Origin: Bacteroidota bacterium
Lineage (GTDB): Bacteria; Bacteroidota; Bacteroidia; Bacteroidales; FEN-979
Assembly (NCBI GenBank): GCA_014382125.1
Contig: JACNKI010000130.1
Coordinates: 1-40,000, forward strand
Reading direction: 5' to 3'
Length of the DNA stretch: 40,000 nucleotides
In this document: piece after piece, positions 1-40,000 of the stretch
Numbering within the stretch: the stretch's first letter is position 1
Layout of the letters: each line of letters opens with the position of its first letter
Program-made: the position numbers and the translations under genes
The notes under the pieces: model-generated
Seen by the model: only the letters and a program-made list of their open reading frames with translations
What the model was told of the DNA's origin: nothing
Database searches by the model: none

Positions 1-2
1 TT

Positions 3-1583
3 TACAAGGGGGATTGTTTTTTACAAAAGACATGGTTCCGTCAGGCAAGGTGGTATGCCATGGAAGACCCGAATGATGCAGAGTGTGGTTATAGCGGGTT
101 TGGTTCAGGAAACCTTGATCCGAACTGCACATGGTATCAGCATGGCATGATGATCGGATTAATTACCGAATGTGCCGTGAATACGGCTATGAGAAATGAA
201 GTTGTTGGCAGGGATGACAGTGAGGAATATGTAAGATATACATTTTTTCCTAAATGTATGGAAGCCGGTATCGGTGTGATTGATTTTGCTGTTAACTATG
301 CATCTGAATATCTTCATGAGGCCACCCAGGTCAATAACGGGTACAATAAGATCCTGCCTGATAAAATAGTCTATGGCTATGATGAGAATGAGCCGTTGAG
401 GTATGAGGACAAGCCGAACAGGGCATATCATTCTGACCCGCATGTTTCGGGAAGTTTTATCGATGGATGGAGATCGATAAATTCTGGCTCATACCAGGAT
501 TATGCACCTGTTGATGGGCCTATCACAAGAATATCCAAATTTCTTGAATACCCGTTTTTAGTTCAACAGTTTGCCATAAACCAGATTTACGTCGATGAAC
601 GTGCAACACAGGCTCTTGATTCAGGTGAAGTCGTAATGGCCGAATCTACAACATTCCTTAGTGACAGGGTAAGGAAGATCGAGTCATTCGGTTCTCAACA
701 TATGCAATCAATAATTCCAGGAAAGACGGGGGTTTTCGGAGTTGACTCTATGAAAGCTCTTGAATGGAAAGTTGGAATTGCAGCCGGTAAAGGCGGTGGG
801 TTTTTACTTGAAGCTCAAGACATATCACTCGCCAAACTTATTCAGAAATGGTTCAAAGATACATTTGACAGTTATTCAACCGAGAATGACATCGTAGACA
901 TCATACCGGACACTCCTTTGCTTGGACAAGGCATTGTCGGGTTTTATGATCCTGATTATAAGGAGATCGGCATGTCGTTTATGATGGAAAAAGGCACGGG
1001 AGAGAGGATATTAAAAACGCTTGTTTTTGATGAACTGTTAAATTCCTTCAAGGGGGAATATACATTTGTTGAACCGCTTTATTTTAACATCGGAAAGAAA
1101 TTATACAGTTGTATGTATTACCTGGACGATGGGTTTGAATATAAGGTGAACAATAAAATATACCGTTACAATGCTGAAGGTGTCTGGAATAATTTCTTTG
1201 GTGATACGGCAACGGCAAAGATATCATTCATCGTGAACGGATTGGGGGAAGGGAAAAGCAATTTTGCTGGCGTGGAGAAGAAATTCAATGCGATGATGAT
1301 AGAGGCGAATTACAAGTCATTCTCAAGGATAATTTACCAGACACTTTACCAGTCAAGCACGAATACATTTGTAACAGCTTCGGGCGAGTTCTGGAAGAAT
1401 TCAGAGTACCTGGATCAGAAATGGCATATACCGATTGCCGTTCAGACATCGGCAGATGAAGTGCAATTTGATACAGGTAGTGAGATGAGTGGTACATATA
1501 TGCTCGTCACGCTGGAATATAATCTCGATGAAGAGTTAAATATAAGAGAAATTGAAACAGATTTTACACCATTAAAATCATAA
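3..1583 (+). CDS. virion structural protein, 5'-truncated by window edge (function unassigned)
   Basis: The reading frame is open from nt 3, with no stop upstream of the ATG at 60. It ends at TAA 1581-1583, and the next gene starts 4 nt later on the same strand. The virion role is inferred only from its position in the tail/ejection operon. Confidence 0.75.
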   Translation, partial: YKGDCFLQKTWFRQARWYAMEDPNDAECGYSGFGSGNLDPNCTWYQHGMMIGLITECAVNTAMRNEVVGRDDSEEYVRYTFFPKCMEAGIGVIDFAVNYASEYLHEATQVNNGYNKILPDKIVYGYDENEPLRYEDKPNRAYHSDPHVSGSFIDGWRSINSGSYQDYAPVDGPITRISKFLEYPFLVQQFAINQIYVDERATQALDSGEVVMAESTTFLSDRVRKIESFGSQHMQSIIPGKTGVFGVDSMKALEWKVGIAAGKGGGFLLEAQDISLAKLIQKWFKDTFDSYSTENDIVDIIPDTPLLGQGIVGFYDPDYKEIGMSFMMEKGTGERILKTLVFDELLNSFKGEYTFVEPLYFNIGKKLYSCMYYLDDGFEYKVNNKIYRYNAEGVWNNFFGDTATAKISFIVNGLGEGKSNFAGVEKKFNAMMIEANYKSFSRIIYQTLYQSSTNTFVTASGEFWKNSEYLDQKWHIPIAVQTSADEVQFDTGSEMSGTYMLVTLEYNLDEELNIREIETDFTPLKS

Positions 1584-1587
1584 AGCG

Positions 1588-2925
1588 ATGCTAACTTCAA
1601 TTATTGGATCAGGTGCAAATTTACTCGGTGGAGTAATGGACGTACTCGGTGAAAACCTGGGAACAGAAACAAAAAAAAGAGTTTACGGATATACCGGATC
1701 GCCATTAGACAGGAGTATTGGTGGCCTCTCCGGGGCATCATCCCAGTTAAACTCAACGATGACAGCAGATGAGGTTGAATACAATAATGCATTTGGGGAT
1801 TTTGCTGGCGGTGTGAGTGGTGCGTTAAATCTTGTTGGCGGTGCATTGACAGGATCGAGTGGTACTGATTTGTTTGGCGGTGAAGATCAAGGGCCTATAA
1901 AAACGATGTTTAACCCAAATGCACCACCTCAACAACAGCCACAACAACAATTCGCTGTTCAAAAGAAAAAATCCGCATTTGACACCCTTCCGTCTGTCAG
2001 GGAGCAATATTCCCAACCAGTTGAAATGCAGGAAGGCGGTAAGAATGAATCATCTGCTGAACCGGTAGAAGCCAAAGGCGGGGAGTATGAGGTTCATTAT
2101 GACGACGATTACAATATCAAAAGCATCAAACGTATAAGCGGCCCCTCACATGAACGGGGCGGAGTGAATATGATGCTTAGAAAGAATCATGCCATCCTGA
2201 ATCAACAGCAATTCGATGAACTTGAAAAAGGAAAATCACTAAAGGATGTCCTTAAAACGATTCAGAATGTTGGTGGAATGGCAGAAGAGGGGGCAAACAA
2301 TGATCCAAACGAGACTCTTGCTGGCCTTTATGATAAATACAAATTATCCGATGATGGATTAAAGTCGATGTATACGGGTCGTCTTGGATACAATCTTCTT
2401 TCAACGTTTGTGAATTTACTCGGGACTCCGGACATAAAGGCACCCACTGTTGATCTTCCAAAGCCAGCGACTGTTACATCCAAAGCAGTTCGTTTACCCG
2501 GTGCTTACAATACCCTTGAAAGGACAACAGCATCGGCTATTGATGCGGCAAGGTCATCCGGGAAGACGGAACAGTTACCGGGGATATTCAGGGAGTCAGG
2601 AAGGATAGCTACTGAAATTGGCGGGAAAGAGGCCAGGGAGACGAGGCTGGCCCAACAGAAAGCCAATGAATTCAATGTACAGACAGGCAACCAGTTCTTG
2701 AAGGATAAAGCAATGCTGAAATTACAGACTGATAAAATGCAGATGGATGCTGATAGAGAGGGCAGATATATTAAAAACTTAAAAGACACGGAACTGTTCA
2801 AGACAATGTTTTCCACATCGCAGCTTCCGGGACAATATGCCCAAGCAAAAGAAGATGCTATGTGGGATAAAATTATGAGAGAGGTCTATCTGAAGTCGAT
2901 GATATCGGGAAGAACATATGGATAA
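1588..2925 (+). CDS. low-complexity internal virion / ejection (cargo)-like protein
   Basis: The ORF is 445 aa with an ATG start. The N-terminal third is Gly/Ser/Ala-rich and contains a PPQQQPQQQ tract. The C-terminal half is charged and helical. No catalytic motif was recognised, so the role is inferred from context only. Confidence 0.7.
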   Translation: MLTSIIGSGANLLGGVMDVLGENLGTETKKRVYGYTGSPLDRSIGGLSGASSQLNSTMTADEVEYNNAFGDFAGGVSGALNLVGGALTGSSGTDLFGGEDQGPIKTMFNPNAPPQQQPQQQFAVQKKKSAFDTLPSVREQYSQPVEMQEGGKNESSAEPVEAKGGEYEVHYDDDYNIKSIKRISGPSHERGGVNMMLRKNHAILNQQQFDELEKGKSLKDVLKTIQNVGGMAEEGANNDPNETLAGLYDKYKLSDDGLKSMYTGRLGYNLLSTFVNLLGTPDIKAPTVDLPKPATVTSKAVRLPGAYNTLERTTASAIDAARSSGKTEQLPGIFRESGRIATEIGGKEARETRLAQQKANEFNVQTGNQFLKDKAMLKLQTDKMQMDADREGRYIKNLKDTELFKTMFSTSQLPGQYAQAKEDAMWDKIMREVYLKSMISGRTYG

Positions 2926-3089
2926 TGTTGAAAAATAAAAGAGCAAGATTTAGAAATAGAGAGTATATTTGTGTCAAGTGTAGGCACACTTTTGAGAGTA
3001 ATAAAAGAAGGCCATGTCGTATGCCATGTCCTAACTGTAAAAGAGTTGGTTCATCAGTAAGAAAACAAAATGGCAAAACATATCTCTGA
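2925..3089 (+). CDS. small basic zinc-ribbon protein (54 aa, not in ORF track)
   Basis: Manual translation gives MLKNKRARFRNREYICVKCRHTFESNKRRPCRMPCPNCKRVGSSVRKQNGKTYL, with a CxxC pair followed by CxxxCxxC. The ATG overlaps the upstream TAA (TAATG). The ORF overlaps the next gene by 20 nt. Confidence 0.4.
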   Translation: MLKNKRARFRNREYICVKCRHTFESNKRRPCRMPCPNCKRVGSSVRKQNGKTYL

Positions 3090-3366
3090 TTATATTGAAC
3101 TTCCTGGCCTCATTGTCAGGAGTGATCGGGTTGATACTCACGGTAATCCCCTTTCAGACAAGAAAGTTTTGTTTGTTCTTGAAATAGACAACATTGGTAT
3201 TATCCGGGAAGAGCCGGATGAAAATGATGAATTGACCAGGACGGCAATAAGTGACAAACAGGGGAATTACTATACCGTGCTGATGGATTACAGGAAATTA
3301 AAACATTACCTTGAACGGGTAAAGATTAATCATAGAAAACAGCAGTTATTAACTTTAAGACAATAG
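3070..3366 (+). CDS. hypothetical protein (98 aa)
   Basis: The ORF has an ATG start and sits in the same operon. It ends 4 nt before the next ATG. No motif was recognised. Confidence 0.6.
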   Translation: MAKHISDYIELPGLIVRSDRVDTHGNPLSDKKVLFVLEIDNIGIIREEPDENDELTRTAISDKQGNYYTVLMDYRKLKHYLERVKINHRKQQLLTLRQ

Positions 3367-3370
3367 AGAA

Positions 3371-3727
3371 ATGAAAGTGAGAAACAGTTTTGTCGTTATC
3401 GACATGATCGAGATCAAGCCACACAAACCAACCGGCTTAACAGACTCGAAAGGAAAAGACCTTGCAAGTGAAAACCTGAAAAGGTTCAAAGAACATCCAT
3501 GGCAGGGAGAAGTCATCATGGCCCCGGAATATTATCTTAATGGTGGCCAGAAGTACGATTGTGACCTTCAGCCTGGGGATCGGGTTGTATTGCCCGGAAA
3601 GCCGCCTCAATCATCAGTCGTTGTCATGGACGGAAAAGTCTATGTTTACATAAGATACAGTGATATCATCTATTCATATACACCGAAAGAAATTAAAAAA
3701 ACCAACGCTAATCACAAGAAGAGATGA
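3371..3727 (+). CDS. GroES/Hsp10-like small beta-barrel protein (tentative)
   Basis: The 118-aa pattern QGEVIMAP...NGGQKYDCDLQPGDRVVLPG...VVVMDGKVYVYIRYSDIIY parallels the GroES pattern RGEVLAVG...ENGEVKPLDVKVGDIVIF...IDNEEVLIMSESDILA. There is an ATGA overlap with the next gene. Confidence 0.4.
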   Translation: MKVRNSFVVIDMIEIKPHKPTGLTDSKGKDLASENLKRFKEHPWQGEVIMAPEYYLNGGQKYDCDLQPGDRVVLPGKPPQSSVVVMDGKVYVYIRYSDIIYSYTPKEIKKTNANHKKR

Positions 3728-3933
3728 ATGATAAAATAAAAAAAAGGTTAGACGGATCAGCACAATCTATTTGTGAGGTTAATTTAATACTGTATGGTTG
3801 TGGAGATCCAGACCTTGATTTTTTTAAAGGTATATCATCGGAAGGGCGTAGAGAGATATGGGATCTTTGTCGTCCTAAATTAAAGCCAGAAATTGGAATA
3901 GTAATGATTACAGGAACAACCAGTAAAATATAA
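3724..3933 (+). CDS. hypothetical protein (69 aa)
   Basis: The ATG lies in an ATGA overlap with the upstream stop (3724-3727), which suggests translational coupling. Confidence 0.55.
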   Translation: MNDKIKKRLDGSAQSICEVNLILYGCGDPDLDFFKGISSEGRREIWDLCRPKLKPEIGIVMITGTTSKI

Positions 3934-3938
3934 TTGTC

Positions 3939-6203
3939 ATGCCAATCTTTAGCGGTTTTGCAGTAGCACCAGCCATTATTGCTCCATTCGGGCAACAACG
4001 AAGGGATACTACCGGTGCAGGACTCTCATTCGCAACGAGAGCTTCTGCTTCGAGGGAAAAAGAAGAACGTCTTCAACAGCAATTCGAAGACAAAGTTGCT
4101 ACACAGGATATATTCTATAATGCCTCACTTCAATATAATCTCGGGGTGACTGCGTTGAAGCACAAGCGTGAATCGTACAAGAACCAGATGGCTGACCTGA
4201 TATGGCAGTCGGGGAATCCGTTTAGAGCTATCGAATCCGATGAATACAAAAAGTTGAGAGAAGGATATATGCTTACTGATATGGAAGAAGCCGGATTTAA
4301 GTCCGGCCTTGGCACAAGTAAGATGTATGCTGATATCGGGCAGAAGAAACTCGAAGAGAAGGATTGGCCTACAAATGTTTATTTCGGCCCGAGAAATGAG
4401 GTAGTTGGTGTAACTACAAAAAATGGAAAAAAGGAGTACACGCATGATTTGGATGAAGCTGATTATGTTTTATCAAATCAAGAGATGGTTGATCTTCAGG
4501 TTCGGCCAAATACTCCTTTTTCTGTCAATCTCGGTGAAAGTGTTTATTATTCAGGAGGATATGAGCCAAATCAGGATCAGACGGAAATCCTTGCACTACT
4601 TTCAAAGGCTGGAAGTATATCTACTGAAACCGAATTTAAAGATAAAAAGAGTTCAGAAGAATTGGCATTAAATGGGATTAATAAGTTAATGACAGTTATC
4701 AAAACAGAGAAAAGTAATCTTTTACAGCTTAATAGTCTTGGTGAGATATTTCGTGGAGAGATGTCTGAACCGGCACAAAAGGCAAATTATGCGAAATTCA
4801 TACAGGACATAAAAGGCGATCAGATAACAGCACCAATTTTAAAGCCGATTTTTGACGAAGAAGATAATGGTGACATCAAAATAGAAAAGAAAAAAATGGT
4901 TGATGGAACTACCCAGGATATCCCTGTCTTTCAAAAATATACCCAAAGTGATGTTGATAATGGGACAATTAACCCTGTAACCGGAGAAAAGGCAAAAGTA
5001 GGAGAAAACAAATTTGAACAATACAAAAAATCCGATTACCAGATGTGGCTTGGTGATCAGATCGCAAAATATGAAACCGGTTTCTCAATCATAGAAGAGT
5101 CTGCTAAGATGAACTTGAGGACACTCGGGGAAGATTTCGATGCTGAATTTGAACAGAATATATCGGAAATGTATGCTACTGGTAATCCGCCTACAAGGAC
5201 AAATCAGGTTTGGTGGCATAGTACATCATCGACATCACCTACTGACAGGAATGAATTAGCTGAAATAAAGGATTTTCTTGATGGTATAATAAATAATGAT
5301 CCGGTTGTTGTTAATAATTATCTTGAAAGTAGGAGTTATCCACCAAGTATAATGGCAAAGATAACTGATCACATTAGAATTTATAAAGAACAATTTGATT
5401 CCGGTGAGGGAATTAATGAAGAGTTTAAGGATTTTGTTTCCAAATCAATATACAATGCTATTAATATAGGGCAGCCGGGATATAACGCAGAAGCAAACCG
5501 TGAGCTTATAGAGGCGGATGTAAAAGGTGAAATGTATGTTCCTGAACCATCTGCCGGCCCTGTAATTTCAATCATGGGTTTGTTTAGCGACAGGTATAAG
5601 GTTGGACAACAAAGCAGGGAAGTAGTTCATGCTTCTGTGGCAAACATCAAAACAGCAGAACGGATAAATAAAAATGTAGGAATCCCTGTGAAACATTGGT
5701 ATGTTCCAGATTCATATATCAATACATCTACATTAAAATTGCAGAATTTAAAGGGATTGGGTGTGATTTTACCTGGTGATGTTCCAGGTAATCCGACTCA
5801 ATTACCAGTCGATGCAACTGTTGTTAAGGTAACAGATGGTTTTCAGTTTGGCGGCCCTCAAGGTCTTGTGGCTCCTGGTGTAATTGCCATTGTACTAAAG
5901 AGTGATTTGAGTAAAATCGAATTCTTTGTAAAAGATAGTACAAAGCCGGAAGGTAAACGAAAAACCAATTATAAGGAGATGATGGATTTAATGGATCTTG
6001 GTATTCTTGATCTTGATAAAGCTGATCCAACTCAAATCCAAGTGTATAAGAATATACTTTATGGGCCAAACGAAGCCTCAAAAGGTTTATGGGGTGATCT
6101 TGATAAGTATGTTGCAGTCCCATTTATTCCGACAGAGAATTACTTTTCTACCGATGGTGCCGTAATGAGAGGGAATAAGAATCCAATATATTTTAATAAA
6201 TAA
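3939..6203 (+). CDS. large virion/tail-associated protein (754 aa, function unassigned)
   Basis: The ORF is long with an ATG start, and it ends 2 nt before the giant ORF. No catalytic motif was recognised. The role is inferred from position. Confidence 0.8.
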   Translation: MPIFSGFAVAPAIIAPFGQQRRDTTGAGLSFATRASASREKEERLQQQFEDKVATQDIFYNASLQYNLGVTALKHKRESYKNQMADLIWQSGNPFRAIESDEYKKLREGYMLTDMEEAGFKSGLGTSKMYADIGQKKLEEKDWPTNVYFGPRNEVVGVTTKNGKKEYTHDLDEADYVLSNQEMVDLQVRPNTPFSVNLGESVYYSGGYEPNQDQTEILALLSKAGSISTETEFKDKKSSEELALNGINKLMTVIKTEKSNLLQLNSLGEIFRGEMSEPAQKANYAKFIQDIKGDQITAPILKPIFDEEDNGDIKIEKKKMVDGTTQDIPVFQKYTQSDVDNGTINPVTGEKAKVGENKFEQYKKSDYQMWLGDQIAKYETGFSIIEESAKMNLRTLGEDFDAEFEQNISEMYATGNPPTRTNQVWWHSTSSTSPTDRNELAEIKDFLDGIINNDPVVVNNYLESRSYPPSIMAKITDHIRIYKEQFDSGEGINEEFKDFVSKSIYNAINIGQPGYNAEANRELIEADVKGEMYVPEPSAGPVISIMGLFSDRYKVGQQSREVVHASVANIKTAERINKNVGIPVKHWYVPDSYINTSTLKLQNLKGLGVILPGDVPGNPTQLPVDATVVKVTDGFQFGGPQGLVAPGVIAIVLKSDLSKIEFFVKDSTKPEGKRKTNYKEMMDLMDLGILDLDKADPTQIQVYKNILYGPNEASKGLWGDLDKYVAVPFIPTENYFSTDGAVMRGNKNPIYFNK

Positions 6204-6205
6204 CA

Positions 6206-9200
6206 GTGATGCCAGAAGAACCAATTATTCCACCAAAAGACCGATCAAAAGGAATTGACTTCCTTGGTATGCTTTTGAATAAAAAAAATCTTGCTGATAT
6301 TGAAATGGAACATCAACAAACTGGATTTCCATTAAATATATATACCCGTGATGAACTCATTGACAGATATCCACAAATAAAAGACGATCAACAAAGACAG
6401 AATGATCTGCTTCAGTATCAGGATTCCTGGTTGAAGATGTATAATGCAAAAGGATTCAAACCTTTTGAGACTAAAAGCCTTACAATCCCTGATACAAAAT
6501 TTAACCGGGCGAGATATGGGCCTAAAGCAACTTATTATAATCCCAACACGGCTGAATTTGCTATCCCTGAACCTGAGTTTGGTTATTACTGGCCTAAGTC
6601 TTCAGAGAAGCATGGAGCAACGGGACTTCCTTTTTTAGCAACAGATATAGGAGATCATTTTGCAACATCAAAAGGATATTACATTGATCGTGAAGGAAAA
6701 AAACAGCCACTTGAATTAGCTGGAAATGCTGATGAGCATTTAAAGAGGGTGATGTCTGATGACGGAATGAAATATTATTGGCAGGAAGCTCAACCAGGTG
6801 AAATTATTCCAGGGGATCAGATAAGACAAATTATAGACAGGGATATGTCTTCTGAATCTATCTGGGGTACTATGGCCCGTGGTGCATGGAGTGGGTTTAT
6901 TCCCTTATTATATAAAGGTGTCGGAACAGCAGTATCAAATTTTTTTACTTGGTCTGATAAAGCGATGCGGCTTGATTTGGATTATTATAATCCAGATACA
7001 TGGTATAATAGATTTGGAGTAGATGCAATAAATGATGCCAACTGGATGTCTCCTCAAAATGAAGATGAAAGAAGAGGAGCTTTTGAATCATGGTCATCCG
7101 GATTGTTTAATTTAATGAATGGGACAACACAGATGTTTGGCATGATGGCTACTGGTGGTCTTATTGGGGGATTAGCGAGAGGTATTGGATTTGGGGCAAC
7201 TGCCGGTATGCGTATTGGAATGAACGCTTCTTTTGGTGTTGGGGGTGCTGAAGCTGGTTCTGGAATAAAAGAAGAGTTGGAACGCCTTGGGTATTCGAAG
7301 AATGATATCGAAATGATATTGCCATTGTTTATTAATGCTACAATTCTATCTGAAAGGGTTTTAAGTGCTAATATTGTTCAGCGTTTTGGTGTAAATGCTA
7401 TGATGGGATCTTTTGGGACAAAGGCGAGTCGTATGAAGGCAGGGCAATTATACACTAATGTCTTTGATGAAACTCTGAAAAATGCGAATACTTATTTCCC
7501 AAGATTCTCTGAAACAATGAAAGGAAGGGTAATCCAGAAGGCTTTTACTCGACTTTCACAAGCAAGAAAATATACAAGGGATCTTGCCGGAACGAATAAA
7601 TTCTTTCGGGTTGGGTTTGCTGGTATTGAAGAGGGATTTGAGGAAGGAATTGAAGGAAAATTCTATGATGTTATCAACATGTTCTATAATGGTTACAATA
7701 AGAATGTAGCTAACGAATTTATTGAAGAGTATGATAAATACATTTATACTGATCCTGTTGGATTGAATCGTCCAGGGCAGAATGTTGTGTCCGGTGATTA
7801 TTTTGTAAAGACAAGAAAAGATAATCCGAATGATTGGTCACTTGTCTCAAAAGATCAGTACCGTGAAGATACTGACAGGAGGGCATTCTCTGATAAGATA
7901 TTATCCGGTGAGGCATTGCTGACAGGCGGGAATACGGCAGAAGAGATGGCTATGGCCGCTCTTTCTACGTGGTTGGCTGTTGGTATGATAGGCGGAGGAA
8001 ACCAAAAGCATGTTCAGACAACAGTTATTGATTTTGCTTATCAATCTGTTAAAAATCCCGGAATGAAAGATCAGTTAAGGGAAACATACAGGGAGATGGA
8101 GAAAGATAATGAAGATGCTCTTGGTGTGTTTAAGACTGCTGATGGTGGTGTTACTGATAATGTGGATGAAAGCAAAAGGATGACAAGGGTTGACCTGATT
8201 ATCCAGGAGGTTGAGTTCTGGGAGAACATCATAAAGAAGTACGGCCTTGACTCCAAAGAGGCGAGGTTGGCGTATAATTCAAATATGAAACTCGGGGCGG
8301 AAGCAGCTCGGGCGGCAGGAAAAATAGAGAAGGTACAGGCTGCTATTGTAAGTGTTAGTAATAATGAGCCATTAGAAGAGGATGTTGATACAGGCATAAA
8401 AGCTGGTATGAAAGAAGATCAACTCAAAGATCTGGTAAAGACTCATCAAAAACAACTCGATGATATTGTAACGCCAAAGCCTGGTGAGTTCAATGGTAAA
8501 CCGGGAAAATATAGCATAAGATATACTGATCAGTGGAACACAATAGAACTCTTTGATCATTTCATTGATCGCCAGGCAGAAAATGCAGCCATTGCAAATA
8601 CATCAAAAGAGGCTATTATCCATGAGATACGTTCCGGAAAACGTGCAAGGGGTATTAAACTCGGGATAACGAAAGCATTTGGTATCGACAGTAAGATGCA
8701 TAAGATCGTTGAGGATGAATACCAGAAAGAAATCCAGCGAAAGAAAGCCGAATACAAAAAGAATTATCTCACTGACCGGAAGAAGATGAATGAGATGATG
8801 AGCAAATGGTTCATTGCCACAAATGAGCTTCCGGGTATTAACTCTATAATTCAGGATTACAAGAATAACGAAAACGCCATTCTGCACGACCTTGGCATTA
8901 AAATGGATGACATTGTTCAGCAATATAATGCCGAGATCAAAGAGGCTATACCCGATGAAGAGATTTCCGGTATCATGTCCGGTATTGAAACCCAACTCGA
9001 TGCCGTATCCGAAACCCTTGATAACATCGCACAACTACGTCAGAAGGGCGAGGCTGGTGCAGAAGAAACTTTTACCGAAGGACTTAATTCATTCCGTGAA
9101 GGATTTAGTTCTTTGCTTTATGATATAAATACCGTAATGGAACGGGTGGGAAAAACATCTGCGGAGGCCCTTACCGATGAATCCAACGCTGCCTACAACC

Positions 9201-12200
9201 TTTTCGCAAGGCGTTCTGCGGATGTCCTGTCCCGTTTACAGGGAGAGCTTAAAGCCGACTACGATAAAAGCAAAGCTGATCTGACGGGGATGAATATTGA
9301 CCTGGAAATGAATTATGATATGATTTCCGGTATTATAGCATCAGCAGAAAAAATGGACAGGTCAGCACCAATAGAAGATTTCAGCCAGTTTGCCGAAGGG
9401 GAAAGGTTAAAAAGATTGGTAAAAGCTTTTAACCAAATGTTTAATGAAGCGATCATCAGGACACCTGACGGAGTGTTTACAATAGGTGATCTTTATTCAA
9501 AACATAAAATATTCGCTGACGAAAAGAATGAACAGGATGTTGATAATCCGGATACTGTTTTGAAAGATATCAATGTCATGTTGCAATATCTTGAACGTCT
9601 TGAAAGATGGGTTGATGTCAATTATCCGTTATTTCAGCAGAAAGTGGAAAGAAATGATGACACCTATGAGCATAGTCCTATTGTCCATACTCCGAATCAA
9701 AGGTTAATGGAAGGTGATCGTGAGGCTATCCTTGAATCATTCAAGACCATAAAGAATACATTAAATAAGGTTCAGCGTGCTGCACAAAACGCCCAGGCAT
9801 CGATGGATAAGGAAAACTTCCGCCAGAGGATCCAACAGACGGATCTGAAGATCGGGATCCTGAATGATATTCATCAGTTTAATATTCCCCATGAGACTGA
9901 TAAAGATACACCGTCACTAAATGAACTTGATGGAATATTAAGTGCTATCTGGGCGAAATTAGAAGAGGCTGGCTATAAAGGTGACGACAGGAAATTTCTT
10001 GAAGGATTATGGAGGGATTTCGTTGATGGGAAAGTTGATGTGCAACAAGTCCAGAATCTAATGAATGAGATCGACGCACTTGTTGTTGAAGCGATTGATT
10101 CATTGTCCGGAAAGCTGGATTGGCTGGTAAAAGATATTGGCGTTATGATTGGTCTTCTTACCGAGCAAAACCTGAAAGAGAAAGGCGTTATAAATTATAC
10201 CTATTCTGTGCTGAATGACTTCAATGACAATGTTGCATTAAAACCGGCTACCGAATCTGTTCGTATCGAAGGTGGTTCAACCAGACACGGCTATGAAAGC
10301 GGAAGGATATCTTTTCAACAAGGCGGATCGCAGGGAAACTATTCAGATGAATACCTCTTTCACCTTGCCACCAACGTCCACCGTTGGAATGAATACGGAA
10401 GAAACAGGAAACCAAAATACTCTTCGATCTATATTGCTATCAAAGACTATATCGCAGAGAAAGAAGAGATGTTCAAAAACGGCAAGCGTACCTTTGCCCC
10501 TACCATCGACCAGGAGAACGTATTGCTTCATGCAATAGGATTCTATTTCAGTCCGGCAAACCCGCTTGTCACGGGCGGTACGTCAGTGATCGGAGAGAAC
10601 ATCCAGAAGATACTCAATTCTATCCTTGTAAGGGGATATGGTGGAACAGGCAAGTCAACGCAACTATTTACGGACATGATAGGCGTTTTGTCTAACCTGA
10701 TGAAGCGTCCGTTGAAAATCGGTGTTGTAGTGTCTACGTATGACCTTGCCAACGGGTATCTTAAGCAGAAAGAAATTGCAAACGATAAGCTTGAGAATGG
10801 TGAGTTTGATATCATATACACCGATGAGATGCTCGACAAAGACCTCAATAACCAATATGATTTATTATGGGTGGATGAGGTTTCCCTTCATGGCGAACAA
10901 CAGACTATTGACCTTGGCGAAAAGCTCAACACGATAAATACGGCCACGCAACTTCCCGTATTCTTTGTCGGTGATGATACCCAGGTGGTAAAGCAAGAGG
11001 CAAAAGGAGATTATGATGCGTTATGGTATAACTATTCCAGCGAGAGGACATCCCCGTTGAATATTGTTCACCGTACCGGGAAAAAAGTCTTTCATGCATT
11101 CCAGAACAAATTAAGAAGCCAGAAGTCTTCCACATCGAATGCCAAAATAGAGATTGATAACTATGGATATTCTGTCGATGAAGATGGCGGCAAGCATGGC
11201 GTTGAGTCATTCCTTACAATAAATGACGTTCTTGATTCATTCCTTTTGAGGATAACAAACGACAACCAGGAGATAGATCCCGGCATCGGGCCTGAAGAAG
11301 TTGTCCTGATTGTCCGTGACCAGGAAGCAGAGTTGATGTTCAGGGAGTATTTCATCTCAAAAGGTTATGAGATACCTCAACGCCTGATCAAACATCTCTA
11401 TCCGCAGGGAATAAAACAGGATCGGGAAAAGCTCGTATCCGGATTGTCGGCAGAGAATGTGTTCTTCGCATACAACTTTGACAGTGCCACATCCGATTTT
11501 GAATACCAGACCAACCTGTTTAAGATCCGCAATATCCTTACCGGAACCACACGCCAGGTAGAGTACGTGGCTATCGTCCATGATACCGTACAGGATAAGG
11601 TGGATCATATAGGAGAGTATAAATACAACAGGGAGAACGTACAGGGTTTCTTTAAAGACTTCCGTGAACGGCTGGATGCCGTATTAAGTAAATTCAAAGA
11701 GGATGGCGGAGTCGTTACCCCGCCAACACCACCGGGAACGGAAAAGCACGCTAACACTTATGAGGCTGCTGATCCCGAAGATGTCCGTTCCGAGACAAAG
11801 AAACAAAACACCAGGCTCAAGCGTCAGCAGATAAGCGAATCGTTTACGCATATCTCCGATCTGATCAACGAGAAGCTGAAGATCGGTGCTGATCCGGGAG
11901 CCAAGGCAAGGGGATTGTTCTATCACAACCTGATGAAGTATCATCTCAACCCGAGTGAACCTCTCTTTGATGAGCTTGTTAAAAATGCACAGGCCATGGT
12001 TGGTGATGATAAGATCAACGAACCGGAAGCCTTTGTCCGTTCTTTTCTCAATGCCATTGAATTAAGGGATGATGTACGTGAATTCCTTCATGATATAAAT
12101 ACGGTTATCTCCCCTGTCATTAAGACTGAAAAAGGAAACAACAAGGTACAGGCAAATCCGTTCGCTATCAAGTTCGTGGGATATACCAAAAAAGAGGGGG

Positions 12201-15200
12201 AGATAGTCCCTATCGTGGATATCCTTCACCTTAACCACTCGAAGGCAAAAGAGTCCCAGGCATTAGACAACAAGCCGATGTTACAGGCACAACTCGGTGC
12301 TTATATGGCCATGGTCAATGATATGGGCATGCTCGTCAACAACGTGCATTTACACACATTCCGTTTTGAAACGAAGAAAGAAACCGGAGAAGGGATCCCT
12401 GTCCAATACCGGTTCAGTCCACTGAAAACGCTTACATCGAAAGAGAAGCTTGAAGCGTTAAAGTCGGCCAGCCAGGTATCGTTCATTTCCGATCTCGGTA
12501 TCACCGAACCGCAGACACCTACCGAAGAGGAGTATTTTGAAGTCGAACGTGTTGCCGATGACAGTTTAAAAGGAATGAAGTTCTCCGATCCAAGGGTTTC
12601 CATTGAACCTGATAAATATTTCGTTGACGATTCCAATATTCCGTCCGTTATCACGAAGATCACAAAGAAGACCGAAGGAAAAGAGGTCACGACATATGTT
12701 CACCTGATGCAAAACCGGGTTGAGCAAAAGATGACATTACCGGACTTTCTTGCACACGGGTTTAACTTCATGGACATCGAATATTTTGAGTATATGTTCA
12801 TCGAATCGGCATTGAAATTCTCCGATGCAGAGAACAGAAGACTTATCTCTTTCACACCACATTTCCCTGCATTGTCTGCTGATATTGCAGATGTATATAA
12901 TATCTCTTTTAAAGAGTTCGCCAATGACATATCATTCTGGAACCAGGATGAGAATAAGTTGCTCAAAGCGAGAAGCCTTGTGACTGAAAGGTTTATCAAC
13001 TCGAAACAGACGAGGGTTGTAAAAAGGTATCTGCCCAGTGTGAACCTCATGGACATCGCCAAAGACGGAACCATCAAAAGCAAATCGAGGAAATTCGATC
13101 ACGTTATGGTCAATGCCATCAGTGAGGATTCAATAAAAGAATTTTTCGATAAGCCGTTTTTAGAAGAACTGTCAAAGATATTCAGTTACGAGTTAACGAT
13201 AAAGGACATCAGGACTCTCGGGTTGAATGTGTTGAGCAATGATTCCCAAGTCGAATATGACTTCAAGGATGCCTCTTTTACTGCTGTCGGACTGTTTGAC
13301 AGGTCAAAACAGCGTAAGATGGCGGAAGAGTACCTTAACCTGGCGGAAGGGCAGACGACAAACGGGTTAAGCGACGAGGCGTTTTTGGATAAAATCTTTG
13401 AAAACGCATTTCTCTCGGAGATAAATCGTGATAAGGCGAAGTCAACAGAAACCAGCCAGCGTAATTGGAGAGAGTTCCTTGTGGAGATGAACAAGCACCG
13501 GTTGCGTACCATGCGAGATGCCAAGATGAGGGGAGATTTAGATACAGAGCTTGTAGAGGCTTCAAGCGGAAGAATGGTACGTGATGGTAAACGGACGACA
13601 AAAACCCTCACAGAGCTTCTTAATATGGCAAAACCGCATGGTTTTACCGTTGACACCACAGCCGTTGAGATATCCGATATCGGGATTGAGAGAAAACGGT
13701 TTGCCGTATCATTTAATCGTGGTTCTGCCGAACCAACGGTAGTCTATTTTGACGGTAAAAAGATCCATGGCGGGGAGAACGATCAGGAGTGGAATGATTA
13801 CAAGCAACAGGTCAAAGATGAATTTGATAATTTAAAAAACATTATCGATGACAAGAACCTTTCATTGAGGCAAAAAAAGATTAAGCTGGAAAACTCCACA
13901 GGATTTCAGTTGATCATGGCAAACAAATCATTTTTCACGGAAAAGGATGAAGAGGGTGGGCTGACAACGAAAGATACGTTCTCTCCTTATATGTATGTCA
14001 ATAAAAAGAATTACCTGAATATCATTTACCGGGGAGATGAGGATACACGGATTAGCCATTATCTCGACCAGATAAAATTCATATTTGATGAATTCGTTGT
14101 AAAAGCGGTACAGGGAGAAACCGGTGGTGATATGTATTACAATCCGTATATCGACTCGAAAACCGTTGACTTCAGCAAGATCGAGGCTGAAGGGATAGAT
14201 TTCTCCAATGTATCGTTATGGTTTTCACCGTCTGATTTCAGGGGGGATGAAGAGGCCGTAAGGACGATCAAGCATGTGGGTACTCCCCTTGGTGACGGGA
14301 CTGAATTTATCCCGTTCTCAAGCGAGATGTCATACACTCCGTTGAGTTTTAGCTTGATAGACGTTGAACAGGCCAAAGGGATCCTTATCGATATTCTCGG
14401 ATCGGAGAACGTAAAGAAACACCTTTACACGAAAAATTTAGATATTAAAAATAACATCCTTCGCAACCAGTATAATAAAAAGGTATTTGGTTTGTTCGAC
14501 AAGGGGATGATCCGTTTTTCAACCTTTGACGGGAAAGTGGAACACCTTACTCCACGCCACGAGGCGATGCACTTTATTACCGGTGTGCTGTTGAGTCCGA
14601 GGGAGAGAGCCAGCCTTCTTAAAGATACAAAGAAGAGGATGGTAAGCGTCAAATACACAAAAGAAGAAGGGGATACCATTTACGAGTATAACCGTGAACA
14701 GGACATAACAGACAGGGATGCTTATGAATATATGGCTGTTATTTTCGAAGACGGATCATATAAGACCACTTTCACTCCGAGAGGGAAAACGCTTCTTCAG
14801 AAATGGCTGCATTTTATCAGGGCCTTTATAGATAAGTACATGAGACATAGAACATCCTTGCTTGGCGTATTATACGCTGCTGACAGGGGGGTATTCGCAA
14901 AAGACAATGCGAGAAACCATGAGGTTGTAAACGATCAGATGTCGAAGGTTGTTGTAAACAAATACAGCAACTCTTCCGCACGGAATATTTCGATATCCAG
15001 GTTCGGCAACGAGACCAACATCAACAGGATCCTTGAAAATGAGGTTATCCCGAAGATATTCAATAACTTCCTTCCAACGGCAAAGACCATGAACCCACGC
15101 ATGGCCGGACGTTCCACATGGGAGGCTATCATCAAAGCTCACAACTACTACCTTAATGCATGGAAGTATTATACTAAAAAGAACGAAGATGGTGAGATCG

Positions 15201-18200
15201 TGAACCCGGTATCATTCACGATGTTGCAGGGTAAAGAAGTGATAGAGGTCGAGGATGTCCCGATGGCGGATGTCACCGTCGAGCAATACCTGGGGGTACA
15301 GCGATATGCCGAACAGAGCAATTCACGCCTTGCTTATACGTTTTTAAAAAGCTATGAAGTGTTTAACCTGGGGAGATACAATCACGGCAAGAGCATGCTT
15401 TATATTTTCGTCCAGAGGGCATTATCGCATTTGAACCTTGAATCCATACTTGCCAATCCAAACCAGGAAGTAGGGAATTTCGCAAACATTATATTCAAAG
15501 ATCCAAGGGAAGAGGGGGCCGATATCAACCCGTTTGATACTATGAACCCGATGCTTACGGCCATGTATTCCGCTATCCCGTTGTACAACCATAGTACAAT
15601 GAAATTCAAGGACAGCAACAATCAGCCGTATGGACATGTCAACCCGAGTCGTCTTCACGCCCTGTTGACATATTCCATGTTCCGCCTGAAATCCGAACAG
15701 ACGAAGTTCAGGACGGATGCATGGATGAATGTCCTTGAAGAGATGCTCAAAGAGATGCCCGACAGCGTTGACAAGAATACGATATTTAGTTTCCTGGTTG
15801 AATTCGGTAACAGGATTGTGGATCCACGGACACAACGGATCAGGTTTACGCATGATTACAATGTGATAGGCCATGTGGATCACCGGAACGATAAAAACAA
15901 AGAAGGCACCGAGAAGCTGATCGGACTCGGGTACATGCAGATAATGAATGATTATTACAAAAAAGGAAGGATACATAAGTTCTTCACCGGTGAGGGAAGT
16001 GTACGCCAGCTTGGATATAAGCTTACGGAAGAGGAATACAGGGATAAGATACGAACATATGAATCACTGATATCCGGATTGAAGTATTATTACCTGACAT
16101 TGTTCAACCGCATGAGTGAAAAGGCTGTTGCCCCGTACAATCTAAGGGATTTCAAGTTACAGCCTGTCACCAACCATGAACGGCTGATGAAGAAGAAAGA
16201 CACCAAATCAGCCGTTATCAACCGGATCAGTTCATATAATGACAGTGGACTGAACAATAAAATCATCAATGCACTTACTGAAGGACATGCGGATCATACG
16301 TATACAGTAACCAAAGACGGTGTATATGATATTGAAGGGACGCTGATGGTCAAGATGCCTCCCCGTAAAACAAAAAAGGATTCCGGCAACGTGAACTTCT
16401 CTTCGATGAAAGAACTGCTTTCGTTTATCGGCATTGACACCGAGATCGATCTGCTTGAAAACATCTATGACCCAAAGAAGGTAAAAGAGGATTTAAGGGT
16501 TCAGCCGGAGAGAACGTATCGTTACCTGGAAGACCATGTTTATGCTTTCATGCTCTCTTTGAAAGTGAACTCATTGATATATCCCGTCATCCAGCAGAAC
16601 GAAGAGAAATTCTTCAATAAAGAGATCAAAGCGAAGGATCTGATAAAATTGTTCGATGAGAAGACCGATGGGATGTATTCGCTTCTGAATAACATCTACA
16701 AGGACTATTACAGCAAGGAGCTTCGTCCGGAAGACCTTTCTAATCTTGATGAAAAGAGCCGTGGTACGCTTATGAACGCACCCACACCGCTTGATTTTTG
16801 GAGAGCAATAGAGTCTATCTCCGAACGTGCCCTGACATTTAATTACCAGTTGAACAACCCGATGTCCATCAATCCGGAAGGAAACCCGTCATACGGATTC
16901 CAGAACGGATCATTTCTGTCTGACCGCCTTCCTATGCCCACCAAAGAAAAACAGAAGTCTTCGGTACTTCTGCGTAAGCTCGTTTTGGATGATGGTGCAT
17001 TCACCGAAGGAAATCCTTTCTATGGCGGGATGACTCCTGATGGAAGAACCCTTTATAATAATCCTATATTATCCGGTAAAATAGAATTTGACCATCTCAA
17101 TTTCATCTCCGGCTTTGAATATGTCGATAGCGGTAGTTTGTTCTGGAAGCTGTCAAAGAAAAATAAGTTCCAGGCAGTGCTGGAATCACTTAAAAAAGCA
17201 TTGCTCGGAGACACGGTATATCAGTATGTTCCCTCTATTATTGATCCATTGGCTGATAAAAGTGCTATGCCGTTCATCCACTGGGGATTCAAAGGTCTTC
17301 GTGGGATGCAGCAGATCGCCAACGTTGAAAAGGGATCATTCAATAATAAGCCTTCATTGAAGTCCGTTGAGGTTAATTATGCTGCCATACTGCCAACTCT
17401 TTATGAGCTAAAGACATATTACGTCAATGTGATGGAACAGAAAAAGGCCAAATGGAATGCCATCACACCGGAGAAATCTGTCCAAAAGACCTCAACAAAA
17501 GGAAGACAAATCTTAAAGGAGCTAAAACGTGGCGGGGAATACATTATCGTAGGCGGAAGGATACACCAGGGCAACGAGATCACCCAGAGAGGAAACCCGT
17601 TGCTGGATTTAACATATGATTCGTTTGATCAGAAGGCATCTAATTATGCCGAATACCTCAAAGATCATGTCACGGATGTCAAAAGGGCGTTCGGAAATCA
17701 CTTCGAATCATTCGGACAGGATCTAAAGGAGTCCGGATATAAGATGTCGAAGGCGGATCTGTATATTTTTGACAAATACCAGATCCAGGGAAAAGACCTT
17801 GGAAGCTGGATTGCGGAAAGAGATAAGATCTATGCGGAGTTCAAAGTCAAGACAGATGAGATACAGGATCGTATCAACAAGGCAAAGAAAGCAAAGAACA
17901 ATGCACTGGTAGACAGGCTCAACCTTGATAAAGAAAAGATCAAGAACCAGCGTGGTGAAGCCGTAAGCAAACCCAACGAGGTTATCAAGCAGTTCCGCAA
18001 AGAGGTTGCGGAAAACAATTATCTCGATGACAAGGGGAACATGAACCCGTTCCTTGAAACCGCTTTTTGGAGCCATTATATCCTTGGGGAATCTCTCGGA
18101 ACGCTAATCCGTGGCTCTTCGTATGAATATGAAGATGTCATAGACTATATCAAGCGTGGTGCAGGGCCTATCGCCCCGGGGAACACGTTCGACATCGACT

Positions 18201-21200
18201 TCCACCGGGACAATAACCTGATGGGAGAAAGCTCACGGGTATATATCACCGAGGACTTGCGTGGCAACAACACTCTGTTTGAACAGCTTCAGAAGAGTGG
18301 TGTCATACGAAAGGATCTGAAGATCACTGACGGAGCATCTATCCTGAACCCGGTATTCCAGCAGATGATGCGGATACAATCGGGGAGTATTATATCTAAT
18401 CTCGGCAACGGGAGCTTTAAGACGATGAACTTTTACACACATCCCGCTACCGGGAAGAAAATATACTTCAAGTTCAACCAGTTTCCTACAAGTGCATCCG
18501 CATTTCAGAATGATCCGTTCTATCACGGCCTGACGAGGTTTATGCTCGGGGATCATCTTTATCACCGGCTGCTTGATAACCTTGGGCGTGGGAAGATGTC
18601 ATGGTATGATGCCATTAACGAGATCATCTATTACCTTGAGGATGAAGGAAAAGAACACCGCCAGGATATGATCGATTACACTGTCTTTGAGAGTGGATCG
18701 AAGTGGGCGATCACCAATATCAACCCGATACGTACAGACGCAAATGGTAACGCTATCTTTAATCCGAAAGACAATAATCCGGATAACACCATTGATGTCA
18801 GCAACCGTACATTGAGGGTACAGGTCATCACCAAACAGGATACCATTGATCCGTATACATCTACTCCCAGGCAGATACTTTATAATATCATAGCCGGTTC
18901 TCATAACATCGAGATCGCTGAAAGCATAAACAGCATCTTTAAAGACTACACGGACAAAGAGAACCGTACCATGGAAAAGGTCGTCAAGAAAGAAACCCAG
19001 ACGAAGTTCATCCGTGGTGCCGTCAAAGACCAGCTTTTCCGTTCGGAAGACCCGATGAAGATGATGGATATGGTGCGTGACCAAAACATCGATCCGTTCG
19101 TTTACAGGGATAAGTCCCACCAGGCTGTAATCAACCGGCTGAACAAGGCTCTCACACCGAGATTGCCTGGTGCTTTCCATGTGCAGGCGTTCTCTATGCC
19201 CAGGATCATCTGGATAGACGGACAGCCGATGCTGAAAGAAGATGTAGATGTCCTTCCTGAAAATTATACAACGGAAAACCTTAAACCCATACAGTACGAA
19301 TATAAAGGGACTCCGATAGAATACTACGAAGACCTTATTGAACATATAAACAGTGATCCTTCAAATGTCGTATACCGTCCCGCCCAGGTCATAGCACCGT
19401 TCAAAGACCGTGAGAAGTTCGGATTATCTGCCGAGACGACACTTCAGCAGGCCATGTCTTACCGCCTTATTGAAACAAATGAAGCGGGAGAAAGTTTCCC
19501 CGGTGAAAAAACAAGCCTTTATGAGCCGACATCGGAGAAGAGAACCGAAGAAGAGCTTGTGAAGCTGTTCATGGAAAATGACATTGATTTTTACAGCGAA
19601 GTAAGCGAAGAGGTAAACCGCAGATACGCTGCATTGAATACCAAGCAACTTACGCAGCTTTCGGGACAGGATTTGGAGATACAGGAAGTCAGCAACATCC
19701 TTACACTGGAAAAGACTTATGTCCCTAAAGTCACCGGTGAGGCGAAGAAGGTGATCATGGCAAAACTCTACGCCAGCTACTTCCGTAATTTCAATGATGC
19801 ACTGGACGTATTCTTTGTAAGGATTCCTACAACGATTGCTTCGATGGGTGCTATGGGGCGTATTGTAGCTTTCGATAACGGAGTGGAGAACACCCTGTAT
19901 ATATCTGCTGAAAAGAACATCCTTGACGGTTCCGATTGGGATGCAGACCAGTTGAACGTGATCTATCGCAGTATCACAGAAAAGGGATATAACACGGATG
20001 CCACATCCAACCGTTTGTTTGAGACCATCAAGAGGTTTTACGATAACCCGTTGAACTATGAATTTATCCTTTCGAGGATTACGGTGGATGAACTCGTTGA
20101 TCTGCGTGATGAATTGTATGAGAACAAAGAGATACGTGAATTCCTTCCGAACAACTTGGGATCGGCTGTACGCATGAGTGATGTAAACACCGATGGAAAG
20201 ATCATGGTGGGCCATTTTGTCAACCTGTCTAACTATTTTTACAAGATGGCTTCGTTACCGCAGAAGATACGCAATGAATTGTTCCCGAACACGATATTTA
20301 CAAATGATGAGAAATTCATGGAGTCAATCCGTGCTATTTCCATCCTTGTCAATGCGGCCACCGATAATGCAAAGCTCGGGGGACTGCTCGGGATGCTGAA
20401 CGTCAACACCCAGACATCACCGCTTATAGCAGGGATCCTGTTCGAAGGCTATAACGAGGCCGATAAGGAAAGGGGATACAAAAACCTTCTTGATAAGATG
20501 GTAAAGATCCTCAATTCGGATCAAGTCCTCAAGGCATCGAACAACTCCCAGAACCATATCACCCAACAGTTCAAAAAGAAGCTGTTCAGGCACCTTCCCA
20601 ATGTAACGAAGAAGAACACTGAAAGGATCGACCAGGAAGATGTATTATTGGCAAACGGACTCTGGGAAGAGGGGATGAAACCTATCGATATCCGTCACCG
20701 CCTTCGCCAGTATACGCATACGGGAGAACAACTTAGAAGGTTCGGTGATGTCGCAACGCTTATCAGTGGGATAAAAGGAAGCCTGTTCGATCTGAACCGT
20801 AAGATAGCCAATGTACAGTATGACATGGGCATCGAACTGACCAACTACCTTTCTCCTATCCTTGCGATGAGGGCAAACAATGAAGATGTAGAGTATGCGG
20901 ATATCAAAGAAGAGTTGCCTGTCCCGGACATGAAAGAGCAAGTGGAGTTCGCAGTCGGACAGCGTGTTGCCAACCTCTATACCGATGAAGACCTTTATGC
21001 CAATGAGGATGTGGAAGAAGATGATGAGATGCTGGCCGATGAGGATGAGGAAACAAAGACAGGGCCGAACCTTATCAACAGGGTGAAGAACCTTGAAGAG
21101 AATGAACGTAAGATCCGTGAGAAGTTCAATATAGCAGAAGTTGTGAAAGAGTTCCCGCACATGATTGCGGAGCTTGAGTCGTTGGTTCGTGTCAAAGAGA

Positions 21201-24200
21201 TGATCAGCTATATCCCCATGGAAGAGATGTACAACCAGACTTTTGATACCGCACTGAAGATGATCCGCAAGGACAGGATATTCGATAAGTCTGCGTACAA
21301 GGCTTTCGAGAGGGGATTCAGTGATTATATTCTGGGGCAGTTCATATCGGATAATTACACCAACGTAGAGTACAACAATAATTTCCTGACAGAGAACGGG
21401 TATACGCAAAATAACTTCGACTTCTCCGAGATTGAAGACCGCACCGTATTTGTTCTCTCCATGCCGTATTATTTGAGAGAACTCAAAGATGTCTATAATG
21501 ACAATAAATTCATCTCTTCATTGAGTGTCGTAAGCCGTAAGTCCGATAATCACCTTATCATAGAACTTACCCATAGCAGACAGGTTCCACCGGAAGTCCT
21601 TTCGGAGATGGAGAGTGACTTTGAGAAACTGCCGGAAGAGATAAAAAGTGTGTTCAGGCTGTATTCCGCATTGGTGTATGGATTTAACAATCCCAACGGG
21701 AGCTTCAGTGCCATCCTCGACTCGGAGATCGAGATCGAGTTCTCGGCATGGATGGAAGATGCTGTCATCGACACCGACCTTGCAGCCAGAGAGATACTGG
21801 TAAAGACACACAAGCTTATTCCTTACGATTTCAGTTACAGGGTTAATGAGTCTGTCATAGGACAATACACCGGTGCTGATCTGGTGAGGCTGAACATGTC
21901 CTATAAAGAGGATCCGATGATCATAGAACAGGATGAATTTGGTGATTACACCAAACCTGTCGTGAGTCCGTACTATATGTGGATGAATTCTTATACCGGC
22001 AAGAATACGCTTACTGATAATATATCTTCGATAAACATGCCTTTTGAAGAAATGCTTCGACTGATGGCAGGAGAAAATGCAGTCATCCCTGTCGGGAGAT
22101 ATTTCATCGAGTTCAAGAATTGGGCAAAGAGAAAATTCAACAAAGACACCACTATCCAGGTTATTCCTACCGGAAGAACCGTCAACGCAAACCTGATAAA
22201 AATCGATGATACAAGGATGGTTTCGTACTCTCCTATGATGCCAAGCGATGTTGTTGAATCACGCATCAATGAACCTAATTACACCAGGCTGACACAGGCG
22301 GTAAAGAGCAGTGATGGATTAGTAACGATAATAGATCACGTACAGAAAGTCTTCCCGAACATTAAATATTCGTTCGTTGATAAGAGTACGGCACTGCACC
22401 CTTCGATGAAATCATATATCCATGGCGGTATCGTTCATTTGAACCTGTCAAAGATAAACCCCCATGATCCGTTCCATGAGGCAACGCATATCTTTTTAGA
22501 GATAGCAAAGAATCTTAATCCGGAGATGTATTCCGGTCTTGTGGATGAGGCATTGGAGATGATAAAATCTGATGATCCTGTCGTACAGGTGGTTAAAAAG
22601 CTGTATTCGGAAAAGAGCAATGAAGACCTTGTTGATGAGGTCATAGCAACCGTTGTCGGATTCAAGAGTGCCGAGAAAGTGATGGCGTTCCTGTCAGGCA
22701 AACCGATGCCGGAACTGGAACAGACATCAAAGACCATCTTTGAACGCATCAGCGATAAAGTGTCGGAGTTCTGGGATATGATACAGAGTTTCGTATTTGA
22801 TCTGTTTAATGTCGATAACTACGCCCTTCGTGTCCCGGCAAACGAATTCTCTGACCTGTCTATCTCTTCCCTTGCAGACATCATCATTAAAAGCTCAACC
22901 AAAGGTGGTATGTTGAGTACCATCACCAGCGACCAGCTTAAAAAGCTGATGCATTCCCGTACGGTGGAGTCACGGTTTGAGAATGGCGGGATCAAAAACG
23001 TCAAAGACTTCTTCGATGCCACTGTCTATGACATGGAGAAAGACGAGCCTCTGCTTGCCAAGATCAACCTTGAGAACGTAAAGAACATCATTCGCAGATA
23101 TGGGAATCTCCCCTCTTTCTATGTGGGATATGAGGTAAACTTCAGTGGGGATCTGAACTCTGTTGAGAACGAGGCCAGGATAAAGGAGTTGATGAAGGTG
23201 CATGACAGGATGGATAACGAGATCGTTCCTGACAGCCGTGACTGGCTTAATGACGGTGCGAGCATCGAAAAGAACATCCGTTACACGCAACGGGAGACAG
23301 GCGAAGAATTCGGTTATTACACTATGGATGTGATGAATAAGCTTAAACGTGCTATCCTTTACACCAAACACACCAAGTTTGCCCGTTACAGCGACCTTGC
23401 CAATATAGAAGGCATGAAGCACCTTTATAACCCGATGTTCAAAGGGTTTGATCCGTTGATCGCTATCGAATACAATAAAGACGGCCAGATAAATCTATCC
23501 ATCTATGATATCACATCGAACACGCTTGAGGGGACAGGGAGCCGTTCTATAAGGGGAAATATGCTAAGACGGTTTTACAGTGATTATCTTGTAAGAAAAA
23601 TAAAACTCTTCAATGATATCACCCTGACCAACAACAATGCCGATACCAGGAGGATGATGGTACAGCTTTTGGCGAATCACCTTCTGGCCGACAGCAGTGT
23701 GAGTATATCTGACATGGCCGTTATCGGGCTGAGGAGAAGCAAGGTCGTGTATAAGAACATCGACCAGTATGAAATGAACAACAACATAAAGGCCATGGGC
23801 AAATACGATGACTTCATGGAGATCCTCTCGAAAGAGATGCAGGAGTTGTTCCAGGAGAAGAACATCCGTTATGCCGATATTGACCTTTGGAGAGAGCTAT
23901 CAGGCTTTTACCAGGCACGGGATATGAAAGACCATGGACTTGAAAAGGTGATCATGGAGAACGGGGAGGAGCCTGTCACAACGGAAGAGAAGAAAGTGAT
24001 CCTTCGCCACCGTCTGTTGTATCTTGAACGGAACCTGAAAAAGAAAAGCGACCTGAATACTGAATATGCCATAGATATCATCCGTGAGATGCGGTTATTG
24101 TATGAGCTGCTGTCATGGTATCACGATATGCCGTTGAACCAGGCACAGATAAACCCTCATACACGTATCAACCAGACGATGTTGTTTATCCATGACGGGA

Positions 24201-26575
24201 ATTCTATTGGCGGAGAGAATGTACAACGTATCAGGAAACTGGTACTGGACGCATCGGGGGATGTAAACAGGGAATTCAATAAGGTTCTCAAGCCGTTGAA
24301 AGAAAAGGGCGGGGGATTTGAATATTTCTATAACACCTTTGGCAATCCTATCAAGGGGAAGGTATCCAATATAGCAGAAGAGATATTTGACAAACTGTTT
24401 GTAAGAGAAACCGATGATAAAGGAAATGACTACCTGACGGGATTCATCTATTGGACTACTGATAAAACAAAAGATGAGGTCAATGCTGACAAGGCCAGGG
24501 AGCTGAACCTTCCGCCTGAAGTGCTGAAGTACGGAGAGATCATCGTGGGGATTATCAACGAAGAACTTGCTAAACTGAAACTCCACCAGAAGGTAATGTC
24601 TCAGCGTGGACTTAAAACCAAAGAGGGTGAAGATTATACCATCGTGAATGCAAGAGAGGAGATACTTGCATCTGGCGGCTATAAGCCGGGAATGGTTCCG
24701 TTGATGACAAAGACCTACTCTGCCAATATAAGCACGGGAGATGTGTTTAAAGGCATGAAGAAACGGCTTTCACGTACTGCTGACGTATTTACGCTGTATG
24801 AGGGACTTGATCCTGAAAATATCAAGGCAAACCAGGATGAGGGTCAAGACCTCAACAGCCTTGGAAATATTTTCTGGTACCAGTTTGGTATCGATGTATC
24901 GAGTGATATCACCGAACTGGGATCCATCACCAGGCTGTCACAATATCTCGGATTAGATGTTGTGGATAGCGGTGTGGATTCAGAGAATGAGCCGTATAAG
25001 TTTGAATTGAAAGACAAATCAAGGAATGATGACCTGTCGAAAGACCTTGAACTGATATTGAATTATTTCGTGATGTCTTCCGTTCGCAACCGTACTTATG
25101 AAGAGAAAGTGATGCCGGTTGTAAATGCTGCTAAGATACTGGCTATCGAGAGGCAAAACAACAGGGACATCGACGAGAAGAACTTTATGACGTTTGCGGA
25201 TCTGTTCATCAAGCAGGCGATAAAGGGAGAGAGAACAAAGCTCGATATGAATATTGCAGGGGTAAACCTCGATAAATCATTGGCTATGGGGATTGAACTG
25301 GCTAACTTCGTTGTATTGCCTTTCAATGTGAATATCGGTGCTATCTCGATGATCGTAAATGCAGTCTATTCCTATACGGAAGGTGTTGTCGGATCATTGA
25401 TGAAGCCTTTATGGAATGAAGAAAGCGTTATGTTTACATCAAAAAATTTATTAGAAGCAACGAGATTGTTTTTTACAGATAAGCATAAGATTACTCAGAT
25501 GATGCACCAATATCAGCTTATCAATCCGAACGATTATGAGCTTACCAACATGCAGTATCATCAGAAAACGAAGAAGTCCATCCTTTCCAGGCATTATATG
25601 AACTGGATGAACTGGGCATCTGACACCTATGCCAGAAGTCTTATAATGACAGCACAGATGTTGCATGACGGAACGTACCATGCGCATAAGTACGATGAAG
25701 AGAGCGGAACCGTTATTTATGATCCGAAAGAGGATAAGCGTCTGGGATGGAACGGGGTGAAGTATTCCGAAGAGGGCCAGGTATTATATGACTTTATGAA
25801 AAAGAGGCTGGTATCTGACGGACTGCAAAAAGCCGATCAGGAACTTACCAGAGGATATCTTGATGAAGAAGCACGAAAGTTTAAGTTCCTGGCCGATAAA
25901 TATGTCATTGGTGCTTACGATAACAAAACACGCAGTTTGTTGAATAATTACCTTATTGGGAAAATGTTCTTTCAGCTTCGCAACTGGACAGTAACCAGGA
26001 TAACAAATGCTATCGAAGAAAAGAAATTTTTAGCCGAAGGCGGAAGATACATTGTAGTCAGAAATAAAGAGGGTGAATTGGTTCCACAGTGGGAGAGGAT
26101 GATGGTGGAAGGATATGTGAATACCATTATAAGGAATATTGTCCTTACCGTTAAAAGCCGTAGCATTAAAAACTGGAAGAACCTGAATTATATGGAGAAA
26201 AGAAATCTCACTAAGGCGGGGGCGAATGTAGCGATGTTTACAGTGATGATGCTGATGTATAATCTGCTTGTGATAGAAGATGAAGATGATCCGGATGAAC
26301 TTGGTGTCATACCTGATTGGAGGATATTAAGGAATATTAAGTATGCAGCGCAGTCGATATTTATATTTCCGATTTTACTTGAGTTTATTTCAAGACCATT
26401 TGCAATGGTAGATATTATTGCAAGTTTATGGATAGGTATATTTGAGAATATTTTTAATGTAAAACTTGAGAACATCGGAAGCACATATCCGGGCAAATCA
26501 CAGATATATACTGTCGGTGAACCGTTCGGATTGAAGAAAAAAGATTTGGATGTAAAAAATATTTGGGAAGAATAG
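6206..26575 (+). CDS. giant polyvalent virion protein containing a crAss-type DPBB RNA polymerase module plus helicase-like and two zincin-like modules (6,789 aa)
   Basis: There is no stop codon for 20,370 nt. The track start at 6206 is GTG, and the ATG at 6209 is the more likely start. The internal motifs are listed as separate features below. Confidence 0.95.
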   Translation: MMPEEPIIPPKDRSKGIDFLGMLLNKKNLADIEMEHQQTGFPLNIYTRDELIDRYPQIKDDQQRQNDLLQYQDSWLKMYNAKGFKPFETKSLTIPDTKFNRARYGPKATYYNPNTAEFAIPEPEFGYYWPKSSEKHGATGLPFLATDIGDHFATSKGYYIDREGKKQPLELAGNADEHLKRVMSDDGMKYYWQEAQPGEIIPGDQIRQIIDRDMSSESIWGTMARGAWSGFIPLLYKGVGTAVSNFFTWSDKAMRLDLDYYNPDTWYNRFGVDAINDANWMSPQNEDERRGAFESWSSGLFNLMNGTTQMFGMMATGGLIGGLARGIGFGATAGMRIGMNASFGVGGAEAGSGIKEELERLGYSKNDIEMILPLFINATILSERVLSANIVQRFGVNAMMGSFGTKASRMKAGQLYTNVFDETLKNANTYFPRFSETMKGRVIQKAFTRLSQARKYTRDLAGTNKFFRVGFAGIEEGFEEGIEGKFYDVINMFYNGYNKNVANEFIEEYDKYIYTDPVGLNRPGQNVVSGDYFVKTRKDNPNDWSLVSKDQYREDTDRRAFSDKILSGEALLTGGNTAEEMAMAALSTWLAVGMIGGGNQKHVQTTVIDFAYQSVKNPGMKDQLRETYREMEKDNEDALGVFKTADGGVTDNVDESKRMTRVDLIIQEVEFWENIIKKYGLDSKEARLAYNSNMKLGAEAARAAGKIEKVQAAIVSVSNNEPLEEDVDTGIKAGMKEDQLKDLVKTHQKQLDDIVTPKPGEFNGKPGKYSIRYTDQWNTIELFDHFIDRQAENAAIANTSKEAIIHEIRSGKRARGIKLGITKAFGIDSKMHKIVEDEYQKEIQRKKAEYKKNYLTDRKKMNEMMSKWFIATNELPGINSIIQDYKNNENAILHDLGIKMDDIVQQYNAEIKEAIPDEEISGIMSGIETQLDAVSETLDNIAQLRQKGEAGAEETFTEGLNSFREGFSSLLYDINTVMERVGKTSAEALTDESNAAYNLFARRSADVLSRLQGELKADYDKSKADLTGMNIDLEMNYDMISGIIASAEKMDRSAPIEDFSQFAEGERLKRLVKAFNQMFNEAIIRTPDGVFTIGDLYSKHKIFADEKNEQDVDNPDTVLKDINVMLQYLERLERWVDVNYPLFQQKVERNDDTYEHSPIVHTPNQRLMEGDREAILESFKTIKNTLNKVQRAAQNAQASMDKENFRQRIQQTDLKIGILNDIHQFNIPHETDKDTPSLNELDGILSAIWAKLEEAGYKGDDRKFLEGLWRDFVDGKVDVQQVQNLMNEIDALVVEAIDSLSGKLDWLVKDIGVMIGLLTEQNLKEKGVINYTYSVLNDFNDNVALKPATESVRIEGGSTRHGYESGRISFQQGGSQGNYSDEYLFHLATNVHRWNEYGRNRKPKYSSIYIAIKDYIAEKEEMFKNGKRTFAPTIDQENVLLHAIGFYFSPANPLVTGGTSVIGENIQKILNSILVRGYGGTGKSTQLFTDMIGVLSNLMKRPLKIGVVVSTYDLANGYLKQKEIANDKLENGEFDIIYTDEMLDKDLNNQYDLLWVDEVSLHGEQQTIDLGEKLNTINTATQLPVFFVGDDTQVVKQEAKGDYDALWYNYSSERTSPLNIVHRTGKKVFHAFQNKLRSQKSSTSNAKIEIDNYGYSVDEDGGKHGVESFLTINDVLDSFLLRITNDNQEIDPGIGPEEVVLIVRDQEAELMFREYFISKGYEIPQRLIKHLYPQGIKQDREKLVSGLSAENVFFAYNFDSATSDFEYQTNLFKIRNILTGTTRQVEYVAIVHDTVQDKVDHIGEYKYNRENVQGFFKDFRERLDAVLSKFKEDGGVVTPPTPPGTEKHANTYEAADPEDVRSETKKQNTRLKRQQISESFTHISDLINEKLKIGADPGAKARGLFYHNLMKYHLNPSEPLFDELVKNAQAMVGDDKINEPEAFVRSFLNAIELRDDVREFLHDINTVISPVIKTEKGNNKVQANPFAIKFVGYTKKEGEIVPIVDILHLNHSKAKESQALDNKPMLQAQLGAYMAMVNDMGMLVNNVHLHTFRFETKKETGEGIPVQYRFSPLKTLTSKEKLEALKSASQVSFISDLGITEPQTPTEEEYFEVERVADDSLKGMKFSDPRVSIEPDKYFVDDSNIPSVITKITKKTEGKEVTTYVHLMQNRVEQKMTLPDFLAHGFNFMDIEYFEYMFIESALKFSDAENRRLISFTPHFPALSADIADVYNISFKEFANDISFWNQDENKLLKARSLVTERFINSKQTRVVKRYLPSVNLMDIAKDGTIKSKSRKFDHVMVNAISEDSIKEFFDKPFLEELSKIFSYELTIKDIRTLGLNVLSNDSQVEYDFKDASFTAVGLFDRSKQRKMAEEYLNLAEGQTTNGLSDEAFLDKIFENAFLSEINRDKAKSTETSQRNWREFLVEMNKHRLRTMRDAKMRGDLDTELVEASSGRMVRDGKRTTKTLTELLNMAKPHGFTVDTTAVEISDIGIERKRFAVSFNRGSAEPTVVYFDGKKIHGGENDQEWNDYKQQVKDEFDNLKNIIDDKNLSLRQKKIKLENSTGFQLIMANKSFFTEKDEEGGLTTKDTFSPYMYVNKKNYLNIIYRGDEDTRISHYLDQIKFIFDEFVVKAVQGETGGDMYYNPYIDSKTVDFSKIEAEGIDFSNVSLWFSPSDFRGDEEAVRTIKHVGTPLGDGTEFIPFSSEMSYTPLSFSLIDVEQAKGILIDILGSENVKKHLYTKNLDIKNNILRNQYNKKVFGLFDKGMIRFSTFDGKVEHLTPRHEAMHFITGVLLSPRERASLLKDTKKRMVSVKYTKEEGDTIYEYNREQDITDRDAYEYMAVIFEDGSYKTTFTPRGKTLLQKWLHFIRAFIDKYMRHRTSLLGVLYAADRGVFAKDNARNHEVVNDQMSKVVVNKYSNSSARNISISRFGNETNINRILENEVIPKIFNNFLPTAKTMNPRMAGRSTWEAIIKAHNYYLNAWKYYTKKNEDGEIVNPVSFTMLQGKEVIEVEDVPMADVTVEQYLGVQRYAEQSNSRLAYTFLKSYEVFNLGRYNHGKSMLYIFVQRALSHLNLESILANPNQEVGNFANIIFKDPREEGADINPFDTMNPMLTAMYSAIPLYNHSTMKFKDSNNQPYGHVNPSRLHALLTYSMFRLKSEQTKFRTDAWMNVLEEMLKEMPDSVDKNTIFSFLVEFGNRIVDPRTQRIRFTHDYNVIGHVDHRNDKNKEGTEKLIGLGYMQIMNDYYKKGRIHKFFTGEGSVRQLGYKLTEEEYRDKIRTYESLISGLKYYYLTLFNRMSEKAVAPYNLRDFKLQPVTNHERLMKKKDTKSAVINRISSYNDSGLNNKIINALTEGHADHTYTVTKDGVYDIEGTLMVKMPPRKTKKDSGNVNFSSMKELLSFIGIDTEIDLLENIYDPKKVKEDLRVQPERTYRYLEDHVYAFMLSLKVNSLIYPVIQQNEEKFFNKEIKAKDLIKLFDEKTDGMYSLLNNIYKDYYSKELRPEDLSNLDEKSRGTLMNAPTPLDFWRAIESISERALTFNYQLNNPMSINPEGNPSYGFQNGSFLSDRLPMPTKEKQKSSVLLRKLVLDDGAFTEGNPFYGGMTPDGRTLYNNPILSGKIEFDHLNFISGFEYVDSGSLFWKLSKKNKFQAVLESLKKALLGDTVYQYVPSIIDPLADKSAMPFIHWGFKGLRGMQQIANVEKGSFNNKPSLKSVEVNYAAILPTLYELKTYYVNVMEQKKAKWNAITPEKSVQKTSTKGRQILKELKRGGEYIIVGGRIHQGNEITQRGNPLLDLTYDSFDQKASNYAEYLKDHVTDVKRAFGNHFESFGQDLKESGYKMSKADLYIFDKYQIQGKDLGSWIAERDKIYAEFKVKTDEIQDRINKAKKAKNNALVDRLNLDKEKIKNQRGEAVSKPNEVIKQFRKEVAENNYLDDKGNMNPFLETAFWSHYILGESLGTLIRGSSYEYEDVIDYIKRGAGPIAPGNTFDIDFHRDNNLMGESSRVYITEDLRGNNTLFEQLQKSGVIRKDLKITDGASILNPVFQQMMRIQSGSIISNLGNGSFKTMNFYTHPATGKKIYFKFNQFPTSASAFQNDPFYHGLTRFMLGDHLYHRLLDNLGRGKMSWYDAINEIIYYLEDEGKEHRQDMIDYTVFESGSKWAITNINPIRTDANGNAIFNPKDNNPDNTIDVSNRTLRVQVITKQDTIDPYTSTPRQILYNIIAGSHNIEIAESINSIFKDYTDKENRTMEKVVKKETQTKFIRGAVKDQLFRSEDPMKMMDMVRDQNIDPFVYRDKSHQAVINRLNKALTPRLPGAFHVQAFSMPRIIWIDGQPMLKEDVDVLPENYTTENLKPIQYEYKGTPIEYYEDLIEHINSDPSNVVYRPAQVIAPFKDREKFGLSAETTLQQAMSYRLIETNEAGESFPGEKTSLYEPTSEKRTEEELVKLFMENDIDFYSEVSEEVNRRYAALNTKQLTQLSGQDLEIQEVSNILTLEKTYVPKVTGEAKKVIMAKLYASYFRNFNDALDVFFVRIPTTIASMGAMGRIVAFDNGVENTLYISAEKNILDGSDWDADQLNVIYRSITEKGYNTDATSNRLFETIKRFYDNPLNYEFILSRITVDELVDLRDELYENKEIREFLPNNLGSAVRMSDVNTDGKIMVGHFVNLSNYFYKMASLPQKIRNELFPNTIFTNDEKFMESIRAISILVNAATDNAKLGGLLGMLNVNTQTSPLIAGILFEGYNEADKERGYKNLLDKMVKILNSDQVLKASNNSQNHITQQFKKKLFRHLPNVTKKNTERIDQEDVLLANGLWEEGMKPIDIRHRLRQYTHTGEQLRRFGDVATLISGIKGSLFDLNRKIANVQYDMGIELTNYLSPILAMRANNEDVEYADIKEELPVPDMKEQVEFAVGQRVANLYTDEDLYANEDVEEDDEMLADEDEETKTGPNLINRVKNLEENERKIREKFNIAEVVKEFPHMIAELESLVRVKEMISYIPMEEMYNQTFDTALKMIRKDRIFDKSAYKAFERGFSDYILGQFISDNYTNVEYNNNFLTENGYTQNNFDFSEIEDRTVFVLSMPYYLRELKDVYNDNKFISSLSVVSRKSDNHLIIELTHSRQVPPEVLSEMESDFEKLPEEIKSVFRLYSALVYGFNNPNGSFSAILDSEIEIEFSAWMEDAVIDTDLAAREILVKTHKLIPYDFSYRVNESVIGQYTGADLVRLNMSYKEDPMIIEQDEFGDYTKPVVSPYYMWMNSYTGKNTLTDNISSINMPFEEMLRLMAGENAVIPVGRYFIEFKNWAKRKFNKDTTIQVIPTGRTVNANLIKIDDTRMVSYSPMMPSDVVESRINEPNYTRLTQAVKSSDGLVTIIDHVQKVFPNIKYSFVDKSTALHPSMKSYIHGGIVHLNLSKINPHDPFHEATHIFLEIAKNLNPEMYSGLVDEALEMIKSDDPVVQVVKKLYSEKSNEDLVDEVIATVVGFKSAEKVMAFLSGKPMPELEQTSKTIFERISDKVSEFWDMIQSFVFDLFNVDNYALRVPANEFSDLSISSLADIIIKSSTKGGMLSTITSDQLKKLMHSRTVESRFENGGIKNVKDFFDATVYDMEKDEPLLAKINLENVKNIIRRYGNLPSFYVGYEVNFSGDLNSVENEARIKELMKVHDRMDNEIVPDSRDWLNDGASIEKNIRYTQRETGEEFGYYTMDVMNKLKRAILYTKHTKFARYSDLANIEGMKHLYNPMFKGFDPLIAIEYNKDGQINLSIYDITSNTLEGTGSRSIRGNMLRRFYSDYLVRKIKLFNDITLTNNNADTRRMMVQLLANHLLADSSVSISDMAVIGLRRSKVVYKNIDQYEMNNNIKAMGKYDDFMEILSKEMQELFQEKNIRYADIDLWRELSGFYQARDMKDHGLEKVIMENGEEPVTTEEKKVILRHRLLYLERNLKKKSDLNTEYAIDIIREMRLLYELLSWYHDMPLNQAQINPHTRINQTMLFIHDGNSIGGENVQRIRKLVLDASGDVNREFNKVLKPLKEKGGGFEYFYNTFGNPIKGKVSNIAEEIFDKLFVRETDDKGNDYLTGFIYWTTDKTKDEVNADKARELNLPPEVLKYGEIIVGIINEELAKLKLHQKVMSQRGLKTKEGEDYTIVNAREEILASGGYKPGMVPLMTKTYSANISTGDVFKGMKKRLSRTADVFTLYEGLDPENIKANQDEGQDLNSLGNIFWYQFGIDVSSDITELGSITRLSQYLGLDVVDSGVDSENEPYKFELKDKSRNDDLSKDLELILNYFVMSSVRNRTYEEKVMPVVNAAKILAIERQNNRDIDEKNFMTFADLFIKQAIKGERTKLDMNIAGVNLDKSLAMGIELANFVVLPFNVNIGAISMIVNAVYSYTEGVVGSLMKPLWNEESVMFTSKNLLEATRLFFTDKHKITQMMHQYQLINPNDYELTNMQYHQKTKKSILSRHYMNWMNWASDTYARSLIMTAQMLHDGTYHAHKYDEESGTVIYDPKEDKRLGWNGVKYSEEGQVLYDFMKKRLVSDGLQKADQELTRGYLDEEARKFKFLADKYVIGAYDNKTRSLLNNYLIGKMFFQLRNWTVTRITNAIEEKKFLAEGGRYIVVRNKEGELVPQWERMMVEGYVNTIIRNIVLTVKSRSIKNWKNLNYMEKRNLTKAGANVAMFTVMMLMYNLLVIEDEDDPDELGVIPDWRILRNIKYAAQSIFIFPILLEFISRPFAMVDIIASLWIGIFENIFNVKLENIGSTYPGKSQIYTVGEPFGLKKKDLDVKNIWEE
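7091..7268 (+). other. Gly-rich hydrophobic (membrane-insertion-like) segment of giant protein
   Basis: The segment starting at residue 296 reads WSSGLFNLMNGTTQMFGMMATGGLIGGLARGIGFGATAGMRIGMNASFGVGGAEAGSGI. It has GxxxG-type packing and almost no charged residues. Confidence 0.5.
10496..11585 (+). other. SF1 (RecD/TraA/AAA_30-like) helicase/ATPase module of giant protein
   Basis: The motifs appear in canonical order. Q-motif-like APTIDQENVLLHAI. Walker A GYGGTGKST (10634-10660, residues 1477-1485). Walker B DLLWVDEVS (10859-10885). Motif III FFVGDDTQ (10961-10984). Then NIVHRTGKK, and a motif VI-like TGTTRQVEYVAIV. Confidence 0.65.
11912..12315 (+). other. possible degenerate PD-(D/E)xK (RecB/Cas4-like) nuclease motif set following the helicase module
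   Basis: GLFYHNLMKY resembles the GxxxH motif, EIVPIVDILHL supplies the motif II Asp, and QAQLGAYMAMV matches QxxxY. The expected (D/E)xK position reads LNHSK, so the match is imperfect. Confidence 0.25.
14489..14755 (+). other. zincin-like metallopeptidase module 1 (HEAMH) of giant protein
   Basis: The sequence reads GLFDKGMIRFSTFDGKVEHLTPRHEAMHFITGVL. The HExxH motif lies at 14558-14572 (residues 2785-2789). A downstream acidic helix, AYEYMAVIFEDG, is a candidate third ligand. Confidence 0.5.
19808..19969 (+). other. DPBB RNA polymerase catalytic loop (DxDxD) of giant protein
   Basis: VFFVRIPTTIASMGAMGRIVAFDNGVENTLYISAEKNILDGSDWDADQLNVIYR parallels bacterial beta-prime VLLNRAPTLHRLGIQAF...NADFDGDQMAVH. 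The Asp triad lies at 19934-19948 (residues 4577, 4579, 4581). Confidence 0.8.
22415..22663 (+). other. zincin-like metallopeptidase module 2 (HEATH) of giant protein
   Basis: The sequence reads YIHGGIVHLNLSKINPHDPFHEATHIFLEIAKNLNPEMY. The HExxH motif lies at 22475-22489 (residues 5424-5428). The downstream LVDEVIATVVGF is analogous to the corresponding helix in module 1. Confidence 0.55.
25280..26455 (+). other. C-terminal cluster of transmembrane-like helices of giant protein
   Basis: Three hydrophobic stretches are present: LAMGIELANFVVLPFNVNIGAISMIVNAVYSY, AGANVAMFTVMMLMYNLLVI (followed by EDEDDPDE), and AAQSIFIFPILLEFISRPFAMVDIIASLWIGIF. Confidence 0.5.
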
Positions 26576-26576
26576 T

Positions 26577-26609
26577 ATTGACTTAATTTTTATAGAGTTG
26601 TATATTTGT
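26577..26609 (+). promoter_or_regulatory. putative Bacteroidota-type promoter (-33 aTTG / -7 TATATTTG) upstream of the distal tail genes
   Basis: TATATTTG at 26601-26608 matches the Bacteroides -7 consensus TAnnTTTG. ATTG at 26577-26580 lies 20 bp upstream. The box is 26 nt before the ATG at 26634. This 58-nt gap is the only real intergenic gap on the + strand. Confidence 0.3.
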
Positions 26610-26633
26610 AAGTAAGTAAATAAAAATACGATC

Positions 26634-27740
26634 ATGGCAACATTTTCAATAGGCTTAACCAAAGATTTTGATGAAAGCCAGATAGCGGTAAAAGACATCA
26701 CAACGTACCCGCAGACAGTTAACACGGTGAGCATGACACAGGAGAAGATATCCCGGATCATGCTTTATTCAACCGATGCTTTCGTTGCTGACTTCAACTC
26801 CAACTTTGCTAACCCGGGAAGTGCCGTATTGGATGCGGAATGGATATTTCCAACGGATAACGATACCGTTTACAGCGTTTCGATGTATACTGGTATCGAT
26901 TGGGATGCTGTCACAGTCGATTGCGACTCATGGGCAATAGCATTCTATGACGGGGACTTCTGGATCAACAAGTCGGTAAACACAAAAGACACCGGCACGG
27001 ATCCTACGCCACGGGACGATAACGACTGGGCCAGGTTGTATGTGGGGGCGGCTATTGACTTCACTGCTCTTGGCGGATCAAACTATGCTGCCATCACGGA
27101 AGCGCAGATGAGGGATATCCTTGAGACTTCACGTTCCACCTCTTCCGTCACCGAGGCTGATGACGGCCTTGCCCAGACGGAAGGGGATCCTTTCACGATT
27201 GCAAAGACAGACTGCCATGAGTGGACTATAACGAGTAACCTGGCGGTGGATATACCTATGACGATAGAACTTCTCGATGTAGATTACTCTTCTGTTGATG
27301 ATTCGCTTACATTTTCCGGCAGTGAAGCCCTGATTGACCTTGATGATTATGATTCAGGTGGTGATGGAGCATATTTGGTTAAAATCGTATATACCGTAAG
27401 TGCAATAGAGAATACGATTTATCTTCCTATCTATGAGTTTTGTGATGCAGAGGACTGCTATATGCAGTTGTTCCAGTATATATTATGTCATTGCAGTGAC
27501 CCGTGTGATGATTGTGATGATGATTATGCAACAAGGAAGTATGATCTTGATATGATCGGTCATGCCTTGTTCCAGATAAAACAATATGTCTATTTGGATA
27601 AGTATCAGTATATGGGAATTATGAACATCAATGATACCCGTCAAGACCTTATTGATACAATATCCCTTATGATAGATAAATTAAGTATAATTGTTGATCG
27701 TTGTGGCCTTTGCGATGATGATGACGATAATGAAATTTAA
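26634..27740 (+). CDS. acidic, Cys/Asp-rich virion (tail-distal) protein, function unassigned
   Basis: The ORF is 368 aa with an ATG start. The protein is highly acidic. Its C-terminal region reads EFCDAEDCYMQLFQYILCHCSDPCDDCDDD ... DRCGLCDDDDDNEI. Confidence 0.8.
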   Translation: MATFSIGLTKDFDESQIAVKDITTYPQTVNTVSMTQEKISRIMLYSTDAFVADFNSNFANPGSAVLDAEWIFPTDNDTVYSVSMYTGIDWDAVTVDCDSWAIAFYDGDFWINKSVNTKDTGTDPTPRDDNDWARLYVGAAIDFTALGGSNYAAITEAQMRDILETSRSTSSVTEADDGLAQTEGDPFTIAKTDCHEWTITSNLAVDIPMTIELLDVDYSSVDDSLTFSGSEALIDLDDYDSGGDGAYLVKIVYTVSAIENTIYLPIYEFCDAEDCYMQLFQYILCHCSDPCDDCDDDYATRKYDLDMIGHALFQIKQYVYLDKYQYMGIMNINDTRQDLIDTISLMIDKLSIIVDRCGLCDDDDDNEI

Positions 27741-28164
27741 GATGGCAGATTTTTTCAGCGAAGAAGATTTTATACCGGAAGTAACCGATTCCGATGAACT
27801 TGCATTTGAATACATAAGTGCTGTTTCTGTTGAATCTGATCGTCTTTTTAATAAGATGATCGCCAATGAACTGTTCGGGAAAAAAGATGAGGATATAATG
27901 TGGAAATTCAAATTATATCATCACCTGTTCACTTTTTTGAAAATAATCGAAGAGAGACAATCTTTAGAAGGAGAAACCTCTGCATATTATATTGACCTTT
28001 ATAATATTGAATGTATACGTAAAGGACTGTTATGCTACGGAATAAAAGATGATTTAATAAGTAAAGCCTTCGATATCTATGACCTTGATACCGATGAGGA
28101 TGATGAAGAGGGGATCGGTGGAATGTCAATCGAAGGAAGTGTTGATCCATTTCAAATAACATAG
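27730..28164 (+). CDS. acidic hypothetical protein (possible fibre-associated/adaptor protein)
   Basis: The track start at 27691 is TTG. In-frame ATGs occur at 27715, 27718, 27721, 27730 and 27742, so the start is ambiguous. The upstream stop is at 27738-27740. The gene ends 2 nt before the next ATG. Confidence 0.65.
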   Translation: MKFKMADFFSEEDFIPEVTDSDELAFEYISAVSVESDRLFNKMIANELFGKKDEDIMWKFKLYHHLFTFLKIIEERQSLEGETSAYYIDLYNIECIRKGLLCYGIKDDLISKAFDIYDLDTDEDDEEGIGGMSIEGSVDPFQIT

Positions 28165-28166
28165 TC

Positions 28167-29813
28167 ATGCCAAAATTAAGAACGTGGTTTTTTAACCAAC
28201 CGACAAGCACATCAGGGAAAAGGTTTGTAACGAACAACCGTCCAAACCAGTATTGTTTTTCTGAACTGGTAAACAGCACCGCATTCAAGCTCGAAGCGGA
28301 TGATACCGCATCGGAAGCGGGACAGGGACTTGTAAAGCTCTGTACGGATGTCAATGCCAAAATACGTACAAGTGCTGCATCCGGTATGCAGACCGTTGTC
28401 CGGCCACACCAGATACCCAGTATAGAGTATCTCGACGGGACAGAACCCACCGTAGCTGTTCCGGGGACTCCCAATGCCGGATTGTCAATCACGGCCCAGG
28501 ACACAACGGTAACAGGCGGGAAAAGGCTGAATTTCAGGGTATCGTTTGATCCGTATTATCTGACGGCAAAAGGAACACCTGTTGCAGCAGACTCGATCCC
28601 GATCGTTGACTCGGAAGCATCGAATGTTCCAAAGAAGATCACGATCACAAGCCTTATGGCTCTGGTTGCAGGAGCTTACTGGACAAATGCAGGATCAGAA
28701 CTCTATCCGGCAGTTGCGGATCCGGTGAAGTTTCTCGGGAACACCTATTTCAATTTTGGAGCTGACAGATATTTCTATATTAAACAGCATGACTCTTCTC
28801 ACGGTGACGACCTTCACATCAGGGGCGGTCATTCACATAACGTAGGAACACTTACCGGTGGGCATTTATGGCTTTATGGCGGTACCGGGAATGGTGGTGG
28901 TGTAAAAGGTAATACATATGTCGCATATAACTCCTCATCTGTGGGTTATGTCGGAATCCGTGGAACAGCAGGATCAACCGGCTATGAAACGAAAGTAACC
29001 GGTGGATTAGAAGTAACAGCATTATTTAAGTATGGAACAAGTACGCCTGATGCTTCTACACAATTTGTTGTAACGGATGCCAATGGCGTAGCTAAATTAA
29101 CGACTCCGAGGTTAGCGATGGATTTGATTCTCGCAACTACTATGGGGGCAACAAAAGCCATTACGGTTTATGATGGTGCTGGCCAATGGGGAAAACTTGA
29201 TATCGGGGCATCGGATAAATACCTTCGTGTAACAGCCGGTAACGCATTTGAATTCGGTGATCTTGTCCTGACGGGTAAGATTGTCGATGCGGATGTATCC
29301 GGAACGAATATCTTCTCCTGGACACGTATGGCTACCCTCACCCCCTCAAGAGCTATGGTAACGAATGGTAGTGGTGTTGCAAGTGTATCTGCTGTTACAT
29401 CAACTCAAATCGGATACCTCTCGACTCTTGCAAGTGATCCCCAGGTACAGATTACAAATGCACTGGAAAAATCACAAGGTAACGGAGCATTATATAAAAC
29501 CTCATCATTTTCAGTAGATTCAGAAAATGCTTCATGGTATATAATGGATATCACATCTGCAAGCGTACAAGCGGAGCTTCCTGCTTTAAGTTCTGTTGAA
29601 ACCGGTGCTACTTATAAATTTACAAAAAAGTTTTCTGCTGGTGCTTTTGCTGCTACGGTAGTACCAAAAGCAGCTTCGGGAGATGCAATTTATGGCCCTA
29701 CGCATGTTGGTGCAGCTACATTAACGATAGGTGGCGTAACAATGGGTTCAATTTCATTGGTAAAAGTAAGTGCAACACATTGGGAACTGGTAGAGACTAT
29801 TGTTACTGTATAA
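28167..29813 (+). CDS. tail fibre / receptor-binding-like protein
   Basis: The ORF is 548 aa. The N-terminal ASEAGQGLVKLCTDVNAKIRTSAASGMQTVVRPHQI resembles the widespread fibre motif (AS.t.aG.v.lAT..e...g....avTP..l). The body is Gly/Thr/Ser/Val-rich and beta-like. It is the last gene of the virion operon. Confidence 0.6.
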   Translation: MPKLRTWFFNQPTSTSGKRFVTNNRPNQYCFSELVNSTAFKLEADDTASEAGQGLVKLCTDVNAKIRTSAASGMQTVVRPHQIPSIEYLDGTEPTVAVPGTPNAGLSITAQDTTVTGGKRLNFRVSFDPYYLTAKGTPVAADSIPIVDSEASNVPKKITITSLMALVAGAYWTNAGSELYPAVADPVKFLGNTYFNFGADRYFYIKQHDSSHGDDLHIRGGHSHNVGTLTGGHLWLYGGTGNGGGVKGNTYVAYNSSSVGYVGIRGTAGSTGYETKVTGGLEVTALFKYGTSTPDASTQFVVTDANGVAKLTTPRLAMDLILATTMGATKAITVYDGAGQWGKLDIGASDKYLRVTAGNAFEFGDLVLTGKIVDADVSGTNIFSWTRMATLTPSRAMVTNGSGVASVSAVTSTQIGYLSTLASDPQVQITNALEKSQGNGALYKTSSFSVDSENASWYIMDITSASVQAELPALSSVETGATYKFTKKFSAGAFAATVVPKAASGDAIYGPTHVGAATLTIGGVTMGSISLVKVSATHWELVETIVTV

Positions 29814-29828
29814 TCTCCCAGACGGGTT

Positions 29829-29859
29829 AAAAAAAACTCCGGGCCTTTCAACCCGGAGT
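29829..29859. terminator. intrinsic terminator hairpin between the convergent operons
   Basis: The stem pairs ACTCCGGG (29836-29843) with CCCGGAGT (29852-29859) around an 8-nt loop. An A8 run on the + strand (29829-29836) becomes a T-tract directly after the hairpin on the - strand. This is a strong terminator for the - operon but a hairpin only for the + operon. Confidence 0.75.
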
Positions 29860-29878
29860 CTCGCAAACCACCTACTTA

Positions 29879-30595
29879 TCACCCTTCATATATCAATATA
29901 TCAGGGGCAATTCCTCTGATCTTTTCGATCTCTATATCAATTTTGGTATCCCGGTAATCCATCCTTATCTCTTTGGCCTCAACGCTTGCCAACAGGCAAT
30001 CCATTTCATGGTCACGGGGATTGATGTGGATTTCAACTTCAAATTTCTTCTTCTCTCCGCCTTTGAAGATCGGCATATGCAGAACAAACGCCTTGGGGAT
30101 ATTGCTCTCTACGATCTGGTTCATCAGGTCACGCTTGTTTCCGACATCATCAGATTTGGATTCCATGTCTTTGTTTACTTTTCCTTTAAAGGCACGGAGT
30201 TCCGCAACGAGCTTCATGGCTATCGTACTATCTTCGAAGCACCAGCGATGCATTTTGATAAAATCAGAAAGCTCTCTCGGGTTCCTTTCAGTGGGTGTGT
30301 TGATACCGAAGGCAACGAAGTCTTCATGTAGTTCCATTGCACCGACAACATTCCCGGCATAGTAACTTGTCTCATTAAATTCAAGATCGATCCTCATCTT
30401 GTCTGACAGCCTGCTGATCTCTATATTTGCAGATAACTGGTCAATAGTTGCGATTCTCTTTTCGAGAAATCTCGATACCGTATCAATATTGCCATTGATT
30501 TGAAGCTTTTCCGGTTCACGGAGTTCTAATGCTTGTCCTTGTCTGATCTCTAAGGTTTCTGTACCTTCTTTTACTGTTACATTTAATTCTTCCAT
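29879..30595 (-). CDS. hypothetical protein (238 aa), last gene of - strand operon
   Basis: The ORF has an ATG start and is followed 20 nt later by the terminator. No motif was recognised. Confidence 0.8.
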   Translation of the reverse strand: MEELNVTVKEGTETLEIRQGQALELREPEKLQINGNIDTVSRFLEKRIATIDQLSANIEISRLSDKMRIDLEFNETSYYAGNVVGAMELHEDFVAFGINTPTERNPRELSDFIKMHRWCFEDSTIAMKLVAELRAFKGKVNKDMESKSDDVGNKRDLMNQIVESNIPKAFVLHMPIFKGGEKKKFEVEIHINPRDHEMDCLLASVEAKEIRMDYRDTKIDIEIEKIRGIAPDILIYEG

Positions 30596-30613
30596 TTGTA
30601 ATGGTTTTTATGA

Positions 30614-30805
30614 TTAATGATTTGATTTTATTTCTTTACCTTTTATATCAAAAAAGATCTTTAATCCGAATATTCTATAATATAATCCTTCCTGATATTT
30701 ATTACAATTTTTACAAAAACGTACAGTAGCGGTTAGTATTCTTGTATCGCTTCTGTAATTAACCCATCCGTAAGTGAATTCATGTTTATGAAACATTTTT
30801 CTCAT
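30614..30805 (-). CDS. hypothetical small protein with single CxxC (63 aa)
   Basis: The ATG at 30805 sits in an ATGA overlap with the upstream mini-gene stop. The protein contains RFCKNCNKY. Confidence 0.55.
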   Translation of the reverse strand: MRKMFHKHEFTYGWVNYRSDTRILTATVRFCKNCNKYQEGLYYRIFGLKIFFDIKGKEIKSNH

Positions 30806-30951
30806 ACAAATTTATTTTTACAATTTGAACATTCGTATACTTCTATCCATGTGGTGTTGATTAATTCGGAATGTGAATAAGCTACAAATCCGGCACCGCA
30901 TTTTGGACAGTTATGAAATATTTGTTTAAGATATTTTATAAATTTTCTCAT
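30802..30951 (-). CDS. zinc-ribbon mini-protein (49 aa, not in ORF track)
   Basis: Manual translation gives MRKFIKYLKQIFHNCPKCGAGFVAYSHSELINTTWIEVYECSNCKNKFV, with CPKC and CSNC pairs. ATGA overlaps occur at both ends (30948-30951 and 30802-30805). Confidence 0.65.
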   Translation of the reverse strand: MRKFIKYLKQIFHNCPKCGAGFVAYSHSELINTTWIEVYECSNCKNKFV

Positions 30952-31541
30952 GGAATATAACAGTTTGTGGGATTATCTTTATGAACGTCTATAAGAGGAC
31001 AGGTTTTCTCACGGAATTGCTTTAGGTTAAACGGATTCATAATGATATGGACTCCTTTTTTAGATGGTATCAATGTGACGAATTTGTTAATGCCTATCGG
31101 CTCACACTCCCTTTCGGCAATCAAGACCATATTGTTTATTTCCCGTTTATTCATTTTGGTATCAATATCCAATATCCATCGAGCCGGTTTCTCATTATGT
31201 CCTTGTCCGCATGCACGGTCATAGACCCGGTAACAATGGTTGTAACTCTGGTTCGACATTGAATTCGCCAGATTAACCATCGTTTTATAAGCCACAAGGC
31301 GATAACTCCGCCTGTTTAACCGGATACATGCCCTGGCGTTAAAGTGGTCGCAGAGAGCTTTAATTTGATCCATGTGTTCAATCAAATATTCTACGCTGTT
31401 GATGAAATAGTTCCGGATTACTTTTGATGCGGAACCGAGTTCTTTATGTTCTGACTTTCGTTGAAGGATTTGAAGGTAATAGAAGTCGTCTTCACTGTCG
31501 AATTCCAGCAGGGGGATGATTTTATTGAGATTATCAACCAT
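30948..31541 (-). CDS. hypothetical protein (197 aa), partner of the DUF5131-like gene
   Basis: The ATG start overlaps the upstream gene by 8 nt. The protein contains WILDIDTK and KKGVHIIMNPF, but no family could be assigned by eye. Confidence 0.75.
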   Translation of the reverse strand: MVDNLNKIIPLLEFDSEDDFYYLQILQRKSEHKELGSASKVIRNYFINSVEYLIEHMDQIKALCDHFNARACIRLNRRSYRLVAYKTMVNLANSMSNQSYNHCYRVYDRACGQGHNEKPARWILDIDTKMNKREINNMVLIAERECEPIGINKFVTLIPSKKGVHIIMNPFNLKQFREKTCPLIDVHKDNPTNCYIP

Positions 31542-32196
31542 TTTTTATTCTTGATAAGTTATTTTTTTGATGAATTGTCGTGTATTTTGATAACTCTGAA
31601 ATGAGCCTGTCAATCTTTTCTTTGGATGGTTCTGGTAATCCGTGTCCTTTACTATCAGCACCGATGTTTACTTGTTGTGGTTCACATATTTTTAACATCT
31701 CAATAAATTCCGGTAAATCAAAATCCATAATTGGTTCAATAGTAATATAGAGTGGGTGTCTAATCCATTTCATCTGATCTACCCTTTCAGTTGGAGTTGG
31801 ACAATTTCTCATAATATCTTTATAGTGACGGTTGGTTTCCAGAGTAACGCATACGCTGGATTCGTAAACGAGTATTCTGCGTATATTTTCGGGATTTTTA
31901 GTTTGAAATAAGTATTTATTAAGATCATATTTGCCACAATGTTGAAGAGTTTTTACAATCCAATCGTTTGGTATATCCGTTGCCCACATGTCACAACTTG
32001 ATCCAACGAAAATAAAATTATTCTCACCCAAATCTGTATTGAGTTCTTTTTCGTCAAAGCGAATTGGTTTTTGAGGAAATCGTTTCATATAACAATATGA
32101 ACATCCGTGGGGGCACATTCCTTTAACGGTATTCCAAGTATGGGTTATCCATCCTTGATACATATTTGATCCAATTTTTACTTTGTTTAATGACAT
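31534..32196 (-). CDS. DUF5131 (phage Gp37/Gp68)-like, radical-SAM-like CxxxCxxC protein
   Basis: The N-terminus WNTVKGMCPHGCSYCYM carries a CxxxCxxC motif at nt 32092-32115. It compares with the family pattern WNP..GC.....GC..CYA. This is followed by IFVGSSCDMW...IPNDWI...LFQTKNP, which resembles iFv.SmsDlf..vp...i...f.iLTKrp. Confidence 0.55.
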   Translation of the reverse strand: MSLNKVKIGSNMYQGWITHTWNTVKGMCPHGCSYCYMKRFPQKPIRFDEKELNTDLGENNFIFVGSSCDMWATDIPNDWIVKTLQHCGKYDLNKYLFQTKNPENIRRILVYESSVCVTLETNRHYKDIMRNCPTPTERVDQMKWIRHPLYITIEPIMDFDLPEFIEMLKICEPQQVNIGADSKGHGLPEPSKEKIDRLISELSKYTTIHQKNNLSRIKNG

Positions 32197-32229
32197 GATC
32201 TGGAAATTTATCTTAAATATATTCCGAGT

Positions 32230-32667
32230 TTACTCATGGCTTTGAAGAGTCGTCTGCATCTCATTCGGCATTAACCTTCGGGTACTAAGCTTATTTCCTT
32301 CTTTATCGTAGAGATGCATATTGTTATTGGCATGATCAGCCATTCGGTATACTTTGTCCGTCATGGAGAACTGGCCGGTACGGATTGTAACAAGCATCAT
32401 CTTTTGCCTGGCCCGTGCCGGTTTTAATTGTGTACTGTATTGAAGTTTGAGTGCGGCAAGTTCCTCTTCTTTAGCTGTAATCTCGATAGAGAGTTTTGCG
32501 TATTCTGCATTTGCCTGTTCCACCTGTTCTTCTGTAAGAGGTTTTGAGTATGTTTCTACTTCGACTGCATATGCATTGGCAGATAGTAATTCTTCTCTTT
32601 CTTCTACCGGGCAATCTGAAAAGATCACTGGTGGGAATGGCTCACTTTTTTTTGTTTTTTTTGGCAT
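32230..32667 (-). CDS. hypothetical coiled-coil protein (145 aa from ATG)
   Basis: The track start at 32736 is GTG. The ATG at 32667 (MPKKTKK...) reduces the overlap with the upstream gene to 26 nt. Confidence 0.7.
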   Translation of the reverse strand: MPKKTKKSEPFPPVIFSDCPVEEREELLSANAYAVEVETYSKPLTEEQVEQANAEYAKLSIEITAKEEELAALKLQYSTQLKPARARQKMMLVTIRTGQFSMTDKVYRMADHANNNMHLYDKEGNKLSTRRLMPNEMQTTLQSHE

Positions 32668-32920
32668 AATGTTTTCGTTTTGATATGATGGTTGCTTTTG
32701 TTGCAAATTTAATTTTCTTATCGTATTCTTCTTCACTTAAAACAGCCGGAACCCACTGGTCTAAACTACGAGAATAGTAGAATAAGTTATAGTCTTTATC
32801 GGATCCCAGATCGTTTGGATGTGGTTTTATATTACTTGCATAAACACCTAATTCTGTTATACACCATATTTCTCTGTTGGGGATCTCTCTTATCGGAATA
32901 TTTTCAGGTTTCTTATCCAT
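32642..32920 (-). CDS. hypothetical protein (92 aa)
   Basis: The ORF has an ATG start and a Lys-rich C-terminus. It is packed within the operon. Confidence 0.6.
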   Translation of the reverse strand: MDKKPENIPIREIPNREIWCITELGVYASNIKPHPNDLGSDKDYNLFYYSRSLDQWVPAVLSEEEYDKKIKFATKATIISKRKHYAKKNKKK

Positions 32921-33312
32921 CGTTTTAATTTAAAAATTAATAGTTCTCTATAATAGTATTCTCTTCCCCTGATAACAATATCTTTAGGGTTGTAGGGCTT
33001 ATCCATTTTTGGTGTCTTCCAATCGAATGTGGCTTCCGGTTCAACAGCTTGTTCCGGTTCCGGTTTTTTTATCTTTTTGACATCGGTGAATGTGATGATA
33101 AGAAGGACTTCTTTCTCTTCATTCCAATCGATCTTTTTCAATATCTCCTTGTAATCAACTGATGTAACAGGATAATTTGATTTGGTAATTGCAACGAAAC
33201 TGTATTCTCTTTTTGGCAGCTGGTTTCCTATTAACGGTAGGATGTCATCGTATTCTTTTTCCGGAAGGATAACATACCAGATCTTCTCCGAGATCGCATT
33301 AAATAGTATCAT
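32890..33312 (-). CDS. hypothetical protein (140 aa)
   Basis: The ATG at 33312 overlaps the upstream stop, since the upstream gene ends at 33309. Confidence 0.65.
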   Translation of the reverse strand: MILFNAISEKIWYVILPEKEYDDILPLIGNQLPKREYSFVAITKSNYPVTSVDYKEILKKIDWNEEKEVLLIITFTDVKKIKKPEPEQAVEPEATFDWKTPKMDKPYNPKDIVIRGREYYYRELLIFKLKRWIRNLKIFR

Positions 33313-33527
33313 TTTACTTTATATTTACGTTCAGCATCTTCGATAATTGTCTTTAATTCTTTCATTCTGTCGATACCCAGTTTTTGGATACAAAGTTCGA
33401 TATTTGCCCTGTACTTTAGTTCTTTTTTATTAAGAACACCTAATCTCTTTATGATAGAATCCTTTTCGTTTCTAAGAACGATGATCCTTATCTTCGATGC
33501 AAGATATAATAATTCAAGATCAGTCAT
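33309..33527 (-). CDS. hypothetical protein (72 aa from ATG 33527)
   Basis: The track start at 33596 would overlap the upstream gene by 73 nt. The ATG at 33527 instead forms an ATGA overlap with the upstream stop (33524-33527). Confidence 0.6.
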   Translation of the reverse strand: MTDLELLYLASKIRIIVLRNEKDSIIKRLGVLNKKELKYRANIELCIQKLGIDRMKELKTIIEDAERKYKVK

Positions 33528-33778
33528 AATTTTATAACTCCGTCTGTTTCTGTTATTTTTATATAAATGCGTTTTTGAATCAGCCATGGGATCCATTTGT
33601 CCCAGAAATTCTTATCCACATAATGAGGTTCGTATTCTTCTGAATGGAACGTATGAACCCAGAATTTAAGGTTGTGGCGTAGCTTCCCTTTTGAAATGAA
33701 ATCAGACCTGTAAGCTATCCTTACATTCTTTGGCCTACAACTCAATTCCTTCTGATTCTTTGATTTGTCTAAGGCCAT
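33524..33778 (-). CDS. hypothetical protein (84 aa)
   Basis: The ORF has an ATG start and overlaps the end of the RuvC-like gene by 44 nt. Confidence 0.5.
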   Translation of the reverse strand: MALDKSKNQKELSCRPKNVRIAYRSDFISKGKLRHNLKFWVHTFHSEEYEPHYVDKNFWDKWIPWLIQKRIYIKITETDGVIKL

Positions 33779-34208
33779 AATGCATAATTAATACTGAGTC
33801 TGCGTTTTCTCTGGTTACATTGGAGTCCGGATAAAGCTGTTGTGCTTTCTCTTTGAGTTTATTCTTCCACATCGCAGGAGACATTTTCCCTCTTGTCCCG
33901 AGAGAATACCATCGTGTCCATGCTTGGGGGGTCACATATTGCGTTCTGAAACGCATGGCAACAGTGAACGCTTCAAGTCGTCCAAATGCTTGCCCGAATT
34001 TAAATGATGATGCAACGCCTTGTTTTGGCATACTATGAACTTTCTCTATGAAAACATAGATTAGGTATCCACTTAATGAAGTGCTTGTAAAGACGTTGAA
34101 AATATCGGTTATTGTTTTCGGCATATTGATAGCCTCTACAATTTCTTCCTTCCAAATGGCTATTCCGCCACTTACGCCAGGATCTATTCCTATGATTGCT
34201 TTTTTCAT
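33735..34208 (-). CDS. RuvC-like Holliday junction resolvase
   Basis: The N-terminal MKKAIIGIDPGVSGGIA carries the catalytic Asp motif. VFIEKV supplies the acidic residue. KQGVASSFKFGQAFG and ENADSVLIMHYG match the phage RuvC-type motif order. The start is in an ATGA overlap. Confidence 0.8.
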   Translation of the reverse strand: MKKAIIGIDPGVSGGIAIWKEEIVEAINMPKTITDIFNVFTSTSLSGYLIYVFIEKVHSMPKQGVASSFKFGQAFGRLEAFTVAMRFRTQYVTPQAWTRWYSLGTRGKMSPAMWKNKLKEKAQQLYPDSNVTRENADSVLIMHYGLRQIKESEGIEL

Positions 34209-34360
34209 GATTTTTGTTTTTTTAATGTATTTCGATATTTTCTTCTGAGTTTTTTAAACTCCTCCGTTTTTGATATAGAGTCGCACCAGGTATTCCAATT
34301 ATCTTTTCCAGGGAGAGTATCCATATTAAAGACTGCTATTATTTGTGATAATCTACTCAT
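34205..34360 (-). CDS. hypothetical small protein (51 aa from ATG 34360)
   Basis: The track start at 34399 is TTG. The ATG at 34360 lies immediately after the upstream stop (TAG at 34362-34364). Confidence 0.5.
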   Translation of the reverse strand: MSRLSQIIAVFNMDTLPGKDNWNTWCDSISKTEEFKKLRRKYRNTLKKQKS

Positions 34361-34361
34361 A

Positions 34362-34748
34362 CTATAACAATATACCTTGAGGTTTATAATTCGGATCAAG
34401 GAACTTCTGTAATCCGTAAGCGGATTTGCGGATAGCTGAAGCTCTTTCGAATAAAGATTTGATTTGTAATTCGATTATGTCCTTATTATATGATAAATAA
34501 TATCCTTTACTTGTCGCAATAACCGGCAAGATACCATTAACCCGTAAATAATTCACCATTTTACGAAGCCTTGGCCCGCTAAATTTTTCAACTTTGCATC
34601 GTGTTGCCATCTTCCTGCAAAGGTCATTGGAATAGATAGCGTTTTCCTGGTCAGCATGTTCTTGTAATATCTGTATTAAATTCGGAAGCATGGAAAATTC
34701 ATCTTCCGACAACTCTTTTGTAACCTCTTCAAAATTTGTTACTGTCAT
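34362..34748 (-). CDS. winged-helix DNA-binding protein (tentative)
   Basis: SGPRLRKMVNYLRVNGILPVIATSKGYYL is typical of a wHTH recognition helix plus wing (SG.rlR..v..Lr..G.pI.s...GYy). The start is in an ATGA overlap. Confidence 0.5.
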   Translation of the reverse strand: MTVTNFEEVTKELSEDEFSMLPNLIQILQEHADQENAIYSNDLCRKMATRCKVEKFSGPRLRKMVNYLRVNGILPVIATSKGYYLSYNKDIIELQIKSLFERASAIRKSAYGLQKFLDPNYKPQGILL

Positions 34749-34990
34749 GGGTGATAATCTAAATAAATGTCATCGAGTTTTACTTCATGGATATTTCTTT
34801 CTTTGAGAAGGGCCAATGCGATTTCAAGTTTTGTTCTTTTGTCTGATGAGTTTGCCTCTTTTGCTTTTTTGGCCTCTCTGAAGGCATCGATAATATCAGA
34901 ATGGATTTCCTTGTCATATCTTATTGTATGAACGGTAGTGATTATTCGTTGTAAATTATTCGATGATATGAGATTAATTAGTTTTGCCAT
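34745..34990 (-). CDS. small RHH-like regulator candidate (81 aa from ATG 34990)
   Basis: The track start at 35029 is TTG and falls inside an inverted repeat. An ATG is present at 34990. The N-terminal QRIITTVHTIRYDKEIHSDIIDAF has a strand-helix pattern like ribbon-helix-helix proteins. Confidence 0.45.
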   Translation of the reverse strand: MAKLINLISSNNLQRIITTVHTIRYDKEIHSDIIDAFREAKKAKEANSSDKRTKLEIALALLKERNIHEVKLDDIYLDYHP

Positions 34991-35015
34991 TTTTGTTAAT
35001 ATAGTGCCATATAAC

Positions 35016-35065
35016 GAATGATCACCCAAAGTAAGGGTGTGAGACCTTTCAGTGAGTGATCATTC
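35016..35065. promoter_or_regulatory. 10-bp perfect inverted repeat (GAATGATCAC ... GTGATCATTC), operator or RNA hairpin candidate
   Basis: The arms lie at 35016-35025 and 35056-35065, separated by a 30-nt spacer with an inner AAGG/CCTT pairing. Each arm contains the palindrome TGATCA. The repeat sits in the only sizeable intergenic gap of the - operon (34991-35095). No T-tract follows it. Confidence 0.35.
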
Positions 35066-35095
35066 AACCTGTCCTAAGGGGTATCGTAAATATGG

Positions 35096-35992
35096 CTAAT
35101 TCTCCAACTTGAACTTGTTGATCAGATAATCCGACAAAGTTACGTTATTCGGAACAATTAATGGAATATCTGTTTCGCCCGGTTTATGGAATTGTGTTCC
35201 CATATTATATAGCTTCCAGAGATTGTTCACATTTTCCGGATTCTCACGGAAATCACGGACATATCGTTCAGTAAATTTGGTGATCTGGGTTTGGCTCAAA
35301 GCATAGTGTTTCTCTGTACGTAGAATATCTTTACCAATACGCAGGACACTCATTTCTCCTATGATCTCGCATGCTTTCTGGTAATTGACTGATGTCTCTT
35401 TCATTCGTTTGATGATTTTTAAGTCCCTTGCACGTTTCAGTTCATGTTCTGCGACCCAATCACCGACGACCTCAATCATCTTTGTAATGTTCGGAATCTT
35501 GTTGTATTCTTCTCCATATGTGGACATGACATTTTTAATCCCATAGATAGACATGTTCTTGCAAAGTTTGATGTGTTGTCCGTAAGAGATCTGTATACCT
35601 CTCTGGTGGAACGAGATACCTACGGATCCAACGGATTCTTTTGATGCACCCTGTTTAAGATGGATAGAACCGATGATACGCCTTAGCAGCCACGACTGAA
35701 GAGATTTTTCTCCAAAGTCTTTTTCCATATAAGGAAGACGTGAAGCTCCACGGAAAGATTTCTCACCACCATCAGAGGCATAGATTTTCTGAACATCATA
35801 CTGGACATTCATACTTGTCATCTTTGCAATGATCATTCCAAATAGTTCATGGTGTTCTACACCAAATATCGGCTTATTACCGGAATTTCTCTCACTTGCT
35901 GTTTGTTCAAGTTCGTCTAATGTCAATACTTCTACCGGATTTGCTTTAAAATCCAGAACTTTTTTAATTGTTTTTTTGGGTTTGCTTGTCAT
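35096..35992 (-). CDS. DUF932-like phage/plasmid protein (tentative)
   Basis: The ORF is 298 aa. The core VGISFHQRGIQISYGQHIKLCKNMSIYG resembles the DUF932 pattern (l.NShDgs.a..i..G....vC.Ngm). Confidence 0.4.
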   Translation of the reverse strand: MTSKPKKTIKKVLDFKANPVEVLTLDELEQTASERNSGNKPIFGVEHHELFGMIIAKMTSMNVQYDVQKIYASDGGEKSFRGASRLPYMEKDFGEKSLQSWLLRRIIGSIHLKQGASKESVGSVGISFHQRGIQISYGQHIKLCKNMSIYGIKNVMSTYGEEYNKIPNITKMIEVVGDWVAEHELKRARDLKIIKRMKETSVNYQKACEIIGEMSVLRIGKDILRTEKHYALSQTQITKFTERYVRDFRENPENVNNLWKLYNMGTQFHKPGETDIPLIVPNNVTLSDYLINKFKLEN

Positions 35993-36014
35993 AATGATTG
36001 TTTTATTTTAATTG

Positions 36015-37022
36015 TCATACCATTCTTGGTTTTCTATGATGTTCACATGTTGTCACCGGACAGTAATCACACTGGCTGCTTTTCTTTTTGGGCCAACCAT
36101 GGAGTTCTTCCAGTAATATTTGATTTATCGTTCCACGGATCGCCTGTAATAAGCTCCTTCTTCTCTCCTTTGCTATTACACATGATACAGGATCAGAATT
36201 ATCAATATCCGTATTTAACGGATAGATTTTGTATCCAGGATTTGTTGCCGGATAGTCAAAGACAAGGTAGATGAACGGCATCCCGAACAGCCAGGCATAT
36301 AATATCCCTTGCAGATGATCCATGTCTTCGGGGGATCCCCAGCAGAACTTACCGAATTTTGATTTGATATTGCCTGTCAGTTTCAGATCTATTACTGCCG
36401 AAGGGAATTTCCATTCGCCATGGTGGAACTGGGAGATAATATCCGCAGTGGCCTCAATCCAGATTATGATATCAGAATGGGCATCGGGATAATCCGGATC
36501 AATCCATTTGACTTTATGATAATACTGAAGGTTCCCACCGTCTTCGAGAAGGATAATATCCGTTGTTTTGCATACAACATGGAATCGTTTCACAGCCTGT
36601 TTTATCCTTATCTGGTCGATCTTCATATCACCATTGCTTTTCCTTTGAAGATCATAGATCGCTTCACCATCTGCACCGGCTCCGATACAAAGGGTTTCAA
36701 AATAACGCCCTTTCATCATCGCTTCGGTAGGCTGCATCTTGAATAAGGCAAGGAGTTCAGCCTGATATATTCTCCATGGACAAGGCAAAAGCTCAATCTG
36801 ATGGATCACTTCCGGTACTAATGTTTCGCTATAATGACGATAAAATTGCTTTATCAGGGATTGAGAGATAAACAATTCAACAATTTTTCCGGTCTTATCC
36901 AGAACGATTTTTGGTTTTCTCGGTGGATCAATTATAATGTTTCCTTTTATCTGCGGATCCAAAGGGGTGCCATTAATAACGTGATCACCTATCATAGCAA
37001 ATTCGTTATACCATTTGAACAT
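36015..37022 (-). CDS. Cas4/RecB-family PD-(D/E)xK exonuclease with 4-Cys (Fe-S type) cluster
   Basis: Residue numbers follow the 338-aa track ORF. The motifs are GRYFETL, TADII (D197), IDLK (D215/K217, nt 36381-36389) and QGILY (Q241/Y245). The Cys residues are C84 plus C321-x2-C324-x4-C329 (nt 36045-36071). The track start at 37031 is TTG, and an ATG is present at 37022. Confidence 0.75.
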   Translation of the reverse strand: MFKWYNEFAMIGDHVINGTPLDPQIKGNIIIDPPRKPKIVLDKTGKIVELFISQSLIKQFYRHYSETLVPEVIHQIELLPCPWRIYQAELLALFKMQPTEAMMKGRYFETLCIGAGADGEAIYDLQRKSNGDMKIDQIRIKQAVKRFHVVCKTTDIILLEDGGNLQYYHKVKWIDPDYPDAHSDIIIWIEATADIISQFHHGEWKFPSAVIDLKLTGNIKSKFGKFCWGSPEDMDHLQGILYAWLFGMPFIYLVFDYPATNPGYKIYPLNTDIDNSDPVSCVIAKERRRSLLQAIRGTINQILLEELHGWPKKKSSQCDYCPVTTCEHHRKPRMV

Positions 37023-37659
37023 CAGTTCCAATGTTTTTTACCGCATCGAGATATTTCTCTGCGATATCAATGAAATCTTTGGTTGTCACATTCTCTTTGT
37101 CTCCTATAAAATCTTTCCACTGGACTGAACGTACAGCATGCTCTACGGCATACCACCGTCTTGAACAGATATCCCTGTCAAAGCCGTCTTTTACGATCCA
37201 GTTATAAAATCCTCTTGCAACGGATATAACATGATCCTGGTCAACTTCATTCCTTCCGAGCATTTCATAGGATGTAATGACATGGCTCAATGCTGTTGAC
37301 ATAGCTATTCCTTTTACAACATCAGGAGAATTATACGTGCTTTTGCTTTTGGAATATTGTTGTGGTGGTGGTTGATCACTCTGCGGTTGTTGTGATTGCT
37401 CCGGAGAACCATTACCGTCTTCGATGATATTAAATTTCTTGAATCTGTGTCCGTCTTCTTCATCGGCTGTGGCTGTGAATGAAACTTTGTCACCGACACC
37501 AAACCGAAAAGTTGACTTCTTTGCGAATGCTACTCCTTCCATATCAGGAAAGGTCACTACGAACTTCCACATCTTCGCCCCGCCTTGCGGAGTATACGTT
37601 TCATGTTGTCCGTTGTCATCCAGTTTGTTCTTGATGTTCTGTATTACTGCTATTGCCAT
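37006..37659 (-). CDS. hypothetical two-domain protein with Q/P-rich linker (possible ssDNA-binding or annealing partner of the nuclease)
   Basis: The ORF is 217 aa with an ATG start. An N-terminal beta-rich region of about 85 aa is followed by a QSQQPQSDQPPPQQ linker and a helical C-terminal domain. The function is inferred only from adjacency to the Cas4-like nuclease. Confidence 0.6.
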   Translation of the reverse strand: MAIAVIQNIKNKLDDNGQHETYTPQGGAKMWKFVVTFPDMEGVAFAKKSTFRFGVGDKVSFTATADEEDGHRFKKFNIIEDGNGSPEQSQQPQSDQPPPQQYSKSKSTYNSPDVVKGIAMSTALSHVITSYEMLGRNEVDQDHVISVARGFYNWIVKDGFDRDICSRRWYAVEHAVRSVQWKDFIGDKENVTTKDFIDIAEKYLDAVKNIGTDVQMV

Positions 37660-37906
37660 CTTTGATTAATTTAGTTATGTTTAAAATGCTCTTTTTCATT
37701 TCATTCAAAGCATCGTTGAAATCGGATAAAGCGACTTCCATTGTGATCATCATATTCAACAGTTGGTATGAATTTTCACGAAGAGCTTTATCTTTATGGT
37801 CAAGGCTTTGAATATAATCTCTGTATTGTGCTACCTCTCTTTCGAGGCCATCGATCACTCTCTCGTCCGGAGAAATGTTCTCTAATTCTTTCTTATTCTG
37901 GCCCAT
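37616..37906 (-). CDS. hypothetical coiled-coil protein (96 aa)
   Basis: The ORF has an ATG start. It overlaps the downstream gene by 44 nt. Confidence 0.55.
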   Translation of the reverse strand: MGQNKKELENISPDERVIDGLEREVAQYRDYIQSLDHKDKALRENSYQLLNMMITMEVALSDFNDALNEMKKSILNITKLIKDGNSSNTEHQEQTG

Positions 37907-38057
37907 TACGCAAGTGTGGGAATTTGGTTAAAAACTCTTCTTCCGTACAAATGGCCTCATAAGAGTTGCCGTGGTAGTTAAAGAAAACCGAATTAGGTTG
38001 ATCTGCATTGGTCATATATGACTTTATATGATCCTTTTCAGACTCTTTGATTTTCAT
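37893..38057 (-). CDS. hypothetical small protein (54 aa from ATG 38057)
   Basis: The track ORF extends to 38219, but that extension overlaps the 132-aa gene by 146 nt and is low-complexity. The ATG at 38057 (MKIKESEKD...) lies 16 nt after the upstream stop. Confidence 0.5.
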   Translation of the reverse strand: MKIKESEKDHIKSYMTNADQPNSVFFNYHGNSYEAICTEEEFLTKFPHLRNGPE

Positions 38058-38073
38058 TACCCAGGTTCCTTTT

Positions 38074-38472
38074 TTATTCTTTAGGTTCGATTTGACTTTC
38101 AGGATTATCATCTTGTGGTTCTGTTTTAGGTTTTTCAAATTCAGCGAGAAATTCAACATGAAGCTCACTTGCTTTTTTCTTTGCTGCCACAGTAAGATTA
38201 CTTTCAGCAATCTGGGCAAAGAACATATTTACAACATCCAGGCGTGTTTCACGTTTTACGGTTTCAACTTCCATGGCCTGGTGTCCGAGTTCTTTAAGAA
38301 GACCGTTTTGATTACGCTGTTGAGTGTAATAGTCATTTTCGATCTTTAACCGTTTTGTATTCTCTATAAGAGTTGCACGATAAACGTTGAGTATCGTTTT
38401 GAAAAACTCACCTTCCGGCATACCGGAGAATTCGATGATATCTTTAAGGTTCTTTCTTACATTTTTTCCCAT
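38074..38472 (-). CDS. hypothetical protein (132 aa)
   Basis: The ORF has an ATG start. The body is helical, with a P/E/Q-rich disordered tail. Confidence 0.65.
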   Translation of the reverse strand: MGKNVRKNLKDIIEFSGMPEGEFFKTILNVYRATLIENTKRLKIENDYYTQQRNQNGLLKELGHQAMEVETVKRETRLDVVNMFFAQIAESNLTVAAKKKASELHVEFLAEFEKPKTEPQDDNPESQIEPKE

Positions 38473-38485
38473 ATTTCAGATATGT

Positions 38486-38749
38486 TTAAGGTTTTTGATT
38501 ATTTTCTGGTTCTTCCGAAGGCGGAATCTCGGTACGATACTCTGCTTTTTGATCATTTATAGATCTTTTCTTCGGTTTTGTTTTTGGTTTGATCTTTTTT
38601 GCCGGATCAAAGCTGTCCAGTTTTTCTTCCAATAGGATAAGCCTTTTCGATAAAACGAATCCTTCTTTAAATACTTCTGCAAGGATATCCTTACAAAGAG
38701 TCAGTATTTCCTTGTTTAAAGATAATAATAATTCTTCATTTTCAGTCAT
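38486..38749 (-). CDS. hypothetical protein (87 aa)
   Basis: The ATG lies in an ATGA overlap with the upstream stop (38746-38749). The tail is K/P-rich. Confidence 0.6.
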   Translation of the reverse strand: MTENEELLLSLNKEILTLCKDILAEVFKEGFVLSKRLILLEEKLDSFDPAKKIKPKTKPKKRSINDQKAEYRTEIPPSEEPENNQKP

Positions 38750-39117
38750 TTTTTCTTCATTATTTTATTAATATTTGTAACTTTTAATTCATCAGGAAAA
38801 AGACGTAGATCAACGAATTTTTTATCACGGTTTATCCCAAGTCTTCCGATATTTTTCAGATGATCGATATATATCGTTTGAAGCATGTTGATCGTTATCT
38901 TATCAACCCTTGAATGTCTTTCCATCACCTCTTTATTCATCCAGATAACCCGGACGGATACAATATCATGCTGATTCACCAGGTAACGTTTCGCTTCGTT
39001 GATATCGTCTTTATTATGGAGTGTTTTCATCGGATAGAGTTCAAATGATGCTCCATCCACATTTGCCAGCCACCATCCATAGATGATTGGATTTGTGGTT
39101 TGTGTTACATCAATCAT
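38746..39117 (-). CDS. hypothetical protein (123 aa)
   Basis: The ATG lies in an ATGA overlap with the upstream mini-ORF stop (39114-39117). Confidence 0.65.
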   Translation of the reverse strand: MIDVTQTTNPIIYGWWLANVDGASFELYPMKTLHNKDDINEAKRYLVNQHDIVSVRVIWMNKEVMERHSRVDKITINMLQTIYIDHLKNIGRLGINRDKKFVDLRLFPDELKVTNINKIMKKK

Positions 39118-39289
39118 ATTGTAATTTCTATAACTTTACAATTTTCTTCACATTTTTCACACCAAGTATTATCATATACAGAGTGTAGTATCCAATTTTG
39201 CGTCTCAACACTCCATTCCGCCCAAGCATCTTTCATCACATCATCGGAGCCACATTTGGCACAAATAATTTGAATTTTTTCATCAGCCA
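39114..39289 (-). pseudogene. zinc-ribbon mini-gene split by a frame change (17-aa + 40-aa parts)
   Basis: Part 1 (39289 down to 39236) encodes MADEKIQIICAKCGSDV. Part 2 (39236 down to 39114) encodes MKDAWAEWSVETQNWILHSVYDNTWCEKCEENCKVIEITI. One CxxC pair lies in each part. The total span is 176 nt, which is not a multiple of 3. The junction reads GTGTGATGA. Confidence 0.4.
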
Positions 39290-39360
39290 TCTGTTTGTTT
39301 TTTTAATTCATTGATAAATTCATAAGGTATTATTACATCTTAGGCAATTCGTTATTATTT

Positions 39361-39597
39361 TCATTTGTTTTCTTGTTCAAGCAGTTCGTCTGCTATTTCG
39401 TAACAACGTTTGACTAATTCCTTCTGGTTGGCGACAAATATGGTGTCTTGTGTCGCACCTTGTGCTATCATTACTGCTGTCCAATAACGTTTAGATACAC
39501 CTTTATATGTAACATTATGCTTGATATCATTTCTTCCCATATAGCCAGGTTCATTACTTGTTATCGGGAAAGCTGGTTTTTGCCCTAATTTACTCAT
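39361..39597 (-). CDS. hypothetical protein (78 aa)
   Basis: The ATG lies in an ATGA overlap with the upstream stop (39594-39597). The protein contains GQKPAFP...YWTAVMIAQG. Confidence 0.65.
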   Translation of the reverse strand: MSKLGQKPAFPITSNEPGYMGRNDIKHNVTYKGVSKRYWTAVMIAQGATQDTIFVANQKELVKRCYEIADELLEQENK

Positions 39598-39800
39598 TCT
39601 TCTTTTCCTTTCTCTGGTACATGTTCAACGGCTCCCCACTTTTCTAATAATGGATCAACATCATCGTTAATAGAATATCCTTTATCAAGCAAAACGGTTG
39701 CATTATGAAGTTGTTCTCTTGCAATCCCTTGTGCGAAGGATAGATTTTGCTGAAGGTTGTAATCAGCGTTCTGTAAGCATTCTAAAATTGTTATAGGCAT
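39594..39800 (-). CDS. hypothetical protein (68 aa)
   Basis: The ORF has an ATG start, 6 nt after the stop of the partial upstream ORF. Confidence 0.6.
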   Translation of the reverse strand: MPITILECLQNADYNLQQNLSFAQGIAREQLHNATVLLDKGYSINDDVDPLLEKWGAVEHVPEKGKEE

Positions 39801-39806
39801 AGTTGT

Positions 39807-40000
39807 TTAAATTAAGTATTCATTAAATGATTCTGATTCTTTTAATAACCTGATCATCTCCTGCGGAGATTGATGATCTGAATGGAATTTTATATCAACG
39901 TTTCTCGCCTGAACCAACTTCTGCATCCGATACATCGACTCTTCAACATCGGTAAAATTGTATGGATATGGTACCCGGTGGTCTTCTTTGACTCTTCGTT
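39807..40000 (-). CDS. hypothetical protein, 5'-truncated by window edge
   Basis: Manual translation of the - strand from 39998 gives RRVKEDHRVPYPYNFTDVEESMYRMQKLVQARNVDIKFHSDHQSPQEMIRLLKESESFNEYLI, followed by a stop (TAA at 39807-39809). The frame is open to the window edge. Confidence 0.5.
   Translation of the reverse strand, partial: RRVKEDHRVPYPYNFTDVEESMYRMQKLVQARNVDIKFHSDHQSPQEMIRLLKESESFNEYLI

Follow-up and report, generated by a model that had tools for sequence, protein, structure and literature searches.

Organization of the locus

The window, which is the whole 40,000-nucleotide stretch of DNA that was analyzed (contig JACNKI010000130.1), contains a giant open reading frame (ORF) preceded on the same strand by a muzzle gene and a set of smaller genes. 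The coordinates of these genes, and of the features located within the giant ORF, are listed in Table 1. The likely start codon of the ORF is the ATG at 6209, which adjoins the GTG at 6206 and yields a product of 6,788 aa with a mass of 779.4 kDa and a pI of 5.5; the 6,788-aa length reported by gene callers in other assemblies corresponds to this start. The upstream gene ends at 6203, 2 nt before the GTG and 5 nt before the ATG, an in-frame stop 5′ of the ORF ends at 6199, and the longest ORF in the other frames over 6206..26575 is 263 aa. The original prediction had described one uninterrupted ORF that follows the previous stop by 2 nt in a same-strand operon and makes up about 51% of the window. 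This description is borne out by the ORF listing, in which the only stop is the terminal one, and by the agreement of the coordinates.

Table 1. Features of the giant gene and of the genes upstream of it in the window.
Feature	Residues (aa)	Position (nt)	Strand	Details
Muzzle (tail tip) gene, 3′ part, cut by window start		1..1583	+	Pfam PF25731 crAss_MUZ, E = 2.3e-12
Same-strand genes between muzzle and giant gene		1588..6203	+	Include 445-aa Gly-rich and 754-aa proteins, both Cys-free
GroES-like gene		3371..3727	+	Within 1588..6203
Giant ORF		6206..26575	+	6,789 codons counted from GTG 6206; single terminal stop
Conserved N-terminal region	150-800	6653..8605	+	Family conservation profile
Putative SF1B (RecD/Pif1/Dda-like) helicase-type P-loop NTPase domain	1420-1800	10463..11605	+	Pfam AAA_30, PDB profile, motifs
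Conserved block	1980-2050	12143..12355	+	Conserved columns; consensus G.P....VG...PIVDIYD...K.G.YAA
Junction 1	~2728-2790	14387..14575	+	Split relatives begin a new protein here, N-terminus M-x-C
First HExxH domain	2740-2950	14423..15055	+	HEAMH 2785-2789: H2785, E2786, H2789 (nt 14558-14572); invariant E2841
Two-barrel RNA polymerase core (modelled)	3900-4900	17903..20905	+	Family HMM, AlphaFold2, Foldseek
Acidic tract DEDLYANEDVEEDDEMLADEDEE	4927-4949	20984..21052	+	Poorly conserved across family
Junction 2	~5360-5382	22283..22351	+	RNAP-bearing protein of split relatives ends here, Cys 0-3 residues from C-terminus
Second HExxH domain	5380-5560	22343..22885	+	HEATH 5424-5428: H5424, E5425, H5428 (nt 22475-22489); invariant E5478
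Alpha/beta domain	5690-5890	23273..23875	+	Model pLDDT 85-95
Conserved C-terminal region	6240-6750	24923..26455	+	Homologous to C-termini of phi14:2 gp65, crAss001-like gp49, IAS gp057

With the muzzle gene upstream, the giant gene belongs to an operon of tail and cargo genes of the crAss type. In other assemblies the muzzle product is ~1,000 aa and runs upstream of the window. The genes at 1588..6203 match the position of crAss001 gp45/gp46, crAss002 gp30/31 and Fpv1 gp31/32, and the layout of the operon matches that of crAss002, Fpv1 and cr50_1. By position, the 445-aa and 754-aa proteins are candidate small cargo or ejection proteins. Of the structural genes that mark the Crassvirales, namely muzzle, major capsid protein, portal, TerL and IHF, the muzzle is present; those for capsid, portal and terminase are located beyond both the window and the recovered contigs. 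Fpv1, whose block is the same, is classified outside the Crassvirales. Some assemblies show an apparent 100-nt insertion in the gene at 1588..2925, but these positions are scaffolding Ns and not biology.

Gene calls of the giant recur in assemblies made independently (ERZ24794645/47/48/54/56/66/71, plus a number of Logan runs), and at least a dozen independent metagenome assemblies match it at 99.5–99.9% identity. A chimeric assembly, or sequencing errors that erased the stops between separate genes, can practically be dismissed as the origin of the long ORF, given that independent assemblies call the identical 6,788-aa gene and that 13 contigs from independent assemblies, aligned ungapped, contained no indel or stop in the ORF. 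Window positions 13728-16633 lay outside the fetched flanks of this alignment; the gene calls in those assemblies span the full 6,788 aa. The variants within the ORF also speak against such an origin, as 61 are synonymous and 19 non-synonymous, where 21% synonymous would be expected at random. The giant gene is real and is under purifying selection.

A family of giant relatives

An exhaustive HMMER search returned 79 relatives, 31 of which (counted as cluster representatives) are 5,900–7,388 aa long. The family alignment was a query-anchored one made with phmmer. Of these 31 giants, 22 were collinear nearly end to end, the alignments starting within the first ~840 residues and ending within the last ~90, and core identity among the giants was ~27–38%. 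An end-to-end architecture shared by 22 relatives at this level of identity is a further argument against a chimera. Judged from these alignments, full fusion of the crAss-type virion transcription block is a stable architecture across a wide uncultured clade and no rare accident.

The lineage is regarded as remote because searches with the single sequence missed the giant protein: Pfam gave only a sub-threshold AAA_30 match, PHROGs and a phmmer search of the PDB gave no match, and neither blastn nor tblastn of ORF segments matched GenBank phages. A pattern search of IMG/VR also gave no match. The C-terminal 589 aa alone later matched three phage records. A word-index homolog search with the RNA polymerase (RNAP) segment, or with the family alignment, was empty, which reflects a limit of the index and is not evidence of absence.

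Domains of the giant protein

The Gly-rich, helicase, HEAMH, DPBB loop, acidic, HEATH and hydrophobic helix features listed in the original prediction were all located in the protein. Residues 300-355 (nt 7103-7270) of the conserved N-terminal region are hydrophobic, uncharged and rich in Gly, with 15 Gly in a stretch of 45 aa, and a comparable Gly-rich segment is found at aa 99 of the crAss001-like gp47 homolog. This segment is a candidate membrane-active element.

The next conserved region carries a Walker A motif, GYGGTGKS (aa 1477-1484, nt 10634-10657), a Walker B motif, VDEVS (aa 1555-1560), and motif III, GDDTQ (aa 1589-1593), and 22-23 of 23 relatives keep these helicase motifs without change. 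The AAA_30 match to the window protein (E = 4.9e-6) scored 26.8 bits against a cutoff of 27 bits; across the family, 10 of 13 members matched AAA_30, with a best E value of 1.8e-14. When the helicase profile was compared with the PDB, the best match was 9kwf_B (E = 4.9e-7), followed by RecD, Pif1 and TraI-type helicases. As for the second RecA-like domain (2A), a motif-VI-like R..LT..SR..Y stretch alone aligned to 9kwf_B, with a non-significant score. The AAA_30 matches and the RecD/Pif1/TraI matches in the PDB uphold the earlier assignment of an SF1 helicase, and they support aa 1420-1800 as a putative SF1B-type helicase. The weak nuclease-like motif set that had been proposed next to it found no support. 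No Pfam or PDB profile match and no conserved (D/E)xK were found in aa 1890-2120, and a PD-(D/E)XK reading of this region was rejected on these grounds. The conserved block at aa 1980-2050 is probably the source of that earlier call.

For the RNA polymerase, the family HMM aligns GSDWDADQLNV of the giant with GSDFDIDKMYV of phi14:2 gp66 (1361-DFDID-1365). The beta′-like loop of the giant reads R4539-I-P...D4577-W-D-A-D4581, with DWDAD at nt 19934-19948, followed by NAATDNAK at aa 4716-4723, and the DxDxD motif is invariant in all 75 of 75 relatives. The Mg site of the polymerase would be formed by D4577, D4579 and D4581. An AlphaFold2 model of aa 3901-4900 (pLDDT 75.5, pTM 0.77) gave gp66 (6vr4_A) as the first-ranked Foldseek match in the PDB, with an E value of 2.3e-13, a probability of 1.0 and a TMq of 0.48 over 1,090 columns; ranks 2-6 were QDE-1, and beta′ subunits came next. 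Identity to gp66 in the structural alignment is 12%. A 13-sequence profile of the RNAP loop missed gp66 in the PDB, and gp66 was found with the larger family profile and by the fold search. By homology, aligned motifs and modelled fold, aa 3900-4900 is confirmed as a gp66-type two-barrel RNA polymerase, which agrees with the DPBB polymerase originally proposed.

The H, E and H of the first HExxH motif are invariant in 23 of 23 relatives, with an invariant Glu 52 residues downstream, and the second motif is invariant in 36-37 of 37 relatives, with an invariant Glu 50 residues downstream. The two domains are paralogous (hhalign 94.6%, E = 7e-8). The first is homologous to the C-terminal HExxH region of crAss001-like gp47 (E = 1.3e-4) and to the HExxH region of cr50_1 gp059 (E = 1.6e-7). 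The AlphaFold2 model of the second domain consists of a helix, three strands, the HExxH helix and further helices, with the motif within helix 81-97 of the model. Orthologs of phi14:2 gp65 carry a zincin-like protease domain (Drobysheva et al. 2021), to which the second HExxH corresponds in position, and the second HExxH aligned weakly with HEIMH 245 of gp65. The first domain had no Pfam or PDB match, and no zincin match was obtained for the HExxH domains in Pfam, in PDB-sequence profiles or, for the second domain, at a significant level with Foldseek against the PDB. Of the earlier claim of two peptidases, the paired motifs, their invariant downstream Glu and their paralogy therefore stand, and a Pfam, PDB or Foldseek zincin match does not accompany them. 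The first HExxH domain is a putative gluzincin-type metallopeptidase.

In the C-terminal part, the alpha/beta domain at aa 5690-5890 gave marginal Foldseek matches in BFVD to PD-(D/E)XK/exonuclease entries, with E values of 0.05-0.5 only. The conserved C-terminal region matched residues 1183-1370 of gp65 with the family HMM (E = 3.9e-10), as well as IAS gp057 (E = 2.9e-7), the crAss001-like gp49 homolog (E = 4.5e-5) and an ORF of MT835470 (E = 3.7e-39). A hydropathy scan identified hydrophobic helices at aa 6366-6387, 6672-6690 and 6717-6750.

A probable virion transcription block encoded as one gene

With a probability of about 85%, we read the ORF as a single-gene version of the virion (cargo) transcription block from a deep-branching, uncultured crAss-like phage, with three modules in one chain. 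The N-module (aa 1 to ~2728) would hold the gp67/gp47 position and comprise the Gly-rich segment and the SF1B helicase-type ATPase. The middle module (~2728-5370) would open with an HExxH domain and hold the gp66-type two-barrel DNA-dependent RNA polymerase, and the C-module (~5370-6789), of the gp65/gp49 type, would open with the paralogous HExxH domain and end in the conserved hydrophobic region. In terms of collinearity with gp67-gp66-gp65, gp66 and gp65 were matched and phi14:2 gp67 showed no match to the N-module; the equivalence of the N-module to gp67 is drawn from its position, from the C-terminus of crAss001-like gp47 (E = 1.3e-4 to 6e-4) and from cr50_1 gp059. The core of the original prediction, that functions usually found as separate genes are fused here in one product, is right: homology links the chain with gp66, gp65 and the HExxH part of crAss001-like gp47. 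In fact, comparison with crAss-like genomes showed that the block is several genes in phi14:2 and crAss001 and is fully fused in the 22 collinear giants.

By analogy with phi14:2, crAss001 and N4-type phages, the giant protein would be made late and packed into the capsid. The chain may then pass through the tail into the host as a thread, unfolded at least in part, before or with the DNA; once delivered, it would refold and transcribe the early genes. An envelope channel may be built or crossed with the help of the hydrophobic ends. The ORF has no Cys codon, where ~80 cysteines would be expected, and this fits passage through the envelope. We infer packaging, ejection and transcription from homologs (at 12% structural-alignment identity), from the operon context and from the lack of cysteine.

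A helicase and an RNA polymerase could both serve replication or transcription inside the cell, and the protein might then be an intracellular one that is not packaged into virions. This is very unlikely, because the gene follows tail and cargo genes by 2-5 nt on the same strand downstream of the muzzle, because homologs in phi14:2 and crAss001 were shown by mass spectrometry to be packaged in virions, and because total avoidance of cysteine is typical of ejected proteins. A multi-enzyme, injected architecture would also suit a polyvalent anti-defence effector in the sense of Iyer et al. 2017, in which the helicase and peptidase modules would mainly counter host defences and transcription would be one of several injected activities. 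A weak BFVD Foldseek match to a 'Large polyvalent protein associated domain' protein (E = 0.017) and a match of one family member to Pfam LPD14 (E = 0.019) point in this direction. However, no MuF, ART, SNF2, methylase or MPTase-PolyVal domains were found in the window protein or in 11 relatives, and it is with the crAss RNAP block, not with polyvalent proteins, that the chain is collinear over its whole length, which makes this reading unlikely.

Junctions, cysteines and the fate of the chain

The junctions were mapped by projecting the N-termini of split proteins onto the giant. The split blocks examined were those of phi14:2, a crAss001-like phage, IAS virus, Fpv1, crAss002, cr50_1, MT835470 and metagenomic split forms. 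In every one of them the upstream protein has a Cys 0-8 residues from its C-terminus, and in nearly every one the downstream protein begins with M-x-C or M-x-x-x-C. These terminal cysteines are often the sole Cys in proteins of 1,300-4,400 aa, and the pattern tracks the domain order of the giant even in cases such as the crAss001-like phage, where the genes are on opposite strands. The junction cysteines suggest that the chains of split blocks are disulfide-linked. We found no mention of the terminal-Cys pattern in the literature open to search, and both the pattern and the Cys-free giant appear to be unreported. The Cys-free trait itself is known for the ejected vRNAP of N4/DEV and for their ejection proteins.

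We propose tentatively, at somewhat less than an even chance, that the selected property is an unbroken covalent chain through the RNAP cargo block, made either by peptide bonds, as in the Cys-free giants of 5.9-7.4 kaa, or by head-to-tail disulfides. If this is true, the cargo proteins should exit the capsid in a single thread, and those held together by disulfides should separate once they reach the reducing cytoplasm. The terminal-Cys pattern makes the delivery, order and stoichiometry of huge cargo proteins simply testable in cultured phages.

The positions at which the block is split in relatives precede the two HExxH domains of the giant by 45-60 residues. We lean, at about even odds, to cleavage of the chain close to both junctions, carried out after delivery by the HExxH domain next to each. 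The giant might instead never be cleaved: covalent continuity would be what is selected, the 779-kDa chain would be ejected as a single thread and work as a tethered RNAP-helicase machine, and the HExxH domains would act on host peptidoglycan or defence proteins. Split lineages retain HExxH domains away from junctions that need cuts (aa 1665 of cr50_1 gp059, aa 2157 of crAss001-like gp47, aa 245 of gp65), and they carry Cys at every junction, as if restoring the covalent link. In addition, peptidoglycan digestion is among the possible roles of the gp65 protease (Drobysheva et al.). However, the site of the HExxH domains just past the split positions is the one expected for a cis-acting maturation protease, and junction disulfides, if formed, would be reduced in the cytoplasm, so that separate subunits may be the working state. 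We regard a never-cleaved giant as less likely than not.

Comparison with known systems

Fusion of the gp67, gp66 and gp65 counterparts into one huge polyprotein has already been described in certain crAss-like phages (Yutin et al. 2018, cited in Drobysheva et al.), and RNAP genes encoding up to ~6,000 aa are described as a hallmark of the group in a 2023 review. The novelty implied in the original prediction was therefore overstated: the giant is a new, very divergent example of an already reported fusion and no new kind. Few phage proteins that have to traverse a tail are as large as its 779-kDa product. Comparison of the fused and split forms gives natural domain boundaries for the whole block, and it also exposed the terminal-cysteine pattern. 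It further shows that the helicase, the paralogous HExxH pair and the RNAP travel together, yet can be reordered.

The giant resembles gp67-gp66-gp65 of phi14:2 (Drobysheva et al. 2021; PDB 6VR4) in module order, in the aligned DxDxD, in fold, in homology to the gp65 C-terminus, in an HExxH at the start of the gp65-like module and in the near-absence of cysteine. It differs in being one chain of 6,788 aa rather than three of 1,797, 2,180 and 1,421 aa, and in having 12% structural-alignment identity with no BLAST match. Its N-module is ~900 aa longer, with an SF1B helicase that was not detected in gp67, and it has an extra HExxH before the RNAP, which gp66 lacks.

Partial fusions occupy the same operon position in cr50_1 (gp059, 4,774 aa, annotated as 'DNA helicase'), Fpv1 (gp33, 4,401 aa) and crAss002 (gp33, 4,245 aa). 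They differ from the giant in that two modules are fused and not three, with a Cys-bearing junction to the remaining subunit in each. The cr50_1 protein matches the giant in HExxH (E = 1.6e-7), RNAP (E = 2.4e-10) and helicase, with GYAGTGKS (E = 7e-4 to 1e-3), but its helicase follows the RNAP, so that the domain order is permuted.

The crAss001 comparison was run on the crAss001-like PhiCrAssBcn3, whose genes 20 and 22 correspond in size to gp47 and gp49. A match to the first HExxH domain was found in the gene-20 C-terminus, and one to the C-module in gene 22. In crAss001 itself, mass spectrometry identified gp47, gp49 and gp50 as virion cargo (Bayfield et al. 2023), and the summed mass of gp47, gp50 and gp49 is 694 kDa, compared to 779 kDa for the giant. 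In contrast to the giant, these are three genes on two strands, and each product is presumably packaged in several copies.

The vRNAP of N4/DEV (~3,400-3,500 aa, Schitoviridae) is also giant, Cys-free, capsid-packaged and ejected, with membrane-associated regions and an ejection operon; the giant described here would share these traits. However, the N4/DEV enzyme has the T7-like single-subunit RNAP fold and not the two-barrel fold, is half the size, and is without the helicase or the HExxH pair. The tape-measure-fused RNAP of P23-45 (5,002 aa) is likewise a two-barrel virion RNAP within a giant structural or ejected protein, but its fusion partner is a siphovirus tape measure protein and its homology to the giant is at the superfamily level only (E ~0.7). 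The separate, non-virion RNAP of the same phage, P23-45 gp96, was among the weak Foldseek matches.

Extent and integrity of the giant gene

A scan of the window for ORFs bore out the single uninterrupted 20.4-kb ORF of the original prediction, at 6206..26575 on the forward strand, with 6,789 codons counting from the GTG. An ATG lies right behind this GTG at 6209, and it is the start used for the 6,788 aa called by gene callers in other assemblies. The upstream in-frame stop ends at 6199, the preceding gene ends at 6203, and the longest ORF in the other frames over the same span is 263 aa. All of the motifs listed for the protein were found, in the order predicted.

The locus was retrieved from independent assemblies using two small neighbouring genes as exact-match probes. 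It was recovered in the ENA assemblies ERZ24794645/47/48/54/56/66/71 and in Logan SRR27456520, ERR13319672, SRR19040528 and ERR13319543/637, in contigs with 99.5-99.9% identity to the window. The 6,788-aa gene was called in the ENA assemblies, and the shorter Logan contigs end inside the gene. The 13 contigs that aligned without gaps carry neither stops nor indels in the ORF. Across these contigs the ORF has 80 variant sites, 61 synonymous and 19 non-synonymous, compared to 21% synonymous for random mutation. Because indels and stops are absent and synonymous sites prevail, the gene is unbroken, and purifying selection acts along its length. Ten of the 19 non-synonymous variants are clustered at aa 1162-1211 (window 9693-9840) and are common to the same four assemblies, which looks like one recombined patch in a population that is otherwise nearly identical.

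A family of giant relatives

A single-sequence Pfam search yielded one sub-threshold match, to AAA_30, and the giant had no match in PHROGs, PDB, GenBank phages or IMG/VR. A word-indexed protein search returned no relatives, though an exhaustive HMMER search with aa 3701-4900 as the query later gave 79 cluster representatives. At least 5,900 aa were counted in 31 of these, the longest having 7,388 aa, and 22 relatives align with the giant from within its first ~840 residues to within its last ~90; the representative P0003 (6,585 aa) covers positions 5-6756. The protein is conserved from end to end, most strongly at aa 150-800, 1400-1800, 2750-3200, 3900-4900, 5350-5500 and 5700-6750. Since so many relatives are of giant length and 22 are collinear nearly end to end, encoding the protein in a single gene is a long-standing, conserved state of an entire clade. 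The ten representatives that were looked up are all metagenomic; those of giant length are nameless, and the non-giant ones are annotated as 'hypothetical protein' at most.

ORF segments had no BLAST match among GenBank phages; the C-terminal 589 aa alone matched three GenBank phage records, the best being MT835470, an unverified 117-kb gut contig in which the RNAP block is split. This block is interrupted at 10768-11829 of locus L021 by an ORF that carries motifs of the LAGLIDADG type (LLLGDGTI, YMDDGC), consistent with the introns reported for crAss-like RNAP genes.

Domain content

The predicted RNA polymerase was established by both profile and structure. In a search of the phi14:2 proteins with the database size set conservatively at 100,000, the family profile matched residues 1314-1790 of gp66, the virion polymerase (E 1.2e-4), with VRIP...GSDWDADQLNV of the giant aligned to YRIP...GSDFDIDKMYV. 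Each Asp in 1361-DFDID-1365 of gp66 is essential (Drobysheva et al.), and R4539, P4541 and the three Asp of DWDAD show little or no variation among 75 relatives. The AlphaFold2 model of aa 3901-4900, with 24 relatives in the alignment, had a pLDDT of 75.5 and a pTM of 0.77. Foldseek against PDB ranked 6vr4_A (phi14:2 virion RNAP) first (E 2.3e-13, probability 1.0, TMq 0.48, 1,090 columns), followed by QDE-1 (E about 4e-3) and then by cellular and viral RNAP beta' subunits. This region is firmly assigned as a two-barrel RNAP of the gp66 type.

The SF1 helicase was likewise upheld. Pfam AAA_30 matches aa 1420-1800 in 10 of 13 family members (best E 1.8e-14), the profile of the region matches 9kwf_B (4.9e-7) and also RecD, Pif1 and TraI in PDB, and the family keeps Walker A, Walker B and GDxxQ invariant. 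In cr50_1, gp059 (RefSeq, 4,774 aa, annotated 'DNA helicase'; L022 7617-21941) has the same helicase type, but its order is HExxH (aa 1665), RNAP DFDID (aa 3154) and helicase GYAGTGKS (aa 4275), whereas the helicase of the giant precedes the other domains. Because the same helicase type is carried after the RNAP there, the domain set is common to the giant and recognised Crassvirales, with a changeable order.

The C-terminal region of the giant matches the C-terminus of gp65, an RNAP-associated protein (E 3.9e-10), and also IAS gp057 and the gp49 homolog of the crAss001-like phage PhiCrAssBcn3. Phi14:2 gp67 gave no match to the giant in the family profile search, and the equivalence of the N-module to gp67 is therefore only partly shown. 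The predicted nuclease-like motif set found no support: the block at aa 1980-2050 is conserved, with no family or PDB match. A separate, confidently modelled alpha/beta domain at aa 5690-5890 gave marginal PD-(D/E)XK-type BFVD matches (E 0.05-0.5); it has the conserved pattern G.DPII.IE...S.YD.

The two HExxH domains are paralogs (hhalign 94.6%, E 7e-8). Both motifs are family-invariant, with an invariant Glu 52 (first) or 50 (second) residues downstream. The first domain matches the C-terminus of the gp47 homolog of the crAss001-like phage (E 1.3e-4 to 6e-4) and cr50_1 gp059 (E 1.6e-7). In the model of aa 5341-5900 (pLDDT 72), HExxH lies in a helix with three strands before it. HEIMH at 245 of gp65 aligned weakly with the second domain; gp65 orthologs have been assigned a zincin-like protease domain (Drobysheva et al.). 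Of the two peptidases predicted, the invariant motifs and downstream Glu stand, and the domains are putative metallopeptidases from motifs and position only.

Features of the giant locus, and cysteines of split RNAP blocks
Feature or phage	Window position or cysteines	Remark
Muzzle (tail tip) gene	window start, upstream of giant	PF25731, E 2.3e-12
445-aa upstream protein	1588-2925	0 Cys
GroES/Cpn10-like co-chaperonin gene	3371-3727, inside tail and cargo operon	Pfam E 3e-5, PHROG 3188
754-aa upstream protein	3939-6203	0 Cys
First HExxH domain	14423-15055	
Second HExxH domain	22343-22885	
Alpha/beta domain	23273-23875	
Gene just downstream	26634..27740	10 Cys in 368 aa
phi14:2	gp67 ...NTIC end; gp66 MAC...QECK; gp65 MSC...	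no other cysteines in these proteins
crAss001-like phage (PhiCrAssBcn3 genes 20, 22, 23)	gp47 sole Cys 2339/2341; gp50 Cys 5, 1530, 2600 of 2608; gp49 sole Cys 5	gp47 opposite strand
IAS virus	gp058 ...LRC; gp055 C5...C834 of 837; gp056 ...C2157 of 2159; gp057 C5	
Fpv1	gp33 sole Cys 4400 of 4401; gp34 start MAC	
crAss002	gp32 sole Cys 2019 of 2020; gp33 first Cys at 35	gp33 N-terminal Cys absent as annotated
cr50_1	gp059 end ...KECE; gp060 start MQC	
MT835470 (L021 66-21767)	...NCKLNI / MAC... ...RINC / MSC...KENC / MAC...	
Metagenomic split forms	N-terminal pieces: C-terminal Cys only; C-terminal pieces: Cys 3 only	

Cysteine avoidance and terminal cysteines

None of the 6,789 codons of the giant ORF encodes Cys, where about 80 are predicted from base composition; the other two frames contain 183 and 304 TGY triplets. 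The giants in the family have a mean Cys content of 0.023%, and two upstream proteins are also free of Cys. Because Cys suppression is documented in the ejected vRNAPs and ejection operon of N4 and DEV, where it is explained by passage through the periplasm, the missing Cys supports, by analogy, the reading of the giant as ejected cargo.

In split blocks, a Cys lies 0-8 residues from the C-terminus of the upstream protein, and M-x-C or M-x-x-x-C opens the downstream one (crAss002 gp33 excepted). These are often the sole cysteines in proteins of 1,300-4,400 aa, and the terminal windows, with 0.5-0.7% of residues, hold 30-38% of all cysteines. The terminal windows of the giants are without Cys. 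Projected on the giant, the split points fall at aa ~2728-2790, ~4250 and ~5360-5380, the first and third preceding the two HExxH motifs by 45-60 residues. The split subunits share an N-terminal motif of about M-x-C-x-[YFI]-x-x-x-G-x-x-[FY]-x-[ST]...L regardless of the module after it (seen in representatives P0013, P0026, P0033, P0037, P0047, P0048, P0053, P0057 and P0060 and in phi14:2 gp66 and gp65), which resembles a compact docking element placed at every junction. The simplest reading of these sequences suggests that the junction cysteines form head-to-tail disulfides, which would rebuild in split lineages the continuous, peptide-bonded chain of the giant. Structural disulfides occur in crAss001 virions. 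No report of the terminal-Cys pattern was found in the searchable literature.

A probable fused virion transcription block

We consider the giant to be a fused virion transcription block, with a probability of roughly 0.85. Going by phi14:2, crAss001 and N4, it would be packaged in the virion and ejected as an unfolded thread, and would then refold and transcribe the early genes. That an HExxH domain lies beside each of these two junctions suggests that the chain may be cleaved after delivery. The retention of these domains in split lineages, together with the junction cysteines, would point to a need for covalent continuity while the cargo is being delivered.

The predicted fusion of several enzymes was correct in outline and the gene is real, but the fusion is not new in kind: gp66 and its two neighbouring gene products are components of the virion (Drobysheva et al.), fusion of these three into one huge polyprotein has been reported for some crAss-like phages, and a 2023 review names RNAP genes reaching about 6,000 aa as a hallmark of the crAss-like group. 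The giant is thus a very divergent, somewhat larger example of an already known fused block. Its interest is raised by the comparison of fused and split RNAP blocks, and is otherwise moderate.

Operon context

The muzzle gene is followed by small Cys-free genes and the GroES-like gene, the giant, three more same-strand genes and, on the opposite strand, a divergent group of small genes. crAss002, Fpv1 and cr50_1 have the same core layout, except that no further gene separates their RNAP block from the divergent genes. In crAss001, cargo gp45 and gp46 and the RNAP-associated gp47, gp49 and gp50 come after the muzzle protein, and all of these occur in virions. The summed mass of the RNAP block is 694 kDa in crAss001 and 779 kDa in the giant. 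Phi14:2 encodes a GroEL, and the operon of the giant a GroES-like gene.

A 100-nt 'insertion' near window 2204-2258 with a flanking 55-nt duplication (L009-L011) proved to be a scaffolding N run in the ENA assemblies and not a variant. In window 1-2743, where the muzzle gene ends and its neighbour begins, two assemblies (L007, L008) show 96.5% identity with gaps, while the rest of the locus has 99.6-99.9%. Since identity drops there and all contigs end nearby, this segment is a hot spot of strain variation at which assemblies break.

Follow-up and report, generated by a model that had tools for sequence, protein, structure and literature searches.

A single giant open reading frame (ORF) in the window, by which we mean the whole stretch of 40,000 nucleotides analysed here, encodes a crAss-type virion RNAP core and, as we hold with high confidence, an intact SF1B helicase module within the same polyprotein. 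Our best overall explanation is that a competent SF1B module resides in the RNAP polyprotein, is probably packaged and serves early transcription; we regard this combined reading as tentative, a little short of an even prospect. The question at stake is how such a polymerase starts on double-stranded phage DNA, the sole crAss virion RNAP studied being active on ssDNA and crystallised in a self-inhibited form. A conserved, apparently active helicase in the RNAP polypeptide would be a concrete candidate for the missing factor that enables a start on dsDNA. The occurrence of a helicase in different crAss lineages, at two positions that bear no relation to each other, strengthens the candidate.

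The giant ORF is a crAss-like ‘transcription block’ polyprotein, in which equivalents of three RNAP-associated cargo proteins are fused. The features that define it, together with the gene upstream, are the following (all on the plus strand).

60..1583, plus strand: C-terminal part of a crassvirus muzzle protein (Pfam crAss_MUZ, 46.3 bits versus a cutoff of 27).
6206..26575, plus strand: giant ORF of 6,789 aa, from the ORF list, with no internal stop.
10319..11650, plus strand: SF1B helicase module, aa 1372-1815, delimited by the alignment of relatives (A1), the AF2 model, Foldseek and AAA_30.
14558..14572, plus strand: first HExxH (zincin-like) motif, HEAMH, aa 2785, kept in six of six relatives.
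18062..20539, plus strand: crAss-type virion RNAP core, about aa 3953-4778, located by hhalign against known crAss RNAP cores.
19934..19948, plus strand: catalytic DxDxD motif, DWDAD, aa 4577, in the context LDGSDWDADQL, the sole D.D.D in the ORF.
22475..22489, plus strand: second HExxH motif, HEATH, aa 5424.
25913..26302, plus strand: C-terminal domain, aa 6570-6699, homologous to the C-terminus of the phi14:2 structural protein gp076.

The muzzle gene upstream of the giant ORF anchors the locus as a crAss tail/cargo block. The wider setting is that of a Crassvirales tail/cargo block as well, with muzzle/ring proteins upstream and divergent early/replication genes downstream. Five full-length relatives (4,544-6,846 aa) are colinear with the whole giant ORF at 22-29% identity, and the contigs of all five show crAss_MUZ or CrAss_Ring_1 matches and an identical gene order. 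Toward the C-terminus, the HEATH motif corresponds in position to the zincin motif of phi14:2 gp076, and the C-terminal domain matches the same protein both in hmmsearch (24-26 bits) and in hhalign (probability 88.5%, E 2.7e-6). This C-terminal match was the one informative result when the whole-length HMM and HMM windows of 500 columns were compared with phi14:2 proteins. The region around HEAMH aligns weakly (hhalign probability 56%) with that around HEAFH at aa 1734 of the giant protein of cr118_1. The remaining 6,000 aa of the giant protein, like most of the neighbouring genes, had no match in PHROGs or Pfam.

The helicase module opens with a conserved helical lead-in and continues with two RecA-like lobes, as judged from alignment A1 and the AF2 model. 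Its motifs fall within positions 10496-11585, which correspond to aa 1431-1793, in the N-terminal third of the giant ORF.

10496..10537, plus strand: Q motif, APTIDQENVLLHAI (APTIDQ), aa 1431-1444, with Q1436 invariant.
10631..10660, plus strand: motif I (Walker A), RGYGGTGKST, aa 1476-1485, including K1483; GK[ST] is invariant in all relatives.
10715..10750, plus strand: motif Ia, KIGVVVSTYDLA, aa 1504-1515, from the alignment of relatives.
10859..10885, plus strand: motif II (Walker B), DLLWVDEVS, aa 1552-1560, including D1557 and E1558; [DE]E is present in all relatives.
10961..10984, plus strand: motif III, FFVGDDTQ, aa 1586-1593; the D..Q pair is present in all relatives.
11060..11086, plus strand: motif IV, NIVHRTGKK, aa 1619-1627, with the arginine R1623 invariant.
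11435..11467, plus strand: motif V, VSGLSAENVFF, aa 1744-1754, with a conserved SG...V[FY] pattern.
11534..11578, plus strand: motif VI, ILTGTTRQVEYVAIV (ILTGTTRQ...), aa 1777-1791, including R1783, with a conserved LT...R pattern.

All of the motifs that characterize SF1 enzymes (Q, I, Ia, II, III, IV, V and VI) are present, in order, and conserved across the relatives; the leading glycine of motif III is replaced by alanine in one relative and by glutamate in another. An earlier note on this DNA, made from its letters, had claimed a full SF1 helicase motif series here. In-frame translation of 10496-11585 yields exactly the peptides quoted in it, and each of the eight motifs could be located in the proper order. 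The same note had placed the region among RecD/Pif1-type SF1 ATPases and had named AAA_30 together with UvrD_C_2 as the profiles to be run with hmmscan. The window sequence scores 25.5-26.3 bits against AAA_30 (E 7e-6 to 1e-5), narrowly missing the gathering score of 27; five of seven family members match the profile (best E 1e-12). UvrD_C_2 matched none of the seven at E<=0.1. Because of this, the case for the second lobe comes down to motifs V and VI and the fold model. Viral_helicase1 was matched in one family member out of seven (E 0.029). A distant relative, L016, scores 27.8 bits with AAA_30 and 23 bits with Viral_helicase1, and the precomputed Pfam table of JGI lists AAA_30, unmarked, on the relative P0003.

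Other comparisons point to the same kind of enzyme. The helicase region matches PHROG 325, a Dda-like helicase family (E 1.3e-3), and the family profile finds Pif1-like chains in the PDB (E 3e-4 to 7e-4). In hhalign, crAssphage gp14, a stand-alone SF1 helicase, is matched with a probability of 93.6% (E 2e-7). The AF2 model of the module, which is of moderate quality (mean pLDDT 63), shows two alpha/beta lobes. When it was searched with Foldseek, SF1B helicases (SLFN11, SETX/Sen1, Upf1) were found in the PDB (E 1e-7 to 1e-4) and viral SF1 helicases in BFVD (E 2e-9); the Foldseek probability to SF1 helicases is 1.00, with low TM-scores of about 0.3-0.35. Profile, profile-profile and fold evidence agree on the RecD/Pif1/Dda (AAA_30) branch, much as the earlier note had proposed. 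Simpler searches returned no match: this applies to tblastn and megablast of the helicase region against GenBank phages, to a word-indexed protein database queried with a single helicase-region sequence and with the alignment, to phmmer of the PDB with a single helicase-region sequence, and to IMG/VR with a single protein as the query. The relatives were recovered only by an exhaustive phmmer search and by pattern scans.

Residue conservation was judged in relatives with a readable helicase region, at 22-29% identity. GK[ST], [DE]E, D..Q and the arginines of motifs IV and VI are invariant in the window sequence and in P0001-P0005, L012, L014, L015 and L023. The conservation of aa 1401-1800 is 0.40-0.47, the same as that of the RNAP core. 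From its sequence, the module is apparently a nucleic-acid helicase or translocase of the SF1B class (Pif1/Dda/RecD-like, AAA_30-type) and catalytically competent. It might be argued that it is instead a decayed, non-catalytic helicase fold retained as a structural spacer in a cargo protein, given its extreme divergence, the lack of any single-sequence match in the PDB, GenBank phages or the word-indexed protein database, and the sub-threshold Pfam score of the window sequence. However, none of the catalytic residues has been lost in any of the relatives, at about 25% identity, and the level of conservation is that of the RNAP core. Substitution of the Walker A lysine and of the Walker B Asp/Glu in most homologues, which had been put forward as the mark of a decayed fold, was found in none, both sites being intact in all relatives examined. 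With catalytic residues and conservation retained, we rejected this reading as extremely improbable. A recent foreign insertion was rejected as well: the GC content of 0.43-0.46 is like that of the rest of the ORF, and the position is fixed across the clade.

The earlier note had further placed the helicase in the same polypeptide as a virion RNAP, and this is borne out, as a single ORF covers both. As a reference, we built an alignment from seven known RNAP cores of crAss phages, among them that of the crystallised phi14:2 gp66. Our alignment of the RNAP region (A2) matched it with an hhalign probability of 99.3% (E 2e-20, 641 columns); against gp66 alone, the probability was 50% (E 1.6e-4). 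It was the seven-core alignment, and nothing else, that settled the identity of the region. Neither single-sequence searches with the RNAP region nor a search of the PDB with the A2 profile found an RNAP, and the AF2 model of the region (pLDDT 44) was too poor for use. The DWDAD motif is kept in the relatives as D[GN]SD[YFW]DxD, and its counterpart in phi14:2 gp66 is GSDFDID at aa 1361. By these comparisons, the region is a homologue of the two-barrel gp66-type virion RNAP core, including its catalytic motif.

The survey of recurrence that had been suggested in the earlier note was productive. The helicase and the RNAP motif occur in one ORF on nine distinct metagenomic contigs, the window included, and also in the GenBank genomes cr118_1 and cr50_1. 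The helicase module is also present in P0001 and in the more distant L016. A DNA pattern scan for NAATDNAKEGG revealed further RNAPs of the clade, on stretches that end short of the helicase. The window belongs to a small and very divergent environmental crAss-like clade, in which the helicase-RNAP arrangement is fixed. The analysis newly defines this deeply divergent clade, which is invisible to BLAST against GenBank phages. As to whether such a fusion is already catalogued, a point raised in the earlier note, it is present in public records (GenBank for cr118_1 and cr50_1, the JGI table for P0003). In the searchable literature we found no text discussing an RNAP-helicase fusion, and a literature search for cr118_1 returned unrelated papers only. 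The fusions in public crAss genomes have gone unnoticed, RNAP giants of 4,800-4,900 aa being labelled just “DNA helicase”.

What might the helicase do for the polymerase? The RNAP-associated giants of other crAss phages are virion cargo (PMC10172136). By analogy with the phi14:2 and crAss001 giants, the product of the window ORF would be carried in the capsid and expelled into the cell before the DNA or together with it. It may also be cut into modules; fused crAss polyproteins exist and are probably cleaved (bioRxiv 10.1101/2020.03.07.982082). The phi14:2 RNAP gp66 transcribes ssDNA and denatured DNA, fails on dsDNA M13 and uses native phage DNA weakly (bioRxiv 10.1101/2020.03.07.982082). Because the crAss RNAP uses ssDNA efficiently in vitro and dsDNA barely, we propose the helicase as a supplier of template. 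It would serve the virion RNAP in early transcription as a co-packaged accessory, with ATP-driven 5'->3' translocation on one strand creating or maintaining a single-stranded template. This could be achieved by opening the duplex or promoter, or by peeling off the RNA:DNA hybrid so that the template is recycled. That assisting virion RNAP transcription in this manner is the job of the helicase is a possibility that we favor with caution, and one that we would not call probable.

Two considerations bear on how far the proposal can be extended. The arrangements in the window clade and in Suoliviridae (cr118_1 and cr50_1) are probably independent fusions, and their two different positions argue for functional coupling of helicase and RNAP. 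Two independent in-frame fusions might be taken as ‘Rosetta-stone’ evidence of a virion-delivered RNAP-helicase transcription machine. On the other hand, the cargo block of phi14:2, crAssphage, crAss002 and the Fpv phages is devoid of a helicase, and their SF1 helicase is encoded in the replication module. Since most characterised crAss-like phages are without a cargo-block helicase, the virion RNAP does not universally require one. Delivery itself meets the objection that a large folded ATPase would need unfolding to traverse the tail. A general dependence of crAss two-barrel virion RNAPs on an SF1B helicase for duplex phage DNA seems rather doubtful; if true, it would explain the ssDNA-only transcription by purified gp66.

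Several other roles have to be weighed against assistance to the RNAP. The fused domain of Suoliviridae resembles a replication helicase, which makes replication a competing role. The window module might be a Dda-like replication/recombination helicase that was moved into a late-expressed cargo gene and merely shares the ORF; its task after cleavage or delivery would then be DNA replication or fork remodelling, and not transcription. Among phages, it is indeed most closely related to the stand-alone SF1 helicases of crAss replication modules, and the fused locus is the single SF1 helicase locus of cr118_1. No stand-alone Dda-like helicase was seen in the window or in the flanks of the relatives, which is weak evidence as these flanks are incomplete (10 kb). 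Yet the domain lies deep inside the protein (aa 1431-1793 of 6,789), between conserved and colinear flanks, and not at the junction of an end-to-end fusion. It is also strongly diverged from replication helicases, with no tblastn match and with lobe 1 alone aligning in hhalign. We consider a replicative role unlikely. The fold matches raise a different option, an RNA-directed or RNAP-recycling factor like Sen1/Upf1 or HelD, which would move on nascent RNA or prise nucleic acids off the polymerase and thereby terminate or recycle the virion RNAP. Bacterial RNAP is known to have SF1 helicase-like partners, HelD among them, and the best PDB fold matches are Upf1-like (SLFN11/14, SETX, Sen1, Upf1). 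Nevertheless, the TM-scores to these Upf1-like structures are low, no Upf1-type accessory domains are evident, and the sequence profiles (AAA_30, PIF1, the Dda-like PHROG, crAss gp14) favor the DNA-helicase branch, so that such a factor appears distinctly improbable.

Two further roles would follow from the position of the gene. The module belongs to the cargo block, right behind the muzzle and putative channel proteins, and has the fold of processive ssDNA translocases. It could, as the earlier note had suggested, be a DNA-entry motor, in which an ejected translocase at the cytoplasmic face draws the phage genome in; T7-like phages, in which transcription or enzymes drive the uptake of the genome, offer an analogy. 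However, SF1B enzymes follow single strands, and the DNA that enters the cell is double-stranded. In addition, no membrane or channel-binding feature was identified in the window domain, and injection proceeds in most crAss-like phages with no domain of this kind, which leaves an entry motor improbable. Location in the cargo block would also suit an anti-defence or host-takeover effector that clears host proteins, restriction complexes or nucleoid proteins off the incoming DNA. The stripping of host proteins had been suggested in the earlier note. Dda-type helicases displace proteins, and the packaged DarB methyltransferase-helicase of P1 is a comparable case. Pfam and PHROGs, however, revealed no defence-related partner domain, and strict colinearity with the RNAP together with the independent Suoliviridae fusion points to the polymerase and not to defence. 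An anti-defence function is accordingly very unlikely.

Among known systems, the closest in arrangement are the Suoliviridae giants of cr118_1 (QOR58373.1, 4,946 aa) and cr50_1 (QOR58058.1, 4,774 aa), with RNAP and helicase in one ORF annotated as ‘DNA helicase’. Like the window ORF, they hold an HExxH region, a crAss RNAP core (GSDFDIDK) and an SF1B helicase, and they lie in the cargo block, after tail genes and before divergently transcribed replication genes. Both are also among the fold matches of the window helicase model. The place of the helicase differs: it occupies the extreme C-terminus, after the RNAP, in cr118_1 and cr50_1, whereas in the window about 3,100 aa separate it from the catalytic motif that follows. 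The Suoliviridae domain is a canonical Dda-like helicase (AAA_30 90 bits, UvrD_C_2 43 bits), compared with 26 bits and no UvrD_C_2 in the window. It is 28-30% identical to the stand-alone crAss helicases, being orthologous to the replication-module helicase of other crAss phages; the window domain is far more diverged. Between the RNAP regions of the window and of cr118_1/cr50_1, BLAST gives no alignment.

With phi14:2, the window shares a homologous two-barrel RNAP core (gp66, GenBank gp077), for which a crystal structure has been reported (bioRxiv 10.1101/2020.03.07.982082), and the catalytic context GSD[FW]DxD. A downstream zincin-type protein and the C-terminal domain are also common to both, in the same order after muzzle and cargo genes. 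However, what is one ORF in the window is three separate proteins in phi14:2 (the gp076-gp078 region, 5,398 aa in total). Walker A is absent from all of gp076-gp082, whereas the window ORF has one. No similarity to phi14:2 gp078 could be detected in the N-terminal module of the window ORF, which spans about 3,200 aa.

For the helicase itself, the best profile-profile match of the window family, extending from the Q motif through motif IV, is KP06_gp14 of Carjivirus communis (486 aa), which is also the best tblastn target of the relative P0003. Helicases of this type are free-standing genes of about 390-490 aa, located in the replication block on the opposite strand; only lobe 1 of KP06_gp14 aligns with the window domain, at about 22% identity. 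Motif order, motif content and the two RecA-like lobes are as in the Pif1/RecD2/Dda SF1B helicases (AAA_30, PIF1; PDB 5FTB, 5FHD of Bacteroides Pif1, and 8BNS). Unlike these, the window domain is embedded in 6,789 aa and has no 2B/SH3 or UvrD_C_2 signature by sequence. The AF2 model, at its pLDDT of 63, does not resolve accessory 1B pin and 2B domains.

A functional analogy for an RNAP-helicase partnership may be provided by QDE-1/QDE-3/RPA of Neurospora RNA silencing. In structure, the crAss RNAP is closest to QDE-1, which needs the helicase QDE-3 and RPA for its ssDNA template (bioRxiv 10.1101/2020.03.07.982082). QDE-3, a RecQ (SF2) helicase, is a protein of its own and not homologous to the window domain. 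If the proposed role is true, the crAss RNAP-helicase machine would parallel QDE-1/QDE-3 in eukaryotic RNA silencing.

The helicase motifs lie within a single giant ORF (6206-26575, forward strand; 6,789 aa), in which positions 10496-11585 of the window encode residues 1431-1793. The peptides quoted in the earlier note for this stretch match the translation in the ORF frame exactly, and the complete motif series is as follows.

SF1 helicase motifs of the giant ORF (forward strand, residue numbering of the 6,789-aa protein)
1431-1444: Q motif, beginning APTIDQ, key residue Q1436
1476-1485: motif I (Walker A), RGYGGTGKST, key residue K1483
1504-1515: motif Ia, KIGVVVSTYDLA
1552-1560: motif II (Walker B), DLLWVDEVS, key residues D1557 and E1558
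1586-1593: motif III, FFVGDDTQ
1619-1627: motif IV, NIVHRTGKK, key residue R1623
1744-1754: motif V, VSGLSAENVFF
1777-1791: motif VI, beginning ILTGTTRQ, key residue R1783

The observation of the helicase module is confirmed, and its reading as an SF1 helicase is supported by profile, hhalign and fold-model evidence. Taken by itself, the window sequence gives genuine but borderline evidence: it reaches 25.5-26.3 bits with Pfam AAA_30 (E ~1e-5; gathering score 27) and matches PHROG 325 ('Dda-like helicase') at E 1.3e-3 and the PIF1 profile at E 0.07-0.1; single-sequence searches with the helicase region found no match in GenBank phages, PDB, a word-indexed protein database or IMG/VR. The signal is clear once the clade alignment of the helicase region (A1) is used. 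AAA_30 matches five of the seven family members (best E 1e-12); the A1 profile matches PDB entry 8BNS and Bacteroides Pif1 (5FTB, 5FHD) with E 3e-4 to 7e-4, and hhalign pairs A1 with the stand-alone SF1 helicase of crAssphage, KP06_gp14 (probability 93.6%, E 2e-7). The AF2 model derived from A1 consists of two alpha/beta lobes (pLDDT 63, pTM 0.58). Foldseek relates it to the SF1B helicases SLFN11, SLFN14, SETX/Sen1 and Upf1 in PDB (probability 1.0, E 1e-7 to 1e-4) and to viral SF1 helicases in BFVD (E down to 2e-9). Of the two Pfam families proposed in the earlier note, AAA_30 was thus recovered, if just short of the gathering score in the window itself, whereas UvrD_C_2 matched none of the family members, so that support for the second lobe comes from motifs V and VI together with the model.

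When 1.84 billion representatives were searched exhaustively by phmmer with residues 1100-2299 of the giant ORF, only six relatives emerged: a 210-aa fragment and five giant proteins (P0001-P0005) of 4,544-6,846 aa. Throughout their length the five giants are colinear with that of the window, at 22-29% identity. All SF1 motifs are kept across the aligned helicase regions, in the forms [ST]x[DE]Q, GxGK[ST]T, [DE]E, [GA]D[DS]xQ, the motif IV arginine, SG..[SE]..V[FY] and LT...R. Pattern scans of IMG/VR added the stretches L012, L014, L015 and L023, as well as L013 (the contig of P0002); GK[ST], [DE]E, D..Q and the arginines of motifs IV and VI are intact in all of them, and with the A1 HMM L023 reaches 209 bits. 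Column conservation of residues 1401-1800 (0.40-0.47) equals that of the RNAP core (0.43-0.48), and the GC content of the helicase region (0.43-0.46) is the same as in the remainder of the ORF. As the catalytic residues are kept too, selection appears to have maintained the helicase domain as a long-resident module. GC content and a position that is fixed across the clade speak against a recent insertion. A dead or decayed fold is essentially excluded by the retained catalytic residues and the RNAP-level conservation; neither the lack of a significant profile match nor the replacement of the Walker A lysine and Walker B acidic residues in most homologues, which the earlier note would have taken as signs of decay, was found. 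The clade is extremely divergent and seems to have no representative among the phage genomes deposited so far. Megablast with the first 25 kb of the window and tblastn with the helicase and RNAP regions found no match in 50,697 GenBank phage records; the muzzle protein was the only window query with a GenBank phage match, a weak one (MT835470.1, 20.6% identity).

The surroundings of the helicase are those of a crAss-type cargo block.

Other features of the window
60-1583: upstream ORF, crassvirus muzzle protein (crAss_MUZ, 46 bits)
14558-14572, forward: first HExxH motif (residue 2785), RHE[AS]xH
22475-22489, forward: second HExxH motif (residue 5424), downstream of the RNAP core
25913-26302, forward: C-terminal domain of the giant ORF (residues 6570-6699)
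29879-39117, reverse: small genes following the cargo block, mostly without family assignment, including PHROG 11501, 14949 and 2045 (all of unknown function)
31534-32196, reverse: DUF5131 family match
35096-35992, reverse: weak DUF3871 match

Sequence searches with the RNAP region of the window found no match in PDB or GenBank phages, and the AF2 model of residues 3950-4950 (pLDDT 44) was too poor for use. The sole D.D.D motif of the giant ORF is DWDAD at residue 4577 (LDGSDWDADQL); relatives keep D[GN]SD[YFW]DxD, and the counterpart in gp66 (GenBank gp077), the crystallised virion RNAP of Cellulophaga phage phi14:2, is GSDFDID at residue 1361. The clade alignment of the RNAP region (A2) reaches an hhalign probability of only 50% against gp66 alone. 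Against an alignment of seven reference cores (phi14:2, cr1_1, PhiCrAssBcn3, DAC15, cr111_1, cr273_1 and cr118_1) the probability is 99.3% (E 2e-20, 641 aligned columns), which, together with the conserved DWDAD, bears out the earlier claim that helicase and virion RNAP share one polypeptide. The C-terminal domain is homologous to the C-terminus (residues 1183-1317) of the phi14:2 structural protein gp076 (hhalign 88.5%, 24-26 bits); apart from the RNAP core, no other part of the ORF is clearly matched in a cultured crAss-like phage. The second HExxH is conserved and matches in position the HEIMH of gp076; the first occurs in six of six relatives, and its region shows a weak alignment to HEAFH (residue 1734) of the cr118_1 giant. 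Judging by these motifs, the two zincin-like sites could be proteases that process the polyprotein. Gene order is the same in all five relatives' contigs: a muzzle or ring protein, proteins of ~600-750 and ~670-830 aa (in some contigs with a few small ORFs in between), the giant and three smaller genes. Small oppositely oriented genes come next in four of the five. Therefore, by RNAP-core homology, the gp076-like C-terminus, HExxH motifs, muzzle and synteny, the giant ORF is the crAss 'transcription block' polyprotein, fusing equivalents of three RNAP-associated virion proteins. According to the phi14:2 preprint, 'some phages' have a fused polyprotein that is expected to be cleaved (bioRxiv 10.1101/2020.03.07.982082). 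The muzzle homologue of the window (507 aa) aligns to crAss_MUZ solely in the C-terminal part of that profile (positions 994-1220 of 1224), and the window start may fall inside the muzzle gene region; the P0003 contig is likewise split here (L004:3-2519, 343 aa + 481 aa), and in other relatives the muzzle is one protein of 1,300-1,390 aa. The entire window contains no detected tRNA genes.

Nine distinct contigs combine helicase and RNAP motifs in a single ORF: the window and, from samples of JGI, ENA and Logan, P0002 (= L013, L022), P0003, P0004, P0005, L012 (= L029), L014, L015 and L023. P0001 has the helicase, and its giant ORF (L008:10001-23635) ends ~40 aa before the DxDxD position, 146 nt from the contig end; the gene may truly be split here, or a frameshift or an error of assembly may have cut the ORF short. 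In L016 (IMGVR_UViG_3300010213_000001), a 244.7-kb contig that may represent a jumbo-sized genome, a more distant helicase-bearing N-module (AAA_30 27.8 bits, residues ~1745-2110) is a separate 2,972-aa ORF (4796-13714) with an N-terminal region resembling that of P0002; after it comes another separate ORF, of 2,283 aa or more, in which an acidic tract and an HExxH motif are present. Since the L016 module is unfused and the P0001 ORF ends early, the fusion state varies. Varying fusion is known for crAss RNAP-associated proteins.

An SF1 helicase and a crAss RNAP in one ORF are already partly catalogued in public data. A search with the gp66 core matched 145 crAss-like GenBank records, and in cr118_1 (Suoliviridae, Besingivirus; MT774379.1, L011:5631-20471) the RNAP match lies in a CDS annotated 'DNA helicase; VOG0377'. 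This giant (QOR58373.1, 4,946 aa) carries HEAFH, GSDFDIDK at residue 3209 and a strong, Dda-like SF1B helicase at the C-terminus (AAA_30 90 bits, AAA_19 83, UvrD_C_2 43, PIF1 27.7), besides which cr118_1 has no second SF1 helicase locus. The cr50_1 giant (Suoliviridae, Cohcovirus; MT774375.1, L030:3275-17599; 4,774 aa) has the same layout, with GSDFDIDK at residue 3154, 29% identity to that of cr118_1 and an RNAP part matching gp66 at E 9e-45. Despite the RNAP core, both are labelled only 'DNA helicase' or 'exonuclease V' in GenBank/RefSeq, and we found no discussion of the fusion in crAss papers within the searchable literature. The best BFVD matches of the window model include both, together with a helicase fragment of 'CrAss-like virus sp. 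ctcfK29'.

The analysis shows that a single reading frame encodes a crAss virion RNAP, two zincin-like motifs and an intact SF1B helicase module, the last conserved across the clade; ideas about the function of this module are hypotheses. For other crAss phages, published work describes the giants associated with the RNAP as capsid cargo that leaves the virion before the DNA and is then partially unfolded (PMC10172136). The crystal structure of gp66 captured a self-inhibited state; in transcription the enzyme is efficient on ssDNA and denatured DNA, weak on native phage DNA and inactive on duplex M13, and QDE-1, to which it is structurally homologous, depends on the helicase QDE-3 and on RPA (bioRxiv 10.1101/2020.03.07.982082). 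On the most likely reading, the helicase module would be co-delivered, within the polyprotein or after cleavage, and, using ATP, would translocate 5'->3' along one strand to provide the RNAP with an ssDNA template, perhaps by melting the duplex of early promoters or by displacing the transcript from the template. A serious rival is a replication helicase that merely shares the ORF with the RNAP: the fused Suoliviridae domain shows 26-30% identity to stand-alone SF1/Dda-like helicases from the replication modules of other crAss-like phages, where their genes are far from the RNAP gene. The main point against a transcription-accessory role is that most crAss-like phages, phi14:2 included, have no helicase in the cargo block. 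A DNA-entry motor, a Sen1/HelD-like RNA or RNAP-recycling factor and an anti-defence effector are possible, if less supported.

What is new here is the SF1B helicase, highly diverged and embedded in the RNAP polyprotein of a crAss-like phage; the novelty is tempered by the existing, undiscussed Suoliviridae fusions. Its interest is that it offers an explanation, open to direct testing, of how the virion RNAPs of crAss phages handle duplex DNA. For the ~3,200-aa N-terminal module of the window giant, no counterpart is detectable in gp078 of phi14:2, the neighbour of gp66, and the module aligns with the cr118_1 giant, weakly, only around the HExxH at residue 2785. Within this module the helicase precedes the catalytic motif by ~3,100 residues and is far more diverged, whereas in cr118_1 and cr50_1 it is C-terminal. 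These differences in position and divergence suggest that the two fusions are independent of each other, and of the indirect arguments for functional coupling of helicase and RNAP the independent Suoliviridae fusion is the strongest.

Follow-up and report, generated by a model that had tools for sequence, protein, structure and literature searches.

Sequence and fold evidence for a crAss-type two-barrel RNA polymerase core in a 6,789-residue open reading frame

The closest described relatives of the locus studied here are RNA polymerases of crAss-like phages. The gp66 protein of Cellulophaga phage phi14:2 (PDB 6VR4) is a virion-packaged DNA-dependent RNA polymerase in which two double-psi barrels (DPBBs) are combined in a single chain. 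It is a separate protein of 2,180 aa, flanked by the likewise separate gp65 and gp67. RNA synthesis by gp66 on phage DNA depends on Mg2+ and on aspartates and is resistant to rifampicin, and Asp-to-Ala exchange at each position of its DFDID motif abolishes RNA synthesis (bioRxiv 10.1101/2020.03.07.982082). The crAss DFDID motif has been proposed as the basis of the self-inhibited conformation of gp66, and a zincin-like protease domain has been reported for gp65. In Bacteroides phage crAss001 the RNA polymerase-associated capsid cargo comprises gp50, gp49 and gp47, which are encoded by three separate genes on two strands, adjoining muzzle and cargo genes. Virion presence and delivery to the host have been reported for both the phi14:2 and the crAss001 polymerases. 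Versions of the crAss transcription block that are fused into a 'huge polyprotein' have also been described (bioRxiv 10.1101/2020.03.07.982082, citing earlier comparative genomics).

The stretch of DNA analyzed here (the window, 40,000 nt) contains one giant ORF, with a muzzle homologue upstream on the same strand. The giant ORF and the features outside its polymerase core are:

60..1583, + strand: ORF of 507 aa, homologous to the C-terminal portion of the muzzle protein of Crassvirus tails (Pfam PF25731 crAss_MUZ, E 2.3e-12, 46.3 bits, cut-off 27)
6206..26575, + strand: giant ORF, 6789 aa from a GTG, from ORF translation of the window
10634..10657, + strand: Walker A motif GYGGTGKS, aa 1477-1484, of a P-loop module resembling SF1 helicases (Pfam AAA_30, E 9.2e-5, 22.7 bits, cut-off 27)
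14558..14572, + strand: HEAMH, aa 2785-2789, a conserved motif of the zincin-like HExxH type within the N-terminal half, its two His and its Glu unchanged in 36/36 members of the family
22475..22489, + strand: HEATH, aa 5424-5428, another HExxH motif, located downstream of the polymerase and retained by 37-38 of 38 members
24956..26572, + strand: module at the C-terminus, aa ~6251-6789, with homology to phi14:2 gp65 and crAss001 gp49, two virion proteins associated with the RNAP

The true start of the giant ORF is likely the ATG at 6209, which is used in public gene calls and gives 6788 aa, and not the GTG at 6206. The identical gene of 6788 aa was called in three independent ENA assemblies, and a shortened call of 4286 aa was present in one Logan contig, on a reversed fragment of an 18,117-nt contig. 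Samples of this phage lineage are ERZ24794654, ERZ24794666 and ERZ24794671. An assembly chimera could be ruled out by these three independent assemblies together with dozens of equally long homologues. An exhaustive HMMER search identified 79 relatives (clusters at 50% identity), 45 of them at E<1e-30. Many of them are 5,900-7,400 aa long and were matched at the equivalent relative position. Identity within this family is only 18-33%, and the family appears to be a separate, undescribed lineage.

The giant ORF is a fused crAss-type transcription/cargo polyprotein of ~770 kDa. Judged from sequence comparison, it is collinear with the crAss transcription block of three genes, here joined in a single chain. 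A C-terminal part like gp65 and gp49 is well supported: the C-terminal module matches gp65 at up to 50.7 bits and also matches gp49. An N-terminal part like gp67 and gp47 is only weakly supported, by the single match of a tile around HEAMH to crAss001 gp47 aa 2152-2295 (HEAFH at 2157; 21 bits, iE 8e-4). Phi14:2 gp65 carries HEIMH at 245. In the P-loop module, a Walker-B-like LLWVDEVS is located about 70 residues downstream of GYGGTGKS.

Within this chain the polymerase core is ordered as beta-like barrel, helical connector, catalytic barrel, bridge helix and trigger loop. Boundaries of the gp66 connector (1095-1238), bridge helix (1529-1559) and trigger loop (1598-1636) were taken from bioRxiv 10.1101/2020.03.07.982082. 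The features of the core are:

18089..20740, + strand: two-barrel core of the RNA polymerase, about aa 3962-4845, with homology to aa ~872-1790 of phi14:2 gp66
18149..18181, + strand: IKRGAGPIAPG, aa 3982-3992, where a helix meets the first (beta-like) barrel, K3983 and R3984 invariant
18320..18352, + strand: KITDGASILNP, aa 4039-4049, in the first barrel, T-D-G and N-P conserved, G4043 invariant
18692..18709, + strand: SGSKWA, aa 4163-4168, in the first-barrel region, K4166 invariant
18869..19153, + strand: helical connector that separates the barrels, aa ~4222-4316, corresponding to the connector of gp66 (helices in the AF2 model at residues 362-456)
19808..19969, + strand: catalytic strands and loop of the beta-prime-like (DPBB-A) barrel, second in the chain, aa 4535-4588 (AF2 strands; alignment to gp66 1314-1376)
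19934..19948, + strand: Asp triad D4577-W-D4579-A-D4581, predicted Mg2+ site, aligned to gp66 1361-DFDID-1365
20153..20245, + strand: bridge-helix equivalent, aa 4650-4680, with GKIMVGHFVN, aligned residue for residue to the gp66 bridge helix (GKSGVGITAN), G4664 invariant
20321..20437, + strand: trigger-loop equivalent, aa ~4706-4744, with NAATDNAK, aligned to the gp66 trigger loop (NAFVDNAKD), N4721 and G4729 invariant

The original prediction placed the active-site loop of an RNA polymerase at 19808-19969. The translation of this segment matches exactly the 54 residues that were read there, VFFVRIPTTIASMGAMGRIVAFDNGVENTLYISAEKNILDGSDWDADQLNVIYR, and their numbering as 4535-4588 is correct when counted from the GTG. 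The layout of E. coli beta-prime with which they had been compared was also found to be correct against PDB chains, in which beta-prime 421-469 reads VLLNRAPTLH...NADFDGDQMAVH. The DxDxD motif by itself is weak evidence and does not reach significance: the giant protein has one copy, whereas 2.3 are expected per composition-preserving shuffle, and 89% of the shuffles contained at least one. The combination of R-x-P-[TSN], 30-45 residues and D-x-D-x-D, on the other hand, was found in only 0.9% of 5000 shuffles.

Conservation of the three aspartates, proposed with the prediction as a check, could be followed across the family. D4577, D4579, D4581 and P4541 are unchanged in all 79 homologues that cover the triad, and R4539 is retained in 78 of these 79. 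The residues between the aspartates vary. W at the second position of DWDAD was found in no other of the 79 relatives, and the fourth position is I in 45, G in 16 and A in 7 relatives. The giant protein has A in place of the G of cellular RNAPs and the I of crAss phages, and the variation at this position bridges cellular DFDGD and crAss DFDID. The 79-cluster alignment fixes as invariant residues of the active-site region K3983, R3984, K4166, R4539, P4541, N4562, the Asp triad, N4721 and G4729.

Comparison with gp66 and gp50 by profile methods yielded collinear matches. When the family alignment A1 was compared with gp66 aa 781-1801 using hhalign, 704 collinear columns were aligned (Prob 98.96, E 8e-18), and the match covers gp66 872-1758 with both barrels, the DxDxD loop, the bridge helix and the trigger loop. 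In local hmmsearch runs the family profile matched gp66 in collinear pieces at 45.8-48.3 bits (E 2.4e-11 to 4.4e-12 at PDB-size Z) and crAss001 gp50 in three collinear pieces at 54.7-66.7 bits (E 4.9e-14 to 1.2e-17). As controls, reversed gp66 and gp50 and 50 shuffles of each were used (71 reported), and their top score was 1.7 bits.

The predicted fold agrees with these alignments. A template-free AlphaFold model of aa 3861-4940 (pLDDT 73.5, pTM 0.73) was compared with the PDB using Foldseek, and the gp66 crystal structure 6vr4_A was the first match (E 3.9e-15, TMq 0.48, 1131 columns), followed by QDE-1 (1.5e-4), then RDR2 and then short local matches to Rpb1 and beta-prime. The profile and structure comparison that had been suggested for this region thus gave gp66 as best fold match, with profile agreement along some 700-900 collinear residues. 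Sequence identity with gp66 is low (about 12-17%), and with a global TM-score of 0.48 and an rmsd of 8.7 A the domain arrangement may differ. In the model, strands of the catalytic barrel are located at residues 674-679, 688-696, 703-706 and 722-727 (pLDDT 79-89), strand clusters flank the helical block 362-456 on either side, and helices occupy the bridge-helix and trigger-loop positions. Against BFVD, 37 matches at E<=1e-3 were obtained and, where the source is named, these are mostly chunks of giant proteins from crAss-like phages, phi14:2 included. One of the sources, cr118_1, is classified in Crassvirales.

Other searches returned little. With the giant ORF in four pieces, Pfam and PHROGs gave only the sub-threshold AAA_30 match, and Pfam at E<=10 gave nothing relevant on the catalytic segment, on two relatives or on gp66. 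Since Pfam is silent even on gp66's own catalytic segment, it holds no model for this enzyme class. No match was obtained with aa 3801-5000 by phmmer against the PDB or by tblastn against 50,697 phage records, nor by tblastn with aa 1-3000. A PDB profile search with A1 under the HMMER default filter gave zero matches because the bias filter drops gp66, which was recovered at E 2.4e-11 in a local rerun with --nobias or --max. Therefore, the negatives from Pfam, PHROGs, phmmer, tblastn with aa 3801-5000 and the A1 profile search are uninformative. A word-indexed protein search gave zero matches for the single segment and one marginal match, P0080, for the alignment; its index evidently does not surface these giants. 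An IMG/VR pattern scan gave no confirmed relative.

The segments around the catalytic loop could be placed as well. IKRGAGPIAPG and KITDGASILNP had been suggested to belong to the other DPBB, about 650 residues upstream of the loop. The assignment agrees with the conservation of both motifs, with the invariance of K3983, R3984 and G4043 and with their alignment upstream of the gp66 connector, where that barrel lies. The distances are shorter, however, with 595 residues for IKRGAGPIAPG and 538 for KITDGASILNP. IKRGAGPIAPG is aligned to gp66 FFKRVP (891-896) and gp50 DFQKRYKEVHAP, KITDGASILNP to gp66 QTDAQAWITP (960-969), and SGSKWA to gp66 GVKVGA (1063-1068) and gp50 FESTTKVG. A beta strand is predicted by AF2 over the centre of KITDGASILNP (model residues 184-187, aa 4044-4047). 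Common to the giant protein and gp66 are GxxxVGxxAN in the bridge helix and NAxxDNAK in the trigger loop.

By profile comparison and predicted fold, the giant protein shares with gp66 the single chain with two double-psi barrels, the same domain order and a G-S-D-x-D-x-D loop with R-I-P 38-39 residues upstream. It differs from gp66 in that one 6,789-aa ORF replaces the separate proteins and in that DWDAD replaces DFDID. An equivalent of the cleft-blocking domain of gp66 (aa 196-233) could not be identified in the giant protein, because the alignment does not extend upstream of the core. In crAss001, gp50 is the strongest sequence match to the core, gp49 matches the C-terminus of the giant protein and gp47 weakly matches the HEAMH region. 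In contrast to the crAss001 proteins, to which there is no BLAST-level similarity, the giant protein has about 2,700 extra N-terminal residues including the P-loop module. The giants of uncultured Crassvirales (cr118_1, cr50_1) likewise carry the polymerase and partner proteins in one chain. Chunks of them in BFVD rank highest among the viral fold matches (E 2e-15 to 7e-15), and some of them carry the name 'DNA helicase', a hint that a helicase module is part of that chain too. However, identity in the structural alignment is 10-12%, and no GenBank phage record was found by tblastn.

More distant systems share parts of this architecture. Neurospora QDE-1 and plant RDR2 have a single-chain two-barrel fold, a connector and a D-Y/F-D-G-D loop and come second among the PDB matches (E 1.5e-4 to 6e-4; RDR2 0.056), but they are eukaryotic and RNA-dependent, with a global TM of about 0.2, an rmsd of 28 A and no sequence-level match. 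As the Pfam RdRP family gave no match either, the relation to eukaryotic RdRPs is one of fold and not of membership. Multisubunit beta-prime/Rpb1 (NADFDGD) has the same hydrophobic strand, R-x-P-T, 35-38 residues and D-x-D-x-D-Q, and gave local fold matches of 58-138 columns (E 0.5-2). In contrast to beta-prime/Rpb1, both barrels of the giant protein are located on one chain, and its loop reads GSDWDAD, with G-S replacing N-A before the first Asp. No Rpb1/RpoC Pfam domain was found in the catalytic segment even at E<=10, and the giant polymerase is not a member of that family; the resemblance is at the level of the barrel. Thermus phage P23-45 gp96 (a vRNAP fused to the tape measure) and the N4-type vRNAP are virion-carried polymerases fused to large proteins and injected for (pre-)early genes, a delivery that we infer for the giant protein. 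P23-45 gp96 differs from the giant protein in being a strongly reduced two-barrel enzyme joined to a tape measure, and N4 vRNAP has an unrelated, T7-like fold. No gp96 structure was among the 50 Foldseek PDB matches listed, and chains of the non-virion RNA polymerases of the related phage P32/P74 appeared only at E above 1.

Taken together, the invariant triad and R-x-P, the profile homology and the fold support the assignment to crAss-type polymerases. Residues 4535-4588 very probably form the catalytic strands and the Mg2+-binding DxDxD loop of the beta-prime-like DPBB of a crAss-type single-chain two-barrel RNA polymerase, with a presumed role, by homology, as virion cargo in early transcription. 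The protein is a very divergent new example of an already known enzyme class. It extends the crAss-type virion RNA polymerase to a lineage that went unrecognized by Pfam and PHROGs, in BLAST comparison with about 50,000 phage genomes and by HMMER against the PDB with the default filter, and it gives a function to the largest gene of these contigs. A chance motif in a giant structural or tail protein unrelated to polymerases would fit the frequency of DxDxD in shuffled proteins of the same size and composition and the lack of matches in Pfam, PHROGs, PDB sequences and phage BLAST. It is scarcely credible and is refuted by the conservation of the triad and the flanking R-x-P across 79 homologues, by profile matches that run collinear with gp66 and gp50 for some 700-900 residues, where shuffled controls gave <=1.7 bits, and by a predicted fold closest to 6VR4.

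Two further explanations accept the fold and differ in its use. Phages with two-barrel non-virion RNAPs exist, and the giant protein could be such an enzyme, used inside the cell for middle or late transcription like phage P23-45 gp64 or AR9. The position of its gene in an apparently late, structural-strand block fits this, as it reports the timing of synthesis and not the destination of the product. However, the nearest relatives in sequence and fold are crAss-like virion polymerases, the chain includes a module with homology to gp65 and gp49, which are virion cargo, and the gene follows a tail muzzle homologue as in crAss001. Moreover, a polymerase made only with late genes cannot start an infection unless it is carried in, so that intracellular use is improbable. 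A degenerate or repurposed polymerase fold, serving as ejected scaffold or ejectosome or as a QDE-1-like RNA-dependent or primer-making enzyme instead of a DNA-dependent transcriptase, would be in line with the same fold in RNA-dependent QDE-1 and RDR2, with the unusual motif variant DWDAD, and with the preference of gp66 for single-stranded or denatured DNA in vitro and its self-inhibited crystal form (bioRxiv 10.1101/2020.03.07.982082). Against this, the triad together with R4539 and P4541 and the motifs of bridge helix and trigger loop are strictly kept in a family with identities as low as 18-33%, which argues for retained catalysis, and the nearest characterized relative is a DNA-dependent early transcriptase. 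Such repurposing is therefore considered very improbable.

For the giant protein, packaging, injection and early transcription of the - strand block are suggested by homology, gene order and the published work on phi14:2 and crAss001, and processing, template and gene targets are inferred as well. The giant protein would be made late, packed into the capsid as cargo and extruded partly unfolded via the tail into the Bacteroidota host, where it would refold, possibly after cleavage by its own HExxH modules. The three aspartates would then hold Mg2+ for RNA synthesis on the phage DNA as it enters, with no need for the RNA polymerase of the host, and the early programme would begin. As no capsid, portal or terminase gene was found in the window, the association with the virion is based on synteny and homology only.

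A further, rather unlikely reading is that the giant protein and its 79-cluster family mark an undescribed Bacteroidota phage lineage outside the recognised Crassvirales families, in which the whole ejected-protein and transcription apparatus would be one uncut ~770 kDa chain that threads the tail and couples DNA entry to transcription. Its modules would be a P-loop helicase-like, two metalloprotease-like, a polymerase and a gp65-like membrane-proximal module. The fused 6,789-aa form is a natural test case for one working chain versus processing by its own HExxH modules. Features of Crassvirales membership in the window are the muzzle-like domain and the transcription block only, and no Crassvirales record proved similar at the nucleotide level or, by BLAST, at the protein level.

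The Bacteroidota promoter consensus TTTG-N17-21-TAnnTTTG had zero matches against 1.1 expected, and a repeat search for shared upstream motifs in 26500-40000 yielded only short repeats at chance level, so that no gene classes could be assigned. The gene block on the opposite strand contains DUF2303 and DUF5131 genes and runs into a DnaB gene, and the - strand genes resemble those of assorted Bacteroidota phages.

The segment in which a DPBB catalytic loop with a DxDxDQ signature had been recognized by eye is the exact translation of window positions 19808-19969 on the + strand (54 residues). As read from the sequence it lies within one ORF, 6206..26575, of 6789 codons from a GTG, and its numbering as residues 4535-4588 is right within the GTG/ATG start convention. 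An ATG is present at 6209, one codon after the GTG at 6206; public gene calls start from this ATG and comprise 6788 residues, and residue numbers elsewhere are lower by one. The 754-aa ORF upstream of the giant ORF has its stop at 6201-6203. The same giant gene was also found in three independent metagenome assemblies, and therefore a chimeric origin was ruled out.

The E. coli beta-prime sequence with which the original prediction compared the loop is correct: beta-prime chains were matched at residues 421-806, and VLLNRAPTLH...NADFDGDQMAVH corresponds to residues 421-469 of the E. coli protein. With Asp making up 7% of the giant protein, a shuffle is expected to contain 2.3 copies of DxDxD, and 89% of shuffles had at least one. 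The joint pattern of R-x-P-[TSN], 30-45 residues and DxDxD was obtained in 0.9% of 5000 shuffles. The DxDxD motif taken alone is weak evidence, and the call by eye is a reasonable lead, not proof.

An exhaustive HMMER scan with aa 3801-5000 against 1.84 billion cluster representatives identified 79 relatives, with E<1e-30 for 45. A length of 5,900-7,400 residues is common among the 79, and these long relatives were matched at the same relative position. The prediction had been staked on conservation of the Asp triad, and in the profile alignment of all relatives D4577, D4579 and D4581 are present in 79/79 sequences covering the column, as is P4541, while R4539 is present in 78/79. Motif position 2 is mostly Y or F across the relatives, the W of the window being unique. 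With I (45 sequences), G (16) or A (7) at motif position 4, the family spans both the cellular DFDGD and the crAss DFDID forms. A distant subgroup of homologues (P0065-P0079, ~6,000 aa; P0079 has 2,299 aa) carries GGDFDGDQ or GGDNDGDQ, aligned to window 19934-19951; its glycine at motif position 4 is of the cellular type, with Ile in most close relatives and Ala in the window. This Gly/Ile/Ala variation may be relevant to the self-inhibited conformation reported for the DFDID motif of gp66, the virion RNA polymerase of phi14:2. In A1, a MAFFT alignment of aa 3861-4940 from the window and 17 diverse relatives that are 18-33% identical to this segment, 22 columns are invariant, including K3983, R3984, G4043, K4166, G4322, Q4327, R4539, P4541, N4562, the triad, G4664, N4721 and G4729.

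The polymerase core of the giant protein is conserved, has two barrels and shows every sequence landmark of gp66. For the comparison, phi14:2 gp65, gp66 and gp67 and crAss001 gp44-gp50 were taken from GenBank records. The catalytic segments read as follows:

gp66 (phi14:2): YRIPNQ...(39)...GSDFDIDK
gp50 (crAss001): YRVPTE...GSDFDVDK
window: VRIPTT...(38)...GSDWDADQ

A locally built family profile matched gp66 in two collinear pieces (68-508 to gp66 797-1254, and 698-1007 to gp66 1314-1791) and gp50 in three. The A1 profile scored 45.8 bits against gp66 (E 2.4e-11) and 66.7 bits against gp50 (E 1.2e-17; both E values calculated for a database as large as the PDB sequence set), and the maximum among the controls (reversed gp66 and gp50 and 50 shuffles of each; 71 reported) was 1.7 bits. 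Profile-profile alignment of A1 with gp66 aa 781-1801 gave a probability of 98.96% and an E of 8e-18 over 704 columns, covering gp66 872-1758. The landmarks of gp66 are the connector (1095-1238), DFDID (1361-1365), the bridge helix (1529-1559) and the trigger loop (1598-1636) (bioRxiv 10.1101/2020.03.07.982082). Giant residues 4650-4680 align residue for residue with the bridge helix (GKIMVGHFVN vs GKSGVGITAN), and ~4706-4744 align with the trigger loop (NAATDNAK vs NAFVDNAKD).

Pfam and PHROGs gave no match in the polymerase region, their sole match being a sub-threshold AAA_30 far upstream, and no match was obtained by phmmer against PDB sequences, by tblastn against 50,697 phage records, by a word-indexed protein search or by an IMG/VR scan. 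These first-line negatives turned out to be uninformative, because even the catalytic segment of gp66, an experimentally proven crAss polymerase, is not represented by any Pfam model. A PDB profile search with default settings returned zero matches, though 6vr4_A is present in that library, because the default bias filter of HMMER drops the match of gp66 (6VR4) to the family profile; it was regained with --nobias or --max, at 45.8 bits and E 2.4e-11. Given this behaviour, routine profile annotation is likely to miss the crAss-type polymerase class.

An AlphaFold2 model, obtained with A1 as alignment and no templates, had a mean pLDDT of 73.5 and a pTM of 0.73; the catalytic strands (model residues 674-727) were modelled at a confidence of 79-89, and the strand-rich region upstream of them mostly at 70-90. 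A barrel fold, the other point on which the prediction had been made to depend, is supported by this predicted model, as its first match in a Foldseek search of the PDB was 6vr4_A, the phi14:2 virion polymerase (E 3.9e-15, query-normalised TM 0.48, 1131 columns). Next came QDE-1 with five entries (E 1.5e-4 to 4.7e-3) and RDR2 (E 0.056), and after these a large number of short local alignments, of 58-138 columns, with polymerase subunits (Rpb1, beta-prime, ASFV and AR9). The search of predicted viral structures gave 37 matches at E<=1e-3, and their sources, where named, were mostly giant-protein pieces from uncultured crAss-like phages and phi14:2. One match came from cr118_1, which belongs to the Crassvirales, family Suoliviridae.

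Two upstream motifs, tentatively assigned to the second barrel, are indeed present and strongly conserved on the second-barrel side, but their distances upstream are 595 and 538 residues, as against ~650 in the original estimate:

aa 3982-3992 and aa 4039-4049: the two upstream motifs, with K3983, R3984 and G4043 invariant

T4041, D4042, N4048 and P4049 are nearly invariant. The motifs were aligned to FFKRVP (891-896) and QTDAQAW (960-966) of gp66, which are located upstream of the connector, on the beta-like-barrel side; the domain order in the literature is duplex-binding helix, DPBB-B, connector, DPBB-A. In the AlphaFold2 model KR is placed at a helix end, TDGASIL enters a strand followed by a helix, and more strands extend to ~aa 4220. 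The residues of these motifs would face the Asp triad.

When the giant protein was tiled with family profiles, further modules were identified:

10634-10657, + strand: Walker A GYGGTGKS (aa 1477-1484) of a P-loop module (aa ~1477-1650)
14558-14572, + strand: HEAMH (aa 2785-2789), in 36/36 family members
22475-22489, + strand: HEATH (aa 5424-5428), in 37-38/38 family members
24956-26572, + strand: C-terminal module (aa ~6251-6789), homologous to the gp65 and gp49 C-termini

Over its last ~540 residues the giant protein is homologous to phi14:2 gp65, in the C-terminal part of the latter (up to 50.7 bits), and to crAss001 gp49 (31-34 bits); gp65 and gp49 are both RNA-polymerase-associated virion proteins. 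The aligned part of this module ends in a hydrophobic stretch and then an acidic run. The region around aa 2785 weakly matched crAss001 gp47 (21 bits), with an HExxH in common (HEAMH vs HEAFH). From the tiled-profile matches the giant ORF appears collinear with the gp67/47, gp66/50, gp65/49 block fused in one chain, the gp47-like part being the weak 21-bit match. The two HExxH motifs flank the polymerase core, one on each side. phi14:2 gp65 carries HEIMH, and a zincin-like protease domain has been reported for it; the HExxH motifs may represent protease modules of the zincin type, with a role in polyprotein processing or in attack on the cell wall. In the P-loop module, a Walker-B-like LLWVDEVS is found at aa ~1553, ~200 nt downstream of Walker A. 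Pfam AAA_30 matched this module at E 9e-5, below the family cut-off, and several matches among the predicted viral structures (BFVD) are crAss giant chunks with the UniProt name 'DNA helicase'. By sequence the P-loop part is common to only ~5/79 relatives.

Phage-related genes surround the giant ORF:

60-1583, + strand: muzzle-related ORF of 507 aa (Pfam match above threshold, E 2.3e-12)
29879-37659, - strand: opposite-strand block of small genes (L009) with DUF2303-like, DUF5131-like and DUF3871-like proteins

Of the 1224 positions of the Crassvirus muzzle-protein model, the 507-aa ORF matches only the last ~230. The ORF may encode a far shorter muzzle protein or merely share a common C-terminal domain; its sole match in the phage database is the unannotated human faecal contig MT835470 (20.6% identity). 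The proteins of the - strand block resemble those of Bacteroides, Phocaeicola, Cellulophaga and Flavobacterium phages, which suggests a Bacteroidota host. The DUF2303-like protein (PHROG 11501) is 42% identical to that of Bacteroides phage BS-TP2 and is also found in LoVEphage, Cellulophaga phi39:1 and Flavobacterium phage 1/32. On a related contig a DnaB helicase gene adjoins and precedes the block, which looks like a replication and early module.

In the giant protein the polymerase is joined to a module with homology to a virion cargo protein, and the ORF follows a tail gene. gp66 is present in the virion and requires every motif Asp and Mg2+ (bioRxiv 10.1101/2020.03.07.982082); it is the polymerase that transcribes the early genes, and it is resistant to rifampicin. 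In crAss001, gp47, gp49 and gp50 belong to the capsid cargo, and it has been proposed that they are extruded in a partly unfolded state and refold in the cell. The giant protein probably shares this life history, with the - strand replication-type block as a plausible target of its polymerase, and it might process itself via the HExxH modules. Promoter-consensus and shared-upstream-motif searches found no promoter signal by which gene classes could be assigned. This agrees with gp66-dependent early transcripts, which were reported to have no common upstream motif, but proves nothing.

The enzyme class, its virion role and the fused polyprotein architecture have already been published. The novelty lies in a large and highly divergent lineage comprising 79 clusters at 50% identity, for which deposited phages offer no relative at BLAST level and neither Pfam nor PHROGs has a matching model. 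The boldest reading, in which the giant protein would be an uncut ~770 kDa single-chain ejectosome-transcriptase and its lineage would lie outside the described Crassvirales, is considered unlikely. A specialist would expect the finding in kind, but its alignment is a useful resource and the protein a useful example of fusion at its extreme.

A further feature, at window 27497-27731, is a set of short direct repeats rich in GAT (TGTGATGATGAT-like). They lie inside ORF 26634-27740, downstream of the giant ORF, and their translation is a Cys/Asp-rich repeat close to the C-terminal end of a 368-aa protein.

What the first reader, a model, noticed from the sequence alone, without database searches (positions are those of the whole stretch)
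30614..32196. Four-gene cassette: DUF5131/radical-SAM-like protein, an uncharacterised partner and two Zn-binding mini-proteins
Seen: the genes at 31534-32196, 30948-31541, 30802-30951 and 30614-30805 are linked by 8-nt, ATGA and ATGA overlaps. They are therefore almost certainly co-translated. The first carries CPHGCSYC (CxxxCxxC) in a WN..G.C...GC..CY context, and the mini-genes carry CxxC pairs.

Established: CxxxCxxC is the radical-SAM Fe-S motif. Gp37/Gp68 (DUF5131) proteins are widespread in phages, have no demonstrated function, and tend to occur with a conserved partner gene.

Inference: the cassette may be a nucleic-acid or nucleotide modification module, either for counter-defence or for DNA hypermodification. 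The 197-aa partner has WILDIDTK and GVHII motifs, which hint at an acidic metal site, but I could not place it in a family.
Basis: partly seen in the sequence, partly recalled or inferred. Interest (0 to 1): 0.6.

Follow-up and report, generated by a model that had tools for sequence, protein, structure and literature searches.

The report
Four packed phage genes, not a cassette
Four overlapping genes in a 43-kb Bacteroidota phage are real, but they are unrelated neighbours rather than a conserved module: a stand-alone radical-SAM enzyme resembling a DNA-repair lyase, a widespread uncharacterised phage protein with primase-like catalytic motifs, and two tiny genes found only in this phage.

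Summary
The four minus-strand ORFs and their 8-nt/ATGA/ATGA overlaps are exactly as described. The first protein reaches Pfam DUF5131 (33 bits, cut-off 28.9). C28, C32 and C35 are invariant in its family, and its model most resembles spore photoproduct lyase.

Of 80 viral loci carrying the 197-aa protein, none has the radical-SAM gene or either mini-gene within 6 kb. The reverse test is also 0 of 80. The closest relatives (73% and 69% identity) have different neighbours, and five complete partner-bearing genomes lack DUF5131 altogether. ATGA-type overlaps run through the whole operon, so they do not delimit a unit.

The 197-aa protein is not TcmP. It belongs to a large stand-alone phage family (phrog_14949; 2,206 representatives) with a confident fold that has no PDB neighbour. 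Invariant DxD, GxH and HKDN motifs align to Prim-Pol primases about as well as two true primase families align to each other. Elsewhere it sits beside PNKP, ligases and replication genes.

The mini-genes are ORFans of this phage.

This scan has found DUF5131+TcmP pairs on other DNA. Here DUF5131 travels alone.

The parts
31534..32196 (-). Short (220 aa; alternative start M12 at 32163 gives 209 aa) stand-alone DUF5131-type radical-SAM protein. The cluster motif C28-x3-C32-x2-C35 lies at 32092-32115.
   Evidence: Pfam DUF5131 33 bits, cut-off 28.9, profile positions 6-125 of 243; Radical_SAM 14.4 bits, below cut-off. phrog_2045. Cys invariant in 30 and 34 homologs. 34 of 34 members hit DUF5131 and 17 of 34 hit Radical_SAM. 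AF2 model pLDDT 93.4. Best PDB match is spore photoproduct lyase 4fhc, E 1.7e-5, TMq 0.64.
30948..31541 (-). 197-aa member of a large stand-alone phage family (phrog_14949) with no Pfam family. Candidate AEP/Prim-Pol-like nucleotidyltransferase. Motif I D125-x-D127 at 31161-31169; motif II G163-x-H165 at 31047-31055; motif III H187-K-D-N190 at 30972-30983.
   Evidence: phrog_14949 E 8e-27. No Pfam or NCBIfam hit. 2,206 representatives at 50% clustering. Invariant residues. AF2 model pLDDT 95.2. No PDB fold match and no PDB sequence match. hhalign to Prim-Pol P 4.6e-4, first of 56 profiles.
30802..30951 (-). 49-aa ORFan with two CxxC knuckles (C15/C18 and C41/C44); probable zinc ribbon.
   Evidence: Only sub-threshold hits to many zinc-ribbon Pfam models, the best being Ogr_Delta at 21.2 bits against a cut-off of 26.3. 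No relatives in the 160 loci or in the phage database. Found only in near-identical copies of this phage.
30614..30805 (-). 63-aa ORFan with a single CxxC (C31/C34) plus H6 and H8; function unknown, and coding status supported only by packing and by its presence in strains.
   Evidence: No family hit. No tblastn match in phages. Cluster of two sequences, both from this phage. One synonymous and one non-synonymous difference between strains, which is uninformative.

Best explanation
The four ORFs are genuine, tightly packed genes in the long early (replication/recombination) operon of a roughly 43-kb crAss-like Bacteroidota phage. They are a chance juxtaposition of independently mobile accessory genes, not a conserved functional cassette.

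(1) Gene 1 is a short, TcmP-less member of the DUF5131 radical-SAM subgroup. Shown: the motif, the family membership and the fold. Inferred: it binds a [4Fe-4S] cluster through C28/C32/C35, cleaves SAM to a 5'-deoxyadenosyl radical and, like its nearest structural relative spore photoproduct lyase, acts on DNA or a nucleotide. This would be repair or alteration of a base rather than a multi-enzyme hypermodification pathway.

(2) Gene 2 belongs to a separate, very widespread phage family. Shown: it is stand-alone, its fold is confident, D-x-D, G-x-H and H-K-D-N are invariant, they lie on a C-terminal beta-alpha-beta-beta-alpha-beta unit, and its best profile match is Prim-Pol. Inferred: it is a minimal AEP-like nucleotidyltransferase that uses the acidic residues for two-metal catalysis and the histidine for the incoming nucleotide. 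It would make or extend short nucleic-acid stretches, either priming for the phage's DnaB-type helicase or filling ends alongside PNKP and ligases, as in the phages where it sits next to them.

(3) Genes 3 and 4 are lineage-specific ORFans. The 49-aa protein is probably a zinc ribbon.
For: No conserved cassette:
- 0 of 80 partner loci carry the DUF5131 gene or either mini-gene within 6 kb, and 0 of 80 DUF5131 loci carry the partner or mini-genes.
- The immediate neighbours of DUF5131 are singletons in 45-46 of 80 loci.
- The closest homologs have different neighbours.
- 0 of 5 complete partner-bearing genomes have DUF5131 anywhere. 1 of 5 DUF5131 genomes has a distant partner-like ORF, about 21 kb away.
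- Related Bacteroides phages have the flanking DUF2303 gene in a recombination block without any of the four genes.
- Overlaps are pervasive in the operon.

Gene 1. RadicalSAM.org places DUF5131 in megacluster 5-2, beside spore photoproduct lyase in 5-3 (PMC9477430).

Gene 2:
- Invariant motifs and secondary-structure order.
- hhalign to Prim-Pol scores 31.8, P 4.6e-4. The 52 control profiles have mean 14.2 and maximum 27.1. Decoys GGDEF and NTP_transf_2 score 13.2 and 14.2. The true AEP pair Prim-Pol against BT4734_N scores 35.5.
- Recurrent neighbours are PNKP (immediately downstream in 8 loci), RNA ligase, DNA ligase, metallophosphoesterase, DnaB and Pol A. In Cellulophaga phage phi17:2 it is followed by a CCA-type nucleotidyltransferase, a PARP-like gene and a ligase.
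- This phage has a DnaB helicase but no DnaG/TOPRIM or Prim-Pol hit.

Genes 3 and 4.
Against: Translational coupling of the four genes is compatible with co-function in this one lineage, and lack of conservation elsewhere cannot exclude that.

The AEP reading of gene 2 is not proven:
- hhalign probability is only 33%.
- The comparison with BT4734_N is not significant (score 17.1).
- There is no Pfam hit.
- Foldseek showed no AEP structure among its 50 listed PDB matches, the best of which had E 0.27.
- Cellulophaga phage phi17:2 has a bona fide Prim-Pol as well as the homolog, so the family is not simply 'the' primase.

Gene 1 matches only the N-terminal half of the DUF5131 model. No substrate is known for any DUF5131 protein, so 'acts on DNA' rests on structural neighbourhood alone.
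Confidence: 0.72

Rival explanations
1. One reading: the four genes are one co-translated nucleic-acid or nucleotide modification module. The radical-SAM enzyme would work with a dedicated partner and two zinc-binding accessory proteins, serving counter-defence or DNA hypermodification, at least in this phage lineage.
For: There are 8-nt and ATGA overlaps, and the order is identical in four strain copies. Small zinc-ribbon ORFs are mildly enriched within two genes of both families (4.2% against 0.8%, and 5.5% against 2.1%). DNA methylases recur in DUF5131 neighbourhoods.
Against: Co-occurrence is 0 of 80 in each direction, and 0 of 5 at whole-genome level. The closest homologs of each gene have other neighbours. 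Overlaps occur throughout the operon. The strain copies are near-identical genomes, so shared order carries no information. The zinc-ribbon enrichment involves only 11 loci per set, several of them duplicates, with unrelated sequences. It fits regions rich in small accessory ORFs.
Confidence: 0.07
2. The 197-aa family is not AEP-derived. It would be a new fold of metal-dependent enzyme working in RNA or DNA end repair, for example a phosphoesterase or end-modifying enzyme that cooperates with PNKP and ligases against host anticodon nucleases or restriction breaks. The Prim-Pol resemblance would then be motif convergence.
For: No PDB fold match at E below 0.1 despite pLDDT 95. No Pfam or PDB sequence match. 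PNKP is the commonest immediate downstream neighbour, and RNA ligase, metallophosphoesterase and a CCA-type nucleotidyltransferase lie nearby in other phages. The PNKP/HAD profile was the second-best hhalign score at 27.1, through a DxD strand.
Against: All three motifs are colinear with Prim-Pol at the right spacing. The score equals that between true AEP families, while GGDEF and Pol-beta decoys score at background. The strand-helix order after the DxD strand is RRM-like, not HAD-like.
Confidence: 0.3
3. The DUF5131 gene is a phage-borne defence or superinfection-exclusion gene, or an anti-defence gene, related to the candidate defence systems PDC-M30 and PDC-M41, rather than a DNA repair or modification enzyme for the phage's own genome.
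For: Weak PADLOC hits to PDC-M41B and PDC-M30B (E 1e-6 and 6e-6). The gene is a free-roaming accessory gene in proviruses and temperate-type regions among methylases, NinG and SSB.
Against: The A component (TcmP-type) of those candidate systems is absent from the cassette, the genome bin and ten related viral records. Those systems are themselves untested candidates.
Confidence: 0.12

Closest known systems
DUF5131 / 'phage Gp37/Gp68' three-Cys radical-SAM subgroup (Pfam PF07505; RadicalSAM.org megacluster 5-2), usually paired with TcmP (NCBIfam TIGR04474)
   Same: Gene 1 passes the Pfam cut-off. The CxxxCxxC is invariant in a W-N-x-x-x-G-x-C-x-H-x-C-x-Y-C-Y context. It is a phage-borne accessory gene.
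   Different: It is shorter (about 215-220 aa, against a 243-position model of which only the N-terminal half aligns). It has no TcmP partner in the phage, the genome bin or ten related viral genomes, and no conserved neighbour at all.
Spore photoproduct lyase (SplB; PDB 4fhc)
   Same: It is the best structural match of the gene 1 model (E 1.7e-5, TMq 0.64). Both have a radical-SAM partial barrel with an N-terminal cluster loop. SPL lies in the neighbouring megacluster in RadicalSAM.org.
   Different: Sequence identity is about 12%. Gene 1 is 120 residues shorter (TMt 0.44), and it gives no hit to a solved structure by sequence. A DNA substrate is inferred, not shown.
Prim-Pol clade of archaeo-eukaryotic primases (Pfam PF09250; e.g. 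plasmid pRN1 ORF904, phage and plasmid primase-polymerases, LigD polymerase domain)
   Same: Gene 2 has colinear hhhDhD, sxGxH and hD-type motifs on a beta-alpha-beta-beta-alpha-beta unit preceded by an alpha/beta unit. Its best profile-profile match is at the level seen between true AEP families. Its neighbours elsewhere (phosphoesterase or PNKP plus ligase) recall the polymerase, phosphoesterase and ligase triad of LigD. The LigD analogy is from my own knowledge.
   Different: There is no Pfam hit. hhalign probability is 33%. No AEP appears among the listed Foldseek PDB matches. The protein is only about 197 aa, with no helicase, PriCT or zinc domain fused. The N-terminal half does not align.
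PADLOC candidate defence systems PDC-M30 and PDC-M41
   Same: Gene 1 gives weak hits to the B components.
   Different: The A component is absent, and the context is a lytic-type phage operon rather than a bacterial defence island.

Membership tests
DUF5131 (PF07505) | Score at or above the Pfam gathering cut-off | tested here: met
   33.0 bits against 28.9. 34 of 34 subfamily members hit the model, best E 3.6e-14.
DUF5131 (PF07505) | Conserved three-Cys motif CxxxCxxC | tested here: met
   C28, C32 and C35 are invariant in 30 and 34 homologs down to 43% identity.
DUF5131 (PF07505) | Full-length match to the family model | tested here: not met
   Only profile positions 6-125 of 243 align. PADLOC PDC-M41B aligns over positions 8-161 of 241.
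DUF5131 + TcmP pair (TIGR04474) | A TcmP partner gene adjacent or in the same genome | tested here: not met
   No NCBIfam hit for the three downstream proteins. No TIGR04474 match in the genome bin or in 10 related viral records.
Radical SAM superfamily (PF04055) | Pfam cut-off | tested here: not met
   14.4 bits against 29.5 for the window's protein. 17 of 34 relatives reach E below 0.01.
Radical SAM superfamily (PF04055) | Partial TIM-barrel fold like solved radical-SAM enzymes | tested here: met
   The model has pLDDT 93.4. The top 30 Foldseek PDB matches are all radical-SAM enzymes: SPL, SkfB, SuiB, LipA, viperin, DesII and Mmp10.
Radical SAM superfamily (PF04055) | [4Fe-4S] cluster binding and reductive SAM cleavage | not testable with these tools
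   Needs anaerobic reconstitution, EPR or UV-vis spectroscopy, and a 5'-deoxyadenosine assay.
AEP / Prim-Pol (PF09250) | Match to the family model | tested here: not met
   No Pfam hit at E up to 1 for the protein or for any of 50 relatives. Six-frame search of the genome bin with PF09250 found nothing.
AEP / Prim-Pol (PF09250) | Three colinear catalytic motifs: DxD/E, sxH and hD | tested here: met
   D125 and D127 are invariant, G163 and H165 are invariant, and D189 is at least 90% conserved with K188 and N190 invariant. The motifs align in register with Prim-Pol motifs.
AEP / Prim-Pol (PF09250) | Significant profile-profile similarity | tested here: inconclusive
   hhalign probability 33%, P 4.6e-4, score 31.8. 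This ranks first of 56 profiles and compares with 35.5 for Prim-Pol against BT4734_N. The comparison with BT4734_N itself scores only 17.1.
AEP / Prim-Pol (PF09250) | Structural similarity to solved AEP domains | tested here: not met
   No AEP among the 50 listed Foldseek PDB matches; best E 0.27. A direct superposition could not be run because coordinates are not exposed.
Zinc ribbon (49-aa protein) | Two CxxC knuckles and a match to a zinc-ribbon model | tested here: inconclusive
   Two CxxC pairs lie 23 residues apart. There are many sub-threshold hits, the best at 21.2 bits against a cut-off of 26.3. There are no homologs with which to test conservation.
PADLOC PDC-M30 / PDC-M41 | Both A and B components present | tested here: not met
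   Only weak B hits for gene 1; nothing for the other three proteins.

The most novel reading that the evidence does not exclude
The 197-aa protein represents an unrecognised clade of minimal, single-domain AEP-type primase-polymerases: about 200 aa, with more than 2,000 sequence clusters in Bacteroidota and other phages, and no Pfam family or solved structure. Phages would deploy it either as their only primase beside a DnaB helicase, as may be the case here, or as the polymerase arm of a portable PNKP, phosphoesterase and ligase break-repair kit analogous to bacterial LigD.
Probability: 0.3. Interest if true: 0.6.

Novelty: new variant of a known kind. Interest (0 to 1): 0.33.

Why it matters
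As a cassette the finding does not hold up, which saves effort on a supposed hypermodification module. Two by-products are useful.

First, DUF5131 radical-SAM enzymes are usually discussed as obligate TcmP partners. Here there is a large short subfamily that travels alone in phages. Any model of DUF5131 chemistry must therefore allow the enzyme to work without TcmP.

Second, the 197-aa family is abundant. It folds confidently into something with no solved relative, carries an invariant two-acid-plus-histidine site, and keeps company with PNKP, ligases and replisome genes. It is a cheap, well-defined target for biochemistry that could add a minimal primase or repair polymerase to the phage toolkit.

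Tried and rejected
- TcmP identity for the 197-aa protein: no NCBIfam or six-frame hit.
- Fused domains as functional clues: ten longer family members have no Pfam domain in their extensions.
- PDB by sequence: nothing for either family.
- HAD-type phosphatase reading of the DxD strand: PNKP was the second-best hhalign score, but the secondary-structure order is wrong for HAD.
- Pol-beta nucleotidyltransferase and GGDEF-palm readings: background hhalign scores.
- Anchoring on the flanking genes to find syntenic relatives in IMG/VR: no relatives found. The annotated phage collection gave Bacteroides phages lacking all four genes.
- dN/dS on the mini-genes using strain variants: too few substitutions.
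- A zinc-ribbon partner for a primase-like core: enrichment is weak and not specific.
- Literature: no functional paper on DUF5131/PF07505 in the searchable library. One search was swamped by an unrelated acronym.
- Base composition: the mini-gene region is slightly AT-richer (GC 0.31-0.34 against 0.36-0.42), which is not decisive.
Full report
**Observation**

The four minus-strand ORFs exist exactly where stated. They are 31534-32196 (220 aa), 30948-31541 (197 aa), 30802-30951 (49 aa) and 30614-30805 (63 aa). They are joined by an 8-nt overlap and two ATGA overlaps.

CPHGCSYC, WILDIDTK and GVHII are all present. The 49-aa protein has two CxxC pairs. The 63-aa protein has only one, plus two N-terminal histidines.

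The overlaps are real, but they do not set these four genes apart. The same operon shows 4-nt overlaps at 33309-33312, 34205-34208 and 34745-34748, and longer overlaps elsewhere.

The window is contig C231 (43,043 bp) of a 2.7-Mb metagenome bin. The same roughly 42-45 kb sequence recurs as separate contigs in other samples, with identical gene order. The contig carries a crAss-type muzzle-like protein, a 6,789-aa ORF and a DnaB-type helicase. So it is a phage genome rather than part of the host chromosome.

**Gene 1**

The 220-aa protein reaches Pfam DUF5131 at 33 bits (cut-off 28.9), though over profile positions 6-125 of 243 only. Radical_SAM stays below its threshold.

All 34 aligned relatives hit DUF5131, and half also hit Radical_SAM. 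C28, C32 and C35 are invariant down to 43% identity. H30 and a fourth cysteine, C87, are at least 90% conserved.

The family is large, with more than 4,500 hits. The AlphaFold model is confident (pLDDT 93.4). All of its best 30 PDB matches are radical-SAM enzymes, led by spore photoproduct lyase (E 1.7e-5, TMq 0.64). That agrees with RadicalSAM.org, which places DUF5131 in megacluster 5-2 next to spore photoproduct lyase in 5-3 (PMC9477430).

PADLOC gives weak hits to the B components of the candidate systems PDC-M41 and PDC-M30. The searchable library holds no functional study of DUF5131.

**Is there a cassette?**

- I fetched 80 viral loci encoding relatives of the 197-aa protein, each with 6-kb flanks. 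None encodes a relative of gene 1 or of either mini-protein.
- I fetched 80 viral loci encoding relatives of gene 1 (41-72% identity). None encodes the 197-aa protein or the mini-proteins.
- After clustering all neighbours, the genes immediately upstream and downstream of the DUF5131 gene are singletons in 46 and 45 of 80 loci. The most frequent genes in the region are DNA methylases, SSB, terminase, DnaA/DnaC-like proteins, ASCH and NinG, at scattered offsets.
- The closest known relative of gene 1 (73% identity) is followed by two small ORFs and a PAPS-reductase-family gene. A 46% relative follows a 991-aa helicase/primase-like gene.
- The closest relative of gene 2 (69% identity) sits among small ORFs and homing-endonuclease genes.
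- At whole-genome level, none of five partner-bearing phage genomes (four estimated 99-100% complete, one a deposited complete genome) has DUF5131. One of five DUF5131-bearing genomes has a distant partner-like ORF, about 21 kb away.
- Bacteroides phages that share the flanking DUF2303/YfdQ-like gene have it in a NinB, SSB, Sak4, NinG and helicase block, with none of the four genes.
- TcmP, the partner expected for DUF5131, is absent from the three downstream proteins, from the whole genome bin and from ten related viral records.

Earlier follow-ups in this scan found DUF5131+TcmP pairs on many other genomes. This subfamily is the solo form.

**Gene 2**

The 197-aa protein matches phrog_14949, of unknown function (E 8e-27), and no Pfam or NCBIfam model. 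A full-library profile search finds 2,206 representatives at 50% clustering. Almost all are stand-alone proteins of 190-210 aa. The few longer members carry no recognisable extra domain.

Invariant positions include D125, D127, G163, H165, K188 and N190, with H187 and D189 at least 90% conserved, plus three arginines in the N-terminal half.

The model is very confident (pLDDT 95.2, pTM 0.88). It has an N-terminal alpha/beta unit followed by a beta-alpha-beta-beta-alpha-beta unit. That unit carries the DxD at the end of its first strand, GxH at the start of its third strand, and HKDN at the last strands.

Foldseek finds no PDB neighbour (best E 0.27). In BFVD it finds only uncharacterised phage proteins, with TM up to 0.81.

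The motifs and their spacing recalled Prim-Pol primases. I treated that as a lead and tested it as follows.

- I took 12 PF09250 domains from genomes of the same phylum, aligned them, and ran hhalign against the family alignment.
- The result was score 31.8, P 4.6e-4 and probability 33%. Motifs I and II were in register, and motif III joined under a relaxed alignment.
- Against 52 unrelated phage-protein profiles, the scores averaged 14.2 (SD 3.1). The maximum was 27.1, from PNKP's HAD-type DxD strand.
- The decoy families GGDEF and Pol-beta NTP_transf_2 scored 13.2 and 14.2. The two genuine AEP families, Prim-Pol and BT4734-like_N, scored 35.5 against each other. The family against BT4734-like_N scored only 17.1.

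So the similarity to Prim-Pol is as strong as a true inter-family AEP signal in this set-up. By hhalign's own probability, by Pfam and by Foldseek it remains unproven.

Context gives mixed support. Recurrent neighbours elsewhere are PNKP (immediately downstream in 8 loci), metallophosphoesterase, RNA ligase, DNA ligase, DnaB, a DEAD helicase and Pol A. In Cellulophaga phage phi17:2 the homolog is followed by a CCA-type nucleotidyltransferase, a PARP-like gene and a ligase. This phage has DnaB but no DnaG/TOPRIM or Prim-Pol hit. Cellulophaga phage phi17:2, however, has a true Prim-Pol as well as the homolog.

**Genes 3 and 4**

Neither mini-protein has a relative in the 160 loci or in the phage database. 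Both occur only in near-identical copies of this phage.

The 49-aa protein gives many sub-threshold zinc-ribbon hits. Strain variants differ too little to test selection.

Small CxxC...CxxC ORFs are mildly enriched within two genes of both families, in 11 loci each with several duplicates. I read this as a property of regions rich in small accessory ORFs.

**Conclusion**

The four genes are a chance neighbourhood in a densely packed early operon.

- Gene 1 is a solo DUF5131 radical-SAM enzyme that probably acts on DNA or a nucleotide in the manner of its lyase relatives. This is inferred.
- Gene 2 is an independent, abundant phage enzyme, most likely an AEP-like nucleotidyltransferase used in priming or end repair. 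This is inferred, at roughly 55-60% odds.
- Genes 3 and 4 are ORFans.

Noticed in passing
window 6206-26575 (+): There is a single open reading frame of 6,789 aa, about half of the 43-kb phage genome. Earlier first-reader notes mention HEAxH and RNA-polymerase-like modules and terminal hydrophobic helices in it.
   Followed up: no
window 60-1583 (+); L185:301-1845 (-) = contig C231 40301-41845: The 507-aa protein matches the C-terminal part of the crAss-virus muzzle protein (PF25731, E 2e-12). A 514-aa DnaB-type helicase lies just beyond the window. No DnaG/TOPRIM, Prim-Pol or DNA polymerase was recognised on the contig among the genes and families tested.
   Followed up: partly
L002:1995-4970 (+), MT836525.1: In the closest DUF5131 relative in the annotated phage collection, the gene directly follows a 991-aa protein. 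Its C-terminal part reads like a BT4734/VirE-type primase domain (ALDFDHI ... GGTGYKAIILHD). So two different phages place a DUF5131 gene beside a primase-like gene. This was not tested statistically.
   Followed up: no
L027:6731-7633 and 7 further loci (partner family neighbourhoods): A PNKP-type kinase-phosphatase (AAA_33 + HAD_PNKP) lies immediately downstream of the 197-aa family gene in 8 of 80 viral loci. This is the most frequent immediate neighbour and points to nucleic-acid end repair.
   Followed up: partly
L163:1176-2018 (+): The 73%-identical DUF5131 homolog is followed, after two small ORFs, by a PAPS-reductase-family (PF01507) gene. That family is often seen in DNA-modification contexts.
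   Followed up: no
window 33735-34208 (-), 29879-30595 (-), 35096-35992 (-): The flanks hold a RuvC-like Holliday-junction resolvase (phrog_1770, E 3e-28), a DUF2303/YfdQ-like protein (phrog_11501, E 5e-65) and a DUF3871-like protein. The four genes are therefore embedded in a recombination/replication operon.
   Followed up: partly
G160:C1:9335-9559 (viral record behind L138): A 235-aa ORF matches only the C-terminal catalytic unit (profile positions 113-192) of the 197-aa family (E 1.4e-7). This suggests the DxD/GxH/HKDN unit is the conserved core and that more distant relatives exist.
   Followed up: no
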